Shown in pieces: positions 1 to 64,000 of a stretch of 64,000 nucleotides of DNA (the first letter of the stretch is position 1; each line of letters opens with the position of its first letter). The stretch spans positions 868,001 to 932,000 of the forward strand of contig CP145412.1 of the NCBI GenBank assembly GCA_036867785.1. The letters are read 5' to 3'. The position numbers and the translations under genes were made by a program. The stretch comes from Plasmodiophora brassicae (taxonomy: Eukaryota). The notes beneath the pieces were generated by a model that was not told where the DNA came from, did no database searches, and saw only the letters and a list, made by a program, of their open reading frames with translations.

Positions 1-76
1 CGCCTATCTTAAGGGATGATCAGTTGAGCAGGTAAAAAGGAAAGGGGCCCCTGTAAAACAGGTGGCCACCTCCCAC

Positions 77-90
77 AGGGAGGGGGAGGA
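77..90 (+). other. Polypurine tract (PPT) of a probable LTR retroelement
   Basis: 14 consecutive purines AGGGAGGGGGAGGA immediately followed by TGTCG, the usual PPT/3'-LTR junction arrangement. Confidence 0.6.
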
Positions 91-550
91 TGTCGTCAGT
101 AGTGTAGTTTAGTTTATAGTTGGGATTCCGCGTTTTTCACGCAGGCGCCTTGGTCTCGGGTTCGACGACCGTAGGATCAGCTGACAGAACGTTAGCTTCT
201 CCCGGCCTGGCAGTGCCGGCCTCTCACCTTTGTGCTGGGATCTCGCAGAGCGGTGACTCCGGAGCAAGTCTGAGGGCTCTTTGAGCACCCCAAAGGTTCG
301 TAGGCTATGATCTCCCTCACTGCGGTTGATCTGCCTACATCGTCAGTTGTGTAGACAGGTCAACCGAAGAGATCAAACTCTACGAATCTTCGGGAGCTCG
401 CTGAGCCCCGGAGTCCCCACACGGCAAGATCCCAGCACAAAGGTGATAGGCCGGCACTGCCAGGCCGGGGAATTAGCGGGCGTTCTGCTAGCTGAACCCA
501 AGGTCCTTGGACCCGAGACCGAGGCGCCTGCGTGAAAAGCGCGAATATCA
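91..550 (+). mobile_element. Probable 3' LTR of an LTR retroelement; body would lie upstream of the window
   Basis: Starts with TG right after the PPT and ends ...AATATCA at 550, exactly where unrelated duplicated sequence begins (554). No credible protein ORF. The 5' LTR and TSD are not visible. Confidence 0.55.
129..543 (+). repeat. Imperfect ~415-nt fold-back forming a rod-like stem-loop
   Basis: 129-161 pairs with 511-543 (33 bp, two G-U); 201-243 pairs with 427-469 (43 bp, one mismatch); shorter helices GACTCCGG/CCGGAGTC, GGTTCGTAG/CTACGAATC, TGATCTC/GAGATCA; apical helix 324-340/349-365. Confidence 0.9.
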
Positions 551-553
551 AAT

Positions 554-862
554 ACGATCCGAAGAACACCGAGCAGGTCGGATCCGCTGTAACGCAGATC
601 CATGTTGAGCGCGGGCTCACTGGGCCCTACAAAGAACCTTGCGAGTCTTGCGTCCGCGAATACGATGCCAACAACCAGTCGCCGGCCTGTGTCAACACCT
701 GTACTGTCGACGAATGATTGTACAGGTGTTTGACACAGCCCGGCGACTGGTTGTTGGCATCGCACTCGCAGATGCAAGACTCGCAAGAGGGCTCAGTGAG
801 CCCGCGCTCAACGTGGGTCTGCGTTACAGCGGACCCGACCTGCTCGGCGTTCTTCGGATCGT
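554..862. repeat. Inverted duplication, ~150-bp arms with a 15-nt loop
   Basis: 554-704 is the diverged reverse complement of 720-862; both strands encode NAEQVGSAVTQxHVERGLT..CESC. Confidence 0.9.
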
Positions 863-1131
863 TCCAGCCGCCTTCCGCGACCAATTGCTCCCCGTCGACA
901 CACAGTCGTGGACGTCCGGCGTTGTCTACCATTGACATCCCAGCAGGCGACAGCTTGTACTGGTTGTACAGCTTCAGGTTGCGGATATCCATTGCTGGAC
1001 ACTTTGCGTCATTGCCGACGTACGGGTCGAGCGCCAATATCGACTCGTAGTCGCCGATGATAGATTGGAACGTGGACAACCCCTTCCAGTGCTTCTTTAA
1101 GCCTTGCGCGTGTTCTGCACGTCGGTGCCAT
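705..1131 (-). pseudogene. Degenerate, frameshifted fragment resembling the N-terminal region of Crypton-like tyrosine-recombinase proteins
   Basis: MAPTCRTRARLKEALEG then a frame change to IIGDYESILAL..CPAM..LKLYNQYK..GGWNDPKNAEQ..SAVTQTHVERG..CESC..GCVKH. Family assignment is from my recollection of this motif pattern, not a search. Confidence 0.35.
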
Positions 1132-1552
1132 GTTGGTCGAACAAGTCGATAGGATTCGCAAGCAGCTGGATACCGTGGCGTTGAGCAGCGATTTCAACGC
1201 CACTTTTCGCCAACCTCTCCATCCGGGTGCGCCTCGGCGCAGGAAGACGTCATCTCCCTACCGGCTACCACGACGGTTGCGAAACCTGGCCATGTCGATT
1301 TCCTCGCTGGAAGCTGCCGATTCGCTGCGGACGCCGTCGTACTCGTCGGACACCGCGGAGGATTTGGCGCGGCTGTCTCGGTGGTACAAATAAACTTTGG
1401 CATTTTCGGAGTCCAAACACCATTCACAGAGGGCTGACCAGGCCTCACATACAAAGGCTGCGCACAGGAAACCGAAGTCAACAAGTAGTCGATACCCGTG
1501 GCAGAAGGAAAAGTCGGTGGAAATTACTTCGACCGGGCTCTTAGGTGCGCGA

Positions 1553-2633
1553 ATGAGTGCACTTAGGAAGCGGGCGATCTTGCCCATCGTCCTCGTCGCG
1601 GCGTGCCTGCTGGCCATGGTGGTAGTCATTACCCAGACATACACGGTGGCGTCGCGCGACAATATCCATGCAATCGTGAAATCCAATGAGGCCCCCAGAC
1701 GAACACTGCCCAAGCCGACCATTGCGTTATTGATGCCGGCGAGGTCGACGACCAGTATGGTCGCGGTGGAGAACGCGCCGCTATTGACAACATTCCTGCC
1801 ATCAATGATCGAAACTATTTCGTCTGATGATCGGAACAACTTCGACTATGCGTTGTACATGGGATTTGACGTCGCGGACCCGCTCTTCGACAACGAGAAG
1901 AATTTGAAGACGCTGAAGCAGAAGGTGGAAAACGCGAATGTCTTCAAAATCATCGAGTTCTTCGCATTTCACAAGACTAAGGTATACCAGGCACGCGAGA
2001 TGGCGTTACTTCTAATGTCTATGTCAGGGGCGTCCCGTGCTTGTCTGGAATCGTTTGGCATCTGCGGCGTACAACGACGGATGCCATTACTTTTATCAAG
2101 TTAACGACGACCTCGAACTCGTCTCACACGATTGGTCGCGCACGTTGACTGAACGCCTGAAGAGCAACCCGGTGTTCCCTGGTCTCGGCGTCGCCGGTCC
2201 CCAGGATACCCGCAGACCAAGAGCCGACCTCATGACGCAAGCGTTCGTGTCGCGCATCCACCTGCACATATTCGGCTACTTCTACCCGCCCCTGTTCTCG
2301 AACTGGTGGTCAGACGACTGGATATCAATGGTCTACGGGGAGCAGCACACATTTAGAGCAGACGGTAACGATATTGCTTCCTTACAAACAGACCCGACTG
2401 GACCAATTCCTGACATTACGATCTGCACAGAAATCTTGGTGAGCAATACGCAATCGTATGGCGGCCCCTCCCGATACGAGATTGCACGTGGCGATCAGGA
2501 CATTCTGCAAATACTGGTCGATAACGGCAAGAGGATGATCGGGGAGTTCCTGGAAGAGCACGAACCTGGCGCCACACTGTCCGACGAACCTCGTCACAAG
2601 GACCAAAGATCACCACATGCAATTGGCGATTAA
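1553..2633 (+). CDS. Type II membrane glycosyltransferase-like protein (GT-A fold), 3 exons
   Basis: N-terminal TM helix AILPIVLVAACLLAMVVVIT; YFYQVNDD (DxD-like), TQAFVSRIH and FSNWWSDDWIS motifs; GT-AG introns near 1982-2028 and 2364-2430. Confidence 0.7.
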
Positions 2634-2910
2634 AATGACAATATACCAAACCAGGACGGTGATGTTGTGGGATTCTCTAGCAGTCGACCCTCACGTTCAG
2701 CATCATCCTCTGTCCCAGGGAGTCTGGGAGATGTCGAAAAAGCGAGATGGTCTAGAGACTACAGCCTAAAGTGGCTCTATGTCTCCTTTTGACGGTTATA
2801 CGAAGAGGTATAAAGTTGTACAATTTCCGTCAGTGATGGTGGTCTTATCGCGAGGTTCGCGACTCGAGATGACATGAGAACCCTGTGGCAAGGCGCCATC
2901 GTGGACACTT

Positions 2911-3912
2911 TCACTTCGCAATGGTGACAACAGCCTTGCCCGCGACATGGCCCGTCTCGAGGTACTCAACTCCTTTGACAAGATCCTCGAACTGGAACAC
3001 CTTGTCAATGACCGGTCGAACCTGCATTGTCTCCACCCATCCCTTCAGTGTCTCCAAATACTCCCGCTTGGGCATGAAGACAAAGTTGGCGATCCTCCGC
3101 TGTCTTATGAGGCCGCGAACCTGATTGCCAATCATGCCTGCCAGGAACGAGAGCGACGACTCGTTCTGGTCTGCGGTGCCGACAACGACCAGGACGCCCG
3201 TGCGCGTGAGACAGCTCAACATCTTGGTGACGCCTTGGGTCGACACAATGTCAATCACCGCATCGTACAGGTTGCCCAGATCGGTAAAGTTCTGCTGGGT
3301 ATAATCAATGACGTGGTCGGCACCAAGTGATTTCACCAGAGCGACGTTCTTCGTGCTGCAGACTGCCGTCACCTCCGCGCCCAGCGCCTTCGCAATCTGG
3401 ACAGCAAATGTACCGACTCCACCCGACGCGCCGTTGATAAGCACCTTTTGGCCATTTGCCAGCTTGGCCTGCTCAGTGAGCGCAACGAGAGCGGTGGCGG
3501 CGGCGACCGGGATGGCAGCGGCCTCCTCGTGCGACAGCCGGGACGGTTTCAACGCAACGGCGCCTGCATCGACAGCGACGTATTCAGCGAACGCACCCAG
3601 CACCGGCATGGGTGCTTGTCCGAACACGCCATCGCCGACTTTGAAATCCTTGACGGCGTCTCCGACCTGCTCGACGACGCCCGCAAAGTCAGAGCCGAAA
3701 AGGGAGTTGGGCCTGGGCCTGGTTAGGCCGCCCAGTGCCAGGCGAATGAGGCCCGGCGCCCCACGCAGAACGTGCCAGTCGCCCGCGTTCAACGCAGCAG
3801 CATGGACCTTGACCAGTACCTGGTTGCTCTGAAGCGCGGGGATCGGCACATCGTCCTTGAACTGGAGGGACGACGCCGCTGGGCCATACGCGTTGCGGAC
3901 GTACGCTTTCAT
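2911..3912 (-). CDS. NAD(P)-dependent MDR-family oxidoreductase (quinone-reductase-like), intronless
   Basis: 333-aa ORF with VLVKVHAAALN, GSDFAGVV, the NGASGGVG nucleotide-binding motif, LGADHVIDY and GKAVV. Confidence 0.92.
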   Translation of the reverse strand: MKAYVRNAYGPAASSLQFKDDVPIPALQSNQVLVKVHAAALNAGDWHVLRGAPGLIRLALGGLTRPRPNSLFGSDFAGVVEQVGDAVKDFKVGDGVFGQAPMPVLGAFAEYVAVDAGAVALKPSRLSHEEAAAIPVAAATALVALTEQAKLANGQKVLINGASGGVGTFAVQIAKALGAEVTAVCSTKNVALVKSLGADHVIDYTQQNFTDLGNLYDAVIDIVSTQGVTKMLSCLTRTGVLVVVGTADQNESSLSFLAGMIGNQVRGLIRQRRIANFVFMPKREYLETLKGWVETMQVRPVIDKVFQFEDLVKGVEYLETGHVAGKAVVTIAK

Positions 3913-4243
3913 CGGTTTTGCTGACGGAGCGTCATCGAAGAAGGGACGACAAACGCAACGTTGTTACCAATGTCGTCGTCGCGGGTTGCGCGAGGTATGA
4001 CGATGTCAGTTTGTGCATAGCGGCCCTCTTTGTTAACTGGCCAGGTTCCCGTTAAGGAATGCACCGTGTCAGGAAAGCGTAACGAACGTACGGTACGGTA
4101 CCGTACCATCCCCATGGCTGCGATCTAAAAATATAGCAGCCTCGCTCGGAGCGCCTTCGCCAGAGAGGACGATCCAGCGCCCTGGTGCAGTGGAAGGTAC
4201 ATACCCATACGGCGGAGGGAGGGGCGGACACGCGGGACGCGGC

Positions 4244-4887
4244 TATGGAATTGTTAAAAACAGAGAATGGCTGGTGGAGTGTAAAATACATGTATTTTAC
4301 ACGTAAAAAACATGTTTAAAACAGCAGGGGGTTGCGCCCCCCTCGCAGTACGCCTTCATACCATGGTCACGGTCCTGACAACCTGACCAGATTTGATGAT
4401 CTCTTCGTCACCAACTGGGTACAAATGTGTGCCCGAAATCGCCTCGGCAAGTGTGCCTGGCTCGGCAATGCCAACGAACCCTGCGAACTCCAGTCGAAGT
4501 TACGTCTTCGTCATCGGAATCATCGTCTGGCTCTTCGTCAAAGTCACGTACTTCCGAACCAAGCGACCCGGTTCAACGTGTGAAGGGGGTCATCTCGCGT
4601 ATCTTTGTACGGCGATTCATCTGGGCACTTGAATGCGATCCCAGTTCCTTGCTCAACGTTGCATCCCGATAGTCGAGCGCGTAGCCGGGAGTGCACGCGG
4701 TTGCAGGACTTGTGATTCCGCTCGCCCCCGACGACGACGACACGCACGCACAACGAAGGCTCTGGGATGGATCGGGAAACCCTTACGTTACCTGTATTTT
4801 ACAGTGTAAAGTTGGTTCCTGAGAGGTGTATTTTACATGTAAAAAACAGGCTTGTAAAAAACACCCCTTTATTACAACAATTCCATA
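4244..4887 (-). mobile_element. Non-autonomous, internally deleted hAT transposon (644 bp)
   Basis: Perfect 12-bp TIRs TATGGAATTGTT/AACAATTCCATA; 8-bp TSD GACGCGGC (4236-4243, 4888-4895); subterminal TGTATTTTACA and GTAAAAAACA repeats at both ends; frameshifted hAT dimerisation-domain remnant SSSSG/ERNHKSCNRVHSRLRARL at ~4630-4757 (-). Confidence 0.85.
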
Positions 4888-5076
4888 GACGCGGCATTAT
4901 TACTCAGTCCGACAGTGCGCAGTTGGTCTGCACCTGTCTGTCGACGAAGACAACTGCGAGCGCGTCTACCTGGTGGTTGGCGCGGCGCGTGAGTCACGAC
5001 GTCGGAAGGGAGCACGACACCCGGGATTCCACGACGTCGCCGGTTGCCACTATCCAATCCACGCTAGAACGCGCAC

Positions 5077-9833
<4,757 letters not shown>

Positions 9834-10086
9834 TCGATCCGCCCATTACTAAATACCAATGCATGCCGCCCGTCTCGCCACCGAAGGTGCCCCGTCTCGT
9901 ACTGCCGCTCCGTTCGTGCGTCCACCAACCGCCGTCCGACGTTGTTTACGCCCATCGCTAATTGCCTGCACTGGCAATCGCCACCGTTGTTGCCGCGCAT
10001 GACGAAACGGCTTCGTCAGTCGTGGTGTAGAAGAGAGGCGTCGACCGTCTCGTCACACAATCGGGTACGGGACCGATCGGCGGCCG

Positions 10087-11944
10087 ATGTCGTGGCTGGC
10101 GACGACGGCCTCGCTATGCCTGTCGCTGCTGGCCACGTTCGCGCTCGCCGACCTGCCTGTGCATTGCATGCGGTCGCAGGTGTACGGCGACTGGGACCTG
10201 ACGCTATCGGCGCCCGTCCCGAACCGGAACGTGGCGTGCGGGCACCCGAGCCCCGACACGAACCTCGCCGAGCTCCAGCTGGTGTACGAGATCCGGCCGG
10301 TGTCGGCGGTCCTGCGGGTCAGGCTGTCCGCCCCCAACGTCGTCGTTGATCGCGACACGGCCGAACGAGGCACGTTCACCACGGTCGTCGACGAGGGCAT
10401 GGAGATACGCATCGCTGGGCGCGTCCTGTTCGCCAAGTTCCATTACCATCTCGCGGACCCTGCCGACCTCGACGACGACGACGACGACCTGCCGCCTATC
10501 GACGATCGCTCCGCTTACGTCAGCGACTGCGGTCGCACGTCGCCAGGTCAGATTCGTACACGAGACCGGCGGGCCGTTAGCATGAACGGGACTGGCAGGG
10601 TGGTTCAGGCAAGGCGACGGGCAATGGGGATGCTTCCTGGCGGAGCAGACCAGGCCGTCAGCGAATGGGAAGACGGCGTCTCTCCTGATTCGGAGCAGCG
10701 GGTACTTTGACGAGCACCGGCGGCAGAGGACGTACCAGTACGACGAGGCGCTCGTCGACGCTGTCAACAGCGACCCGTCGTCGCTGTGGCAGGCGACGAT
10801 CTACCCGGCGTTCGCCGACCTGTCCGAGTACACACTGAACAAGCTCATGGGCAGGAAGCGGTACCTGAAGAGCGTCGCCGGGACGCGCGGCGACGCGGTT
10901 CGCGTCGAGGACGACGACGGCGACGACGGCCTGCCGCTGGCCGTCGACTGGCGCAACCACGATGGGCACAACTTCGACTCGCCAATCCGCAACCAGGGCC
11001 GCTGCGGGTCCTGCTACGCGTTCGCCACCGGCGCCATGCTGGAGGCGCGCACCAGGATCGCCCGGTACCGGCACGGTCTGGGCATGAGCAACCCGGCGTA
11101 CTCGACGTCCGACGTGCTGTCCTGCAGCCGGTACAACGAGGGGTGCCATGGCGGGTACCCGTTCCTGGTCGCCAAGTACGCCCAGGAGTTCGGCCTGGTG
11201 AGCCACGCGCGCCATTCGCCCTGCGCGCCCGGGCTCAACACTGACCTCTGGGCACAGTTGCACGACGACGACGACGACGACGACGCCGGGGATGACGACC
11301 AATGCGCCTCCACCGGCAGGGTCCGGTTCACCGACGATTACCACTACGTTGGAGGTGCGGTCGTGGCCGCTGATGGCGGGCGCGCGACCCACCACCCCAT
11401 GGCTGACGGTGCGGCGGCGCAGGGTGGTACGGCGCCTGCAACGAGCGCGACATGCGCCGGGAGCTGGCGCTGTACGGGCCGATCACGGCGGCGCTGCAGG
11501 TACCGCACGACCTCACCATGTACAAGAGCGGGATCTTCACCGCCTGTCCCGACGGCGCCGGCGCCAAGAACGCGGACGGCTACGAGTACAGCGACCACGC
11601 CGTCGTAGGCCGCACCGGTCACCGCGAACGGGGCGCCGGCTGAACCGATGGCGATGCGTGCCCAGGTCATTGTCGGGTACGGCGAGCGCGATGCCGTCAA
11701 GTACTGGATCATCCGTAATTCCTGGGGGACCGCCTTCGGCGAGAACGGGTACTTCCGCCTGCCCGTAAGACGTATTCCGAACGCGCGCGTCCGGCCGGGG
11801 GGCGCTGACCGGGTCGTTTGCCCCCAGCGTGGCGTCGACGCGTGCGGCATCGAGAGCAGCGCCGTCGCCGCGTACCCGTTCCCGCCGTCGAACGGTGCCG
11901 TCAAGAAGCGCCACCGGCAGGCGCGTCGCAAGCAACGCCTGTAA
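10087..11944 (+). CDS. Cathepsin C / dipeptidyl-peptidase I (papain family C1A), multi-exon
   Basis: Signal peptide then ADLPVHC (exclusion-domain start); [11 protein letters not shown] (catalytic Cys), [15 protein letters not shown] (His), IIRNSWG (Asn), CGIES. Confidence 0.88.
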
Positions 11945-11954
11945 ACGCGTCCCG

Positions 11955-12596
11955 TTATCGGGGCGGTCCGTTCATTGTTGTGGTGAAGACGCGCGCCGCC
12001 TGCCCCGGGTCGGCCATGTCGGCCGGCGACATGGCCGGGTTGATGCGGGCGACGACGTCGTCGACGTCGCCCGGCGGCAGCTTGGCGGCGGCGACGACCA
12101 GCAGCTGTCGGAGGTCGTCGGCGCACAGCAGGCGGAAGCGCGGGGCGCCGGCCGGGATGGATCGGAAGCCGGGCGAGGCCGTCAGGCGGACGAGGCCGTC
12201 GTAGATGGCGCCGGCGTCCACGGACGCGTCCGCCAGGCGCCGGGCGGCCCGGATCTCGACCTGCCCGAGGCCCTTCGACCGCAGCAGGACGAACAGGATG
12301 CCGACCTGGCGGCGGACCAGGTCGATCCGGTCGCCGGACAGGTCGGGTTCGACTCGGCGTCGCCAGTCGTGGACGTCGTCGACGTAGCGCTGCAGGGCGT
12401 CGGCGTCGTAGTCGTCGTCGTCGCGGCACGGCAGCTGGGCGGCCCTGGCGAACCAGCGACGCAGCGTCTCCTCCAGGTCGTCGTTACCCGGGCCCAGCGC
12501 CGCCGTCATGACGACGACGAGGACGGTGACGCCCAGGATGGCGGCCGTGACGACGATGGCGGCCGACCCGAAGAAGGCCCGGATCTCATTCGCCAT
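11955..12596 (-). CDS. Hypothetical protein with N-terminal transmembrane/signal anchor
   Basis: Uninterrupted ORF MANEIRAFFGSAAIVVTAAILGVTVLVVVM... with GC3-rich codons; no family recognised. Confidence 0.55.
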   Translation of the reverse strand: MANEIRAFFGSAAIVVTAAILGVTVLVVVMTAALGPGNDDLEETLRRWFARAAQLPCRDDDDYDADALQRYVDDVHDWRRRVEPDLSGDRIDLVRRQVGILFVLLRSKGLGQVEIRAARRLADASVDAGAIYDGLVRLTASPGFRSIPAGAPRFRLLCADDLRQLLVVAAAKLPPGDVDDVVARINPAMSPADMADPGQAARVFTTTMNGPPR

Positions 12597-12847
12597 CGGA
12601 CGTGGGATTTGGAAGTGAGCCAGTGGGGCCGGAACCTGACCGCCAGGACTAGTCGTCACCGATTAATGCTCGCCGTCATCGCGGTGTGTGGTGGGGGGAG
12701 GGGGGTCGACGACCCCCCTGGTCCCGTTACGCGAAGAACACGGCGGGCGGCAGCAGGGGCAGAGGGCGACGAAGCCGGGGGCAGGCTGGCGGCAGGAGAA
12801 TATCTAGTAATATCAGGGCGTGTGCCATATCAGTATATGGTTCGGCG

Positions 12848-14997
12848 ATGCGATGGGCCGTCGCGGTCAGCTTAACGGTGGGGGCGGTGATCGTCACCGG
12901 GCGATGGCGGGTGCTGGTTGCCGCCGGCTCGTGTGCGGATCTCCAGCCGGTGGCGCTGTCCGCCCCCGAAGTCGGGTACCAGAGCGTGCTGGCGATCCGG
13001 CTCAGCGCCCTGTCGCTGGGCGAATCCGACCTGTCGACCTACGCCAGCTGTAGCGCCACGAACCTGACCTATCGGGGGCCGTCGTTGACGACCGCGTTCC
13101 GGGCCGTCGTCCAATCCGGCGCCCGTGTCACGTTGTCGCAGATCGAGTGGGTCATGCTCGACAACAACCTGATCCAGGGCGGCATCGGCCTCGCCAGGTT
13201 CATGTCCGCCCTGCCGGGCGTCCGCGTCGTCCAGCTGTTCGCCAACACGATCACGGGGCTGGCGGCCGGCACGTTCGCCGCCCAGACGCAGCTGCTCCTG
13301 CTCGACCTGGGCATCAACCCGATCACGACGCTGCCGGCGGCAACGTTCTCCTCGCTACACCGTCTGCAGGCCTTGTCAGTCGGCACAGGCGACGTCTACA
13401 CCAGGTTGCCGCTGACGTGGCACACAGGTTCCTGGACTCGTGCGACCTACAGACACTCCCGGCCGGGATCTTCTCGCCAATGACCAGCCTGCATGAGCTG
13501 TAAGGCGGCCTACTCCCCTCGGGGCCCGCCTCTCTGCCCCTGACAGGCGCGCAACAGGTACCTGTCGGCGAACCCGAAGCTGTCGTCGTTGCCATCGGGC
13601 GCGCTTGACGATCTGCCGCTGCTGTCCTATGTGTACGAGTCGACGGCGGTAGACGTTGTACTGGAGCCCGTAGAGTCTGACGACAGCTGGTGCAGGAACG
13701 TATCCGAGACGCGGGTCGGGTGTTTCCCGAGTGCGCCAGGCGGGGCGACGTTGTACGACCCGCCGACGTTGCCGAATTGTCGACTGGATCCCGTGCCGAA
13801 CGCGATCTACCCGTCGCAGCGGGTCGCGTTTACCGTTGCCGAGCCGTGCACGACGTTCACGTCGCCGACGCTGGTGTCCGATCTGGCGGGCGCGTTGAAC
13901 GCAAGCGCGTCCCGGTTCGGGAACGTGCAGGTCGTCGGCGTCCCAGAAAACCCCAGCGCCTGCGCCCTGCAGGTCGACATGATGCTGGACAACGCCGGCA
14001 ACAAGCACGCGTACACGTCGTTGCAGGCGCAAGCGTCGACGACGAACAGCCCGTTCCTGAACGGGCAGGTGACGCGGTACTACCTGGCGCATGGTGGCGT
14101 TGTCGCGTCGGCGGCATCCGTTCGCGCTTGCCAGAACGGGACGTCCCCAAACACGTACTTCGTTGACGTGGGCGTGTCGTGCACGCCGGGCGGCAACTCG
14201 CAGGCAGCAGGTTTGTCAGAACAGTGGAAGCCAGGTCCATCGTGTGGGTTAAGATGTGGCCGGCAGGCGGAGGTGGCTGGTTCCAGACGGTCGTGGATTT
14301 CGTGCAGCGAATCTTCGAAGGGTGGTGGAGCCCACCTGTCTGGGTCATGTTCAGCCTGATCATCCTCTTCCTGTTGTGCGTCCTGCTGGTCGCTGTGGCA
14401 ACCGTCCGGCTCGTTCGGCAGCGGTACCTGGCCACACGGAACGAACGCGCTGCGAATTACTGGAGGCAGCCCGATAAGGTGACCGGGTACGCGGCTGCCG
14501 GTAACGATCATCGCCGCAAGGACAACGCTATCAACCTGTCCGATAACGACCCGCTGTCCGACCTGGCATCGTTCCACGACATGCAGATCGATTCCCGATG
14601 GAGCAAACAGAAGTCGTCGTCACCGGTGGCGGCAACGGGCCTGCCCAGCGACCCACATATGTCCAGCCCTCCCAGCAGGCCATGGAAGGTACAGGTCACG
14701 CAACCAGACGAGCGGCGCATCGACCCGTTCTGGCACGAACAGAAGGTCATCCAGGTCAAGACAAAGCCACCGACGAAGGCGCCCGAGATTCCGGTGGAAA
14801 AGCCCAGTCCCCGGCAATTCCAGGAGCCGCTCGACTTTATTATGCCGAATGCCTCGCTGGGCACGCAGGCGCCGCCGATGTCGCAACCCGTCACCAAGGT
14901 CCGACCCGGGCTGAACGCCATCCGCCGACAAAAGTTCAAAGCGCTGACCGACACGTCCGGCGACGACTCCATGCCGGACACGGACGCCGAATTCTAG
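12848..14997 (+). CDS. Type I membrane protein with extracellular leucine-rich repeats, multi-exon
   Basis: Signal peptide; LRRs (LDLGINPITTLPAATFSSL, FLDSCDLQTLPAGIFSPM, LSSLPSGALDDL); TM helix VWVMFSLIILFLLCVLLVAV; low-complexity cytoplasmic tail. Confidence 0.75.
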
Positions 14998-15053
14998 AAA
15001 TGAAAACGTTACGCAACAGGCCCAAGTCGCCGGGAGGCGATTTGGGACCACGG

Positions 15054-15175
15054 ATGCAGCTCCCACTGCTGCGCTGCGCTGCGCGTAGGTCGCCTGTCGC
15101 GCTACCAATGCAGCTCCCACTGCTGCGCTGCGCTGCGCGTAGGTAGCCTGTTGCGCTATGCGATGCAGCTCCCAC
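15054..15175. repeat. Tandem repeat, ~54-bp unit, two full copies plus a partial third
   Basis: ATGCAGCTCCCAC starts at 15054, 15108 and 15163; units contain (GCTGC)n. Confidence 0.85.
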
Positions 15176-15613
15176 GCGAGCAACACGTCGGACCGCAGCG
15201 GCCCACTGAGCGCGCTGCAGACAGAAGTGCGTCTACAAAAGCCGGGGACCAATGAGGGCCATCGATCGATATTGTCGTGGCAACCAGCAAAGACCGTTTG
15301 GCGCGCTGGCGGGCGCACGGGCGAAGTGGGGGGCCGTCGTGGGGGCGCCGGTCACACGGCCCGGGTCGGCCAGCAAGTGGGAGACTTGCCGGTGAGACGT
15401 GGGCCGGCAAGAAAGGGGGTCGCGCCTAACGCGCGCGTCCGGCGGGGGGACGGGGTGGGTGTGTGTCTTGCGTTTCAAGGGTATCCCCCCCGGACCAGAG
15501 CAATTGTGAGGGCTTTACGCAGATCAGCGGCGACTTGGTCAGGCACGATGCGTTTGTATACAGACCCGCGCGGCAAGTCCCCGAACCCAAGTTCCGGTGG
15601 AGCCCGAGTGGCG

Positions 15614-16629
15614 ATGGCGTCCGTGCCGCACCACCACTCGTGGTCGGGGGCGAAGCCGAAACCCGAGGTGGCGTCATGGCTCCGCGAGACCGCCAGCTCC
15701 CAGCGCAAGAAGCGCGTTGACGAATCCCCAAAGTGTGCGCCAGGGACGCGTAACCTAGGCCAGCATCGAATTCGACCACCGGTGCCATGGAGAGAGGAAG
15801 ACGATGACGATGGGTCTGTAACCGATTTTCCTGCTGCCAAGTCGGGCCATTCGCGTTCGAAACCTTCGTCTTCTCCTGCTCGACGGAACCAAGCCAGTGT
15901 ATCGCGAACCGAGCCGTCGCCGTCTCCGGCTCGCAGCCAGGCCGGGGGCAACGAAGACGGCCAGGTTGCCGACCAAGAGGCGATTCTGCGACTTCAACTG
16001 CAACGGGCAAAGATTGAGTTGGCTCGCGCCAAGGCGAGCTACTTGCAATCGCTCGCCGAGACTGAACGGACGCGGTCACGTTCAGTAAGCGTCCCGAAAG
16101 GTATGGGCGACTGTCGTCGTATATTTTGTCGAACGAACGCGTTGACTGAGGTTCTGGGACAGCGTCACGTGTGGAGAAGCAACTCGAGGTCATTGAGGAG
16201 GATAATTCGAAGGCCGAGAGCGAGCGCGCAGCGTTCGACACCGAATGGCCTGGCAGTGCGTCCGAATCCGAATTCGGGTCCCATATCGACCCCGACCAGT
16301 GCTCGCAGGTCAGCTGCATCGTGTTGTCAAATACCGACCGGTTCCTTATATCCAACCCCGTATAGTTCTCAGCAGCGAGCGAGCAGAACCCATTTGCCGA
16401 GATCGTCAAGATCGACAGCGACGACGAGTTCCTCGCCAATGCCGTCCGGCGCGGGAACGGTCCCGTGCGGCCGCTGTACGTCGATGCTGATCAGGGGAAA
16501 TCCGGCACGATGGTGAAATTGCCACTGCTGTTTGCCTAACGACCGCGTCTGACGACCACTGTGCAGGCCAAGCTTCGCCGGCGCCTGCAACGTGTCATCT
16601 TCTGCGCCCGTCGCACGTCCGATGACTGA
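15614..16629 (+). CDS. Hypothetical protein with coiled-coil segment, multi-exon
   Basis: MASVPHHHSW... ORF; LRLQLQRAKIELARAK coiled coil; several GT-AG introns link the frames; no family recognised. Confidence 0.5.
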
Positions 16630-16952
16630 ATCGTCCAGTGGGAACGGCTGGGCGTGACGTCGTTCAGAGTTGTAATAAAATTAACGTAATGGGGGGAGTA
16701 TATTGTGGTCACAGCGTTGATCGGCGCCCTGTCGTCGCAGGGCCTTTTCAACAACCGACCATTCCATGTGGCTCCAGAAATGAACCGTGATACGTAACCA
16801 GTAGAAGGTTGCGTCTGGACGGCTGCGAACGCTTTTAAAACTGTGCCTGCCAAGTCAGTCGGTGTACGACGAGGCGACGACGCCGATGGGCTCCACTTCG
16901 AAGTCCGCGCTGCCGTGGCGAAGCTGCCGGGTTCGGCGCCGCGCCGCTCCCA

Positions 16953-18597
16953 ATGTCGGCACCGGCCGCCGGAGCAAATGCGAGATGCCACTCGTGCTTC
17001 GGGTCTGATTTCGACTACAACGACCTGGGGTATCTGGTGTGCCAGGACTGTGGCGTGCAGTCGCATGTAATTTCGGCCGCAACGACCGTGTTTCGCTGGG
17101 CGCGCGTCTAACTTGCCGTCGATAGGTCGCCACGCAGGAGCAGACGGAATACGACCAGGTTGCCAAGGGGCTTCGGCGATTAACGCAGACTCAAGATGCC
17201 GAGCCAGGTTCATCCAGCCGTCCGGATAACTGCCGTCAGACGTCGACGTCGTCGCTACTGGCAACTGTTCAGCAAGTTCTGTTTGTGCAAGCCAAGGCGT
17301 TCATAGAACATGCACAACTTCATTATGGCCTGTTTGAGGCGATTGGATCGCTGTTCCTGGCCTTGCTTGAAGGCTGGAGGCAGACGTCAAACGATCGTCC
17401 TTTTGTCGTGTGCTTTCGAACCGACTATGACGACCTTCGAGAATCCAGTACGAGGAGTGCTGTTGTTAACGCAAGTGTTTCTAACGTCTAACGTTCAGGC
17501 TTCGAAGTGACTGCAAAGACGACGCTTGCAATCCTCGGTCTGGCCTGCAACCTGGAGCGTGTGCCAGTGACATTTGACGACATCGCACAAATGGCAATCC
17601 GAGGTATTATACCAACGAGGCGCCTCCGCGAGCATCTACGTCCTGATGTTGCCGCCGACATGTCTCCACGCCTGCAAGCATTTGTTGAATGGCAAGGTCT
17701 ACCGGTCGGCCACGCGCTTGAGCGAGGTTGTCTCGTATCCTGTATGATTGGCGACCCCCGACCTTACCTATTTGTCATTGTGTTAGAGGCCAATAAGATC
17801 CATCGCACAATCACGCGTATTTGCTCACTGGAGATGCTGCCAGAAATGGTTCCATTCTGTTCCAATGTTCCAATGCTAATCGCTCGATACGTGGAACGTC
17901 TCGGCCTTCCATGCGGGGTCGTTGCTCCGACCTGCGTCTCACTTCTTCGTCTGTATCAACGGGTTCATCCCGACGAGGAGCTGAATTCAGCACGCATCGT
18001 CGCCGTTATTGTCATCGGCATCAAGCTGCTCTATGGATGCAGATCGAGTGCACATCGCACCGCATTTGACGACTGGCTCTCTCGATTGCAATCGGTTCCT
18101 GACTGCCGAAATCCACCCGGTGACTCGGACGATGCGGAGAGATCTGTTGTGAGTGGGGCGAGTGCCTTACCTGTTGTATGTCAAATGACAGTCCTGCACA
18201 GTTGTTTGTTGACTGGGTCCACGATTACGAGGTGGTCCATCATTATATCACATTGTTGCTCAGCGAATATGACGAGCTGTTCGTTGTGCCCGAACGTACA
18301 ACCGGTGACCGTCCCGGTCCTGTTCCTGCCCATCGTAACGACATGGACGTTTACGACGATGTCGGGTGTGATTGCTGGATTGACCCCAACGACGAGAAGT
18401 CGCCGGCGCCTAACGAATTCGTCACGTACGCGAACAGAGCCATTGGGCACGGCAGCTGCGAGTATCACTTCCGTCACCAACGCCTCGTGTCTGCCTGTGT
18501 CGGCACATTCGGTTTGAGTGGCCAGCTAATGAACCTGTTCATCGACACCACGCTCATGGAGATCTACAGTTTGCAAACCGGCAACCCGGCTCGGTGA
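16953..18597 (+). CDS. Rrn7/TAF1B-like RNA polymerase I initiation factor, multi-exon
   Basis: N-terminal zinc ribbon CHSCFGSDFDYNDLGYLVCQDCGVQS; cyclin-like region PVTFDDIAQMAIRGIIP and IVAVIVIGIKLLYG. Confidence 0.7.
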
Positions 18598-19083
18598 GTC
18601 TTCAACGTAATAGACCACATAGCGAGGCGCAGAATGCGGATGCAAAGTCGAACCTCCCGCGCCGTGTCCCGTGTCCGAAAGTACCTACCTCCACACCATG
18701 AGGAACAGACAGTCTTGAACGGACGGGAAGGGGGCCGGGCCCCTATCTGACCCAGACAACGGGAAGTCGTCGGATTGTGAATGCAAGTTCGATCGGCGAT
18801 GGTGCTGCGTCCCAAGTCGTCACGTTGTTTGTGACGGTGCGCCCTGCTTCCTGTCCTTCATCTACACAGACACGCCACATGTTAGACATCACCTTAGGCA
18901 GAAATTCAGACTAGAGAAACCGGATACGAAACAAGTATAAGGTTTCGCTGCCGCATGTCCGCTTATCGAAGCCTGAACCAACGCTTGATGGATCAAAGCC
19001 ACACACTGACTTTCGTTAGCGCATGTGCCGCCGTTCCCAATTAAGAGACCGGCCGCCGGCGTCTCCCAAGCTAAGCATACGCC

Positions 19084-20192
19084 GCGTTGGGACAAAAGTT
19101 GGGCGCGGACACGATGCAACGACGGCTGAAACGCAATCAACAGTCAGACCGGCGACAGGGCGAGCAGGGACTTTGAAAGCCATCGTGCGCAAGGACGTGG
19201 TCGAAAAGGGCTTATAAGCGGTACAGGAACCCCGCAACGTTTCTACATCAGACGACGTGGATGTCCGGCACTGGAGACTGTCAGTCGCCATTTGTACCGG
19301 TTGGATTAGGGTGGAGCTGTCGCGGGGGAGCGGAGACCTGCTGTGTGAGGACCCGGTTAAGGTTCTGGCGCGCCTGCTACACACACGTACGTCTGAACGT
19401 CGATCGTCCGTATGGTCCGATACCAACAGGATGACAGCCGATGATCGGGAATGCTGGGCGCCGCTGGTCGGCGCGGTGATCCTGTCAGTGACGATCCTCG
19501 TCATCCTTGATGCGCGCAGCATACTGGACAAGGCAGCAGCGAAAGTCGCATCAGGCGTCATCCTTGGAGTCGTTCTTTGCCTGATCGTTTTCAAGGCTTC
19601 TGTGATCGTTCGCCGAGAATGGCTTCCAAACACGCAAGACCACCCTTCTGCAAGCGAGCACCAGCGCCGTGTCCACATTTCGTGACGAAGATCGTTCAGG
19701 CAAAGAACGACTCCAAGGATGACGCCTGATGCGACTTTCGCTGCTGCCTTGTCCAGTATGCTGCGCGCATCAAGGATGACGAGGATCGTCACTGACAGGA
19801 TCACCGCGCCGACCAGCGGCGCCCAGCATTCCCGATCATCGGCTGTCATCCTGTTGGTATCGGACCATACGGACGATCGACGTTCAGACGTACATGTGTG
19901 TAGCAGGCGCGCCAGAACCTTAACCGGGTCCTCACACAGCAGGTCTCCGCTCCCCCGCGACAGCTCCACCCTAACCCAACCGGTACAAATGGCGACTGAC
20001 AGTCTCCAGTGCCGGACATCCACGTCGTCTGATGTAGAAACGTTGCGGGCTTCCTGTACCGCTAAGCCCTTTTCGAGCATGTCCTTGCGCACGACGTCTT
20101 TCAAAGTCCCTGCTCGCCCTGTCGCCGGTCTGACTGTTGATTGCGTTTCAGCCGTCGTTGCATCGTGTCCGCGCCCAACTTTGTCCCAACGC
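19084..20192. repeat. Long near-perfect inverted repeat: ~500-bp arms, 111-bp spacer
   Basis: 19084-19584 is the reverse complement of 19696-20192; differences are concentrated toward the outer ends. Confidence 0.95.
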
Positions 20193-20239
20193 CGGCGGCA
20201 TAGAAATGATACTGACGGCGTATCTCTCGGCAGGACAAA

Positions 20240-21010
20240 TTAAAACTCCTTAGCCTGAAACTGATCAGCTCGGTCGACCACTCTCTCTGTGCAGCAGGTA
20301 GAGTCGCCCATCGTTCGTCAGATCGATGCGGCTGACGTCGGCAATGGCGATGTCAATATCGTCGTCCGTCAAACCCCTTCGAATCGAGCCGATTCAATGC
20401 TCGATCACGCGCAGATGTACCGAGGCCCAGCATTCGGTCGAACGCGTGACGAACGTCGCGATTGCCGATAGCGTCATGGTATTGTAAATAGTGCAGAGCA
20501 TGAGTAGGCACCGCGTATGTCATCCTGGCGTCAGACGGCAGTACTGAACGGCAGGAGATCTCTGAAATCCGTGCAGGACGCGTCCCCCGTTGCCGCATCG
20601 CGCCTATCTGCGTGTCAGCCATTTCTGGTCAGACCAGCTGAGCAGCGCAGGCATGCCGGGCATCGCAGCATGCATGTAGGACAGTTGACCCGATTCCCAG
20701 CACGCCTCGCGTCCAGTGCCGCTCATTTACCTACGACGTTCTCGCCAGGACCTGGTCTTAGTCGACGTGGTTGCTCGGCACGACATCGTTCGGGAACGAG
20801 ACGCTTGTGATTGTGCCGTTCGAGGGCGATATACATCGTGTCGAGTCAATACACGGGTCACGTACCAGGTTTGTATCCAACCATCGCATGCAGGCGGACG
20901 CCGGTCAACGTGAAGCAGGCGCCGACTCCGTGGTGGACGTCGTCGGCGCGACCGATGACCCGACGACGCTGACGGTCGCGAACGCCGGCCACTGCATCGT
21001 CGTACATGGC
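20240..21010 (-). CDS. Possible multi-exon hypothetical gene
   Basis: Protein-like segments (MYDDAVAG..., GLTDDDIDIAIADVSRIDL...) separated by GT-AG-like intervals; structure unresolved. Confidence 0.3.
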
Positions 21011-21299
21011 CGACCGACATGCCGTTGTGTTTCGGCAATGCGCGTCGCAGGTCATAGACGCGCTCGGCGCGGGCGCGGGTCAACGGACTCACTACTCGGT
21101 TCTTCGTGACGGCATGTGTCACAGTCAGTGGCCAGATCTACAACAGTGCTTCAGGGAAGCACAAGGCGGCAAGTGAAGCATGATCTGCTGTTGTCCGTGT
21201 CGTGCCCCATGAAGTTGAACCCATATTTGCGTTGGCAACTGACGAAGCACGCGCTTGGTTTTGTGAAATTAAACTGTGTTACGTTCTCTTATGAACCCT

Positions 21300-21960
21300 T
21301 GTAGTCTCCTTTACTGTCCGCCCACAACGCGAGGACTCTCAGCATTCAAAAGGTTAAGCTTTCATTCGAAGACACCGTTCTCGAAGCTGTGTTCGGCGCC
21401 AAGAACACCCAAAACCGAGACCAGCTGGTCGTTGGATTCCGCAAAGTGCGAACGTCTGGGGTAATCCACGATCAACAAAGCGTTCCTGAAACAGGTCCTC
21501 GATCTGTTTGAGCGTCTGGTAGGCGCCGACCTGACTCATTAGAGCTGGGTAGACTGATGCCGCTCCCGCGGCAGCCAGGCACGATCTGGTTCGCCTCCGT
21601 CACTGCGTCCGGATCCTGTGTTCACTATAGCCGCTCCATGAATGGGACACCGATTGCGCTCTGTGCATCGTTCACTGCGTCCCCTATGCTCCTTACGACA
21701 ATTTCGTGCCAGCTAGATGGCGAAGACTTCGCCCAGAGTCTGGGAGGTCGGCCTCCAGCCGACGAACCTGGTCGGCAGGGTGCCGTCATCGATCCAGCGC
21801 TCGACATTGTCGACGAAATCCCGTCTCGCGATGTTCACAATCAGGGTAACCGGAAAGGCGCGGGCGCTGGCAAGCACACCGAATGCCATCGACAGATTCC
21901 TATCGGCCAACTTCCCGTCGACGACCACCGGCTCACCCATGAATGCTTATAATACGTCGA
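21300..21960 (-). pseudogene. Decayed coding remnant of unknown family
   Basis: Consecutive protein-like fragments in shifting frames with stops (GEPVVVDGKLAD..., HEIVVRSIGDAV..., YQTLKQIEDLFQERF). Confidence 0.3.
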
Positions 21961-22422
21961 ACAGCTGATTGGGTACTCGTTACGTATTACGTGATGGGAT
22001 CGTCCAGCTGAAACGTATGGCGCAGACAAACGAGCACGAATGATCGACTTCAACCAGACGGGGGCAGCGTGATACGTTGTGAAGCCACCAGCGGTCTACC
22101 GAGGCACCACAAAGACACGACTCCTGTTCGTTGCTCGTCAACCTTCGACCCATCTGCTCTCGAGATCACTACTGTTAACACGGACCATCCCAATGTGAAA
22201 CGTGCCGAAGGGCACACCTGTCTGAAGACCAGTGACGTGTCATACGATGGCACCTGGGACAACGACAATGAGCTAGCTGAGCGGCTGCGGGACGCATTCG
22301 AGGTGATTGAATTCGAAGCGTATAGGTAGACTGATCGGAGCGTTGTCATATACCTGAACAGTAGTATCATGAGCGTAGGTACTTCCCGAGACTCTGCACA
22401 TATCTGCCAGCGTTCAAGGAGG

Positions 22423-23317
22423 TCACAGATCTCGATGCTGTGTATTGTCTGCTGGAACGTTCGTTCGGTCAGGCATCACGATTCGCAGCACGAACTCGAT
22501 TATCGACCAGAACCGCAGCCCAACCCGGTTGTGGAATACGTAGATGACAACCTGCGGGCACCGTGCGAATTTAGCAATTGACGCTGCCGCAAGGACCCGA
22601 ACCAAACTCACGAGAAGATAGAAAATGAACCCAAGCGCAATCAAGAGGCGGTCAGTCCGCTCCCGGCGACGAATTCGTGCTTGGGCTCGGTTCGTTTGTG
22701 ACGACGTGGCGCCGATCGCCGCGAACGTCTCACCGGTCTTCCTGATTGCATGTGACCCTTCCAGAAGGACTTCATGCACGTTCTGGCTGTGATCGATCTG
22801 CTCCATCAGAAGACGATGCGTTCTATTGAGGCCGGCCGTGATCTCTTTAGCCGCCGACAGGGCTGCCGCATCACTGAAATCGGTTCTCGCTGGATTCCTG
22901 CCCCTGGGTTCAGCAACGCATCATTTAGCAACAGTCCACCCATGTATCCAAAGCCAGCAGGCCTTACGCGCGCCCTCCGAGCAGTTCATCGCGCTGAGCC
23001 TTCTGCAACTGTGCCTGGGCACGTTCATATGCGATATTCGCATTGCGAAGATCGAGCTTCAGTCTACGACCCTGGCACGTCAGATGAGGATACACCACGC
23101 CGTCGATCTGCCGCCGTTCGTACTGTCGGTGCAGGTTCAGAAGACGCGTGCGCTCCTCGTCGGCGTCGACGTCGGCGCGGGCCGCCCCTTCGGCGATCCT
23201 GTCCAGAGCGGCACGAACGCGCGCGTTGATAGCGGCCGCCACGGCCGGCGCCTCCTTCCCGTCCTGCAGCACGGCCAGGTCGCGTCGGACCTCCAGCTCC
23301 GCCTCCATCGCCGACAT
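22423..23317 (-). CDS. SEC20: Sec20/BNIP1-like ER SNARE, multi-exon
   Basis: RDELLGG motif, SNARE helix (EQIDHS..VLLEGSHAIRKT), RRERTDRLLIALGFIFYLL.VIYVFHNRV tail anchor. Confidence 0.75.
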
Positions 23318-23539
23318 GGCCAAAATGGACTAACGACGCGAACACGCCGCCGGTTCCACCATTCGTCGTGATTCGATCAACGTCGCCCCCGGGGTGCATC
23401 TGCCACTGCGCCCGCTTGCCGTCTCAGGCCATTATTTGGCAGTTTGGTGATCATCAGCGGCACGGTCGGGGTAGGTTTGGCGGTCCACAGGCCAGGGCGC
23501 GTGCGACGCAGATCTAGCGTCGGGCTCCGGCGCTCAGGG

Positions 23540-26231
23540 ATGGGAGTGCCGCGCCTGCAGCGCCCGATGCCGCCCAAGCTCACGGTTGCGTTCGTCGAGC
23601 TTCGCCTGGTTCTGTCGCGGCTGGCCCGTGAATCGGGGAGCACGGAGTGGCGCCTCCTGATGTTACGAGCTCGTTATCTGTTGGCGCGGTGTCGTCAGAT
23701 GACACCGCGTTCGCCAAACGAGCGCGAATTGTTGGACGCGCTGCTCGAGAACATCGAGTTACGGTTGGATACTGCCCCCGCCATCGACGACCTGCCGGAC
23801 ACATCTGCTGACATGGATGCGCTTGGGTTCTGCCGTTTACAAGTAGAGCTCCTATCCCAAATCGCAGACGAGGACGAATCCCTTCGGAATCTTAGCGCCA
23901 CGTTGGAGCAGATCATGAATGCGGCCGCGAACACACCCGCAGCCGGACCCTTGTCTGGACTCATTATGAAGCTCTATGGACGCCTCGGGACCTTGTTCCA
24001 GGACGCGATCATTGCCGATTGTCGCACTGGCCCATACGCGAAACGCAAACGCATCGTTCCAGGCTGTTTTGCTCGTGACCCGTTCATGTCCAGCTCGGAG
24101 CACCTGCGTCGGATAACCGTGCAGTTTCCCAAGGCGCCCCGGTTCCCAACGTCGCCGAAGAGAGCAGCGCCGGACCCCATTTCGGCCGCGTATGTTGTTG
24201 TGCACGATACGCTCTCTCAGCTTGGTTGCGCGTGGAACCGCACGGAGCGATTTCAGCATCCCAACACCGAAGACGGAAGCCCTGGACCTGGGTGGTACGA
24301 TCCCCAAAGATCGCGGATTGAGCCAAAGTCCCGAACGCACCCTATTGGCATCGTTCGCGTCTAACGATCTTTCCTCTAGGTCTCCAGCCGTGATAATCGG
24401 CCCCACATCGAAAGATGGGCGAGTGGAACGGGCACGAAGGCGCAGAGATCTGGGGCCGAGTCCATTATCGTACGATATCCGGTGGCGGATGGTGACGGTG
24501 ACGGTACCAGGCCCACGTTGGGGCCCCAACCTCCGCGACACTGTTCGACCGACAAACTGGTTCATTGTCCAACTGGACAATCGTTGCCGGCAACGGGCAT
24601 CGATCCGGCGTATGCTCTCGGCGCGACCCGTTCCAGCCGAATCTGCTGCGCTGGCAAAGTCGGTGTCTTCGGCGTTCATTACAAAGCGGGATCCTGGCAA
24701 GGAGCCGCTTCATGTGACGGTGACGGCGAACTGTGGCTTTGCCCCGCCCGATTGCAAAGCGTTCCTACAACCTCAGAGCCACGCACCGAAATGGGCTCCT
24801 TCGGTATCGTCTCCTCGGAGGCCTCAACAGAAGGTTCGCGATATTCGCAGGACCGGTGCACAGCACGACTCCCTTCAGTACTCAAGAGCAATGTTGAAAC
24901 CCAGCTTCGGCAATCTTCGTCGCGTTCGACGGCGTTCTCATCATCTTCGAAAGGCCATCGACGAGAACACGCCAAATTCGAACGATGGCCCAACTCGGGA
25001 CGTGGTACTGCGCCCTGCGCATCACTGTTCACAACCCCGCCTAGATCGTCGATTGTTCCCAATTGGTCGGGCAGATCCGTTGGGGAAACGAATGGATTAT
25101 GGAGGGCCGGTTTTCGCTATGGATTCCGGGCACATTCCTAAGGACGCCGTATTCGACGACCCGCTGCTTAACCGTGCTGATGCACGTGTGGTCACCCAAA
25201 TCTCCCAAACTGATCATCGTCGAAACGTGCTTCCTGGTAGACCCCAATCCGGAACTAAGCAGAACAAGCCGTTGCAGATCGTATTGAAACATGACACGAG
25301 AGCCGGGACGACAAAATTGGAAACTTTCTTCACTGATCATCGCGCCACTAGCGACAAGCGCATGGAGGACGCTCGCATCGTACTGAGTGCCAATCCCACG
25401 AAACTTTGCATTGGAGCGAGAGGCAATGGATCATGGGCAAAATCACGACGATTCATGCCTGAGAAGCATGGCCAAGAAACAGAACTAGTTCTGACGCCAT
25501 TGGATCATCGTTCACCGAAGGGCGCTGTGCGCTTTACGACCCATCACGATCCCGCCGTTAAACCTCGCCAACTGGAACTTGCCTTGAATCCTCACAGCTC
25601 TCAGCCACCAACTATGTCCCCGACAACAGCGTATCCAGCAAGCAACCACCCCAGTTTCATGCGAGCTGCTCTGGAAACCGCAGTGCAGATTCCAAGGTCA
25701 TCAGTGGCAAAGGGCGCGACAACATGGAACCCATCGACCACACAATCGCTGCAACGTGACGGACATGATGTTGGGTTCAACTTTGGGCCACGTTTACCGC
25801 ATACGTCGACACTGGCACAGCGAGCAGCCTTGTTCACTTCTGGCAGGAAGCAGGGGTTGTCCCAGGATATGGACAAGAGCATGTTCGAGGCGCCTCCGCA
25901 ATGGGACCCACTCCACGTCCGCGTATCCCCTTTCGGATACGACACGCAGCAGATCCCGCCAATGGATCCAGACGAGCGTCAGTACGATCCACACCATGAT
26001 ATTCTGCTACGCAGTGCCCCGCGCGTCGTGTTCGACAGGGCTGAACGATGGCCAACCCTGAAACCATTCGACAACGGCGACTATCTGCAAGTCCTGTATC
26101 CCAGCGATACCACACTCGCTCCAAGGCACCCCGCCGCATGCTTCCCTGCATCATCACGTTTCCAGCCCTACTCGTCCGTGGTGGCGTCCTCAGCATCTCT
26201 CATTCGGCATCGTCGCCAGCAATCCCGCTAG
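23540..26231 (+). CDS. Large protein with SHIPPO/ODF3-like PGP repeats (possibly flagellar)
   Basis: SPGPGWYDP, PSPLSYD, PGPRWGP and FDRAERW-type motifs; long ORFs 23444-24364 and 24192-26231. Confidence 0.55.
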
Positions 26232-26287
26232 TAAAGGTACCCTAGATTTTAGGGCGCACTTCATATATCGTTGAGCAGAAGGCCGTG

Positions 26288-26297
26288 ACGGAGTCCG
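26288..26297 (+). promoter_or_regulatory. Candidate ribosomal-protein promoter motif ACGGAGTCCG
   Basis: Identical 10-mer lies in sense orientation upstream of RPL30 (41313-41322, - strand). Confidence 0.4.
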
Positions 26298-26341
26298 CAG
26301 AGCGGAAGCGTTCCCAGTGCGTGTTATCTCGTCTGTACGAC

Positions 26342-26929
26342 ATGGCGGCCGTCGTCGGAAAGAAGCTGCTGAAGAAGGGCGGTCAGGAGCCCACTGAGCT
26401 CGAGGCTGCGCTGGCCCAGGCGTTTGTCGACCTGGAGGCGTCGTCCAAGGACCTGAAGGCGGATCTCCGTGACCTGTACTTCCTGGCCGCCAAGGAGATT
26501 GCCGTCGAGGAAGGCAAGAAGGCGATCGTCATCTTCATTCCGTTCGTCAAGCAGGCGAAGTTCAAGAAGATCCAGCCGCGGTTGATCCGTGAGCTCGAGA
26601 AGAAGTTCACGAACAAACACATTGTGTTCGTCGCGCAGCGCACCATTCTTGGCGCTGGGTACGCCCGCAAATCGAAGGGCGCCCTGCGACCACGCTCGCG
26701 AACGGTCGCCGCCGTCCACGAGTCGATCCTGAACGATGTCGTCTACCCGACCGAAATCGTCGGCAAGCGCATCCGGTTCCGCCTCGACGGCACGAAGCTC
26801 CTGAAGGTCCACCTGGACCCGAAGGAGGCCAGCAACGTCGACTACAAGCTTGCCACGTTCGCGGCTGTCTACCGCAAACTCACCAACAAGCAGGCTGAGT
26901 TCATGTTCCCTCCCGCCGCTAAAGCCTGA
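26342..26929 (+). CDS. RPS7: 40S ribosomal protein S7 (eS7)
   Basis: RLIRELEKKFTNKHIVFVAQRTIL, RPRSRTVAAVHESILNDVVYPTEIVGKRIR; intronless CDS. Confidence 0.97.
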   Translation: MAAVVGKKLLKKGGQEPTELEAALAQAFVDLEASSKDLKADLRDLYFLAAKEIAVEEGKKAIVIFIPFVKQAKFKKIQPRLIRELEKKFTNKHIVFVAQRTILGAGYARKSKGALRPRSRTVAAVHESILNDVVYPTEIVGKRIRFRLDGTKLLKVHLDPKEASNVDYKLATFAAVYRKLTNKQAEFMFPPAAKA

Positions 26930-27133
26930 TAAATTCCTGGCACAAACCTTCAATGCTTGATCCAACGGTGCTGTATGCCGTGTCTTGGGAATAGCCCGCT
27001 AGTGGCATTGTGTCGCTGTCGAGCGTCGCGACTGCCGGGCCAGACTGTATTCGACACGGTCGTGTGAGCTGGACGAGTCATTTTGGCGTTGGATATTCAG
27101 GTTTCGGGGCCGCGTCGTCGTCGGTTGCTGGCA

Positions 27134-28200
27134 ATGGTGGCGACGAGGCGCCGTGTTTATGAACCGTTGCAATGTGCGGCCGACCCGGAGCAGCTTGATC
27201 GTGAGGGGCAGGTGCGGCTTGATCCGCGACGCTGGCAAGGGAAGAAAGGAGGGGCGATTCCCGCATTCTATAAGCCTGCTGTCAGGGTGGCCGATCCACC
27301 AGCTGAGAACCAGCCGCAATTGGACCGAGATGTGCTCCGCGCTGCTGCCCAGGAGGTTCCCAAGGCTGAACTGCCGGAGGCCATGCGTCCCCGGGTCGAC
27401 TCGTTGGAGGCGGCTGTCAACGCGCTGGACGACGAAGTTAATGCTATGCGGGTCAGATCAACGAATTTTCGTGATGGCTGTATTGCCTGACGCTTTGAGT
27501 CGATAGGCTGAGTTGGCGCAGATGCGCAAGGAGACAAGGGAGAACGCTGAGGTCGTTCGCGAAACACAACAGATGATACGTGAGATTCGTGACAGCGTCG
27601 CTGCCAAGAATTCCTGTAGTGGCCGTGCTGTGAACACTCAGAACAATAGGAAGCGGCCCGCCGATGACAAGACGTTAGCAGAATCGAGAGCTGCGAAGGT
27701 CCTGAAGGCCGCGACCGGGGATTCCTCTACACGGGCTCGTTCGGCCCACCAGTCCGGTCAAGACGAGGACGGTGTGTTCCTCAGTCCAGTGCAGGAAAAA
27801 CCGTCAAAGAACAGGCGGAACAGTTTGCGGTGGACCATCGCGTGGAACGAACCTGAACCGGAAACGAACGCTGCCGCCGATGGTTGATGAGCCCATTGCG
27901 TACGACCTCGATGCGCGTGACGGTAACTTAGACGCACGTTCTGCAATATATACGCAGCATAGTTACTTCGCTAAACGGTGTGTTCGTCATGTCGTCGATC
28001 ACGTCGCATCAGGTAATGCTTCAACAAATGTCGCTGGGACCGAAATCTAGCCATTCTGGGGTCATCTTCACAAGGGCATCGACGAATCGCCCTCTTCGTG
28101 GCTGATTCAGTCGTGCACGTAACTTTGATCTTGTTCGCAGGTGGCGAAATGTGGTGGCGACGTTATGAACGTTTGATGACGACAGACTTGCCAGGCGGCG
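27134..28200 (+). CDS. Hypothetical coiled-coil protein, multi-exon, ends uncertain
   Basis: RVDSLEAAVNALDDEVNAMR/AELAQMRKETRENAEVVRETQQMIREIRD joined by a GT-AG intron. Confidence 0.45.
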
Positions 28201-28221
28201 ACAAACGTTCTGAATCCGGTA

Positions 28222-28369
28222 CAGTAATTCCTCCTATTAATATTCCTTCTAATAGGCCCTGAACCAAACCCCAAACATGCTCCAGGGTCTTAATGAAAGG
28301 GCCGGACGCATTTCAGGGTCTTACTAGAAAGACTTAATGCATTTCAGGATCTTAATGGGAAGATTACCG
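28222..28369. mobile_element. Small Tc1/mariner-pogo-like MITE (~148 bp)
   Basis: Left flank TA; imperfect TIRs CAGTAATTCCTCCTATTAA / TTAATGGGAAGATTACCG; internal IR TTCTAATAGGCCCTGAA / TTCAGGGTCTTACTAGAA; three CAGG(G/A)TCTTA repeats; AT-rich. The right TA is not intact. Confidence 0.5.
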
Positions 28370-29588
28370 AATGTTACAGACCTCGTGCAACCAGGTATGT
28401 CGCAGGTACTGACTCCTGTATCAGTTGATGCAGGATTAGGTCGGATGATGAAGCACTGGGCAGCAAATGTCCTTGACGCTGAGTCGAGAATGCCGCGTTC
28501 GACTCCAAATGGGCAGACGGTTCGTCCACTGTTGCCGAACGTCGTATTCTGACGTCTCCGTTGATTGCGAAAAGGGGGAGGACTGAACAGAGCCGGAGCC
28601 GGGAGGTCACACGAACGCAACGGCTACCGGAGACTCTCAATAGTGTTGCAGAACACTATAATGACTATGGGTATCGATGGCCATCTTTCGTGTCAGAAGC
28701 CGGATAGACATCCCTCCACCAATGGACGACGGCATCAATGCCGGACTGTCTGACGATCGCGGGTGCCGTCTGGCGCTGTACTGCCTGCGATTGGTGCGTA
28801 CAGCGCCAGCCCTGACGGGAAGACTCCACGTTTCGAACACGTTGGCTGCAGAACAGGCAACATGGCAAGCCAGGTACCGAAGCCGCCGTCGACCTCCGCA
28901 TGCCTTGTAATTCAAGCCTGGCAAATTGGAACTATCACACCTACAGTAGCTTCGTGCGGTCCGTTGGTTTGGAAAGCTGCCGCGGTACTGTATGAACCCC
29001 CGATGGACACGGCGTAGATCGCCGACGACACGTTGCACACAATTGGCATATGGCCTGGGAGTGTTCCAGAAGCTTCTGGACCGCAGCAGGTGGTGAAGCG
29101 CGGTGTCCCGGGTGAAGCGCGGTGTCCCGGTCCAGTGATAATACTCCGGGCCGGGGTGACGCCAGTGTGTCTGAGGTAGGTACATTCGTCGCGGCAGGAC
29201 GGACACGTCACCGCAGTCGCCAAAGTCCGTGGTGCCATTCCCAAATCCGGCGCCGCCAGCACCAACCACTCACACACAAGCAAGCAGCGCAGTCTCGGGC
29301 GGCGGGTCGTGCCTGCGTCAACCGTCAGCAACAGCGGGTCGGTCGGCGGTGACGTCACTCAGTGTTTCGCCCGGAACCACGATCGTCTGACACTGGTTGA
29401 TAGCCGCCACACCCGTTGCGCCAGGCGTGACGTCCTTCCTCTCCTGAAACTGCGCAGCGATTGACGTACTGCGATCGGTCGGGCAGAAACGTTCTCGCCC
29501 ACGCCCGCATTATAGTAAGCGCCACGCGTCCAGGGCGGCGTACCGTACTAGTCGACCGGCGCCTTCCGCTATATCTCTGCACGGCGGC

Positions 29589-30197
29589 ATGTCGAACCAC
29601 AACGGCACGGCGCAGCCCATGCTCTGCCTGAACGGCTGCGGCTTCTTCGGGTACTTGCCGTCGTATACGCTCGCTACGTCGTCCATCGCCACTGACGCCC
29701 ATGTCGCAGGACCGCGGATCACCGTAATCTGTGCTCCTCGTGCTACAACGAGGTCATCAAGGCCGAACAAGCTGCGTCGGCGACGTCGTCGTCGCCAGCA
29801 CCCGTGCCTTCGTCCGTTGATGTCCCGCCAGCGATCGCTGAACCTGTTCCAGCGGCGGTTGCCCCAGCAGCAGTGCCGCCGCCCGCGCCTGAAGTAGCAA
29901 CTCGAGCGGCGGTGCCTGCTGATCTCGCTCCCTCTCCGGTGCAAGATCGTTCACGATGCGCCATATGCCCCAAGAAGCTTCGTCTGGCTCAACAGTTCGC
30001 CTGCATGTGTGGGCGGACATTCTGTGGCCAGCACCGCTACGCGGAAGCCCATGAGTGCACGTTCGATTATGTCAAACGGAACCAGACGCAGCTGCGCAAG
30101 GATAACCCAGAGGTATAACGTGCTCCTTGTGACCTCGGTTTGCAGGTGTCTGAACGCCCCTCTGCAGGTGGTTGCGAGCAAGGTATCAAAGATTTAA
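29589..30197 (+). CDS. A20/AN1 zinc-finger protein, 3 exons
   Basis: LCLNGCGFFG|..NLCSSCY (A20); RCAICPKKL..FACMCGRTFCGQHRYAEAHECTFDY (AN1); NPEVVASKVSKI end. Confidence 0.92.
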
Positions 30198-30385
30198 ACG
30201 GGCCACGGGTGAATGGTCCATCTGCATTTGATGTCCGCGCATGTCGAGAATCCTCACAACACCGCATGGGGCTCTATCTTCTGGCCACACGTTTCCGACG
30301 ATTTTGATAAAATTTACTAGATTGGGAGATGCGACATTGGCGATAGAGCAGTGTGACGGTTTCCGCCACAATTCTTCACAGGCGA

Positions 30386-31890
30386 TTACCAGGCGAATGC
30401 ATTCGGCGTGTTCGACTGGGGCGGCGTCGGTGACGTGCTTCCGAATGGGTTGTTGGAATTGCTCGAAGGCGCTGCCTTAGGTGGCTGCTGGGGAGACGCT
30501 TGTCCGTATGGACTAGGGACAGAATACGCTTGCCACGCGTTTGTATCTTGAGGCGGGTACGGTGGCTGCTGCTGCTGCTGCTGCTGTGATTGCGGCTGCT
30601 GGGCATACCCTTGGAAATGTTGTTGAGGAGCGAAGCCGGACGGCGCCATCGGCGGGTAACCTTGCTGGGAGCTGAACATTGCTTGCCCAGCAAACGTTTG
30701 CGAGTCAAGTGCGAATCCTTGTGATTGTGGTGCGGGTGGAGGTACACCTTGAGACTGCGGCGGGTATCCTTGCAGGCTGGGAGGCGACGCGGCAGGAAAA
30801 TTGGCAAAACCAGAGGACGAAGGGAGCATTTGTCCCATAGGCATCATCCCTGACTGTCCAGAGCCCATGGGTACGCCTGCGGGTCCTGGCGCCATAGGCA
30901 TGCCTGCCGGCGCAGGTGGATATCCATACGGCGCCATTGGATAGGGTGGGTTCGGTGCCTGGGACTGCTGCTGAAAGTACGGCGGTGGTTGAACCGGTGC
31001 TGGTGGCTCTTGGAAGAGGCTCATAATGTCTTGCTTTGTGTTCTTGACGGGCTCGGCAGGGGCCGATGCAGCCTCGAACGACCCGAATGCCAGATCAGTG
31101 GCCTCTGGCGACGTCGGCGCGAACTGGGCGAAATTCGCAAATGGCGACGGCGGCCCCTGAAGAGAGAGGGCGGCAACGCCCGCCCCCGCCGCTTTCGCCG
31201 TCTTCTTTGGCTTTTCGCCCTTCGACTTTGACGATGCTTTCGATGGCGCCGCCGCCGACTTCGAGTTCTTTGTCGCGGCCGCCTGCTTCCGTCTCTGCGC
31301 GTCGCCACTGTCCTCGCTGCTGTCGTCAGAGGTGCTGTCGTCGGCAGAGCTCTCATCGGAGTCGTCCTCGGAGGTGTCGCCTTCGGAACTGGACTCCTTC
31401 CCAGCAGCCTTCTTCTTCGCCTTCGACTTCGTCGCCGACTGTTCCATTGCCTTCGACGATGCAGTTGACGATTTCGCACAGAACGCTTTCTGCTCGTACT
31501 TCTGCCTGATGAAGGTCTCTACGACCTTGTCGTTCGTGTCCGGCGTCGGCTTTTTATCGGGCGCCAGGTTCACCTCGTAGTAGGCGTTGACCTTCTTATT
31601 GCCCCACTGCTGCATGACGTCGACCCATTCGGGTTTCCATTCGTCTAGCGTGACGGAGCGGACCTTGGAGATATGCACGCCCAGGTTGCGATGTATACCT
31701 GCACGACATGATTACACACCATGACGGGGAGGTGCGTTTTCGGCAGCCACGTACCCGAGCATCGGATACATACGAAGCATCCGATGTTGATGGAGGCCCA
31801 TCGCGGCTGCCTGGTATTACAGTCGACGCAGGTCTTGTTCTCGGATTTCTTCAGCAGCTTCTTCAGCTTCTCGATCTCGTCGGCCCCCAT
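30386..31890 (-). CDS. ArfGAP domain protein (SMAP-like)
   Basis: NKTCVDC..PRWASINIGCFVCIRCSG|IHRNLGVHISKVRSVTLDEW; Pro/Gln-rich tail with NPF. Confidence 0.92.
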
Positions 31891-32419
31891 CGTCCGACAG
31901 CGACGACCGCCGCCTCGATCGCGTGATCAATGTGGGCGCGTGCGCCGCCCCCACACAGTATCGTCGAATATCTCCAGGCCAGGCCGACCCAGCCAGCAAC
32001 AAGGCTGACCGATGACGACCAAAACGGACCGGGGCCGACTTCCCCGCCCACGTCGTCGTTTGCGAGCGTGGCTTCTAAATATTTTGAGAGCATTTTAGGC
32101 GGCGCAGCTGACATCCATCCGACCATCCCCCGTCCAGCCCCCCGTCGAATCATTTGGGTACGCAAGTATTGCCAGAGTGAAGGAGCTTAGGGTTTACCTG
32201 CACAAGTATCACGCCAGGGCAACCAGCGTGTTCGTCGTTGTCGTCGGGCAATCACTGACTGATGCAGGCACCTGATCGATGAGGACGCAGATGGTAGGCC
32301 GAGCTGCCGTATATACTTAGCATACGTTCACATGCAGGCGCACCCCCGGGCATCTTCTAGAATAGTACACACGGCACCGCCGACATGGCCACGGTCATGG
32401 ATAACGGTATCCAACGCCT

Positions 32420-33381
32420 TCAGAACGTTGCTGGCAGAAGGAGTCGCGTTTTATGTAGGTCACCCAGGAAAAGCGATGTCATTTGGGGGCACGACGTAGG
32501 CATGCGTTGCTGCATTAACATTAGAGGCAGCAATCCGCAACAACGGTCACGTAGAAATCGGTACTGCCAATGGGCAATGGGCAATGGCCAGTAGGGAGCC
32601 AGAAGCGGTGTGCATGAAGGGCAGCTCGTTGGCGATTGAGATATATCACCGCCTGTCCGAACGGGGCCAACGCTGCCGAATAACGGAAACGTTTGGGCGT
32701 AATAGGGAAATTTGAACGTGTACTTCGGTGTTAACCATGGGCTTGACAAGTTACACCTTCTATGAATAGCGTTTTGATCACGCCGGGCAGCCTCTCGTAG
32801 AGAGCCGTCGACTGTTGGACGACCTGCCTGTTAATCAACATGGAGGACCCTTTTACGGCGACACGAATCTGCGTTGACGACCCGCCTGTCACATCGTCAG
32901 CCTTATGGACACCAATCACTGGAGCGCTCTTGTTGCCTTGGGCTGAAATAACGTCGATAACCGTTTCCGTTGATAACCCAAATAGGTCTATCGTCGTGTT
33001 CATTGAGTAGACAGCTCGGTGGGCGTCATCGTTGAAACACCTATGCGAGATGTTAGAGTTCGCGGTATGGCCAATCGCAGACGAATTTGCCTACCGATGA
33101 ACTGTCTCGAGGCGTACCTCATAGCCAGCAAACCGTTGCGCCCCCTTAACAACCCGCTGCGCGAAGTCACCCTCCCATTCGCTGATTTCCTGTTCGGTGA
33201 CATCGTCATGGGATACGAGCTGCACCCAGACCTGAGACGATTTCAGAATCGACAGGACCGACTCCTTCGGCACGTCGACCGCAACGTCCAGAACCGTCGT
33301 CAGTCCAGACCCTCGCCCTGCAATGCCCATCGCGTCCCCAGAATGTCCAAGCACACGCGTTGCAAGAGAGGCGCATGCCAC
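32420..33381 (-). pseudogene. Possible decayed gene of unknown family
   Basis: Protein-like ORF pieces (33091-33381, 32731-33003, 32420-32749) separated by stops or frameshifts. Confidence 0.3.
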
Positions 33382-33579
33382 TACGAACGTGACTCAGATA
33401 AGGACCACTGAAGCAGCGCGGCATGGAATCTAGATGATGATGAAACATCAAGGACTAGGGACGTAGCTGGTCGGGCATAACCGCTGTGCCCAGCGGACCG
33501 CCCATCACAGTACCCATTCAACGGGAGTGCGGGCAGAACGACCGCCTGCCTGTCACCCCTGCTGTTCTGCTGACGACGG

Positions 33580-35644
33580 ATGGCGACCAGCGCCGGCGAA
33601 GTCGATGAGACGCGTCGCCTTTTCGACAGCGGCCCCGAGTACGCGTCGTTACTGCAGCGGCCGACCGCTCGTCAGCTATCGCCGGGCAGTCGCCGTCGGC
33701 ATGACCCGTTGTCGACCTGGCAGGCGATTGCATACGCCCTGCCGAGCTTGGCAGTCGCCGCTCAGTACCTGCCGACGCACATCCACGTCTTCAAGTTCTA
33801 CACCGACACGCTGATGGTCCCTGCTGGATCCCTGGCAGTCGGGACGGCCGTTGCCCGCGCCATGGACTGCCTCATCGACCCGATCGTCGGGTGGATCTCA
33901 GACAACACCGGTACTCGTACTGTGCGACGCCCGCTGATCGACCCCTCCCGACTCATTGCACGTCGCCCTAGAATCGTCGTGGGGCCGTCGTAAGCCCTAC
34001 ATCCTCGCATCGTTGCCGTTTAACGCGATCGCGTACTATCTGCTGTTCACGCCGTCGTCGACCCTGGCCGGGCACGCCGCCACACAGTGGTTCACGTTCT
34101 TCTTCTTCCTGTTCCTGGCCGTTCCCCTCAGCCTGCCGTACTACAGCCTGGGCCCGGAGCTCACATCTGACAACGCGGGCCGTGTTCGAGTACGTCCCCG
34201 CTCTGCCGCTCCCTGCGCCGCCGGTTGATGTTGTTTTCCACAGTTGTTCGTGTACGCCGAGGTCTGGGACAAGGTCGGCATCATATTCGCGGCCATTCTG
34301 CCGTCCCTGCTGATCGTCGCTTTCCATGGCGATATTCGTCGAGCGTATTCCGACGCTGCCCTGATCATTGGCGGGCTGACCATTCTGACGTTCTCCACCT
34401 TACTCATCTTTGTCGAGGAACCTCAACGCCCTCGTGAAATCCTCCGTAATGTCGGTCGCGCCTGCTTGCCATTGTCGACCCTGTCTGATGCTTGTGGCCG
34501 TCCCAAAGGTGAAATCGTCACAGTTCGTGCCGGGCATTCGCCGGGCCATGAGAAACGCCCCATACAGGCTGTTGATGTACGCGGCGACAATCGGGACGCT
34601 ATCACATGCTGTCACGAACGTCATTGTCACGTACTATGTCGCGTGCGTTATCCGAGTCGACGGGCCCGAGGAATTCCTCGGCACGGTCCTGTGCACGTTC
34701 TTCATCCCCGCTGCACTATCCATCCCGGTCTGGCACTTCCTGGCCCGAATAACCGATACGCGCCGGGCCTGGCTCATCGGATGGGCATCACACGTACCGA
34801 TCTGTGCGGCAGCGTTCACCCTAGGTCCAGGACAGGTGAAACCGTTCCTGGTCATCACCGGCTGCATGGGCGTGTCCTACGGTGGAAGCTTCCTGAGCAA
34901 GGCCATGATCTCTGATGCCATCGACTACCAAGAGGTTAGCTGGCCTGTGCCACTCGCAGTCACTGTCCTGATCTGTTTCGAGGTCAGCTACGAACCGGGT
35001 CACGTTCTGAAGGGCAGTTCCTAGCATGGATGACGCTGATCCCTAAGCTGACCGTTATCCCTGCAAGTTCGATCCCGTTGGTGATAATGAGCAGCACTGG
35101 GTACGTGCCCAATACGGCGGTGCAGAATCCAGGGACGACGATGGCACTTCGAGTCATGTTCGGTCTGCTGCCCTGCGTCCTGTCGTCAATCACGTTCATC
35201 ATCGCGTACCAGTACCCGATTACAGGCGCGGTCCAGGAGCGCATACAACGCATGGTGGCCGCCCAGCATGATAACCATCGCGCCCTGATCGACCCGATCT
35301 CGGGCGCTGCGTTCACCATCCAGCATGGGTTCTCTATGGATATGGACCATTTCTCCAGCGACGAACTGTACCATCTCGCCCAGGCCAACGGGTGGATGGT
35401 CGTGCATCGTAGGCTGGTGCGCTCGTTGGTCATGTGGACGGCGTCCCTGGTCCTATCGGTTGCTATTGGCATATCGACGTTCTCTGAGTTGTCCACTGTC
35501 CTGGCGACCTGCCTTGCCAGCGTCAGCGTCATGATGATCGGATACCACGCGTTCCGATTACGGGCGCTCTACGATTTCACGGACGAATCGCAGGCGGGTC
35601 TGAAAGCCAATCTGGAGCAGATGATGCAAGCCGACCAATACTGA
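33580..35644 (+). CDS. MFS transporter of the GPH/MelB (MFSD2-like) family, multi-exon
   Basis: ARAMDCLIDPIVGWISDNT, WGRRKPYI, PYYSLGPELT, MISDAIDYQE and multiple TM helices. Confidence 0.88.
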
Positions 35645-35683
35645 AAGCAATCAGGACGTCCTTTAATATACGCCGCGTGTACC

Positions 35684-36282
35684 TCACAATGACTTGACGT
35701 ACTCGTTGAATTCTCGCTCATATCGAGCACGGTGTTCGGCATCGGCTGCCTGATACGTCATTCGTTGATCATCTCCGGCCTCCTGCCACATCTTCCCTAA
35801 CAAACGCCCAACATCGCCTACGTGGCGCTGAGGATATTGCATGGTCTGCGATAGGACGTCATTCTCACCGAATGAAGCTTTAGGATTTGCCTCAACGACT
35901 TGGCCACGGTTGTCTTGACAGAAGAGCAGATAGGCCCCTAACGGCCTCCTACGTCACATGCTGAAGTCAGAGGGGTACAGCAGCTGACGTAGCGGGCTGA
36001 CTTGGGCGCATTTGGATCCCGCTTAAATTTCTTGCGTCGTTTCCTCTTCTTCCTCACGACAGGAACAGGGGCATTCCGGGCTGTGGTTTGCGTGTCAACC
36101 GTGACAGCCTGTGGACGCCATCCTCCACACAGCGTACCTGCAATCTCGGAGACAGGCGGCTGCGCAATCGGCTTTCGGTCGACACTGAACGCGTCCCGTC
36201 CGGGATTGCGATCCTCAGCGCGACCTGCATTGGACGCAGGCGCCTGGCAGCGACCGTCGCCCGGGGGCCCTTCGTACTTCAT
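35684..36282 (-). CDS. HMG-box protein (Nhp6/HMGB-like), multi-exon
   Basis: Manual splicing gives KKFKRDPNAPK|RPLGAYLLFCQDNRGQVVEANPKASFG|DVGRLLGKMWQEA..YEREFNEYVKSL*. Confidence 0.88.
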
Positions 36283-36354
36283 CTGGGCGGGTGGTCGCGG
36301 GGTCCGCCGCCGGACTTGCTTGGCCGGGGACACCACCCAGCCGCTGCGACCGCC

Positions 36355-37857
36355 ATGGCGCACGAAGAGGACGCGATGGAGTTCGACCTGGCCGACGGTA
36401 TACTCGCGTCCGTGTTCGGCCAGATGGAGGTTGCCGATGCGGTCGCCAGTGAGAACAACGTGGAAGCGGGGGCGTCGGTGCCGACGTCGCCATCCGGGAA
36501 AGCGGGCGACGCCGAATCGGATCAGGCTACACAGGAACGAGCTCGCCCGTATTTCCGACACGTGTACATTCCATTGCCAACGAAACGATTTCGGTACATG
36601 TCGCATGCCGAAATATCGGTCGTCGTTCGGCAATCGTTGCAGCAGCTGCAGACCAAGAACCCGATGGATGACGACTTCTATTACCAGGTCACCATGGCAC
36701 GATCTGGAGGTCCTTGGAAAGGCGTCGGCCTGCCCAGTATCGAGACGACTGGGCCATTGATGGCCAATCGGTTCCGGAACCCGGATGGGTCACCGATTCT
36801 GCCGGAAGGCACACTAGGCCGGGTCGCGTTGTCGTCGGTTCGCAAGCCTCGAACTCTGCTGCAACTGACGGGGGATTCAAAAGGTACGACGACAGCCCCT
36901 GACGCTGATGCAGCAGTGATTGGCGGGCCCAGGCGGTTCATGTTCGCGAAGTTCTCCCTGCCGTACATAATTGAGGAAGGCATTCGTTGCATTATGGATG
37001 TGGAAGACGTCGACAATATCCTGCTGGCGTTCCCGTCAGCGAATGCAGAGGAAGCCGCACAGCAGGCTGCCCTACACCAGCAGCGCCTCCGACTTGGACG
37101 CCGTTTGCTTGAGCATCTGGGGTTCGGGGACCTCGTTGACCCCGATGGGAACCCGTTGCCAGATCGGCTTCTAGAAACACCTGATGAAGGGCATATCCTG
37201 TTTAAGTATGCCGCCCAAGCCAAAGGTCGGACACTTGTCCTACGAGCGTTGATGTGCTTGAGAACCGATCAGGTCTACCTCGTTGTCCGCGCCATGATGT
37301 CCCGGTTGAGTCTGTTCGCCTTGCCAGAGGATGTTGTCCCGATCGACATGCAAATGGGCGTTGTTATTGACCGCCACCTCGAGAAATGGTTGCCACCCCA
37401 GATCATCGGCTTAATGCAGATTGTTCTGTCCGGTCTCGGTCCTGTTCCGCTGGTGGAGATCGCCAGGTCCCTGGTCGGATCTGTGATTATTCTTTCGTTC
37501 TGCAAACGCGGCCACGAACTTCGAAACCACCCGATGGCGCCTCCCATCGACGTTGCCACGTGGCTTGAGCTGTTTGGCGTCATCTGGGGCCAGTTGTCGG
37601 TCAACTTTGCGCAAGTTATCACCCCGTCATCCGACGGGATGCGAGTCGCCCCAGACGCCACCCGGTGGCGCATCCTTGCCGACCTGTCGTCCCATGCATC
37701 GCCGGAACAGCTCGCCATGATTCCTCGGGAGGGCGATCTCTGGGTACACGTTGAAACAGCCGTCCCAGTTCACCCCCCTGCAGCGTACTTCGCCTCGCTC
37801 GCAACCTCGATCTACAGACCGCCTCCGCCGCCAGGCATCCCAGGTCCAGCGCAGTGA
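36355..37857 (+). CDS. PAT1: PAT1 mRNA-decapping activator
   Basis: YMSHAEISVVVRQSLQQLQTKNPMDDDFYYQV, LGRVALSSVRKPRTLLQL and KGRTLVLRAL motifs. Confidence 0.8.
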   Translation: MAHEEDAMEFDLADGILASVFGQMEVADAVASENNVEAGASVPTSPSGKAGDAESDQATQERARPYFRHVYIPLPTKRFRYMSHAEISVVVRQSLQQLQTKNPMDDDFYYQVTMARSGGPWKGVGLPSIETTGPLMANRFRNPDGSPILPEGTLGRVALSSVRKPRTLLQLTGDSKGTTTAPDADAAVIGGPRRFMFAKFSLPYIIEEGIRCIMDVEDVDNILLAFPSANAEEAAQQAALHQQRLRLGRRLLEHLGFGDLVDPDGNPLPDRLLETPDEGHILFKYAAQAKGRTLVLRALMCLRTDQVYLVVRAMMSRLSLFALPEDVVPIDMQMGVVIDRHLEKWLPPQIIGLMQIVLSGLGPVPLVEIARSLVGSVIILSFCKRGHELRNHPMAPPIDVATWLELFGVIWGQLSVNFAQVITPSSDGMRVAPDATRWRILADLSSHASPEQLAMIPREGDLWVHVETAVPVHPPAAYFASLATSIYRPPPPPGIPGPAQ

Positions 37858-38067
37858 CCGATAATTCTACATACATATGTTTAAAGCGCAGTACAGCGAC
37901 GACGGCCTGTATCGTCATAACGGGGCCCGTGCAGTGCCGGCTTCCGCCTCAGTCGGGCCTCTGTGTTCTGCGACTCTCACAGCCGCCAAAAATGGGAGCC
38001 GAAAAGGACCCAATCGGAAAAGCGTCGCCTCGCTCGGGGTGGCTGGCCCCGCTTGCCGTTGGGCCGC

Positions 38068-40777
38068 ATGTCGTCATCGGGTAGCGGGGGCGGACCCGGA
38101 TTCACGTTCAACCACAATGACATGACGTTGGAGCAGGCGCAGGCGATCTGGTCGCTGCTGCGCAAGGGCATTATGGAGATTCAGAACGGCAACGCATCAA
38201 CGTTGCGATACGAAGAGTTGTACAGGTCCGATTCGGGCGTGGTAGTTAATCGTCAGCTGTTCATGGATCGTCGGCGCAGGAATGCCTATACGTTGGTGCT
38301 TCACAAACACGGGCCACTGCTATACGACGGCGTTGCTCAGACGATCCTCGACAAACTTGGTATAGCCCATCGTACCCGCCTTCGGATTCAAAACCGACTC
38401 ACCGTTTCTTTGTCCAGAGAGCATTGCCCAAACGAAAATCGACAATGCGTCCGACGACCAGCTGCTTCGTGTCCTGACCGCCGAGTGGGAGAAGCACAAA
38501 CTGATCATGACCATGATCAGGGACGTGCTTATGTATATGGACAAGACATTCTGTGAACGAGATTCTCGCATCCCCGTGTTCGCCATGGGCATTAACCTGT
38601 TCCGCACGACGATAATCGGGCGAGGATCATGTCCCGAGAAGCTTCAGTCGGTGCTTCTGAGAAGTATTTATCGGGAGCGACATCACGAGGTCATCGAGCA
38701 GGACCTGATTAAACACTGCCTGGCAATGCTGGTCGAGTGCGGGAATTGCCCGCCAGATCATCCACGAATCTACGAGGAGTACTTCGAGAAGCAGTTTCTG
38801 GAAGAGACCCGCCAATTCTATCGTCGAGAATCGGCTGAATTCATCTCCCAGAACACTGTTCCCGACTACCTGCGGAAAATCGAGATGCGCCTTAACGAGG
38901 AGGACAGCCGGGCCGATCATTATCTGCACGACGATACGAAACCGAAACTTCGCGCGGTCTGCCACGACGAGCTGATCACGAATTATGCTCAGACATTGGT
39001 GGACAATCCGAACACCGGGTGCGTCTTCCTACTGGAGCATTCAATGATTGATGGTCGGGATTCGTCGGTTGCTTGAAACAACATGTAACAATTCGATGTT
39101 CGCAGATCTGCATCGCATGTATATTCTGTTCAAGCGCGTCCCGTCGACGCTGGCTATCGTCTCTGACTGCATGAAAAGCCTTGTTCGGCAGGTCGGTGAA
39201 GCATATGTTGCCGATCCTGAAAACAAGAAGGTGGGTTGTTCTATTGAATTTGATGCCCATGTTGCTTAGTGGCGCTTGCAATCAGAACCCTTGCAAATTC
39301 GTCCAGTCCGTTCTCGATCTGAGAGCGAAGTTTTACGGTACCGTAGAGAAAGCGTTCGATGGAGATCGGTCTTTCGCACGAAGTTTGAAGGAAGCCTTTG
39401 AGCACTTTATCAATATTGGTTCGTACGGTTCTTGCGCCATGTTATCATGCGTTTGTAACCAACCTCTGCAGACTCTCGAGCCGCTCAGTACTTGTCATTG
39501 TACATTGACGGCATGCTGAAGAAGGGCCTTCGCGCAGCCGGTGAAGACGAAATCGAAATGCGTTTGGAAGAAATTGTCACCATTTTCCGGTTGATAACGG
39601 ACAAAGACGTGTTTGAGGAGTTCTACAAGATTCATTTGGCGTCACGTCTGCTGACCAGGACGCAGGCCTCAGACGATGTTGAAAAATCGATGATCGCGAA
39701 ACTGAAAGCGGAATGCGGGCATCAGTTTACCTCCAAGCTAGAGGGCATGTTCAAGAATATCGATCTGTCAACGGAAATCAACCGAGGGTTCCAGCTGTGG
39801 TTCCAGGTTAGCGTTTGCAGATTTGCAGCACGCCCTCGAAGTCAATTTTCGTTCAGGGTGCGTCTGCCGGCAAAGGTCCACAAATTTATGTCAACGTGTT
39901 GACTTCGGGTTTCTGGCCGTTTCCCGAATCGCCACCATGCGCTCTTCCTCAGTTAGTCGCATCGACTGCTGAAATGTTTGCCTCATTCTATAGGTCCAAG
40001 CATGCAGGGCACAAAATCACGTGGCAGACGTCGCTCGGCACCGCTGAACTCCAGGTAGGCAACTGGCTTCCTCGTCAATACTGTACAGCATTTTGAGTGT
40101 ACCCTGGCAGGCACGTTTCAACAAGGGGAAGAAAGAGTTGATTGTGCACACCTACCAGATGTGCATTTTGATGCTGTTCAACAACAACGATAAGTTGAGC
40201 TATGCGGACATCCTGTCCTTCACTGCAATTCCTCATGCTGAGCTGCAAAGGCATCTTCTGTCCCTGGCACATCCCAAGGTTCCAAACAGACGGGATTCTT
40301 GTTGCATATGTTCTCAGAGAGTATCCCTGTTCAGGTTAAGGTCCTACTGAAGTCACCGAATACGAAGAAAATCGAACCAGATCACATGTTCATGTACAAC
40401 ACAGAGTACACGTCTTGTTTGTACAGAATCAAGATTCCGTTGCTTGCTGCGGCGTCAGAAGCGGCTGCTGTCCAAGAACAGCCGGTCCCACCGGCAGTGA
40501 TGGAGGTGAGAAGCACATGGGGTCCTTGGCGCTCGTACAACGATGACGGGTTCATTGTCAGGCTAGGAAGAATCGCGTTGATGCTGCGATTGTCCGAATT
40601 CTGAAGGCTCGCCGAACTTTGGAGCACAGCCTCCTAGTTGCAGAGGTCCACAAGCAACTACACGCGCGTTTCAGTGCTGAGCCCCAGTTGATCAAGAGGC
40701 GCATCGAGGCACTAATCGAGAGAGAGTACCTGGAAAGGGACAAAGATGACCGCCGCATGTATCATTACCTTGCATAA
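38068..40777 (+). CDS. CUL3: Cullin (CUL3-like), multi-exon
   Basis: YEELYRNAYTLVLHKHG, MIRDVLMYMDK, DKDVFEEFYKIHLASRLL, KLKAECGHQFTSKLEGMF, IKRRIEALIEREYLER..YHYLA. Confidence 0.92.
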
Positions 40778-40877
40778 TGATCAGGGGCCCTGTCCACAGT
40801 CTGCATAAAATCTACTGTATGCCCAAGCCGATCTTCGAGAAAGTAGATTGTATATAGCATCTGTGGGATAGAGGCCT

Positions 40878-41219
40878 CTACTGCGGCATCGAGCGGATGA
40901 TGTCGGAGTCACCAGGGTCCGTGATGGTCAAGCACGACACACGGAAGTACTTGCCGCACGACGTTCCGAGTTCGATGTTGTTGCCGGAGTAGTGGTGAAC
41001 ACCAGTCTTGGCAAGCATGGCATAGTACTCGATCTCCGACTTGCGCAGCGCCGGGCAGTTGTTCGCGATGATCACGAGCTTGGCCTTGCCCATGCGGAGC
41101 GACTTCAGCGTCGACTTGTAGCCGAGCGAGTACTTGCCACTCTTAACAACGAGCTGCAGACGGGAGTTGATAGACTCGATAGCCTTCTTGGCCTTCTTCT
41201 GCTGAGTGGGAGCCACCAT
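40878..41219 (-). CDS. RPL30: 60S ribosomal protein L30 (eL30)
   Basis: [43 protein letters not shown]; probable 5'UTR intron ending CCCTAACAG just before the ATG. Confidence 0.98.
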
Positions 41220-41596
41220 TGCTGTTAGGGAGCCTGCGTTGCTCGCGGACGAACCGGTCTTTACAACGATGCAGAACGAGATCGCGTCTACCGGATTGCG
41301 CGGCTTCTCTCACGGACTCCGTGGGCAACGCATTAGGGCACCCTCATATAATTGTGAACTGAGGTTTGCCAGGCGGGTGTGAAGACTAGGTAGCTGTAGT
41401 ACGTCGCACTGTCAGACCTGAATGTTGTCAGCTTTGGTCCGCGTCTGCCAACCAGAATGAATGCATCCGTGGGCCTGAAGTACGCTGCTCTGATGAAGTT
41501 CATCAAAATTGAACTTGTGAAGAGAGATGGAGGTAAGATGCAATCGATGGAGGTAAGCACCTTGGACGCACCCAACCGCGTTCGTAGGAGTAACCT

Positions 41597-42817
41597 CGTT
41601 CTGTAGGTTACTCCCACGAAAGCGGTTGGGTGCGTCCAAGGTACTGCCATCGAAAAGAGCTCACAATGGGCAAACGTGGTACACGCGATCCCAGGTCGAA
41701 CGGCACGGCCGGGGACCCCGACAAGCGGCCTGTCGTGCTCACCGTATGTGGACACCTCATATGCTGGCACCGCATCGAGGACAGGGCTCATATAAAGATT
41801 TACAGGCGTTTGAGTCGGCGGTGTCACGATGTTCGGCAGCGAGCCGGTAACACGAAAAGAATGGCGTGAAGCACTTCTGGACGTTCTTAGATCAGGTGCT
41901 GCCATCACCACGTCGACCTTTTCAAACGGCGGAGGAGCTTCGCAGCATTGTCAACGACGGCGCCGATTCGGCGGTCGTTAATGGCGTTCTGATTCGGTCG
42001 TTTGCCGGATGGCTCGTGGACACAATGGCAGACGCCGACAACATTTGCGAAGCACCTGGAGGGCTTGAGATCCGCACTCTCCCATGGATTCTTCGATGGG
42101 AACGTTATCGAATCTCTGGAAGCGATGAAGCACGCTGCTCTGATGAAGTTCATCAAAATTGAACAACCGATGGAGGTAAGCGATGCAATCGAAGAGGTAA
42201 ACGACGCAATCTGTCAGGTTGCATCGCTTACCTCCATCTCTCTTCACAAGTTCAATTTTGATGAACTTCATCAGAGCAGCGTGCTTCATCGCTTCCAGAG
42301 ATTCCATAACGTTCCCATCGAAGAATCCATGGGAGAGTGCGGATCTCAAGCCCTCCAGGTGCTTCGCAAATGTTGTCGGCGTCTGCCATTGTGTCCACGA
42401 GCCATCCGGCAAACGACCGAATCAGAACGCCATTAACGACCGCCGAATCGGCGCCGTCGTTGACAATGCTGCGAAGCTCCTCCGCCGTTTGAAAAGGTCG
42501 ATGTGGTGATGGCAGCACCTGATCTAAGAACGTCCAGAAGTGCTTCAGGCCGTTATTTTCGTGTTACTGGCTCGCTGCCGAACCTCGTGACGCCGCCGAC
42601 TCAAACGCCTGTAAATCTTTAGATGAGCCCTGTCCTCGATGCGGTGCCAGCATATGAAGCGTCCACATACGGTGAGCACGACAGGCCGCTTGTCGGGGAC
42701 CCCGGCCGTGCCGTTCGACCTGGGATCGCGTGGACCACGTTTGTCCATTGTGAGCTCTTTACGATGCCAGCACCTTGGACGCACCCAACCGCGTTCGTGG
42801 GAGTAACCTACAGAACG
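41597..42817. repeat. Long inverted repeat: ~600-bp arms, ~26-nt loop, with extra templated fragments at 41476-41596
   Basis: 41597-42190 is the reverse complement of 42217-42817; inner part nearly identical, outer part more diverged. Confidence 0.95.
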
Positions 42818-43022
42818 CACAGTACTGTCAGCGGGTACACTCGGTTGTGGCGCCAAATCGCGAGTTGCAAAGCGGGGCCACCCATTACAGACAGTTACAG
42901 GAACCCGTAATTGGAGAACAATTGGAGTTGGCAGGATACATACTACTGAGTATATGAAGCTCTTCGACCCAGATTCATAAAAAATATCTTCATTGGTACA
43001 TGGTTTCAAGTTCATGCCCGTT

Positions 43023-43864
43023 TCATGAGCCTGGAACCCGAGCATTGCCCTCCTTTTCAATCTCCTTCCGCATGGCGTCGACCCATTCTTGGGCCCTCGA
43101 CCGTGAACAGGCAGACATGATCAGATCACGTCTGTTCTCAGGAGCCCGCAACACCAGACAGTTGATCATACGCTCAGCGCCGTCCTCTATCATATCAACT
43201 GTGGCATTCCGAAGCGACAGCGACTTGATAACGTACTTGTCCTTGGCGCTCTTGAACATGGACGGCGAACCCGACGCCAGGCGACGGAACATGCGGAAAT
43301 CGCTTTCACGTGCAAAGTAAAACAATTGCCCGTTCATAAGGGCGAAATAACGGTTACACCACGACGTAAAATTCAGGCGACCCTTCTTGAACATCGACCC
43401 GTGCTTGACCACATTCAGGTCCGCCGTGCTCTTTTTGTCCAGCTTGTCAATCAGCGGCTGGAACGCTTCACGCCACTACATCGTCATCGCGTCAGAGCAA
43501 CGCCGAGCCCGACAATTACCAAGGGGCCGCGTACCTTATTGAGAACATACGCGGAATCAGCGCGGAAGTGGTACGTCCTCGATGCTTGCGTCAGTGCAAA
43601 GTCCAGAGGACCAGGCTCCGAGATCAACAAGATATCTGCGAGACAAAGATGCCCCAGGCTGCCGTCGGCGCGATCGGTGTACTCGTCCTTGGTGTCCAAG
43701 TACCAGTGCAGCTGACCATCACTGTACAGCGCGAAGAACCGTCGTCGCCAGTTCTTGTTCGTGTTACCACGTTTGAACAGGAACGACGAGATCAGGATCT
43801 TCGGGACGGCATCCGGAGTAGGCCCCGCCGCCGCCGACTCTTCTGGTTTGGCTGTGGACGTCAT
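43023..43864 (-). CDS. Tandem PH-domain protein
   Basis: FLFKRGNTNKNWRRRFFAL..RTYHFRAD..W; second PH KHGSMFKKGRLNFTSWCNRYFAL..AQEWVDAMRK. Confidence 0.85.
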
Positions 43865-44416
43865 GTTACAATCTGAGGGCTCCCGCAGTCGTGGCTTCAG
43901 AATGACCGTTGCAACCCTGGCCGCTGCCGGGCTAAATCGGGCAGCGCCCGCATAAGTCGTGTTCTAAATCGGTCGCGGCCAGTGAACTCGCACTTCACAG
44001 GAACGGGGACGCCGGGACGGATGAAGCCGCCAGGTGAAGGGCAAAAGTAGAACCATATGCAACCTGCAAAAACGGCTCTGATACTTCCCGACGTATCTAA
44101 TCGTGCCATCACCCTGACTTGTTTGGACCCTGCCAACCATCATGCAACTACGAGATTGACGACGCGGACACCTTCAGTATTGTTCAGAGGTCCAATCCGC
44201 AAGGATTTCTACACCGACTAGGACGTATACTGTGGGCCTTTGTCTCGAGCAATGCCGAACGGCAACTAATAATAGCGGACTATGTAGTATAGGACGTAGG
44301 CGTTCAGTCCGTTCACGGCGTAGGTACCTCCCGTCGACGCAGGATCCCCACGGGATGCGATTGGGGCCCCGCTTTCAGACTCCCCGCGAATTGTACAGCG
44401 CACGCCTGTTTTCGCC

Positions 44417-44782
44417 ATGCGCCTGGTCGCAGTTGCAGTACTGCTGAGTGCTACCTTCCTGGGGCATGCGCAAGTCTACAGTGAGGCCTACGGCGACGAC
44501 ACTCTTGTCGAAGTACTACTGGATGCTCGTTATGCGCCGGCCGTTGCCGTCTCGCTCTACGGCCTGGTTCTGGTGGCCCGCCACCGCGCACAACTAATAC
44601 CGTTGCATCAACTGCCCCTGTCCACGTGTGCACCTGTTCGCACGAACCCGGTTCCTATCTCCCCCCGTCGCCGCCCGGTTGCGCCTGTCCAGGCTCCGTA
44701 CCCCATCGACCCTCATCCTACTGTCCTGCCCAGCACGGTCGCCCACGATGTCGCTGGCAGTGTCCCAGTTGCCGCCTGGTAG
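44417..44782 (+). CDS. Small putative secreted Pro-rich protein
   Basis: Signal-peptide-like MRLVAVAVLLSATFLGHA; 121-aa ORF (may contain an intron). Confidence 0.45.
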   Translation: MRLVAVAVLLSATFLGHAQVYSEAYGDDTLVEVLLDARYAPAVAVSLYGLVLVARHRAQLIPLHQLPLSTCAPVRTNPVPISPRRRPVAPVQAPYPIDPHPTVLPSTVAHDVAGSVPVAAW

Positions 44783-44939
44783 GCCGTGCGTACCTGGTAC
44801 CGCCTCGTATGAACAGTGAATGCATGAACGAATCGCCTCGTAAATGCGTCCCAGCAGGCGATTTTGCCACGCGAATGAACGAACGATGTTGTAATGTTTG
44901 ACCCACAGCGTTGTGGTGCGGACGACGAAAGACGAGTTA

Positions 44940-45477
44940 CTAAGCCCGGGCGGACACGTGCCTAGATCGACGAGCCCGCTGAGAACGACGCTGTGAACGA
45001 ACAGCAACGGGAGCTGTCGCTCCCGTTGCCGATGCGGTTTGCACGGTTGCTGGCGCAGACTGATGCTGAGCAGGCGCCGATGTTGAAAATTCGGCCATTT
45101 CTTGCCACGAGACAATAGAATTCAGTGATACGGAATGATAGCCAGCGGCGTCCCTTACGTTGTGCGAACGATACGTTCTGCTGGCGCGGCTGCACCATGT
45201 ACTGGTTCCCAGCACCGTCCAGGTAAAAGAAGAACCACTCCTTGCACCTTGCAACGAGTCACAACCGGAGAAGGCACACGGCAATGGGCGTCACGTACAT
45301 CGGGCACCGGTTCGTCACTTTGGCCCATTCCAGGATGCACTCCAGGCACATGACATGCGTGCAGGACGACAGCTTCGGGGGCTTCGTCGGCGTCTCGAAG
45401 CAGATCGGGCACTGCCCGATGCCAGCGCCGACCTTGTGACGTGCCGGCTGCACGCGGCACGCCTTACCCTTGGCCAT
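44940..45477 (-). CDS. Small RING-HC (C3HC4) E3 ligase-like protein, multi-exon
   Basis: CPICFE..CTHVMCLECILEWAKVTNRCPM|CK. Confidence 0.8.
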
Positions 45478-45746
45478 CGGCGGGACTGCGCTTTCCAGGA
45501 CGTCCCCGGCCGGACTGGGATCGTTCATCGGAGAAGGACCCTATCGGACAACCGTGGATCACAAGCCGTTCCGGGCCCATGTTTTACCGTTGACACTGCC
45601 CAGGCCCGCGACTGAACGAGACGGCGCCCAAGGCCACGAGGGCAACGCGCGATCACTGCTCAGGGTATACCCGTGAACAGAACAGCGAGCCATTGCATGC
45701 CGACCCTGCTGCATGCTGTATTTATTGATGCGATGGGGCGTACGGA

Positions 45747-46565
45747 TCAGGAGTGCCGGCGCTGGGTGGGACGACTGGATGCCGCTGGGCGCTGGGACAC
45801 GGCCGAAGCACTTTGCTGAGCGCGCTGGAGCTCGTCGGGGTCTGCAAACAGTCGGACAGTCAGGTGTGTACATGGTCAGAGTACCCTGGATGGCATGCAG
45901 TGACCGATGGTTGCCAGGAGTTTCGGCATGCCGAATGCCATGACCATCGTCATTAGCATCATGATCTATTGCGAAGCGTTTAGGGAGTTGCGAGACGCAT
46001 TGGTACATGTGGTCAACTGACAGCCATGGGGCTCTGGAACATTGACAATGGGTTAAATGGGGCCCTCGTCTCGAAATACTGGTTCCTGGCATCTGGCGAT
46101 ACACTCAACGGGAACGGGACCGCCGCACCACCTTGCGTTAAATATCGCGCACGGATCCGTCCTTTCGCTGCGATATCGACGCGAATCTGTGTGACGTACG
46201 AAGCGTCAGCGAGTTGCCCGACCCCGGTACGAAGACAACATACCGGACGGAAAGTGTAATCGATTGAGTCGATCGTAACCAGGTACGAGCCAGGCAGCAG
46301 GTTGTCACTGGCGTATGCAGCATATCAGAGACCCGGATCCCAGAGGGATGACGACGACACCAGCCGACAATGTGAATGCGCCAGCAGCGTTCGGGATGGC
46401 TTCGAACTGCCCACCGTTCAACTTCACACGAACGGCGCTCGGGTGGCCCACGAGCACGCGCCCTGTAATCGATCGGGCAGCCGGCGCATCGCTCGCCGAT
46501 GAGAGCGCTCCTGCAAGGGCCAGTGCCCATACGGCCGCCACGGACCATCCGTGCAACAAACCCAT
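45747..46565 (-). CDS. EMC7: ER membrane complex subunit 7-like, multi-exon
   Basis: Signal peptide; VKLNGG..GAFT, PGSYLVTIDSIDYTF, IRVDI, QYFETRAPFNPLSMFQSPM, MVMAFGMPKLL, DPDEL. Confidence 0.82.
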
Positions 46566-47011
46566 TTGGACGCACGCCGCGAACTGATCACGCGCACCGC
46601 ACACCAACCAACCATGATCTGGCCTGGCGGCTGGGTCGCATCGTGGGGCAGAGAACGCGCCGCCGACGCTTACTCAATATGTCAGCGAACCGACGGGCCT
46701 GAAACGTGCCCGGTCTGAAAGCTGGCCGTCATCTCAAGTTAGACTCCTGGTGCAGGCGTTTCGCTCTGCTACGTAAGGACAGGCGACATGGCTAGTAGAA
46801 GACACCGGAAGGTGCCCGGGCGCTGAACCGCTCGCTATACCTAAGTGGAATAGGTAGTACATACTGAATACAGAGTGAGCACGTTCCAAAACGAACGCCG
46901 TTCGTAGGGGTCGGCCGTTTTGAAAGGGCGCGGGTTGCCCGACGCGCGTGGACGATCAGTTCGATTGGCAAACGTGGGACGGGCCACGCGTGCAACGATT
47001 CATCTGCGGCA

Positions 47012-48164
47012 ATGAAGGTGGAGGGCAACGTGTTCGTTGTGACTGGCGCTGGATCCGGGCTTGGGCGTGCGACATGCGATGCGATCGTGCGTCGCGGCGG
47101 ACGCGTTATCGTAGGCGACAAATGCGGTTTAAGGTTGGGGAGACCTTGACTGAGGGATGCGATTGTAGGCGCTCGATATGAACGCAAAAGCAGGCGAAGA
47201 GCTGGTTGCCGATCATGGGTCCGCTGTGTTCTTCGCCGTTGCGAACGTTCTTGACAGCAGTCCGTACACTGGCATGATGCGTATGTGCGACAATGGATAA
47301 CGAGTACGTTCAGAGGCGGTTTCGGGTGCGTTGACGGCAGGCCAGTCGAAGCTGGGCCCGATTCGAGGTACGTGGGCTTGCGCTCCACAGCGGCGCACCT
47401 TACGATGAGTTCTCGCAGGCCTGGTATCATGCGCCGGAATCGGTAGGCCGCGTAAAGTTCTTTCCTCTAAGGGCCCACATTCGCTCGAAGACTTCCAGAC
47501 CGTCATCAACGTAGGATCTGCTATTGCGCATCCCTGCCGGCAACTCCAACGTGAACGTTAGGTGAACCTCGTTGGGACATTCAATGTTCTTCGCCTTGTG
47601 TGCGAGCAGATCGCCAAGAACCCACCCACGGGCCCGGATCAGGAGCGCGGAGTCATTATCAACGTTTCAAGTGTCGCCGCGAAAGACGGCCAGATCGGAC
47701 AGGTATCCCCTGCCCGCCAGTGTTGGATATTACGATTCGCGTGTAACGTCGTCGCGTGCAGGCGTCATACTCCGCGTCCAAAGCTGCCGTCGATGGGATG
47801 AATTTACCGCTGGCACGCGAGCTCGCTGCGCATGGTAGGTGACGTCTGTCTCCAGGATTCTGCTAGGAAACTGACATGCAGGGTAGGCATCCGAGTGCTC
47901 TCAATTGCTCCCGGTATATTCATAACGCCGGTATGCAAGTAGCAACCCCGATGCTCTCGCCGTCGTATGCTTACCTGGGTATGGTAGATGGCGAAGGAAC
48001 TATCACCGCAAGTGCAGGCCTCTCTCGCTAAACAGGTCCCGTTCCCACCGCGGCTGGGCAACCCGCCCGAATTCGCCGCCCTCTGCATCGCGATAATCGA
48101 AAACCCGTACCTGAACGGCGAGAGCATTCGCCTTGACGGATCCATCCGCATGTCGGCCATGTGA
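47012..48164 (+). CDS. SDR, 3-hydroxyacyl-CoA dehydrogenase type-2 (HSD17B10-like), multi-exon
   Basis: [68 protein letters not shown]. Confidence 0.92.
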
Positions 48165-48298
48165 TCGGCTGATCGCCGGAGCCACTGAATACAGCGTCTG
48201 TGATGCGGCGCGGGAGCATTTCGGAGGACAGTGGCCCGTCGTCGCGGTCCGTGGCGGACTCCGCGAAGTCCGCCGGCACGAAGTCACCGTTTCACGTC

Positions 48299-51200
48299 AT
48301 GGATCGCCTTATCAGTGACGAGCTCCGGCGTGAATTAGGCGGGTCGGTCTCGATTCTTCCCGGGCGACGATCTAAAAAGGGGCGTCCGCCTGTGGCTCCT
48401 GTCCAGGCCAAACCGAAATTGTCGAAGAGTGCAGCGAAGAAGCTAGCACGGATCGAGGATGTTAAGGAGAAAGCCGCTGTCCGGAAACAGCTGTTGACAT
48501 CGTTGGCGGTCAACGCGCTTACCGATGCGGATCTTACATTAATGCACCCGTCCGGCAGAGTCGGACAGCAGCTGTCAGCTAAACAACGCGCTAAAATCGC
48601 CTTTCAGCGGCAGCGTTCTGGTCTGCCGTTGCAGACCAACGACCTGGATGCTCTCTATTGCAAACGGCCTCCCGAAGATCAGGAGGATTCCTCAGAGGAT
48701 CTCGGTCATGCCGGTAATGACGATATTCCGAGCGCGACCCTGCCGGCAGTGTCAACCCAACCGGCATCCCTCACCGTCGTTCACGTTTCCCATCGACCAA
48801 AGCGTCGTCGCGTCGTCCTGTTCGATAAGTCTGCTGAGGTTGCCCCACCCCAGACCGCAACTGGTCCTGTTTCCGACCTGGTAATCTTGCCAGATGACGT
48901 CCTTGCAGCAGTTGCTGTCGCCGAGGATCCTGGTCAGGATGCCCCTGCTTGCAACGTTGACGAGAACCCGTCTGCTGGCATATGTACACCTGAAGTCCAA
49001 GACGCTCGTCAAGTACCATCAGCGCTAAAGCCAGGAGCCGCTAACGCGGTGCCTGTAGCGACCGTTGCGATGCACCAGTCGATCGTACGGAGCCAGGAGG
49101 TCATCGACAGCCGCTGCAAGTTGCCGGTCTATTCGGAGGAGCAGGCCATCGTCGAGTGCATCCACGAGAACCGGGTCACCATGATATGCGGCGCGACCGG
49201 TTCCGGCAAGACGACGCAGATCTGCCAGTTCCTGTACGAGGCCGGGTACTCGTTCGGCGACCGCCCTGGCATGATCGCCATCACACAACCGAGGCGTGTG
49301 GCTGCTCGTGCCATGTCGGAACGCGTTCGCCACGAAATGGGTGATCGGGGCGCTCACGTCGGGTATCAGGTCCGGTTCGAGAACGACGTCTCCGACGACA
49401 CCCGCATCAAGTTCCTGACGGATGGTATCCTCCTGGCGGAGATCCAGGAAGACCTGCTGATATCCCGGTACTCGGTCATCATCATCGACGAGGCCCACGA
49501 GCGAACGCTGAACACCGACCTGCTCATCGGCCTGCTGTCTCGAATCATTACCCTGCGCGGCGACCTTCGCCTTGTCATCATGTCGGCGACGATGCGTATC
49601 CAAGACTTTCGCGACAACCGGGTCCTGGTGAGTCGGCGGCCGCTACGTGTTGTAATCGTTCGTTTGCTGACGTCGTTCCGTGACAAGTTCCCGATTGAGC
49701 CGCCGGTCATCGAAGTGGCCAGCCGCCTGCATCCTGTTACCGTCCGGTTCAGTAAGCGGACCGAGCTGGACGACTACGTCGGCGCCGCGTTCAACAAAGT
49801 GTGCAAGATCCACCAGCGCCTCCCGCCGGGTGGCGTCCTCGTGTTCCTGACCGGCAAAGACGAGATCCAGCGCATGTGTTCGCTTCTGACGGAACGGTAT
49901 CGTCACGGGACGATTTCTCGGGAGGGCCCCGTCTGACCGCCGCTGGCAGGTTCACGCCCAACGAGATGATCGCCCTGCCGTTGCATGCCCAGCTCTCCCC
50001 AGAGGCCCAGATGCGTGTGTTTGCGTCGTACCCTGACGACATGCGCCTGGTGGTCGTGGCCACTAACGTCGCTGAGACGTCGCTGACGATCCCGAACATT
50101 CGATACGTGGTGGACAGTGGTCGGCACAAGGAGCGCGTGTACGACCCCTCGACGGGCGTGTCCTCGTTCATCGTCAGCTGGATCTCGAAGGCGTCCGCCG
50201 ACCAGCGTTCGGGTCGGGCTGGGAGAACAGGGCCCGGGCACTGCTACCGGCTGTATAGCAGCGCCGTCTACAACGACGAGTTCCCCGAGTTCAGCGCTCC
50301 AGAGATCTGTGAGCTCCCTGTCGATGGCATCGTCCTACGGTTGAAATCCATGGCCATCGATGACGTGGACGCGTTCCCGTTCCCGACGCCTCCGGACCGG
50401 AACGCGCTAGCGTCCGCCCATCGACTTCTCGTCGCCCTGGGCGCTCTCGAATGCGGCAAGATCACCCGTCTTGGTAAGCGCATGGCCCAGCTGCCGCTGG
50501 CGCCTCGGTTCGCGAAGATGGTCGTCCTGTCACGACAGGCAAATTGCATGCCGTACATGATCGCCATCGTCGCCGCCGAGACCGTCGGCCAGCTTCGCGT
50601 CCCTGACGGGATGGACGGCGATGTCCCAGACGCAGATCGCGATGAGCAACAGCCGAGAATGAAGCCGATGCGGTTGGATACGACGTCCGACCTTCTGTCG
50701 TCGTTAGCGATCGTCTGCGCGTATGACTTCGTGGCCCCGGACGATCGTCCCGCATTCTGCAAGTCCCAGCACGTTCGCTCTCGCGCGTTGCACGAAGTCG
50801 GGCGCCTTCGCGAACTGCTCCAGGCGCGTTGCAAGCTCCAGGGTCCAGTGCTTCGACTGCCGCCTCCGTCGCTCGCGCAGCGCGCGCTGCTGATTCAGCT
50901 GATCGCCAGTGGCCTGTGCGACCAGGTGGCGCGCAAGTGGCCCGACGGTTTACACAGGCCTGAAGGGCATCGTAGCGCGTACCAGTGCACGACCCTGGAC
51001 GGGCCCGTGTACCTGCACCCGAGATCGGCGCTGTTCCCTGCCGAGCACCAGCCCGAGCTCTGCGTCTACCGGGAAATCGTCCGCAACGAGAACAAGGCGT
51101 ACATCATGGGCGCCACCGGCATCCGCCCTGCCATCCTGTACCGCGTCTGTCCCCAGCTCTGCACGCTGTCGTCCCCGTTAGGTCAGGCGTGGTTCCTCTC

Positions 51201-51659
51201 CGCTCGATCTGTCGTTCCGCTGACTTGGACGCTGTGCTTGTAGAATCGCCGGCGCCGTCGTACGACAAGGACTCGGACAGGGTGCACTGCACGCGAACGT
51301 GCACGTTCGGTCCCGGGAGGTGGCCGCTGCCTGACGTCCGGGGGTACTGTCCCGATGCGCCGCGCCTGGCGAACTGGTTCGCGCTGGCCCTTCTCCAAGG
51401 CGACGTTATCGACCATTTCGCTGCCCTGCGCCCGCATCTTCGTGTCCGTCCTAGCGCCATGGTTGCCGAGCATCAGACGAACGCGTCGGTGCTGGCGTTC
51501 CTGGGCGCGTTGGGTCGGCGGGCGTCGCTAGCGGAGGCGAAGGAGCAATGGAGGCGGCAACCGTCCTGGTTGAGAAGGGAGCTGCTGGCGCTCGTCCAGC
51601 GATCGTCGTTCGACTTTGACGAATGGTGGGGCACGCTGCACGCCATAGTTGCGAAGTAA
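48299..51659 (+). CDS. DHX37: DEAH-box RNA helicase DHX37/Dhr1 (alternative start at 48203)
   Basis: LPVYSEEQAIVECI, GATGSGKTTQ, DEAHER, SAT, KIHQRLPPGGVLVFLTG, WISKASADQRSGRAGRTGPGHCYRLYS. Confidence 0.9.
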
Positions 51660-51736
51660 ACCGACGTGCTTCGAGTAGTTATGTGATTGGGTTTACTGAC
51701 AACGCGCTGGGCTGCTGATGGGAGGGGGCCCCGTCG

Positions 51737-52285
51737 TCAGTGCTGCGGTTCACCTTCGGTCTTCGGCGCCATCAAGCGCTTGCTAGAAGACGATACCGTC
51801 GTTGCTTTGTACATCAGCGTCAGTATGCTTTGGTCGGTCTCGCCGGGTTCGTTCTGGACGTCGGACAGGCGATACAGCGTCCCCATGAGATGTAGGCGAG
51901 TCTGCATGTCCAGCTTGCTGATGGACGCTTGGATGGATTGCAGGTGGCCTTCAGGACTGCCTTCGGCATGACGACCGACAAGGCACCTGCTTAGGTGGCC
52001 GTGCAGGTTCTGACCGCCCGGCAGGACGACCTCGCACACTGGGCAACTAGTGGAGACTGTGGTTGGCGGCGGTGGTGTCATTGTCATCGTCGGGTATGGG
52101 TCGGCGACGCTGCCCATCGTCATCTCGTTAACATCAGTGTCGAAATCCCACGTCAAGAACGTGTCCATGGACGACAGGTCGGATGAGAACAGGGCTGATG
52201 GTGTTGTCGTCGTCGTCGTCGTCGGTGCGCCCGGCCGGGACGGTTGCTGTACGGCACTCTGGAATGGGAAGAACGGACTGTTCAT
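51737..52285 (-). CDS. Small protein with UBZ-like zinc finger and LNK-like helical motif
   Basis: CPVCEVVLPGGQNLHGHLSRCL followed by LQSIQASISKLDMQTRLHLMGTLYRLS..TDQSILTLMY. Confidence 0.65.
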   Translation of the reverse strand: MNSPFFPFQSAVQQPSRPGAPTTTTTTTPSALFSSDLSSMDTFLTWDFDTDVNEMTMGSVADPYPTMTMTPPPPTTVSTSCPVCEVVLPGGQNLHGHLSRCLVGRHAEGSPEGHLQSIQASISKLDMQTRLHLMGTLYRLSDVQNEPGETDQSILTLMYKATTVSSSSKRLMAPKTEGEPQH

Positions 52286-52514
52286 CTGTGGAAGTGGAAG
52301 TGTGCACGGCGACGATGACGATGGGCGGACTGGGCAGGCGAGCCGGCTGCGACGACGACGACAGCAACACGGCAAATAGTCCAATGAAGTGATCGTTCAG
52401 GGGTACCGAGCGCTCGGACGGAGGGCTAGCAACACACGATCGCGAGCACGTATCTGTCGATCCTCGGTTAAGCCGGTTGCGCCACCGTCGCGCGACGTCG
52501 AGCGCGTTGAGAGG

Positions 52515-53571
52515 TCACTGTGAGCGCATCCTGATTCGGACGTCACGAGGCACCCCGCGACACGATTCCACGAGGATGCCGGCACGGGGAGCCGAACGAC
52601 GAACAGCGTCGAGCGTGTCGGCAGTGACCGACGGGTTACCCGTCAAGTCAACAATCTCGACGTGATCGTTCAGCAGCGAAGGGACGTCCTCAACTGGTAG
52701 CTGACGAGTCCAGGCGATATGAAGAGAGCGAAGGCGTGGCATGTAGATTCTGATGGATGACAGTCGCGAGCACCGATTCAGGTTCACCGCAGTGAGCGAC
52801 GCGAAGACGCCATCGCCATCAACGTACGCTATATCCGAACCTGAAAGATCAACCTCCTCTAGTGTGGCCCGCGAGGCAGAGATCACTCGGCCAATCGCTG
52901 GCGCATCAAGCCCCTTGTCGACCAACGTTAGCACCGCTGCAAGCATGTGAAACACGAAAGCGATGTCTGACCTTACAGGTTGCTAATGACAGGACACGTA
53001 GCCGGGTAAAGCGCGGCAAATCCACCAGTATATCCGCGCCTGATAGATCAAGGACCTCCAGCAGGCCGGCGTTGACTTCGCTTATCGACCGCACGGCAAG
53101 GCCCGAACACAATCGGGCACGAAGTCGACAAAGGGCGGGGAATGCCATCCCCGGCGGGAGCAGCAGGCGCACAGGCGACCCACTGCAATCCAACGATACC
53201 AGTCGTTCGCTTATCGGTCGGAGAATGGCCTGCAGGGCCGTCAAGGACGGGCAGTGCGCAACGACCAGCTCACGCAGGTTCGTGAGCATGGCGCATAGCG
53301 TCGCGATCGCGGAAGAAGACAGACGCTGGCAGGCCGTGACATCGAGTCGCACGATCGTATTGCACCAGCGTTCACAGAGCCGCACAGCATCCGCCGGGCG
53401 CACCGATCGGCAGGTCCCCAGCGCCAGCACGCGGACCGGCAGCGCACCCGGCGCCGCAATCAGCCTACGGTACTGCCGGCAGACCGCGCCGCATCGCACC
53501 AGATCGGGCACGGCGCTGCTGAACGCCAGGATCGTCGCGACGATCTCGTCCGGCAACTTCGCCGGCCGCAT
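52515..53571 (-). CDS. F-box/LRR protein
   Basis: LPDEIVATILAF..DLVRCGAVCRQYRRL F-box; Cys-containing LRRs (LDVTACQRLS, LDLSGA, VNLNRCSRLS, VDLTGNPSVT). Confidence 0.85.
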
Positions 53572-53822
53572 GGCGCAGCGAACGACCCCTTCGCAACGCC
53601 GAACGGGACGCGGCCGCAAAAAGGCCGACGGCTGACTGACCGGGCAGGACGAGCCGACGGCGTGGAACAATCGCACAGGCGGCTGCACTCATCGCGGCAG
53701 TGCGGCGCTGCAGACAGTACACACGCTGCAGTTCTGCGTCGGACACACGAGGCGACGCCGTAACGCTCTGAGCAGAAGGGTCCGTTTCAATTTTGGCCGT
53801 TTGCGGAGCGCTGCAGTCCGCG

Positions 53823-55153
53823 ATGGAGGAGGAGTTGGAACCGTCGCTGAGGAACATTATCGAGCAGGTCAGGGAGCCTGCGGCACGTTTGGGCGGAGGG
53901 GGCCGATGTGTTGACGTGGAGTGGTGACGGCTGCAGGATACGCTGAAATGGATATTTGTCGGCGGGAAGGGCGGCGTCGGCAAGACGACGAGCTCGTGCG
54001 CGCTGGCGGTTCAGCTGGCGAAAGTCAGGGAGAGCGTTCTGATTATATCGACTGACCCGGCCCATAACCTCAGTGATGCGTTCGGGCAGCAGTTCTCGAA
54101 GACGGTCAGTTTGAGGACGTTGCATGAGGGCGAGCTGTGCCGCTGCTCATCCGTTTGCCCTGGCAGGTCACACCTGTACAAGGTTTCAACAACCTGTTCG
54201 CGATGGAGATCGACCCCACTGTGGAACTGGATGACAACGATGTGCTGGGCGTTGCGGGTGCCAACATGAGCCTGATCTCAGATATGTCAGCTGCTGCTCT
54301 CCCGTACCTTGCCAACGACGCGATACTGAATGACGCCCTATGTGCAGCGTGTCGTCGGTTCCAGGCATTGACGAGGCTATGTCGTTTGCCGAACTGATGA
54401 AGCAGGTTCAGAGCATGTCGTACAGCGTTATCGTATTCGATACCGCCCCGACCGGTACGACGTTGGGCATGCGAATATGGGCGCAGCCCTAACAGATAGG
54501 TTTCAGGTCATACTCTGCGACTGCTGTCGTTCCCGTCCATATTGGAAAAGGCTCTTAACAAAGTCATGTCGCTCAAGGATCGGTTTTCCGGATTGTTTGC
54601 CCAATTGTCCACAATGGTCGGGTCGGCGGGCTCCGTCTCGCAGGAGCAGATCATGTACGCAAAGTTAACGTGCGTTGCGCTCGGTCGTTTGATGACAATT
54701 GCTCCCTGGATGCCAGATCGAAACTCGAATCGGCGAAGTCCGTCATCGAGAAAGTGAACGCACAGTTCAAGGATGACGATTTGACAACGTTTGTCTGTGT
54801 CTGCATTCCCGAGTTCCTGTCCCTTTTCGAGACCGAACGCCTCGTGCAGGAGCTGGCCAAGTACGGCATCGATACGCACAACATCATCGTAAATCAGGTC
54901 CGGTGCCTGGGTGCGAATGATTGGTCCTCGACCTTCTGAGTATCCGCAGGTTCTGTTTATCTCCAGCAAGGACACATGTGCGAAGTGCAACGCTCGTGTG
55001 CGCATGCAGAAGAAGTATCGAGATCAGATCGCCGATCTCTATGCTGACTTCCACGTCACGACAATGCCGCTCCTTGACGAGGAAGTTCGTGGCCCTGAAC
55101 GCCTGCTTGAGTTCTCCAGCAACATGTTTACTCCGTACCAGCCCCCTGCATGA
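53823..55153 (+). CDS. GET3: GET3/ASNA1 ATPase, multi-exon
   Basis: [70 protein letters not shown]. Confidence 0.95.
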
Positions 55154-55351
55154 ACGCTCGCTACAGTCCAAACGCGGCACATTACACTCTGAAGCGATGT
55201 TACCATGTCTGCCTTGCTGCTGCCTGTAAGCGCGTTCTGGAACAATATGCGAACTGATAGCCAGATGGGCCCTGCATCACGTACACTGTCGATCGTGGCG
55301 AATCTGGACAGGTACGACCCATCGTGGGCAAGGGAGCGCGCCCATCCAGTC

Positions 55352-57019
55352 ATGGAGGATACCGGGGTGCCTCGCCACCCGTTCGACCGCATGATGCCAG
55401 GCACAGAGACTAAGACTGGAATTGCTCAGTCATCGGCCCTTGAGGAGATCGCCGTCGTGGACGGGACGGCAATCCTCATTGCGGACGGGACGCCCCGGGA
55501 CCCGGCCGAACCGGCGATGGACCCCATCGACCTCGTCCACTACCGCACCATTGGCAACTACGTCGTTGGCCAGGTGCTCGGATGTGGAACGTTCGGCGAG
55601 TCAGTGCCCACAATCGATCAGCCCGTTGTTCGATAACGCCGACAAATCGTGCCTTCAGGGTGCGGCTCGGTCGGAACCAGGCTACTGGGGACTACGTAGC
55701 CGTGAAGATCGTCGACCGAGCTCACACGGACGGTCGCTGTGCGACCAATGAGGTGGGCCATCATTGCCTGCCGTCGCTGGCCATGGGTAAACGGAGGCGC
55801 GCCGATGGTTCAGATCTCGATCCTCCGCCTGCTGAACCACGAGCACATCGCCAAACTGCTCGACGTCGTCCACGATGCGCCCCTGTCGGCGACGTTCTGC
55901 CGATACTGTGCGTGCACAGAATACTATCCAGCACGGCTGACCGGCGAATGTCGGACGTGCAGTACGTCGGCGCCCACCTGCTGCCCACCGCGGCTGTCTC
56001 TGACGGAGATGCAGGCCCGCACCATTTCCGGGACCACTGCCGCGTGGAGGAGGAGCGCGCCGTGACCATGATCGTGCAGGAGATCGGGGCGGGCGGCGAC
56101 TTGTTCGCCAGCATCAGGGAGCGCGGCCCGTTCCCCGAACAGATCGCCCGGTTGTACTTCACGCAAATGTGCCAGGCCGTCCTGTACTGCCATCAGAACG
56201 GGGTCGTCCACCGGTACGTTGCCGCGGTTCGGGCGCCCGGTTGTCGCCCCCGCCCGCCCTGATGACAGTCACGCCCAGAGATCTACGTCCCGAGAACATG
56301 GTCCTGGATCGCGACCACAACCTGAAGATCATCGACTTTGGCATTGCTGCCGTCCTGACGGACGGTCGCCCACCCGACCCCGTCCTGGTCAAGACCAAGG
56401 AGAACGACTTCTGCCCAACGCTGTACGCTGCTCCAGAACTATTCGACCGTCGACGACATGTCGTGCACGGCCAGCCGACCGACGTCTGGTCTGCCGCCGT
56501 TGTCCTATTCATCATGCTGTCAGGTCAGTCGCCATAGCGGGTCTACCAGGCACGTGCGCTGACCGGCCGGGGGTGCCAGGTCGGCCGCCGTTTCGTCGGC
56601 CGCTTCATAGAACCGTGGACGATAACCACAGGCGATGCGAGCACTTCCGAAGCCTGCAGGCGGGGAACTATCCCAGTTGCATATCAGCGCAAGCCAGGGA
56701 CCTGCTAGCGTCGATGTTTGCTGTGGACCCGACGGCCAGGCCGGACATGCAGGCCGTCCTGGGTCACGCCTGGGTTGCGGACGGGCCGGTTCCCACTGCC
56801 AAACAGCTGAGCACCTACATGACTGCTAGGAGGCAATCGCCAAAGACTCCAAGAGACGCCGACCTGGTCAGACACACCCGCAACACGAAATGGCTCCCTG
56901 GATGCTCATGTTGCATGTTGCAGGCTGGGCATGAAGATGAGAAGGTGTCGCACATCCCGACGCCTGCGGCGCCTGCCGGCGCCGATAACGATTCCGAACG
57001 CATACGACCCGAATCCTAA
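55352..57019 (+). CDS. Ser/Thr protein kinase (CAMK/SNF1-like), multi-exon, start uncertain
   Basis: LGCGTFG, VAVKIV, HRDLRPEN, IIDFG, YAAPE, DVWSAAVVLFIMLSG. Confidence 0.88.
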
Positions 57020-57243
57020 ACCTTCATCTGGATACACAATGGCAATCGTCAACGAGGGTCTGCGTGCCCCTTATCCGAGTCTCTGGCAGGTCTGCCGAAC
57101 GAATGGTCTACTCCACGTGGCTTTACATGGGCTGGCCCAGGACCCGTTGGCATCCGTCCGTTGCAATAACTATTTGTTCGTACGACGGGGGCTGATGTAT
57201 TGGCGAACGTTTGCATAAACGAATGGACACTCGTGGGCTGCTC

Positions 57244-58626
57244 CTAGCCGAACAGGTTTAGACCGTCCAGGAAAATCGTGCTTATCGATGGGGCACCCGG
57301 CTGCTGCGACATGCTGACCTGTCTCAGCTTCCTGATCGTTGCCAGGTTGGCGTTCCAGAACGATTTCGCTTCGTATGGCAGGTTGTGCTTCTCGACCAGG
57401 GCCCGCAGTCGTGCTTGGGCCGTCCGCAGGTTGTGCCGAGGCAACCGAGGCCATAGGTGATGCTCGACCTGGAATTGCAGGCCGCCATGGAGCCAGTCCA
57501 TATACGGTGAACACGACACGTTCATCGAGTGCCGTAGCTGCGTCAGCACGAAGCCGTTGTCGTGCTCTGTATACGTGACGCCTGCGTATGTCGGCATGGA
57601 GAAGTGCGACAACGTAATCTGGACGTGTAGCAGGCCGGCAAGCGCGTGCGACACGAGGACGAACACGAGCCGGGATGGCCAGGTGCGCACGTGCATTATC
57701 AGGGCAATGTGCCAGACCCAGAACAGGACCAGAGACGCTTGCTGGACCGACCGGTGCCAGACGATTTCGGGCGCTTTGTATGGGCCCATTGCGAATACGT
57801 ACAGCAACGACTGGGCGTACAGGTTGAAACGGGCAACCGCCATAACCGGGTAGTACAACCAGTGCTGGTATCGACAGAGGCACCGCGCTAGCGCGTTCAG
57901 CGGTAGTATCCGAGAGTAGAACGTCGAGTAGACCGGTTCAGAGAGGTACCGATCCGTAACAGCAAACACGGGCAGGTGCTGGATGTCAGGGTCGTTCTCG
58001 ACCGAATTGGTGACGATGTGGTGGACATTGTGCGAGCGCTTCCACCAACCCAGACTGATACCGCCAAGAAGGTTCCCGCATACCATGCCGATCATCGTGT
58101 CAGCGTCCCTTACATGCGACACGGAACAGTGGCCCAGGTCGTGCCCAATGAACGCAATCTGCTGCCAGAACAGGCCGAGGCCCATGCCGGACAGCACCGG
58201 GTGCGCGTCGCGTACAACCGCCCAGACAACGAGGGCAAGCAGCACCAGCAGCGATGTCATCTTCATAACGTAGTACATGGGATCGGTGCTGAACAGTCCT
58301 TCGGCAACGAATTGCGCGGTGAGCTCCCGGAAATCGACTTCGAGCTCGGAGGGGCACGCATCCGACAGCGTCCCGTACTCGAAAACGTGTAGGTACCGCT
58401 TGCGAACGTCAACGGGATGCGTGCTGGTGAAGACATCGGTGGCGTCACGGCCGCGCATCAGCCTGATGGGAAGTCGTCCACCGGGATGCCGATCCACCCA
58501 GGTCGTTAGGTCATAGACGCGCTCGCCTATGATGACCAGGTCCCGGTCGACCCGTGCCGATTCCGTCAGCACCTCCGCCCGAGTCAGCACGCGCATCGAC
58601 GCCTTCGCGTCCGACCTGGGCGACAT
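57244..58626 (-). CDS. Front-end desaturase with cytochrome b5 fusion (delta-6 fatty acid / delta-8 sphingolipid type), intronless
   Basis: HPGG heme motif; His boxes HDLGH, HNVHH, QVEHH. Confidence 0.93.
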   Translation of the reverse strand: MSPRSDAKASMRVLTRAEVLTESARVDRDLVIIGERVYDLTTWVDRHPGGRLPIRLMRGRDATDVFTSTHPVDVRKRYLHVFEYGTLSDACPSELEVDFRELTAQFVAEGLFSTDPMYYVMKMTSLLVLLALVVWAVVRDAHPVLSGMGLGLFWQQIAFIGHDLGHCSVSHVRDADTMIGMVCGNLLGGISLGWWKRSHNVHHIVTNSVENDPDIQHLPVFAVTDRYLSEPVYSTFYSRILPLNALARCLCRYQHWLYYPVMAVARFNLYAQSLLYVFAMGPYKAPEIVWHRSVQQASLVLFWVWHIALIMHVRTWPSRLVFVLVSHALAGLLHVQITLSHFSMPTYAGVTYTEHDNGFVLTQLRHSMNVSCSPYMDWLHGGLQFQVEHHLWPRLPRHNLRTAQARLRALVEKHNLPYEAKSFWNANLATIRKLRQVSMSQQPGAPSISTIFLDGLNLFG

Positions 58627-58956
58627 ACAGACGGCGGGTCCGCCCTGACCGACACGACACGTCGTCGTACCGGGCGAAACTCGAAATAGGTCGCGCGACG
58701 GAGCTAAAATCGTCAATGCAGGTCGCGGACACCGTGATGGGCAGGCAACGTGGCCGAACGACGCGGCAGACCGTCAATACAGAACCGCACCACCAGGCCG
58801 GCCATATTGCCCAACCGAGCCGAACGCGACCAGGCGATCTCCAGCGATATCGCATTCACTACCGTTGTCAGCGGGTCGGACCAAGTTTTGATCCGCATTA
58901 CCACGTGGCTCTTGAACAGGTATATGCTTCATAAATAATGGGATGGGGGCTGACGG

Positions 58957-59645
58957 CTATTGTTCGGCAGTAGATGGATCACCGGTAGCGTCCAGCGTTC
59001 TACGGAATGGGCCCATTTCGTAGAACGGCCACAGCTGCGACACGACGCCATGAGACCAATGGGGAAGCATGTGCGAGCGCGACCCACTTTGAACATCACG
59101 CGCCCTTTGACGAGGGCCAACGGGACAGGGCCGTAGTCGCGAGAATCGACCGAGTCGGCCGGGTTGTCGCCTTGCAGAAATATGTGCCCAGGCGGGACAT
59201 GGACGGTCACGGGCGCTCCCTCCCAGAAACCTCCCCGCCGCGTATACGAGACGGTCTCCCCTGGCATGCCCACAATCCTCTTGACAATAATCTTGTCCAT
59301 CGATCGAGGACTCCCACAGACTACGATGTCGCCTTTTCGCAGGCGACCGAATTTGGGCGACAGTGCATCACAGAGAACGACGTCCCCCTGGAGACCCAGA
59401 TTCAATTAACATTGCGCAACGCAGTGTGTCTTACCGTTGCCATACCCTGAGATTCAACGTCGGCAGCATAGATGGCCCTGATGACTGCGGAGGACATTAT
59501 CGTCACATCAGCCAGTGACATCGTCACGCGGCGCGAGACCTACCGCAGACAGGAACGCAACGTGATTGTTAAACGCGTAGAACGCTACGCCTGCCTTGCA
59601 GCCCCACTCGAGGAACGCGCCGAGGCCGGCGACGCGCGACGCCAT
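58957..59645 (-). CDS. IMP1: Mitochondrial inner membrane protease subunit 1, multi-exon
   Basis: PSMLPTL (Ser), KGDIVV, VKRIVGMPGE (Lys), VPPGHIFLQGDN..SVDSRDYGPVPLALVKG, LWP. Confidence 0.88.
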
Positions 59646-59745
59646 CTCCAGTGACTGAGGGCGACGTTTCGACCTTCGTCGAGCACGAACGGTGACGCGG
59701 ACCGGTGCGCGGATAATTACTGCGTGACTGTGCGGCTGCAGACTG

Positions 59746-60874
59746 ATGGGCAAGCGCAGCGCCGAAGACAAGGACGAGCGCAGACGGCGCAAGGACGAGA
59801 AACGGGCGCGCAAGGAGGAGCGTAGGCGTGCGCAGCAGGATGAAACTCCTGCCGTGAATGAGAAGGTGAATGTTCCCCTGGGCAGAGATTCGTGGGGGGC
59901 GGACGGTGATGGGTGCGTCGTCGTAGGATGCGGCATCGATCGTGTCGACGCTGGTGGATGTGTATCCCACCGCACGCGACGAGCTGCGAGCGCTGTTTGA
60001 GGTAATTGACTCCGGCGAGCCTGTCGATATTCAAGGCATCGAGCAGGATCTGGTGCGCGAGAGCCTGTCGCTGCTGTTCACTTGTGTTCGATTGGAACGC
60101 CAGGGTCAGTCGTTCGTTCGAGGCCAGACGACGCCGAAACTCTGTGGTTTATTTGCCGAAGCGCTTTCCTCTGTCGAGCCGTCGGCTGCTGACGATCATA
60201 TGAAGGCTGATAGACGTGTCATCGGCCCTCAACTGCCGACCTCTGCCGATATACCAACTGGAACGGACGACAACAACCATATCATCGATTCTGATGACGA
60301 AGAGTTTGGCCCGTCCTTGACAGCGCCGCCCATTCCGCGAGCACCGACAACAGTGGAAGTGGAACCGGTGGCCAGCCAACGCGAATCATGGATGACAGCG
60401 CTGCCTGAAGACCGGGCCGGAGTATCCTCTGCTGATGCCATGGCCGCACGAAAGTTTACTCGTAAAGGCATCAGTGACGTAAGTACTTGTTGGCAAATCA
60501 CGCGACCTCCCTCATTAATGTCACTTGCACAGCTGGGTGATCGCTCAGTGTGGACGGATTCGGCTGCAGAGAGGCAGCGTAAGTTTGAAGAGCGGCTGCA
60601 GCGTAAATCGCAGAAAGCCCCGAACAAGGCTGGTTCCTCGAAATCCAAACCTGCGGCTCCTGTCCCTACCGATTCCTCGAGGCCCTCGTTGTTAGCGCAG
60701 CACCAAAGCCTCAAGTCGGCCGCTCAACCAGAACGTCGAGCAGCCGACAATCCTGTTTGGGATCGCGAGCGAGACCTCGTAGGAGGCGGGCAAATTACGG
60801 GAAGGAAGTTTCACGACATGGTATCGCAAGCGAAGCAGCTCGGGTCCCGGTTCTCCAGCTCCAGCACGCTGTGA
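59746..60874 (+). CDS. GPALPP1/DUF3752-like protein, multi-exon
   Basis: VIGPQLP, EFGPSL, RESWMTALP, DRSVWTDS, SLLAQHQ, WDRERDL, LGSRFSS. Confidence 0.78.
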
Positions 60875-60910
60875 CATAACTTATATACGCGCATGCATGC
60901 GCATGTCGTT

Positions 60911-61786
60911 TTATGGGCACTTGGGCGCAGGCAGCTTGATATGGATTCCACCTGGCGCGTAGGGCATCCCTTCGCAGGCCGACTTGGCGCTGCTGCGCTC
61001 GAGACGTTTTAGGATCGGCGCGAACGTCCGTATGGTTGGTCGCCGCATAGGCAGACCGTAGAGGTAGTGGGATCGCGGCGGCGCCGGGCATGACTTCTGC
61101 CTCTGCATGGACGATCCCTCCTTCTCCAGCGGGCCGACACCTGAACCATCGTGTCACTTTCGTACTCGGGGGCAAACCGACATCGCGCTAACCTGGCACC
61201 GTCGAAGGGCAACGTGGTCTGACATGCCGGGGCACGGCTAAACGTTCCCAGAACGGTGTCGCAGCCTGGCGACCGATCTGCGCTTCGCTTGAGGTTGCCA
61301 TCGCGTGCTCTCCGTTCGGGGTCCCAGCGAATGGCGACATCGCTGGCTGACGATTCGATGGCCCGGCCGACCCAAGGCCTTTCCTGGTCGGGCGCTGGGT
61401 TACGTCCTGGCCGTATGCATTCATGATCTGTTATTCCCTTCAAGTCAGTCCGAATGATGCAGAGGCCCCGGCACGCGCGGCATCACCTCGTTCAGGCTCG
61501 CCGCTCTACAAGACGAAGCAGACTGCACACGACCGCGATCGAGGACGTTATGCGGTTTCGCGGGAGGCGGCCGTTCGCCGTCCTCGCCGGCCATCGACGG
61601 GAGCAGCGTCCGCGGCTTTGACCGGGATCGAACCCGGCCCTGCCTGGCGTTGTTACGGAACCCCTTCATTGCGCTCTGATTGTATATCGCGACCGCTGGC
61701 AGGAACGAACTATTGTGCCATCGGAAACTGTTCGAGCAGGTCAACCTTGTCGCGGCCGGCCCACCCGGGGCCGACGGCGTCGCCAT
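60911..61786 (-). CDS. Possible low-complexity hypothetical gene
   Basis: Chain of minus-strand ORFs between two confident genes; structure unresolved. Confidence 0.25.
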
Positions 61787-61999
61787 CCAGCCTGCGAATC
61801 AACGCAGGTACCGCGTCCCGATCTCTCCAGCAATCTGAATCTTCCGAATCCAGGCACTGCCATAGTACATTCGTAGGAACCACGTCCCATCGGCGTCGGA
61901 CAGCACAGCAGCGTACAAGAAGTTCCTCGACCGTCCCATGGCGATTCATCGCGGGCACGTCCGAGACTCGCGGTGGTCAACTCCGTGCGAGAGCCGGCC

Positions 62000-62666
62000 A
62001 TGGACGACATCGACATTGTCGAAGATGACGTCGTCGCCGGCGAGGGTGTCGATCCGGCGATGGCGGCCGAGGAGGCGGGGACGGAGCCGCTCCCGGCCAA
62101 GGTCAGGAAGCCGAGGCTGACGTTTGGGTCGCAGATGCTGCTGGACCCGGACCGGGGCCTGCCGTTCCTGTTGCGGGAAGGCCGCCAGGTCCGGTTCCAT
62201 GGCAAGGGGCATGAAGCGCGGGACCTGACGCGCCTGATGCGACTCTACCGGGATTGGGCCAAACAGGTAATGGCTGCCCTCTGGCGTATCGGGTGACGAG
62301 ATTCACATGCATCATGCGCTACAGCTGTTCCCGAAGTTGTCGTTCGAGGCCCTGATTGACAGGATTGCCAAGCTCGGCAGCTCTCACGATGTGAATGCGT
62401 TCATCGCCGAAGAACGCGAACGCCAGTTAATGTCCCGTGTTGAGTACCACCGCGGCCTACGAGGCGACGATAACGGTGCCGGACGTGACGACTACATTGT
62501 CGACTCCGAGCGCGTCGCCTCCAAGCGGAATCGGCGCCGTGACGACCTTGCTGATGATGGCGGCGACGAACGTAATGCATGCGCAGAGGGCGACGATATC
62601 AGAGATGAATTCGACCCAGATGATGAGGGCGAGCTCATGGCATTGCTTGACGAACAGCAGCAATAG
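62000..62666 (+). CDS. TIPIN: Replication fork protection component TIPIN/Swi3/Csm3, 2 exons
   Basis: RGLPFL..FHGKGHEARDLTRLMRLYRDWAKQ|LFPKLSFEALIDRIAKLG. Confidence 0.9.
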
Positions 62667-62873
62667 ACGCATGGTCGAGTGTGCACACGAATTCTGCCAA
62701 TGCCTGTATGGTAACAAGTCCTCCGAAAGTATATATCTTATGTGTTGCTACTTCCAAGCTCTCTAATAGGAGTCGTAGCTTGTTGGATCCGAAAGGTAAA
62801 CGTAACCGCCATTGTAGCGAACGAACGACCCTGTGATGGAAAGTCGGACACATAGAGTAGGGTAGGCAGCAGG

Positions 62874-64000
62874 CTACGACAGGCTTTTAATGATGCCTGA
62901 CACGACAATTTTCTGAAACATGGCACTGCTCTTTTCCGCATCCTCTTTGGACTGTCGCGTATTCTCATCAGGGGTTGTCGTGTCTTCATCACCAATCTCG
63001 TCATGGAACTTCTGCAACTCGCCACGTATCTCATCGAGCCCAATGTTAAACTGGTTCAGTAGCTTGTGAGCGTGTGTCGTTATGGCTGGCTCGCCAGCAG
63101 TCATGGCGAAACCGAGGACGAAGTCAACCATTTGCAGAGCAAACTCGGCTGTATCACATTACCGTTATCAGCGCATTCGTACCAGAAACAGACGGAGAGC
63201 CGCTAACCGTGATCACCATCCGAACTCTCTGCCGCCTCGCGAAACTGAAGATGTAGCTCGATGAGCCGGTCCACCTTCTCGCAATCTTTCTCCTGAAACA
63301 TTGGGATTAGACCGGAGCGAAATGACAGAAATCCATCGTCAGTACCGTAAACTTCGATAGAAGACGCTGATAGTGAAGATCGCTTGTTGACAGGAACAGA
63401 TGGCCGATTATGGATACGATACACTCTGATGCCGGTATTATTGAAAGGCCATGCAGTCGTAGCGCTTCGCTAACCTTCTTCCTCTTCAGCCGACACCTTG
63501 TACTTGCGATGACGTTTCGATCGCCCACTCATGAACGCAGCGAACACCGCTTTCAGACCGCCAATATCAACCAGTTGACGACAGTTGGGAGGAGATCCTA
63601 GTGACCGATCAGCAACAGATTAGCAATGCGGCTAACTATCCATACGTTCAGTAGCTTGGGCCAGGATACTAAGAGCACCATGACGTAGAAGGAGCTTCTT
63701 CGATCTAGTCACAAGCCCCGTGAATTTATGAGTTACAGTACGGGAAGCACGCCGGATGGTATACCTGATGGCATCAATGCAGAAGTGGAGGCCGCCAGCA
63801 TCGGCGAACGGTTCACGGAGGGATGCTTCCAGCAACATTGACTGAACAGAAGATATAACATTCTCAACAAGCCCTCTCTCGTCTTCATCGGGTGCATCTT
63901 CTTTGATGTACGGCGCCAGAATCGCCAACAACCGCCCCATCTGAGGGGCCATTGCGACTCGGACGGGGGTTTCACCACAAGTCAACAGGACAGCAACCAA
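62874..64000 (-). CDS. CTNNBL1: Beta-catenin-like protein 1 (C-terminal part; gene starts beyond window)
   Basis: EDERGLVENVISSVQSML, RLLSKF|EKDCEKVDRLIELHLQF, FALQMVDFVL. Confidence 0.75.

Follow-up and report, generated by a model that had tools for sequence, protein, structure and literature searches.

The window (the whole 64-kb stretch of Plasmodiophora brassicae DNA analysed here) contains four long inverted repeats, designated A, B, C, and D, whose coordinates are given with those of associated features in Table 1. A truncated transposon gene on the minus strand stops at the centre of palindrome B. C is set between convergent genes, its right-hand neighbour being a minus-strand gene that ends near 20250-20270. 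D has an L30e gene on its left, which lies on the minus strand and is transcribed away from the repeat, and a minus-strand gene with its end near 43040 on its right.

Table 1. Fold-back loci in the window and the features associated with them (coordinates are window positions; paired segments are separated by a slash).
Feature	Position	Strand	Description
Locus A	126-546	-	421-nt imperfect fold-back, corresponding to the Pb-miR060 precursor; multi-copy family
A arms	129-191/481-543; 201-265/405-469		84%; 89% identity (inverted-repeat search)
Mature Pb-miR060	428-448	-	21 nt; exact match to the sequence in Table S8 of PMC13547706
Locus B	552-864	-	313-nt fold-back; ~91% arm identity; loop ~15 nt; codons 45-96 of the truncated gene
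B arms	554-628/788-862; 638-695/730-787		93%; 91% identity (inverted-repeat search)
Truncated transposon gene	714-992	-	Codons 1-96; 81% identity to a 589-aa P. brassicae protein
Gene left of C	17492-18517	+	ORF; transcript contigs run on into the left arm of C
Locus C	19080-20197	.	1118-nt fold-back, corresponding to PHAS21-292
C parts	19080-19587; 19588-19692; 19693-20197		Left arm; loop (105 nt); right arm
C arm pairs	19217-19587/19693-20063; 19080-19214/20063-20197		99%; 92% identity
Locus D	41476-42817	.	1342-nt compound fold-back, corresponding to PHAS21-291
D main arms	41597-42164/42250-42817		97% identity
D inner stem	42169-42188/42219-42238		20 bp, enclosing a 30-nt loop

These are real inverted repeats, far above chance expectation: the longest exact inverted seed with a partner at most 3 kb away measures 190 nt, against 13–19 nt in all ten first-order shuffles. 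A preliminary description of this DNA had reported four inverted repeats with unrelated arms, and both points are borne out, the first by repeat search, shuffles, and folds, and the second by a comparison of the arms with the window, in which those of A, B, C, and D proved mutually unrelated and without similarity elsewhere. No further long inverted repeat was found in the 64 kb; ten of the 17 inverted pairs detected fall outside the four loci, measure 20–38 nt, and in seven cases lie in GTC/GAC-type simple sequence. RNA fold prediction returns a near-perfect hairpin at every one of the four loci, each of which combines long arms and a short loop with a long dsRNA stem, and the MFE is nearly equal on both strands. 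The mismatches between arms, examined for a G:U strand bias that would tell the transcribed strand, display none (plus/minus counts of 11/7 in A, 5/6 in B, 1/3 in C, and 5/3 in D), and thus give no hint that the RNA fold of a single strand has been under selection. Eight positions distinguish the two arms of C, and 18 those of D. The seven ORFs in the arms gave nothing above the Pfam cut-off, the window holds neither Rfam matches nor tRNA genes, and a further sequence at 4240-4860, a multi-copy element, does not fold as a hairpin (z −1.46).

The region is present—by at least half of its sampled words—in 20 of 24 listed sequencing runs (nine studies). Two runs from other studies, X2 and X5, are DNA, none of the listed runs is recorded as RNA, and two more, X15 and X19, were treated as such solely on account of GT..AG joints of 47–64 nt in their contigs, which the DNA runs lack. 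Transcript and DNA evidence alike comes from Logan contigs, in which the arms collapse and in which loop crossing, strand, and transcript ends are not resolvable.

Locus A has a gapped arm identity of 82.5% over 126-546, a fold of −304.9 kcal/mol (z −23.3), and a stem of ~200 bp. The exact match to mature Pb-miR060 has an expectation of zero in 100 shuffles, and the opposite arm carries a copy with one mismatch at 222-242 on the plus strand. The right end of A is common to five contigs of X5 and three of X2, which diverge after position 545; A therefore belongs to a multi-copy family. A metagenome scan with its terminal repeat returned no matches. The right flank of A adjoins B, and a target-site duplication there could have been lost.

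Locus B folds at −283.7 kcal/mol (z −28.0). The only match to its ORF is the 589-aa P. brassicae homologue, which is named 'Tyr recombinase domain-containing protein' (NCBI/UniRef); this match and the exact occurrence of Pb-miR060 mark the window as nuclear DNA of P. brassicae. A tblastn search with protein P0121 places amino acids 45-90 at 556-693 on the plus strand with 91% identity, and the remaining six tblastn rows, with E values of 0.68–8, offer no credible match between the window and the rest of the 589-aa protein. P0121 itself found nothing in Pfam, NCBIfam, or PDB (phmmer); look-alikes of the protein in the Atlas carry Phage_integrase (13%–53% of members), ALOG, DUF3504, and NDC10_II. 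Judged by these similarities, what folds back in B is the 5′ end of a putative Crypton-like tyrosine-recombinase transposon gene, and B alone among the four loci has an identifiable homologous candidate target family.

Locus C has a gapped arm identity of 98.4% and a predicted fold of −1146.9 kcal/mol. In X2, depth is roughly doubled on its arm contig relative to the flanks (124 versus 57–66), as expected if the sequence exists in two copies and this locus accounts for both. RNA contigs that begin at 18202 enter the left arm in both RNA runs, reaching 19274 in X15 and 19322 in X19, and the X15 contig over the left arm carries six of six variants specific to the right arm; RNA-contig cover on 19644-20300 is near nil (0.78 and 0) in these contigs, whose arms collapse. 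The gene on the left is thus a possible read-through source of hairpin RNA from C. Isolates X5 and X19 have ~13 substitutions and two indels in the left outer arm, of which one alone improves pairing with the right arm; these mostly non-compensating changes indicate that the outer stem is not conserved. None of 69 candidates proved homologous to the 155-aa ORF in the arm.

Locus D has a predicted fold of −1250.1 kcal/mol. Ahead of its main arms, 41476-41596 holds extra short copies of both ends of the right arm, the one near the loop and the distal one, and 41556-41596 pairs with 41605-41645 in a 41-bp mini-hairpin. The 103-aa ORF of its arm resembled a repeat protein of a spider (5398 aa), the one match found in a search space of 1.84 billion representatives. 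This candidate was rejected as repeat-inflated chance, the E value of 1.2e-27 being summed over 15 stretches, each 25%–40% identical, with listed single-alignment E values of at least 0.003.

Three of the repeats had been described as copies of coding-like fragments, a description that for C and D has no support beyond a weak codon-position GC pattern. Homology searches with the arms gave the 589-aa protein for B (81%–91% identity) and detected neither a source paralog nor a coding origin for those of C and D. The absence of target-site duplications and transposases had been claimed as well: by eye, no target-site duplication is seen at A, C, or D, but the arms of B are themselves a transposon-gene fragment. 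That the repeats are not ordinary TIR elements stands for B, C, and D; for A, with its multiple copies, it is open to doubt.

The small RNAs of P. brassicae have been described by Zhang et al. (Adv Sci 2026, PMC13547706), whose available text and tables give the following picture. The organism has a functional but atypical RNAi pathway with two AGO proteins, PbAGO1/2, and lacks both Dicer and RdRP; long dsRNA is cleaved by PbDRL, a Drosha-like RNase III. Small RNAs of 21 nt make up 90.3% of the total and are phased with a 2-nt offset. Some 79,000 siRNAs were recorded, the dsRNA source of which is termed "unknown", and 435 'phasiRNA-like' loci, 49 hc-siRNA loci, and 240 miRNA precursors were annotated. 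The published material includes 11 small-RNA libraries (Table S3) and PbDRL knock-down lines. The published hairpin search folded sequences of up to 1000 nt, a limit exceeded by both C and D, at 1118 and 1342 nt, respectively.

When these tables are laid over the window, a single offset (PbJS Ctg_4 coordinate = 794079 minus window coordinate) places three small-RNA loci on A, C, and D. The published miR060 precursor (250 nt; Ctg_4:793621-793870) falls on window positions 209-458, within the 201-469 spanned by the inner arms of A; PHAS21-292 (Ctg_4:773811-774995, P = 0; 1185 nt) falls on 19084-20268; and PHAS21-291 (Ctg_4:751262-752597, P = 0; 1336 nt) falls on 41482-42817. The published tables contain exactly one such triple; when offset pairs are drawn at random, 79 of 5000 yield any triple. 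In the tables available, all three small-RNA loci listed for the matching PbJS interval thus lie on three of the four inverted repeats of the window. Five of the six locus ends agree with repeat ends to within 4–11 nt, which fits a precursor defined by the repeat; the sixth, that of PHAS21-292, overshoots the right end of C by 71 nt and enters the adjacent gene at its 3′ end. The link consists of published coordinate tables and one exact 21-mer; the PHAS tables, as available, come without sequences, and the coordinate match does not amount to an independent assembly if the window itself stems from the PbJS assembly. Within these terms, A, C, and D appear to coincide with loci already annotated as sources of 21-nt small RNAs. 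B is missing from the published Tables S6, S7, and S8, as far as these are available (PMC13547706).

The four loci are genuine fold-backs and probably represent an already known type of hairpin-RNA locus, and for A, C, and D, the small-RNA annotation is already in the published tables. C and D are filed there as 'phasiRNA-like', and the word 'inverted' does not occur in the available text (PMC13547706); as judged from that text, the inverted-repeat nature of the phased loci seems not to be in print, though Fig. 2G has a palindromic example.

These observations suggest that long hairpin transcripts supply dsRNA for RNA silencing in P. brassicae. To the whole chain—genuine repeats, giving rise to hairpin RNA that PbDRL cuts into 21-nt small RNAs—we assign a probability of roughly 75%. 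Transcription through the loop would produce one long, near-perfect hairpin RNA spanning both arms, with stems of ~150 to 600 bp. PbDRL would start at a defined end of each stem and cut along it step by step, releasing 21-nt phased duplexes that would load into PbAGO1/2. By this route, A would give Pb-miR060, and C and D the phased siRNAs of PHAS21-292 and PHAS21-291, respectively. Since P. brassicae has no RdRP, intramolecular hairpins would be the source of the dsRNA. By analogy, B most likely acts in the same way as A, C, and D, and any silencing effect would then be directed against the Crypton-like transposon family. The earlier proposal that such hairpins feed RNAi thus agrees with the position of A, C, and D on published 21-nt small-RNA loci, but it had invoked Dicer, which is absent according to the available text and is replaced by a Drosha-like enzyme (PMC13547706). 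Fold-back (snap-back) repair, or template switching at breaks, is the probable origin of the repeats themselves; the symmetry axis of B, placed inside an ORF, and the nested partial copies in D both point to it.

An alternative that overlaps with this reading, and that contests function rather than small-RNA production, takes the repeats for ordinary transposons of the MITE, foldback, or TIR type or for neutral scars of fold-back repair, with small RNAs as by-products of defence that have no regulatory role. The multi-copy nature of A and the derivation of B from a transposon gene would suit it, as would the nested copies in D, which are typical of template switching, the uncompensated decay of the outer arms of C between isolates, and the lack of a G:U strand bias; the genome also contains 812 TIR elements as annotated by EDTA (Table S5, PMC13547706). 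However, the four loci have no transposase or terminal motif in common, A displays no target-site duplication, B has its axis within an ORF rather than at an element end, and the doubled depth of the C arm contig in X2 fits two copies at one locus. This alternative is considered unlikely, while retaining some force.

A second alternative replaces the hairpin with natural antisense RNA: overlapping transcripts of convergent neighbours would form the dsRNA at C and D, and the inverted repeat would be incidental. The convergent genes around C make intermolecular dsRNA possible, RNA contigs of the left gene do continue into C, and PHAS21-292 reaches past C into the 3′ end of the gene on the right; at D, a minus-strand gene likewise ends to the right. 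Transcript overlap does not, however, predict the agreement between small-RNA locus ends and repeat ends; the L30e gene to the left of D is transcribed in the wrong direction; and stems of 500–600 bp at 97%–99% identity would fold within a molecule faster than two molecules would pair. A, moreover, was annotated from a folded hairpin precursor (PMC13547706, as available). The antisense explanation is, on balance, improbable.

It is very improbable that the hairpin small RNAs are exported to silence genes of the host plant. No result of this analysis speaks for export beyond the context of an intracellular plant parasite and the occurrence of the sequence in runs labelled as plant metagenome or as a second organism. 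Against it, the term 'cross-kingdom' appears in the available text solely in one cited title, and the three validated miRNAs are reported from resting spores and not from clubbed roots (PMC13547706).

The idea of chimeric palindromes produced during assembly or library preparation, raised in the preliminary description, starts from the fact that all four loci come from one assembly. Chimeras from long reads and amplification are often inverted duplications. This explanation is scarcely credible here: every locus has unique and continuous flanks on both sides; contigs of X2 and X5, from two other studies, break at 851 (~11 nt inside the right-arm boundary of B at 862) and at 19124 (inside the left outer arm of C, 19080-19214), with the C arms at raised depth; the miR060 precursor and PHAS21-291 lie equally far apart in PbJS and the window, to within ~10 nt, so that the complete 1.1-kb palindrome C is also present in PbJS; and the published small-RNA loci span both arms in full (1185 and 1336 nt).

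The hairpin reading can be extended from the window to the genome. Of the 240 annotated miRNA precursors in the published table, 68 are at least 300 nt long, and on this evidence, fold-back hairpin loci are common in P. brassicae. In Table S6, as available, 75 pairs of neighbouring PHAS loci have a gap of at most 400 nt, against ~3 expected, and 39 of these are of similar length; such pairs may hint at the two arms of inverted repeats, or merely at split loci. A tentative proposal goes further and falls just short of an even chance: most of the 435 'phasiRNA-like' loci would be hairpin-RNA genes, born by fold-back, transcribed by read-through, and ageing into miRNA genes. Fold-back duplications would copy fragments of transposons or genes, with neighbouring genes supplying the read-through; D and C, with arms at 97%–99% identity and phased siRNAs, would stand at the young end of an ageing series that leads to A, at 82% and with one named miRNA; and the largest hairpins would have been overlooked owing to the 1000-nt limit of the published search.

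In the window, both phased-siRNA loci are inverted repeats of more than 1 kb, and the single miRNA locus is an older, imperfect one. Were this pattern genome-wide, the question of the dsRNA source could be answered from existing assemblies and small-RNA libraries; P. brassicae would provide a rhizarian case of hairpin-RNA genes, adding to those of flies, plants, and algae, and the repeats would mark transposons or genes that the parasite silences. The gain is nevertheless modest, as hairpins are the expected dsRNA source where RdRP is lacking, and the loci were already annotated.

Several known systems offer themselves for comparison. Plant PHAS/tasiRNA loci also give 21-nt phased small RNAs, and the same label is applied to P. 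brassicae in the available text (PMC13547706); however, plants need a miRNA trigger and RDR6, and because P. brassicae lacks an RdRP and the loci are self-complementary, the plant PHAS mechanism cannot apply. MITE and foldback elements resemble the present loci in that long terminal inverted repeats occupy most of the element, and A is multi-copy as such elements are; they differ in that no target-site duplication is seen, C is apparently a two-copy, single-locus repeat, and the axis of B falls in a transposon ORF. As for a canonical miRNA gene, the published precursor of A is 250 nt long, yet the full fold-back measures 421 nt.

A closer parallel is found in Drosophila, where hpRNA genes reportedly give endo-siRNAs (work ascribed to Okamura, Czech, Kawamura and colleagues, 2008). 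Flies use Dicer-2 and Loquacious where P. brassicae has a Drosha-like enzyme, and the targets in flies are known, whereas here a candidate exists for B alone. In both organisms, which share the lack of RdRP, long genomic inverted repeats correspond to hairpins with stems of several hundred base pairs and to phased 21-nt siRNAs, and in flies, the arms derive from target genes. Young plant MIRNA genes are likewise said to be born by inverted duplication of their target genes (Allen et al. are credited with this in 2004), and long-hairpin miRNAs of Chlamydomonas were reportedly described by Molnar and by Zhao in 2007. Plants process their inverted-repeat loci with Dicer-like enzymes, and the source gene is undetectable for C and D. 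Hairpins in plants and Chlamydomonas nonetheless range from long and perfect, with many phased small RNAs, to short and imperfect, with one dominant species, and A, at 82% identity with one miRNA, fits this range alongside C and D, at 97%–99% with phased siRNAs.

Four long fold-back loci (A to D) lie in the window, and a repeat search recovered all of them where the preliminary description had placed them. Gapped identity between arms is 82.5% in A, 90.7% in B, 98.4% in C, and 96.8% in D, and exact inverted seeds within 3 kb reach 190 nt, whereas in all 10 shuffles the longest was 13-19 nt. A more sensitive scan of the whole 64 kb found no further long inverted repeats; the arms, as claimed earlier, show no similarity among the four loci, and none was found with the remaining window. 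The predicted RNA folds of all four are nearly continuous hairpins, with energies of -304.9 kcal/mol for A (z -23.3), -283.7 kcal/mol for B (z -28.0), -1146.9 kcal/mol for C, and -1250.1 kcal/mol for D.

Fold-back arms, published small-RNA loci carried over to the window, and neighbouring genes
Feature	Window coordinates	Strand	Details	Basis
A arms	129-191/481-543; 201-265/405-469		84%; 89%	repeat search of window
B arms	554-628/788-862; 638-695/730-787		93%; 91%	repeat search of window
C arms	19217-19587/19693-20063; 19080-19214/20063-20197		99%; 92%; 105 nt between	repeat search of window
D arms	41597-42164/42250-42817		97%	repeat search of window
miR060 precursor (Ctg_4:793621-793870)	209-458		on A inner arms, 201-469	Table S8; offset mapping
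PHAS21-292 (Ctg_4:773811-774995)	19084-20268		P = 0; on C, 19080-20197	offset mapping
PHAS21-291 (Ctg_4:751262-752597)	41482-42817		P = 0; on D, 41476-42817	offset mapping
Gene right of C	ends near 20260	minus	3' end facing C	
Gene right of D	ends near 43040	minus	3' end facing D	

A, C, and D are already published as small-RNA (sRNA) loci in the tables of Zhang and colleagues (Adv Sci 2026; PMC13547706), whose assembly is designated PbJS. The Pb-miR060 21-mer matches the window exactly at 428-448(-) and with one mismatch at 222-242(+), with 0 matches expected by chance. One offset (a window position subtracted from 794079 gives the PbJS coordinate) carries the miR060 precursor and two PHAS loci onto A, C, and D; the 240 miRNA and 435 PHAS rows contain exactly one such triple, and of 5000 offset pairs drawn at random, 79 yielded any triple. 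All three sRNA loci listed in the corresponding Ctg_4 interval thus fall on three of the four inverted repeats, with locus ends and repeat ends agreeing to 4-11 nt at five of six. B was not found in any of the three published lists (phasiRNA-like, hc-siRNA-like, and miRNA); since these hold few of the 78,890 siRNAs reported (5280 phasiRNA-like and 90 hc-siRNA-like siRNAs, with 234 miRNAs), its absence there means little.

Processing in P. brassicae, as described in the same paper, yields sRNAs of which 90.3% are 21 nt, with a 21-nt phase and a 2-nt offset between strands. The organism possesses two Argonautes and a Drosha-like RNase III—which sRNA production requires and which cleaves long dsRNA in vitro—and is without Dicer and RdRP (PMC13547706). 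The core of the preliminary description, that fold-backs supply hairpin RNA to RNAi, holds, in view of the Argonautes and the position of A, C, and D on published sRNA loci; the organism has the Drosha-like enzyme in place of Dicer. The phased siRNAs of PHAS21-291 and PHAS21-292 would arise from intramolecular hairpins of D and C, respectively, whose stems may be cut stepwise, starting at the stem base. In the published search for hairpins the fold size was 1000 nt, and C, at 1118 nt, and D, at 1342 nt, are both longer; in the paper's text, 'inverted' does not occur and 'palindrom' occurs once, in the Fig. 2G legend, for a miRNA locus.

The main rival explanation draws the dsRNA from convergent transcripts. 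C indeed sits between convergent genes, and PHAS21-292 overhangs it by 71 nt; however, convergent transcription leaves the agreement of locus ends with repeat ends unexplained, and the left neighbour of D (L30e) is transcribed away from D. For intramolecular hairpins, read-through from neighbouring genes is a plausible RNA source. In both RNA runs compared as short-read contigs (X15 and X19), a contig extends from 18202, in the gene left of C, into the left arm of C, as far as 19274 (X15) and 19322 (X19). The X15 contig departs from the window's left arm by five base changes and one 3-nt deletion, all six identical to the right-arm versions. This leaves two readings: transcription of the right arm in the direction of the loop, or conversion of the left arm in the X15 isolate. 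The strand of miR060 is minus, as is that of the transposon fragment of B, which A adjoins; A and B may therefore form a single minus-strand transcript.

Assembly artefact is a very improbable source of the palindromes, since unique sequence flanks each locus on both sides, contigs of X2 and X5 (short-read DNA from two other studies) end at 19124, inside the left outer arm of C, and start at 851, ~11 nt inside the right-arm boundary of B (862), and the miR060 precursor and PHAS21-291 are equally far apart in PbJS and in the window, within ~10 nt. The fold-backs are real. The equal distance places the whole 1.1-kb palindrome C in PbJS too, which is independent support only if the window's assembly differs from PbJS. 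Contig depth over the C arm in X2 is 124, against 57-66 in the flanks, which fits two collapsed copies, depth being a weak measure. At least half of the window's sampled words occur in 20 of the 24 sequencing runs listed, from 9 studies; the labels of runs containing this DNA name one organism, a second organism, or 'plant metagenome'.

The arms differ in origin. P0121, a 589-aa P. brassicae protein named 'Tyr recombinase domain-containing protein', matches the window by tblastn at 992-714(-) (residues 1-96, 81% identity) and at 556-693(+) (residues 45-90, 91% identity); its remainder has no credible match there, the other six rows having E values of 0.68-8. B thus consists of codons 1-96 of a transposon gene, turned back on themselves at codon 96. 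The sole database match of the ORF in B is a protein named by NCBI as Plasmodiophora brassicae. Atlas look-alikes of P0121 carry the domains Phage_integrase, ALOG, DUF3504, and NDC10_II, a combination known from Cryptons and their domesticated relatives; sequence searches of Pfam, NCBIfam, and PDB gave no matches, and a Crypton-like source gene is thus a lead. Of the two copies, the inverted one (556-693) resembles the intact paralogue more closely than does the one in place (714-992), which also lacks 3 residues; gene conversion by a further copy, or quicker decay of the copy in place, may be the reason.

A is a member of a repeated family, since five X5 contigs share its right end and part ways after 545, into sequences that resemble one another, as do three X2 contigs. 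For the ORFs in the arms of C and D, no homologue or Pfam family was found, and codon-position GC is weakly coding-like in one frame each. A match of the D arm to a spider protein was rejected, its score being inflated by repeats. At 41476-41596, D carries two further pieces, a diverged repeat of the end nearest its loop and a 41-nt copy of the right arm's far end; the latter pairs with the beginning of the left arm as a mini-hairpin. Such nesting would be expected of repeated template switching.

Two observations speak against a selected RNA function. Arm mismatches in A to D show no G:U strand bias. Over 213 nt of the left outer arm of C (19077-19289), X5 and X19 differ from the window by ~13 substitutions and two indels, of which one alone betters pairing; X2 is identical to the window there. 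The right arm in X5 (20006-20182) is unchanged, and elsewhere X5 shows two differences (9824 and 9825) in about 19-20 kb, excluding a repeat at 4276-4838. The hairpins thus look young and fast-evolving, not conserved.

The window carries eukaryotic genes, among them those for an ArfGAP, PAT1, a DEAH helicase, a cytochrome-b5 desaturase whose relatives do not exceed 52% identity, and an ABC transporter, and its GC of 52-69% fits the 59.4% of the P. brassicae genome (Table S4, PMC13547706). X15 and X19 are recognised as RNA because their contigs skip GT..AG introns of 47-64 nt, unlike those of X2 and X5; 11 joints of these very short introns are listed at 2422-9275, in RNA runs only, and nine belong to the ABC transporter gene (5625-9275). 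Between this gene and an ADH-like gene lies a high-copy element (4240-4860) with AT-rich, TGTAAAATACA-like palindromic motifs at both ends and a summed contig depth of ~1150-1440 against 50-60 nearby; each of the four runs shows many variant letters there. Probably a transposon or MITE, it does not fold as a global hairpin (fold test, z -1.46). A coding region that is repeated or varies in length occupies the GC-rich stretch at 10000-15000 (0.63-0.685), which has simple GAC/GTC repeats, joints skipping 772-773 nt (10488 to 11261/11262) in DNA and RNA runs, a 1915-nt skip in RNA runs, and many loose contig ends. A tandem repeat follows at 15054-15175 (54-nt unit, 2.2 copies, 92% matches).

Genome-wide figures come from the tables of PMC13547706 alone. 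Among the 240 miRNA precursors, 68 are at least 300 nt and 128 at least 200 nt long; folded miRNA precursors overlap 60 of the 435 PHAS loci, and 54 PHAS loci are at least 1000 nt. Adjacent PHAS pairs no more than 400 nt apart number 75, against ~3 expected, and 39 are similar in length; Table S6, for example, lists Ctg_5:754192-754576 and 754708-755092, each of 385 nt. Such near-equal pairs look like inverted-repeat arms with silent loops. The window holds three listed sRNA loci against ~1.8 expected (724 rows, 25.2 Mb) and is thus typical of the genome, not exceptional. A full-text search of the P. brassicae literature, with the figures and most of the second supplementary file of PMC13547706 outside its scope, found PHAS-like loci nowhere described as inverted repeats, and a wider search on hairpin endo-siRNAs added nothing specific. 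Reading PHAS loci as inverted repeats offers a directly testable answer to the recent open question of the dsRNA source. Hairpin-RNA loci are well known in flies, plants, and Chlamydomonas.
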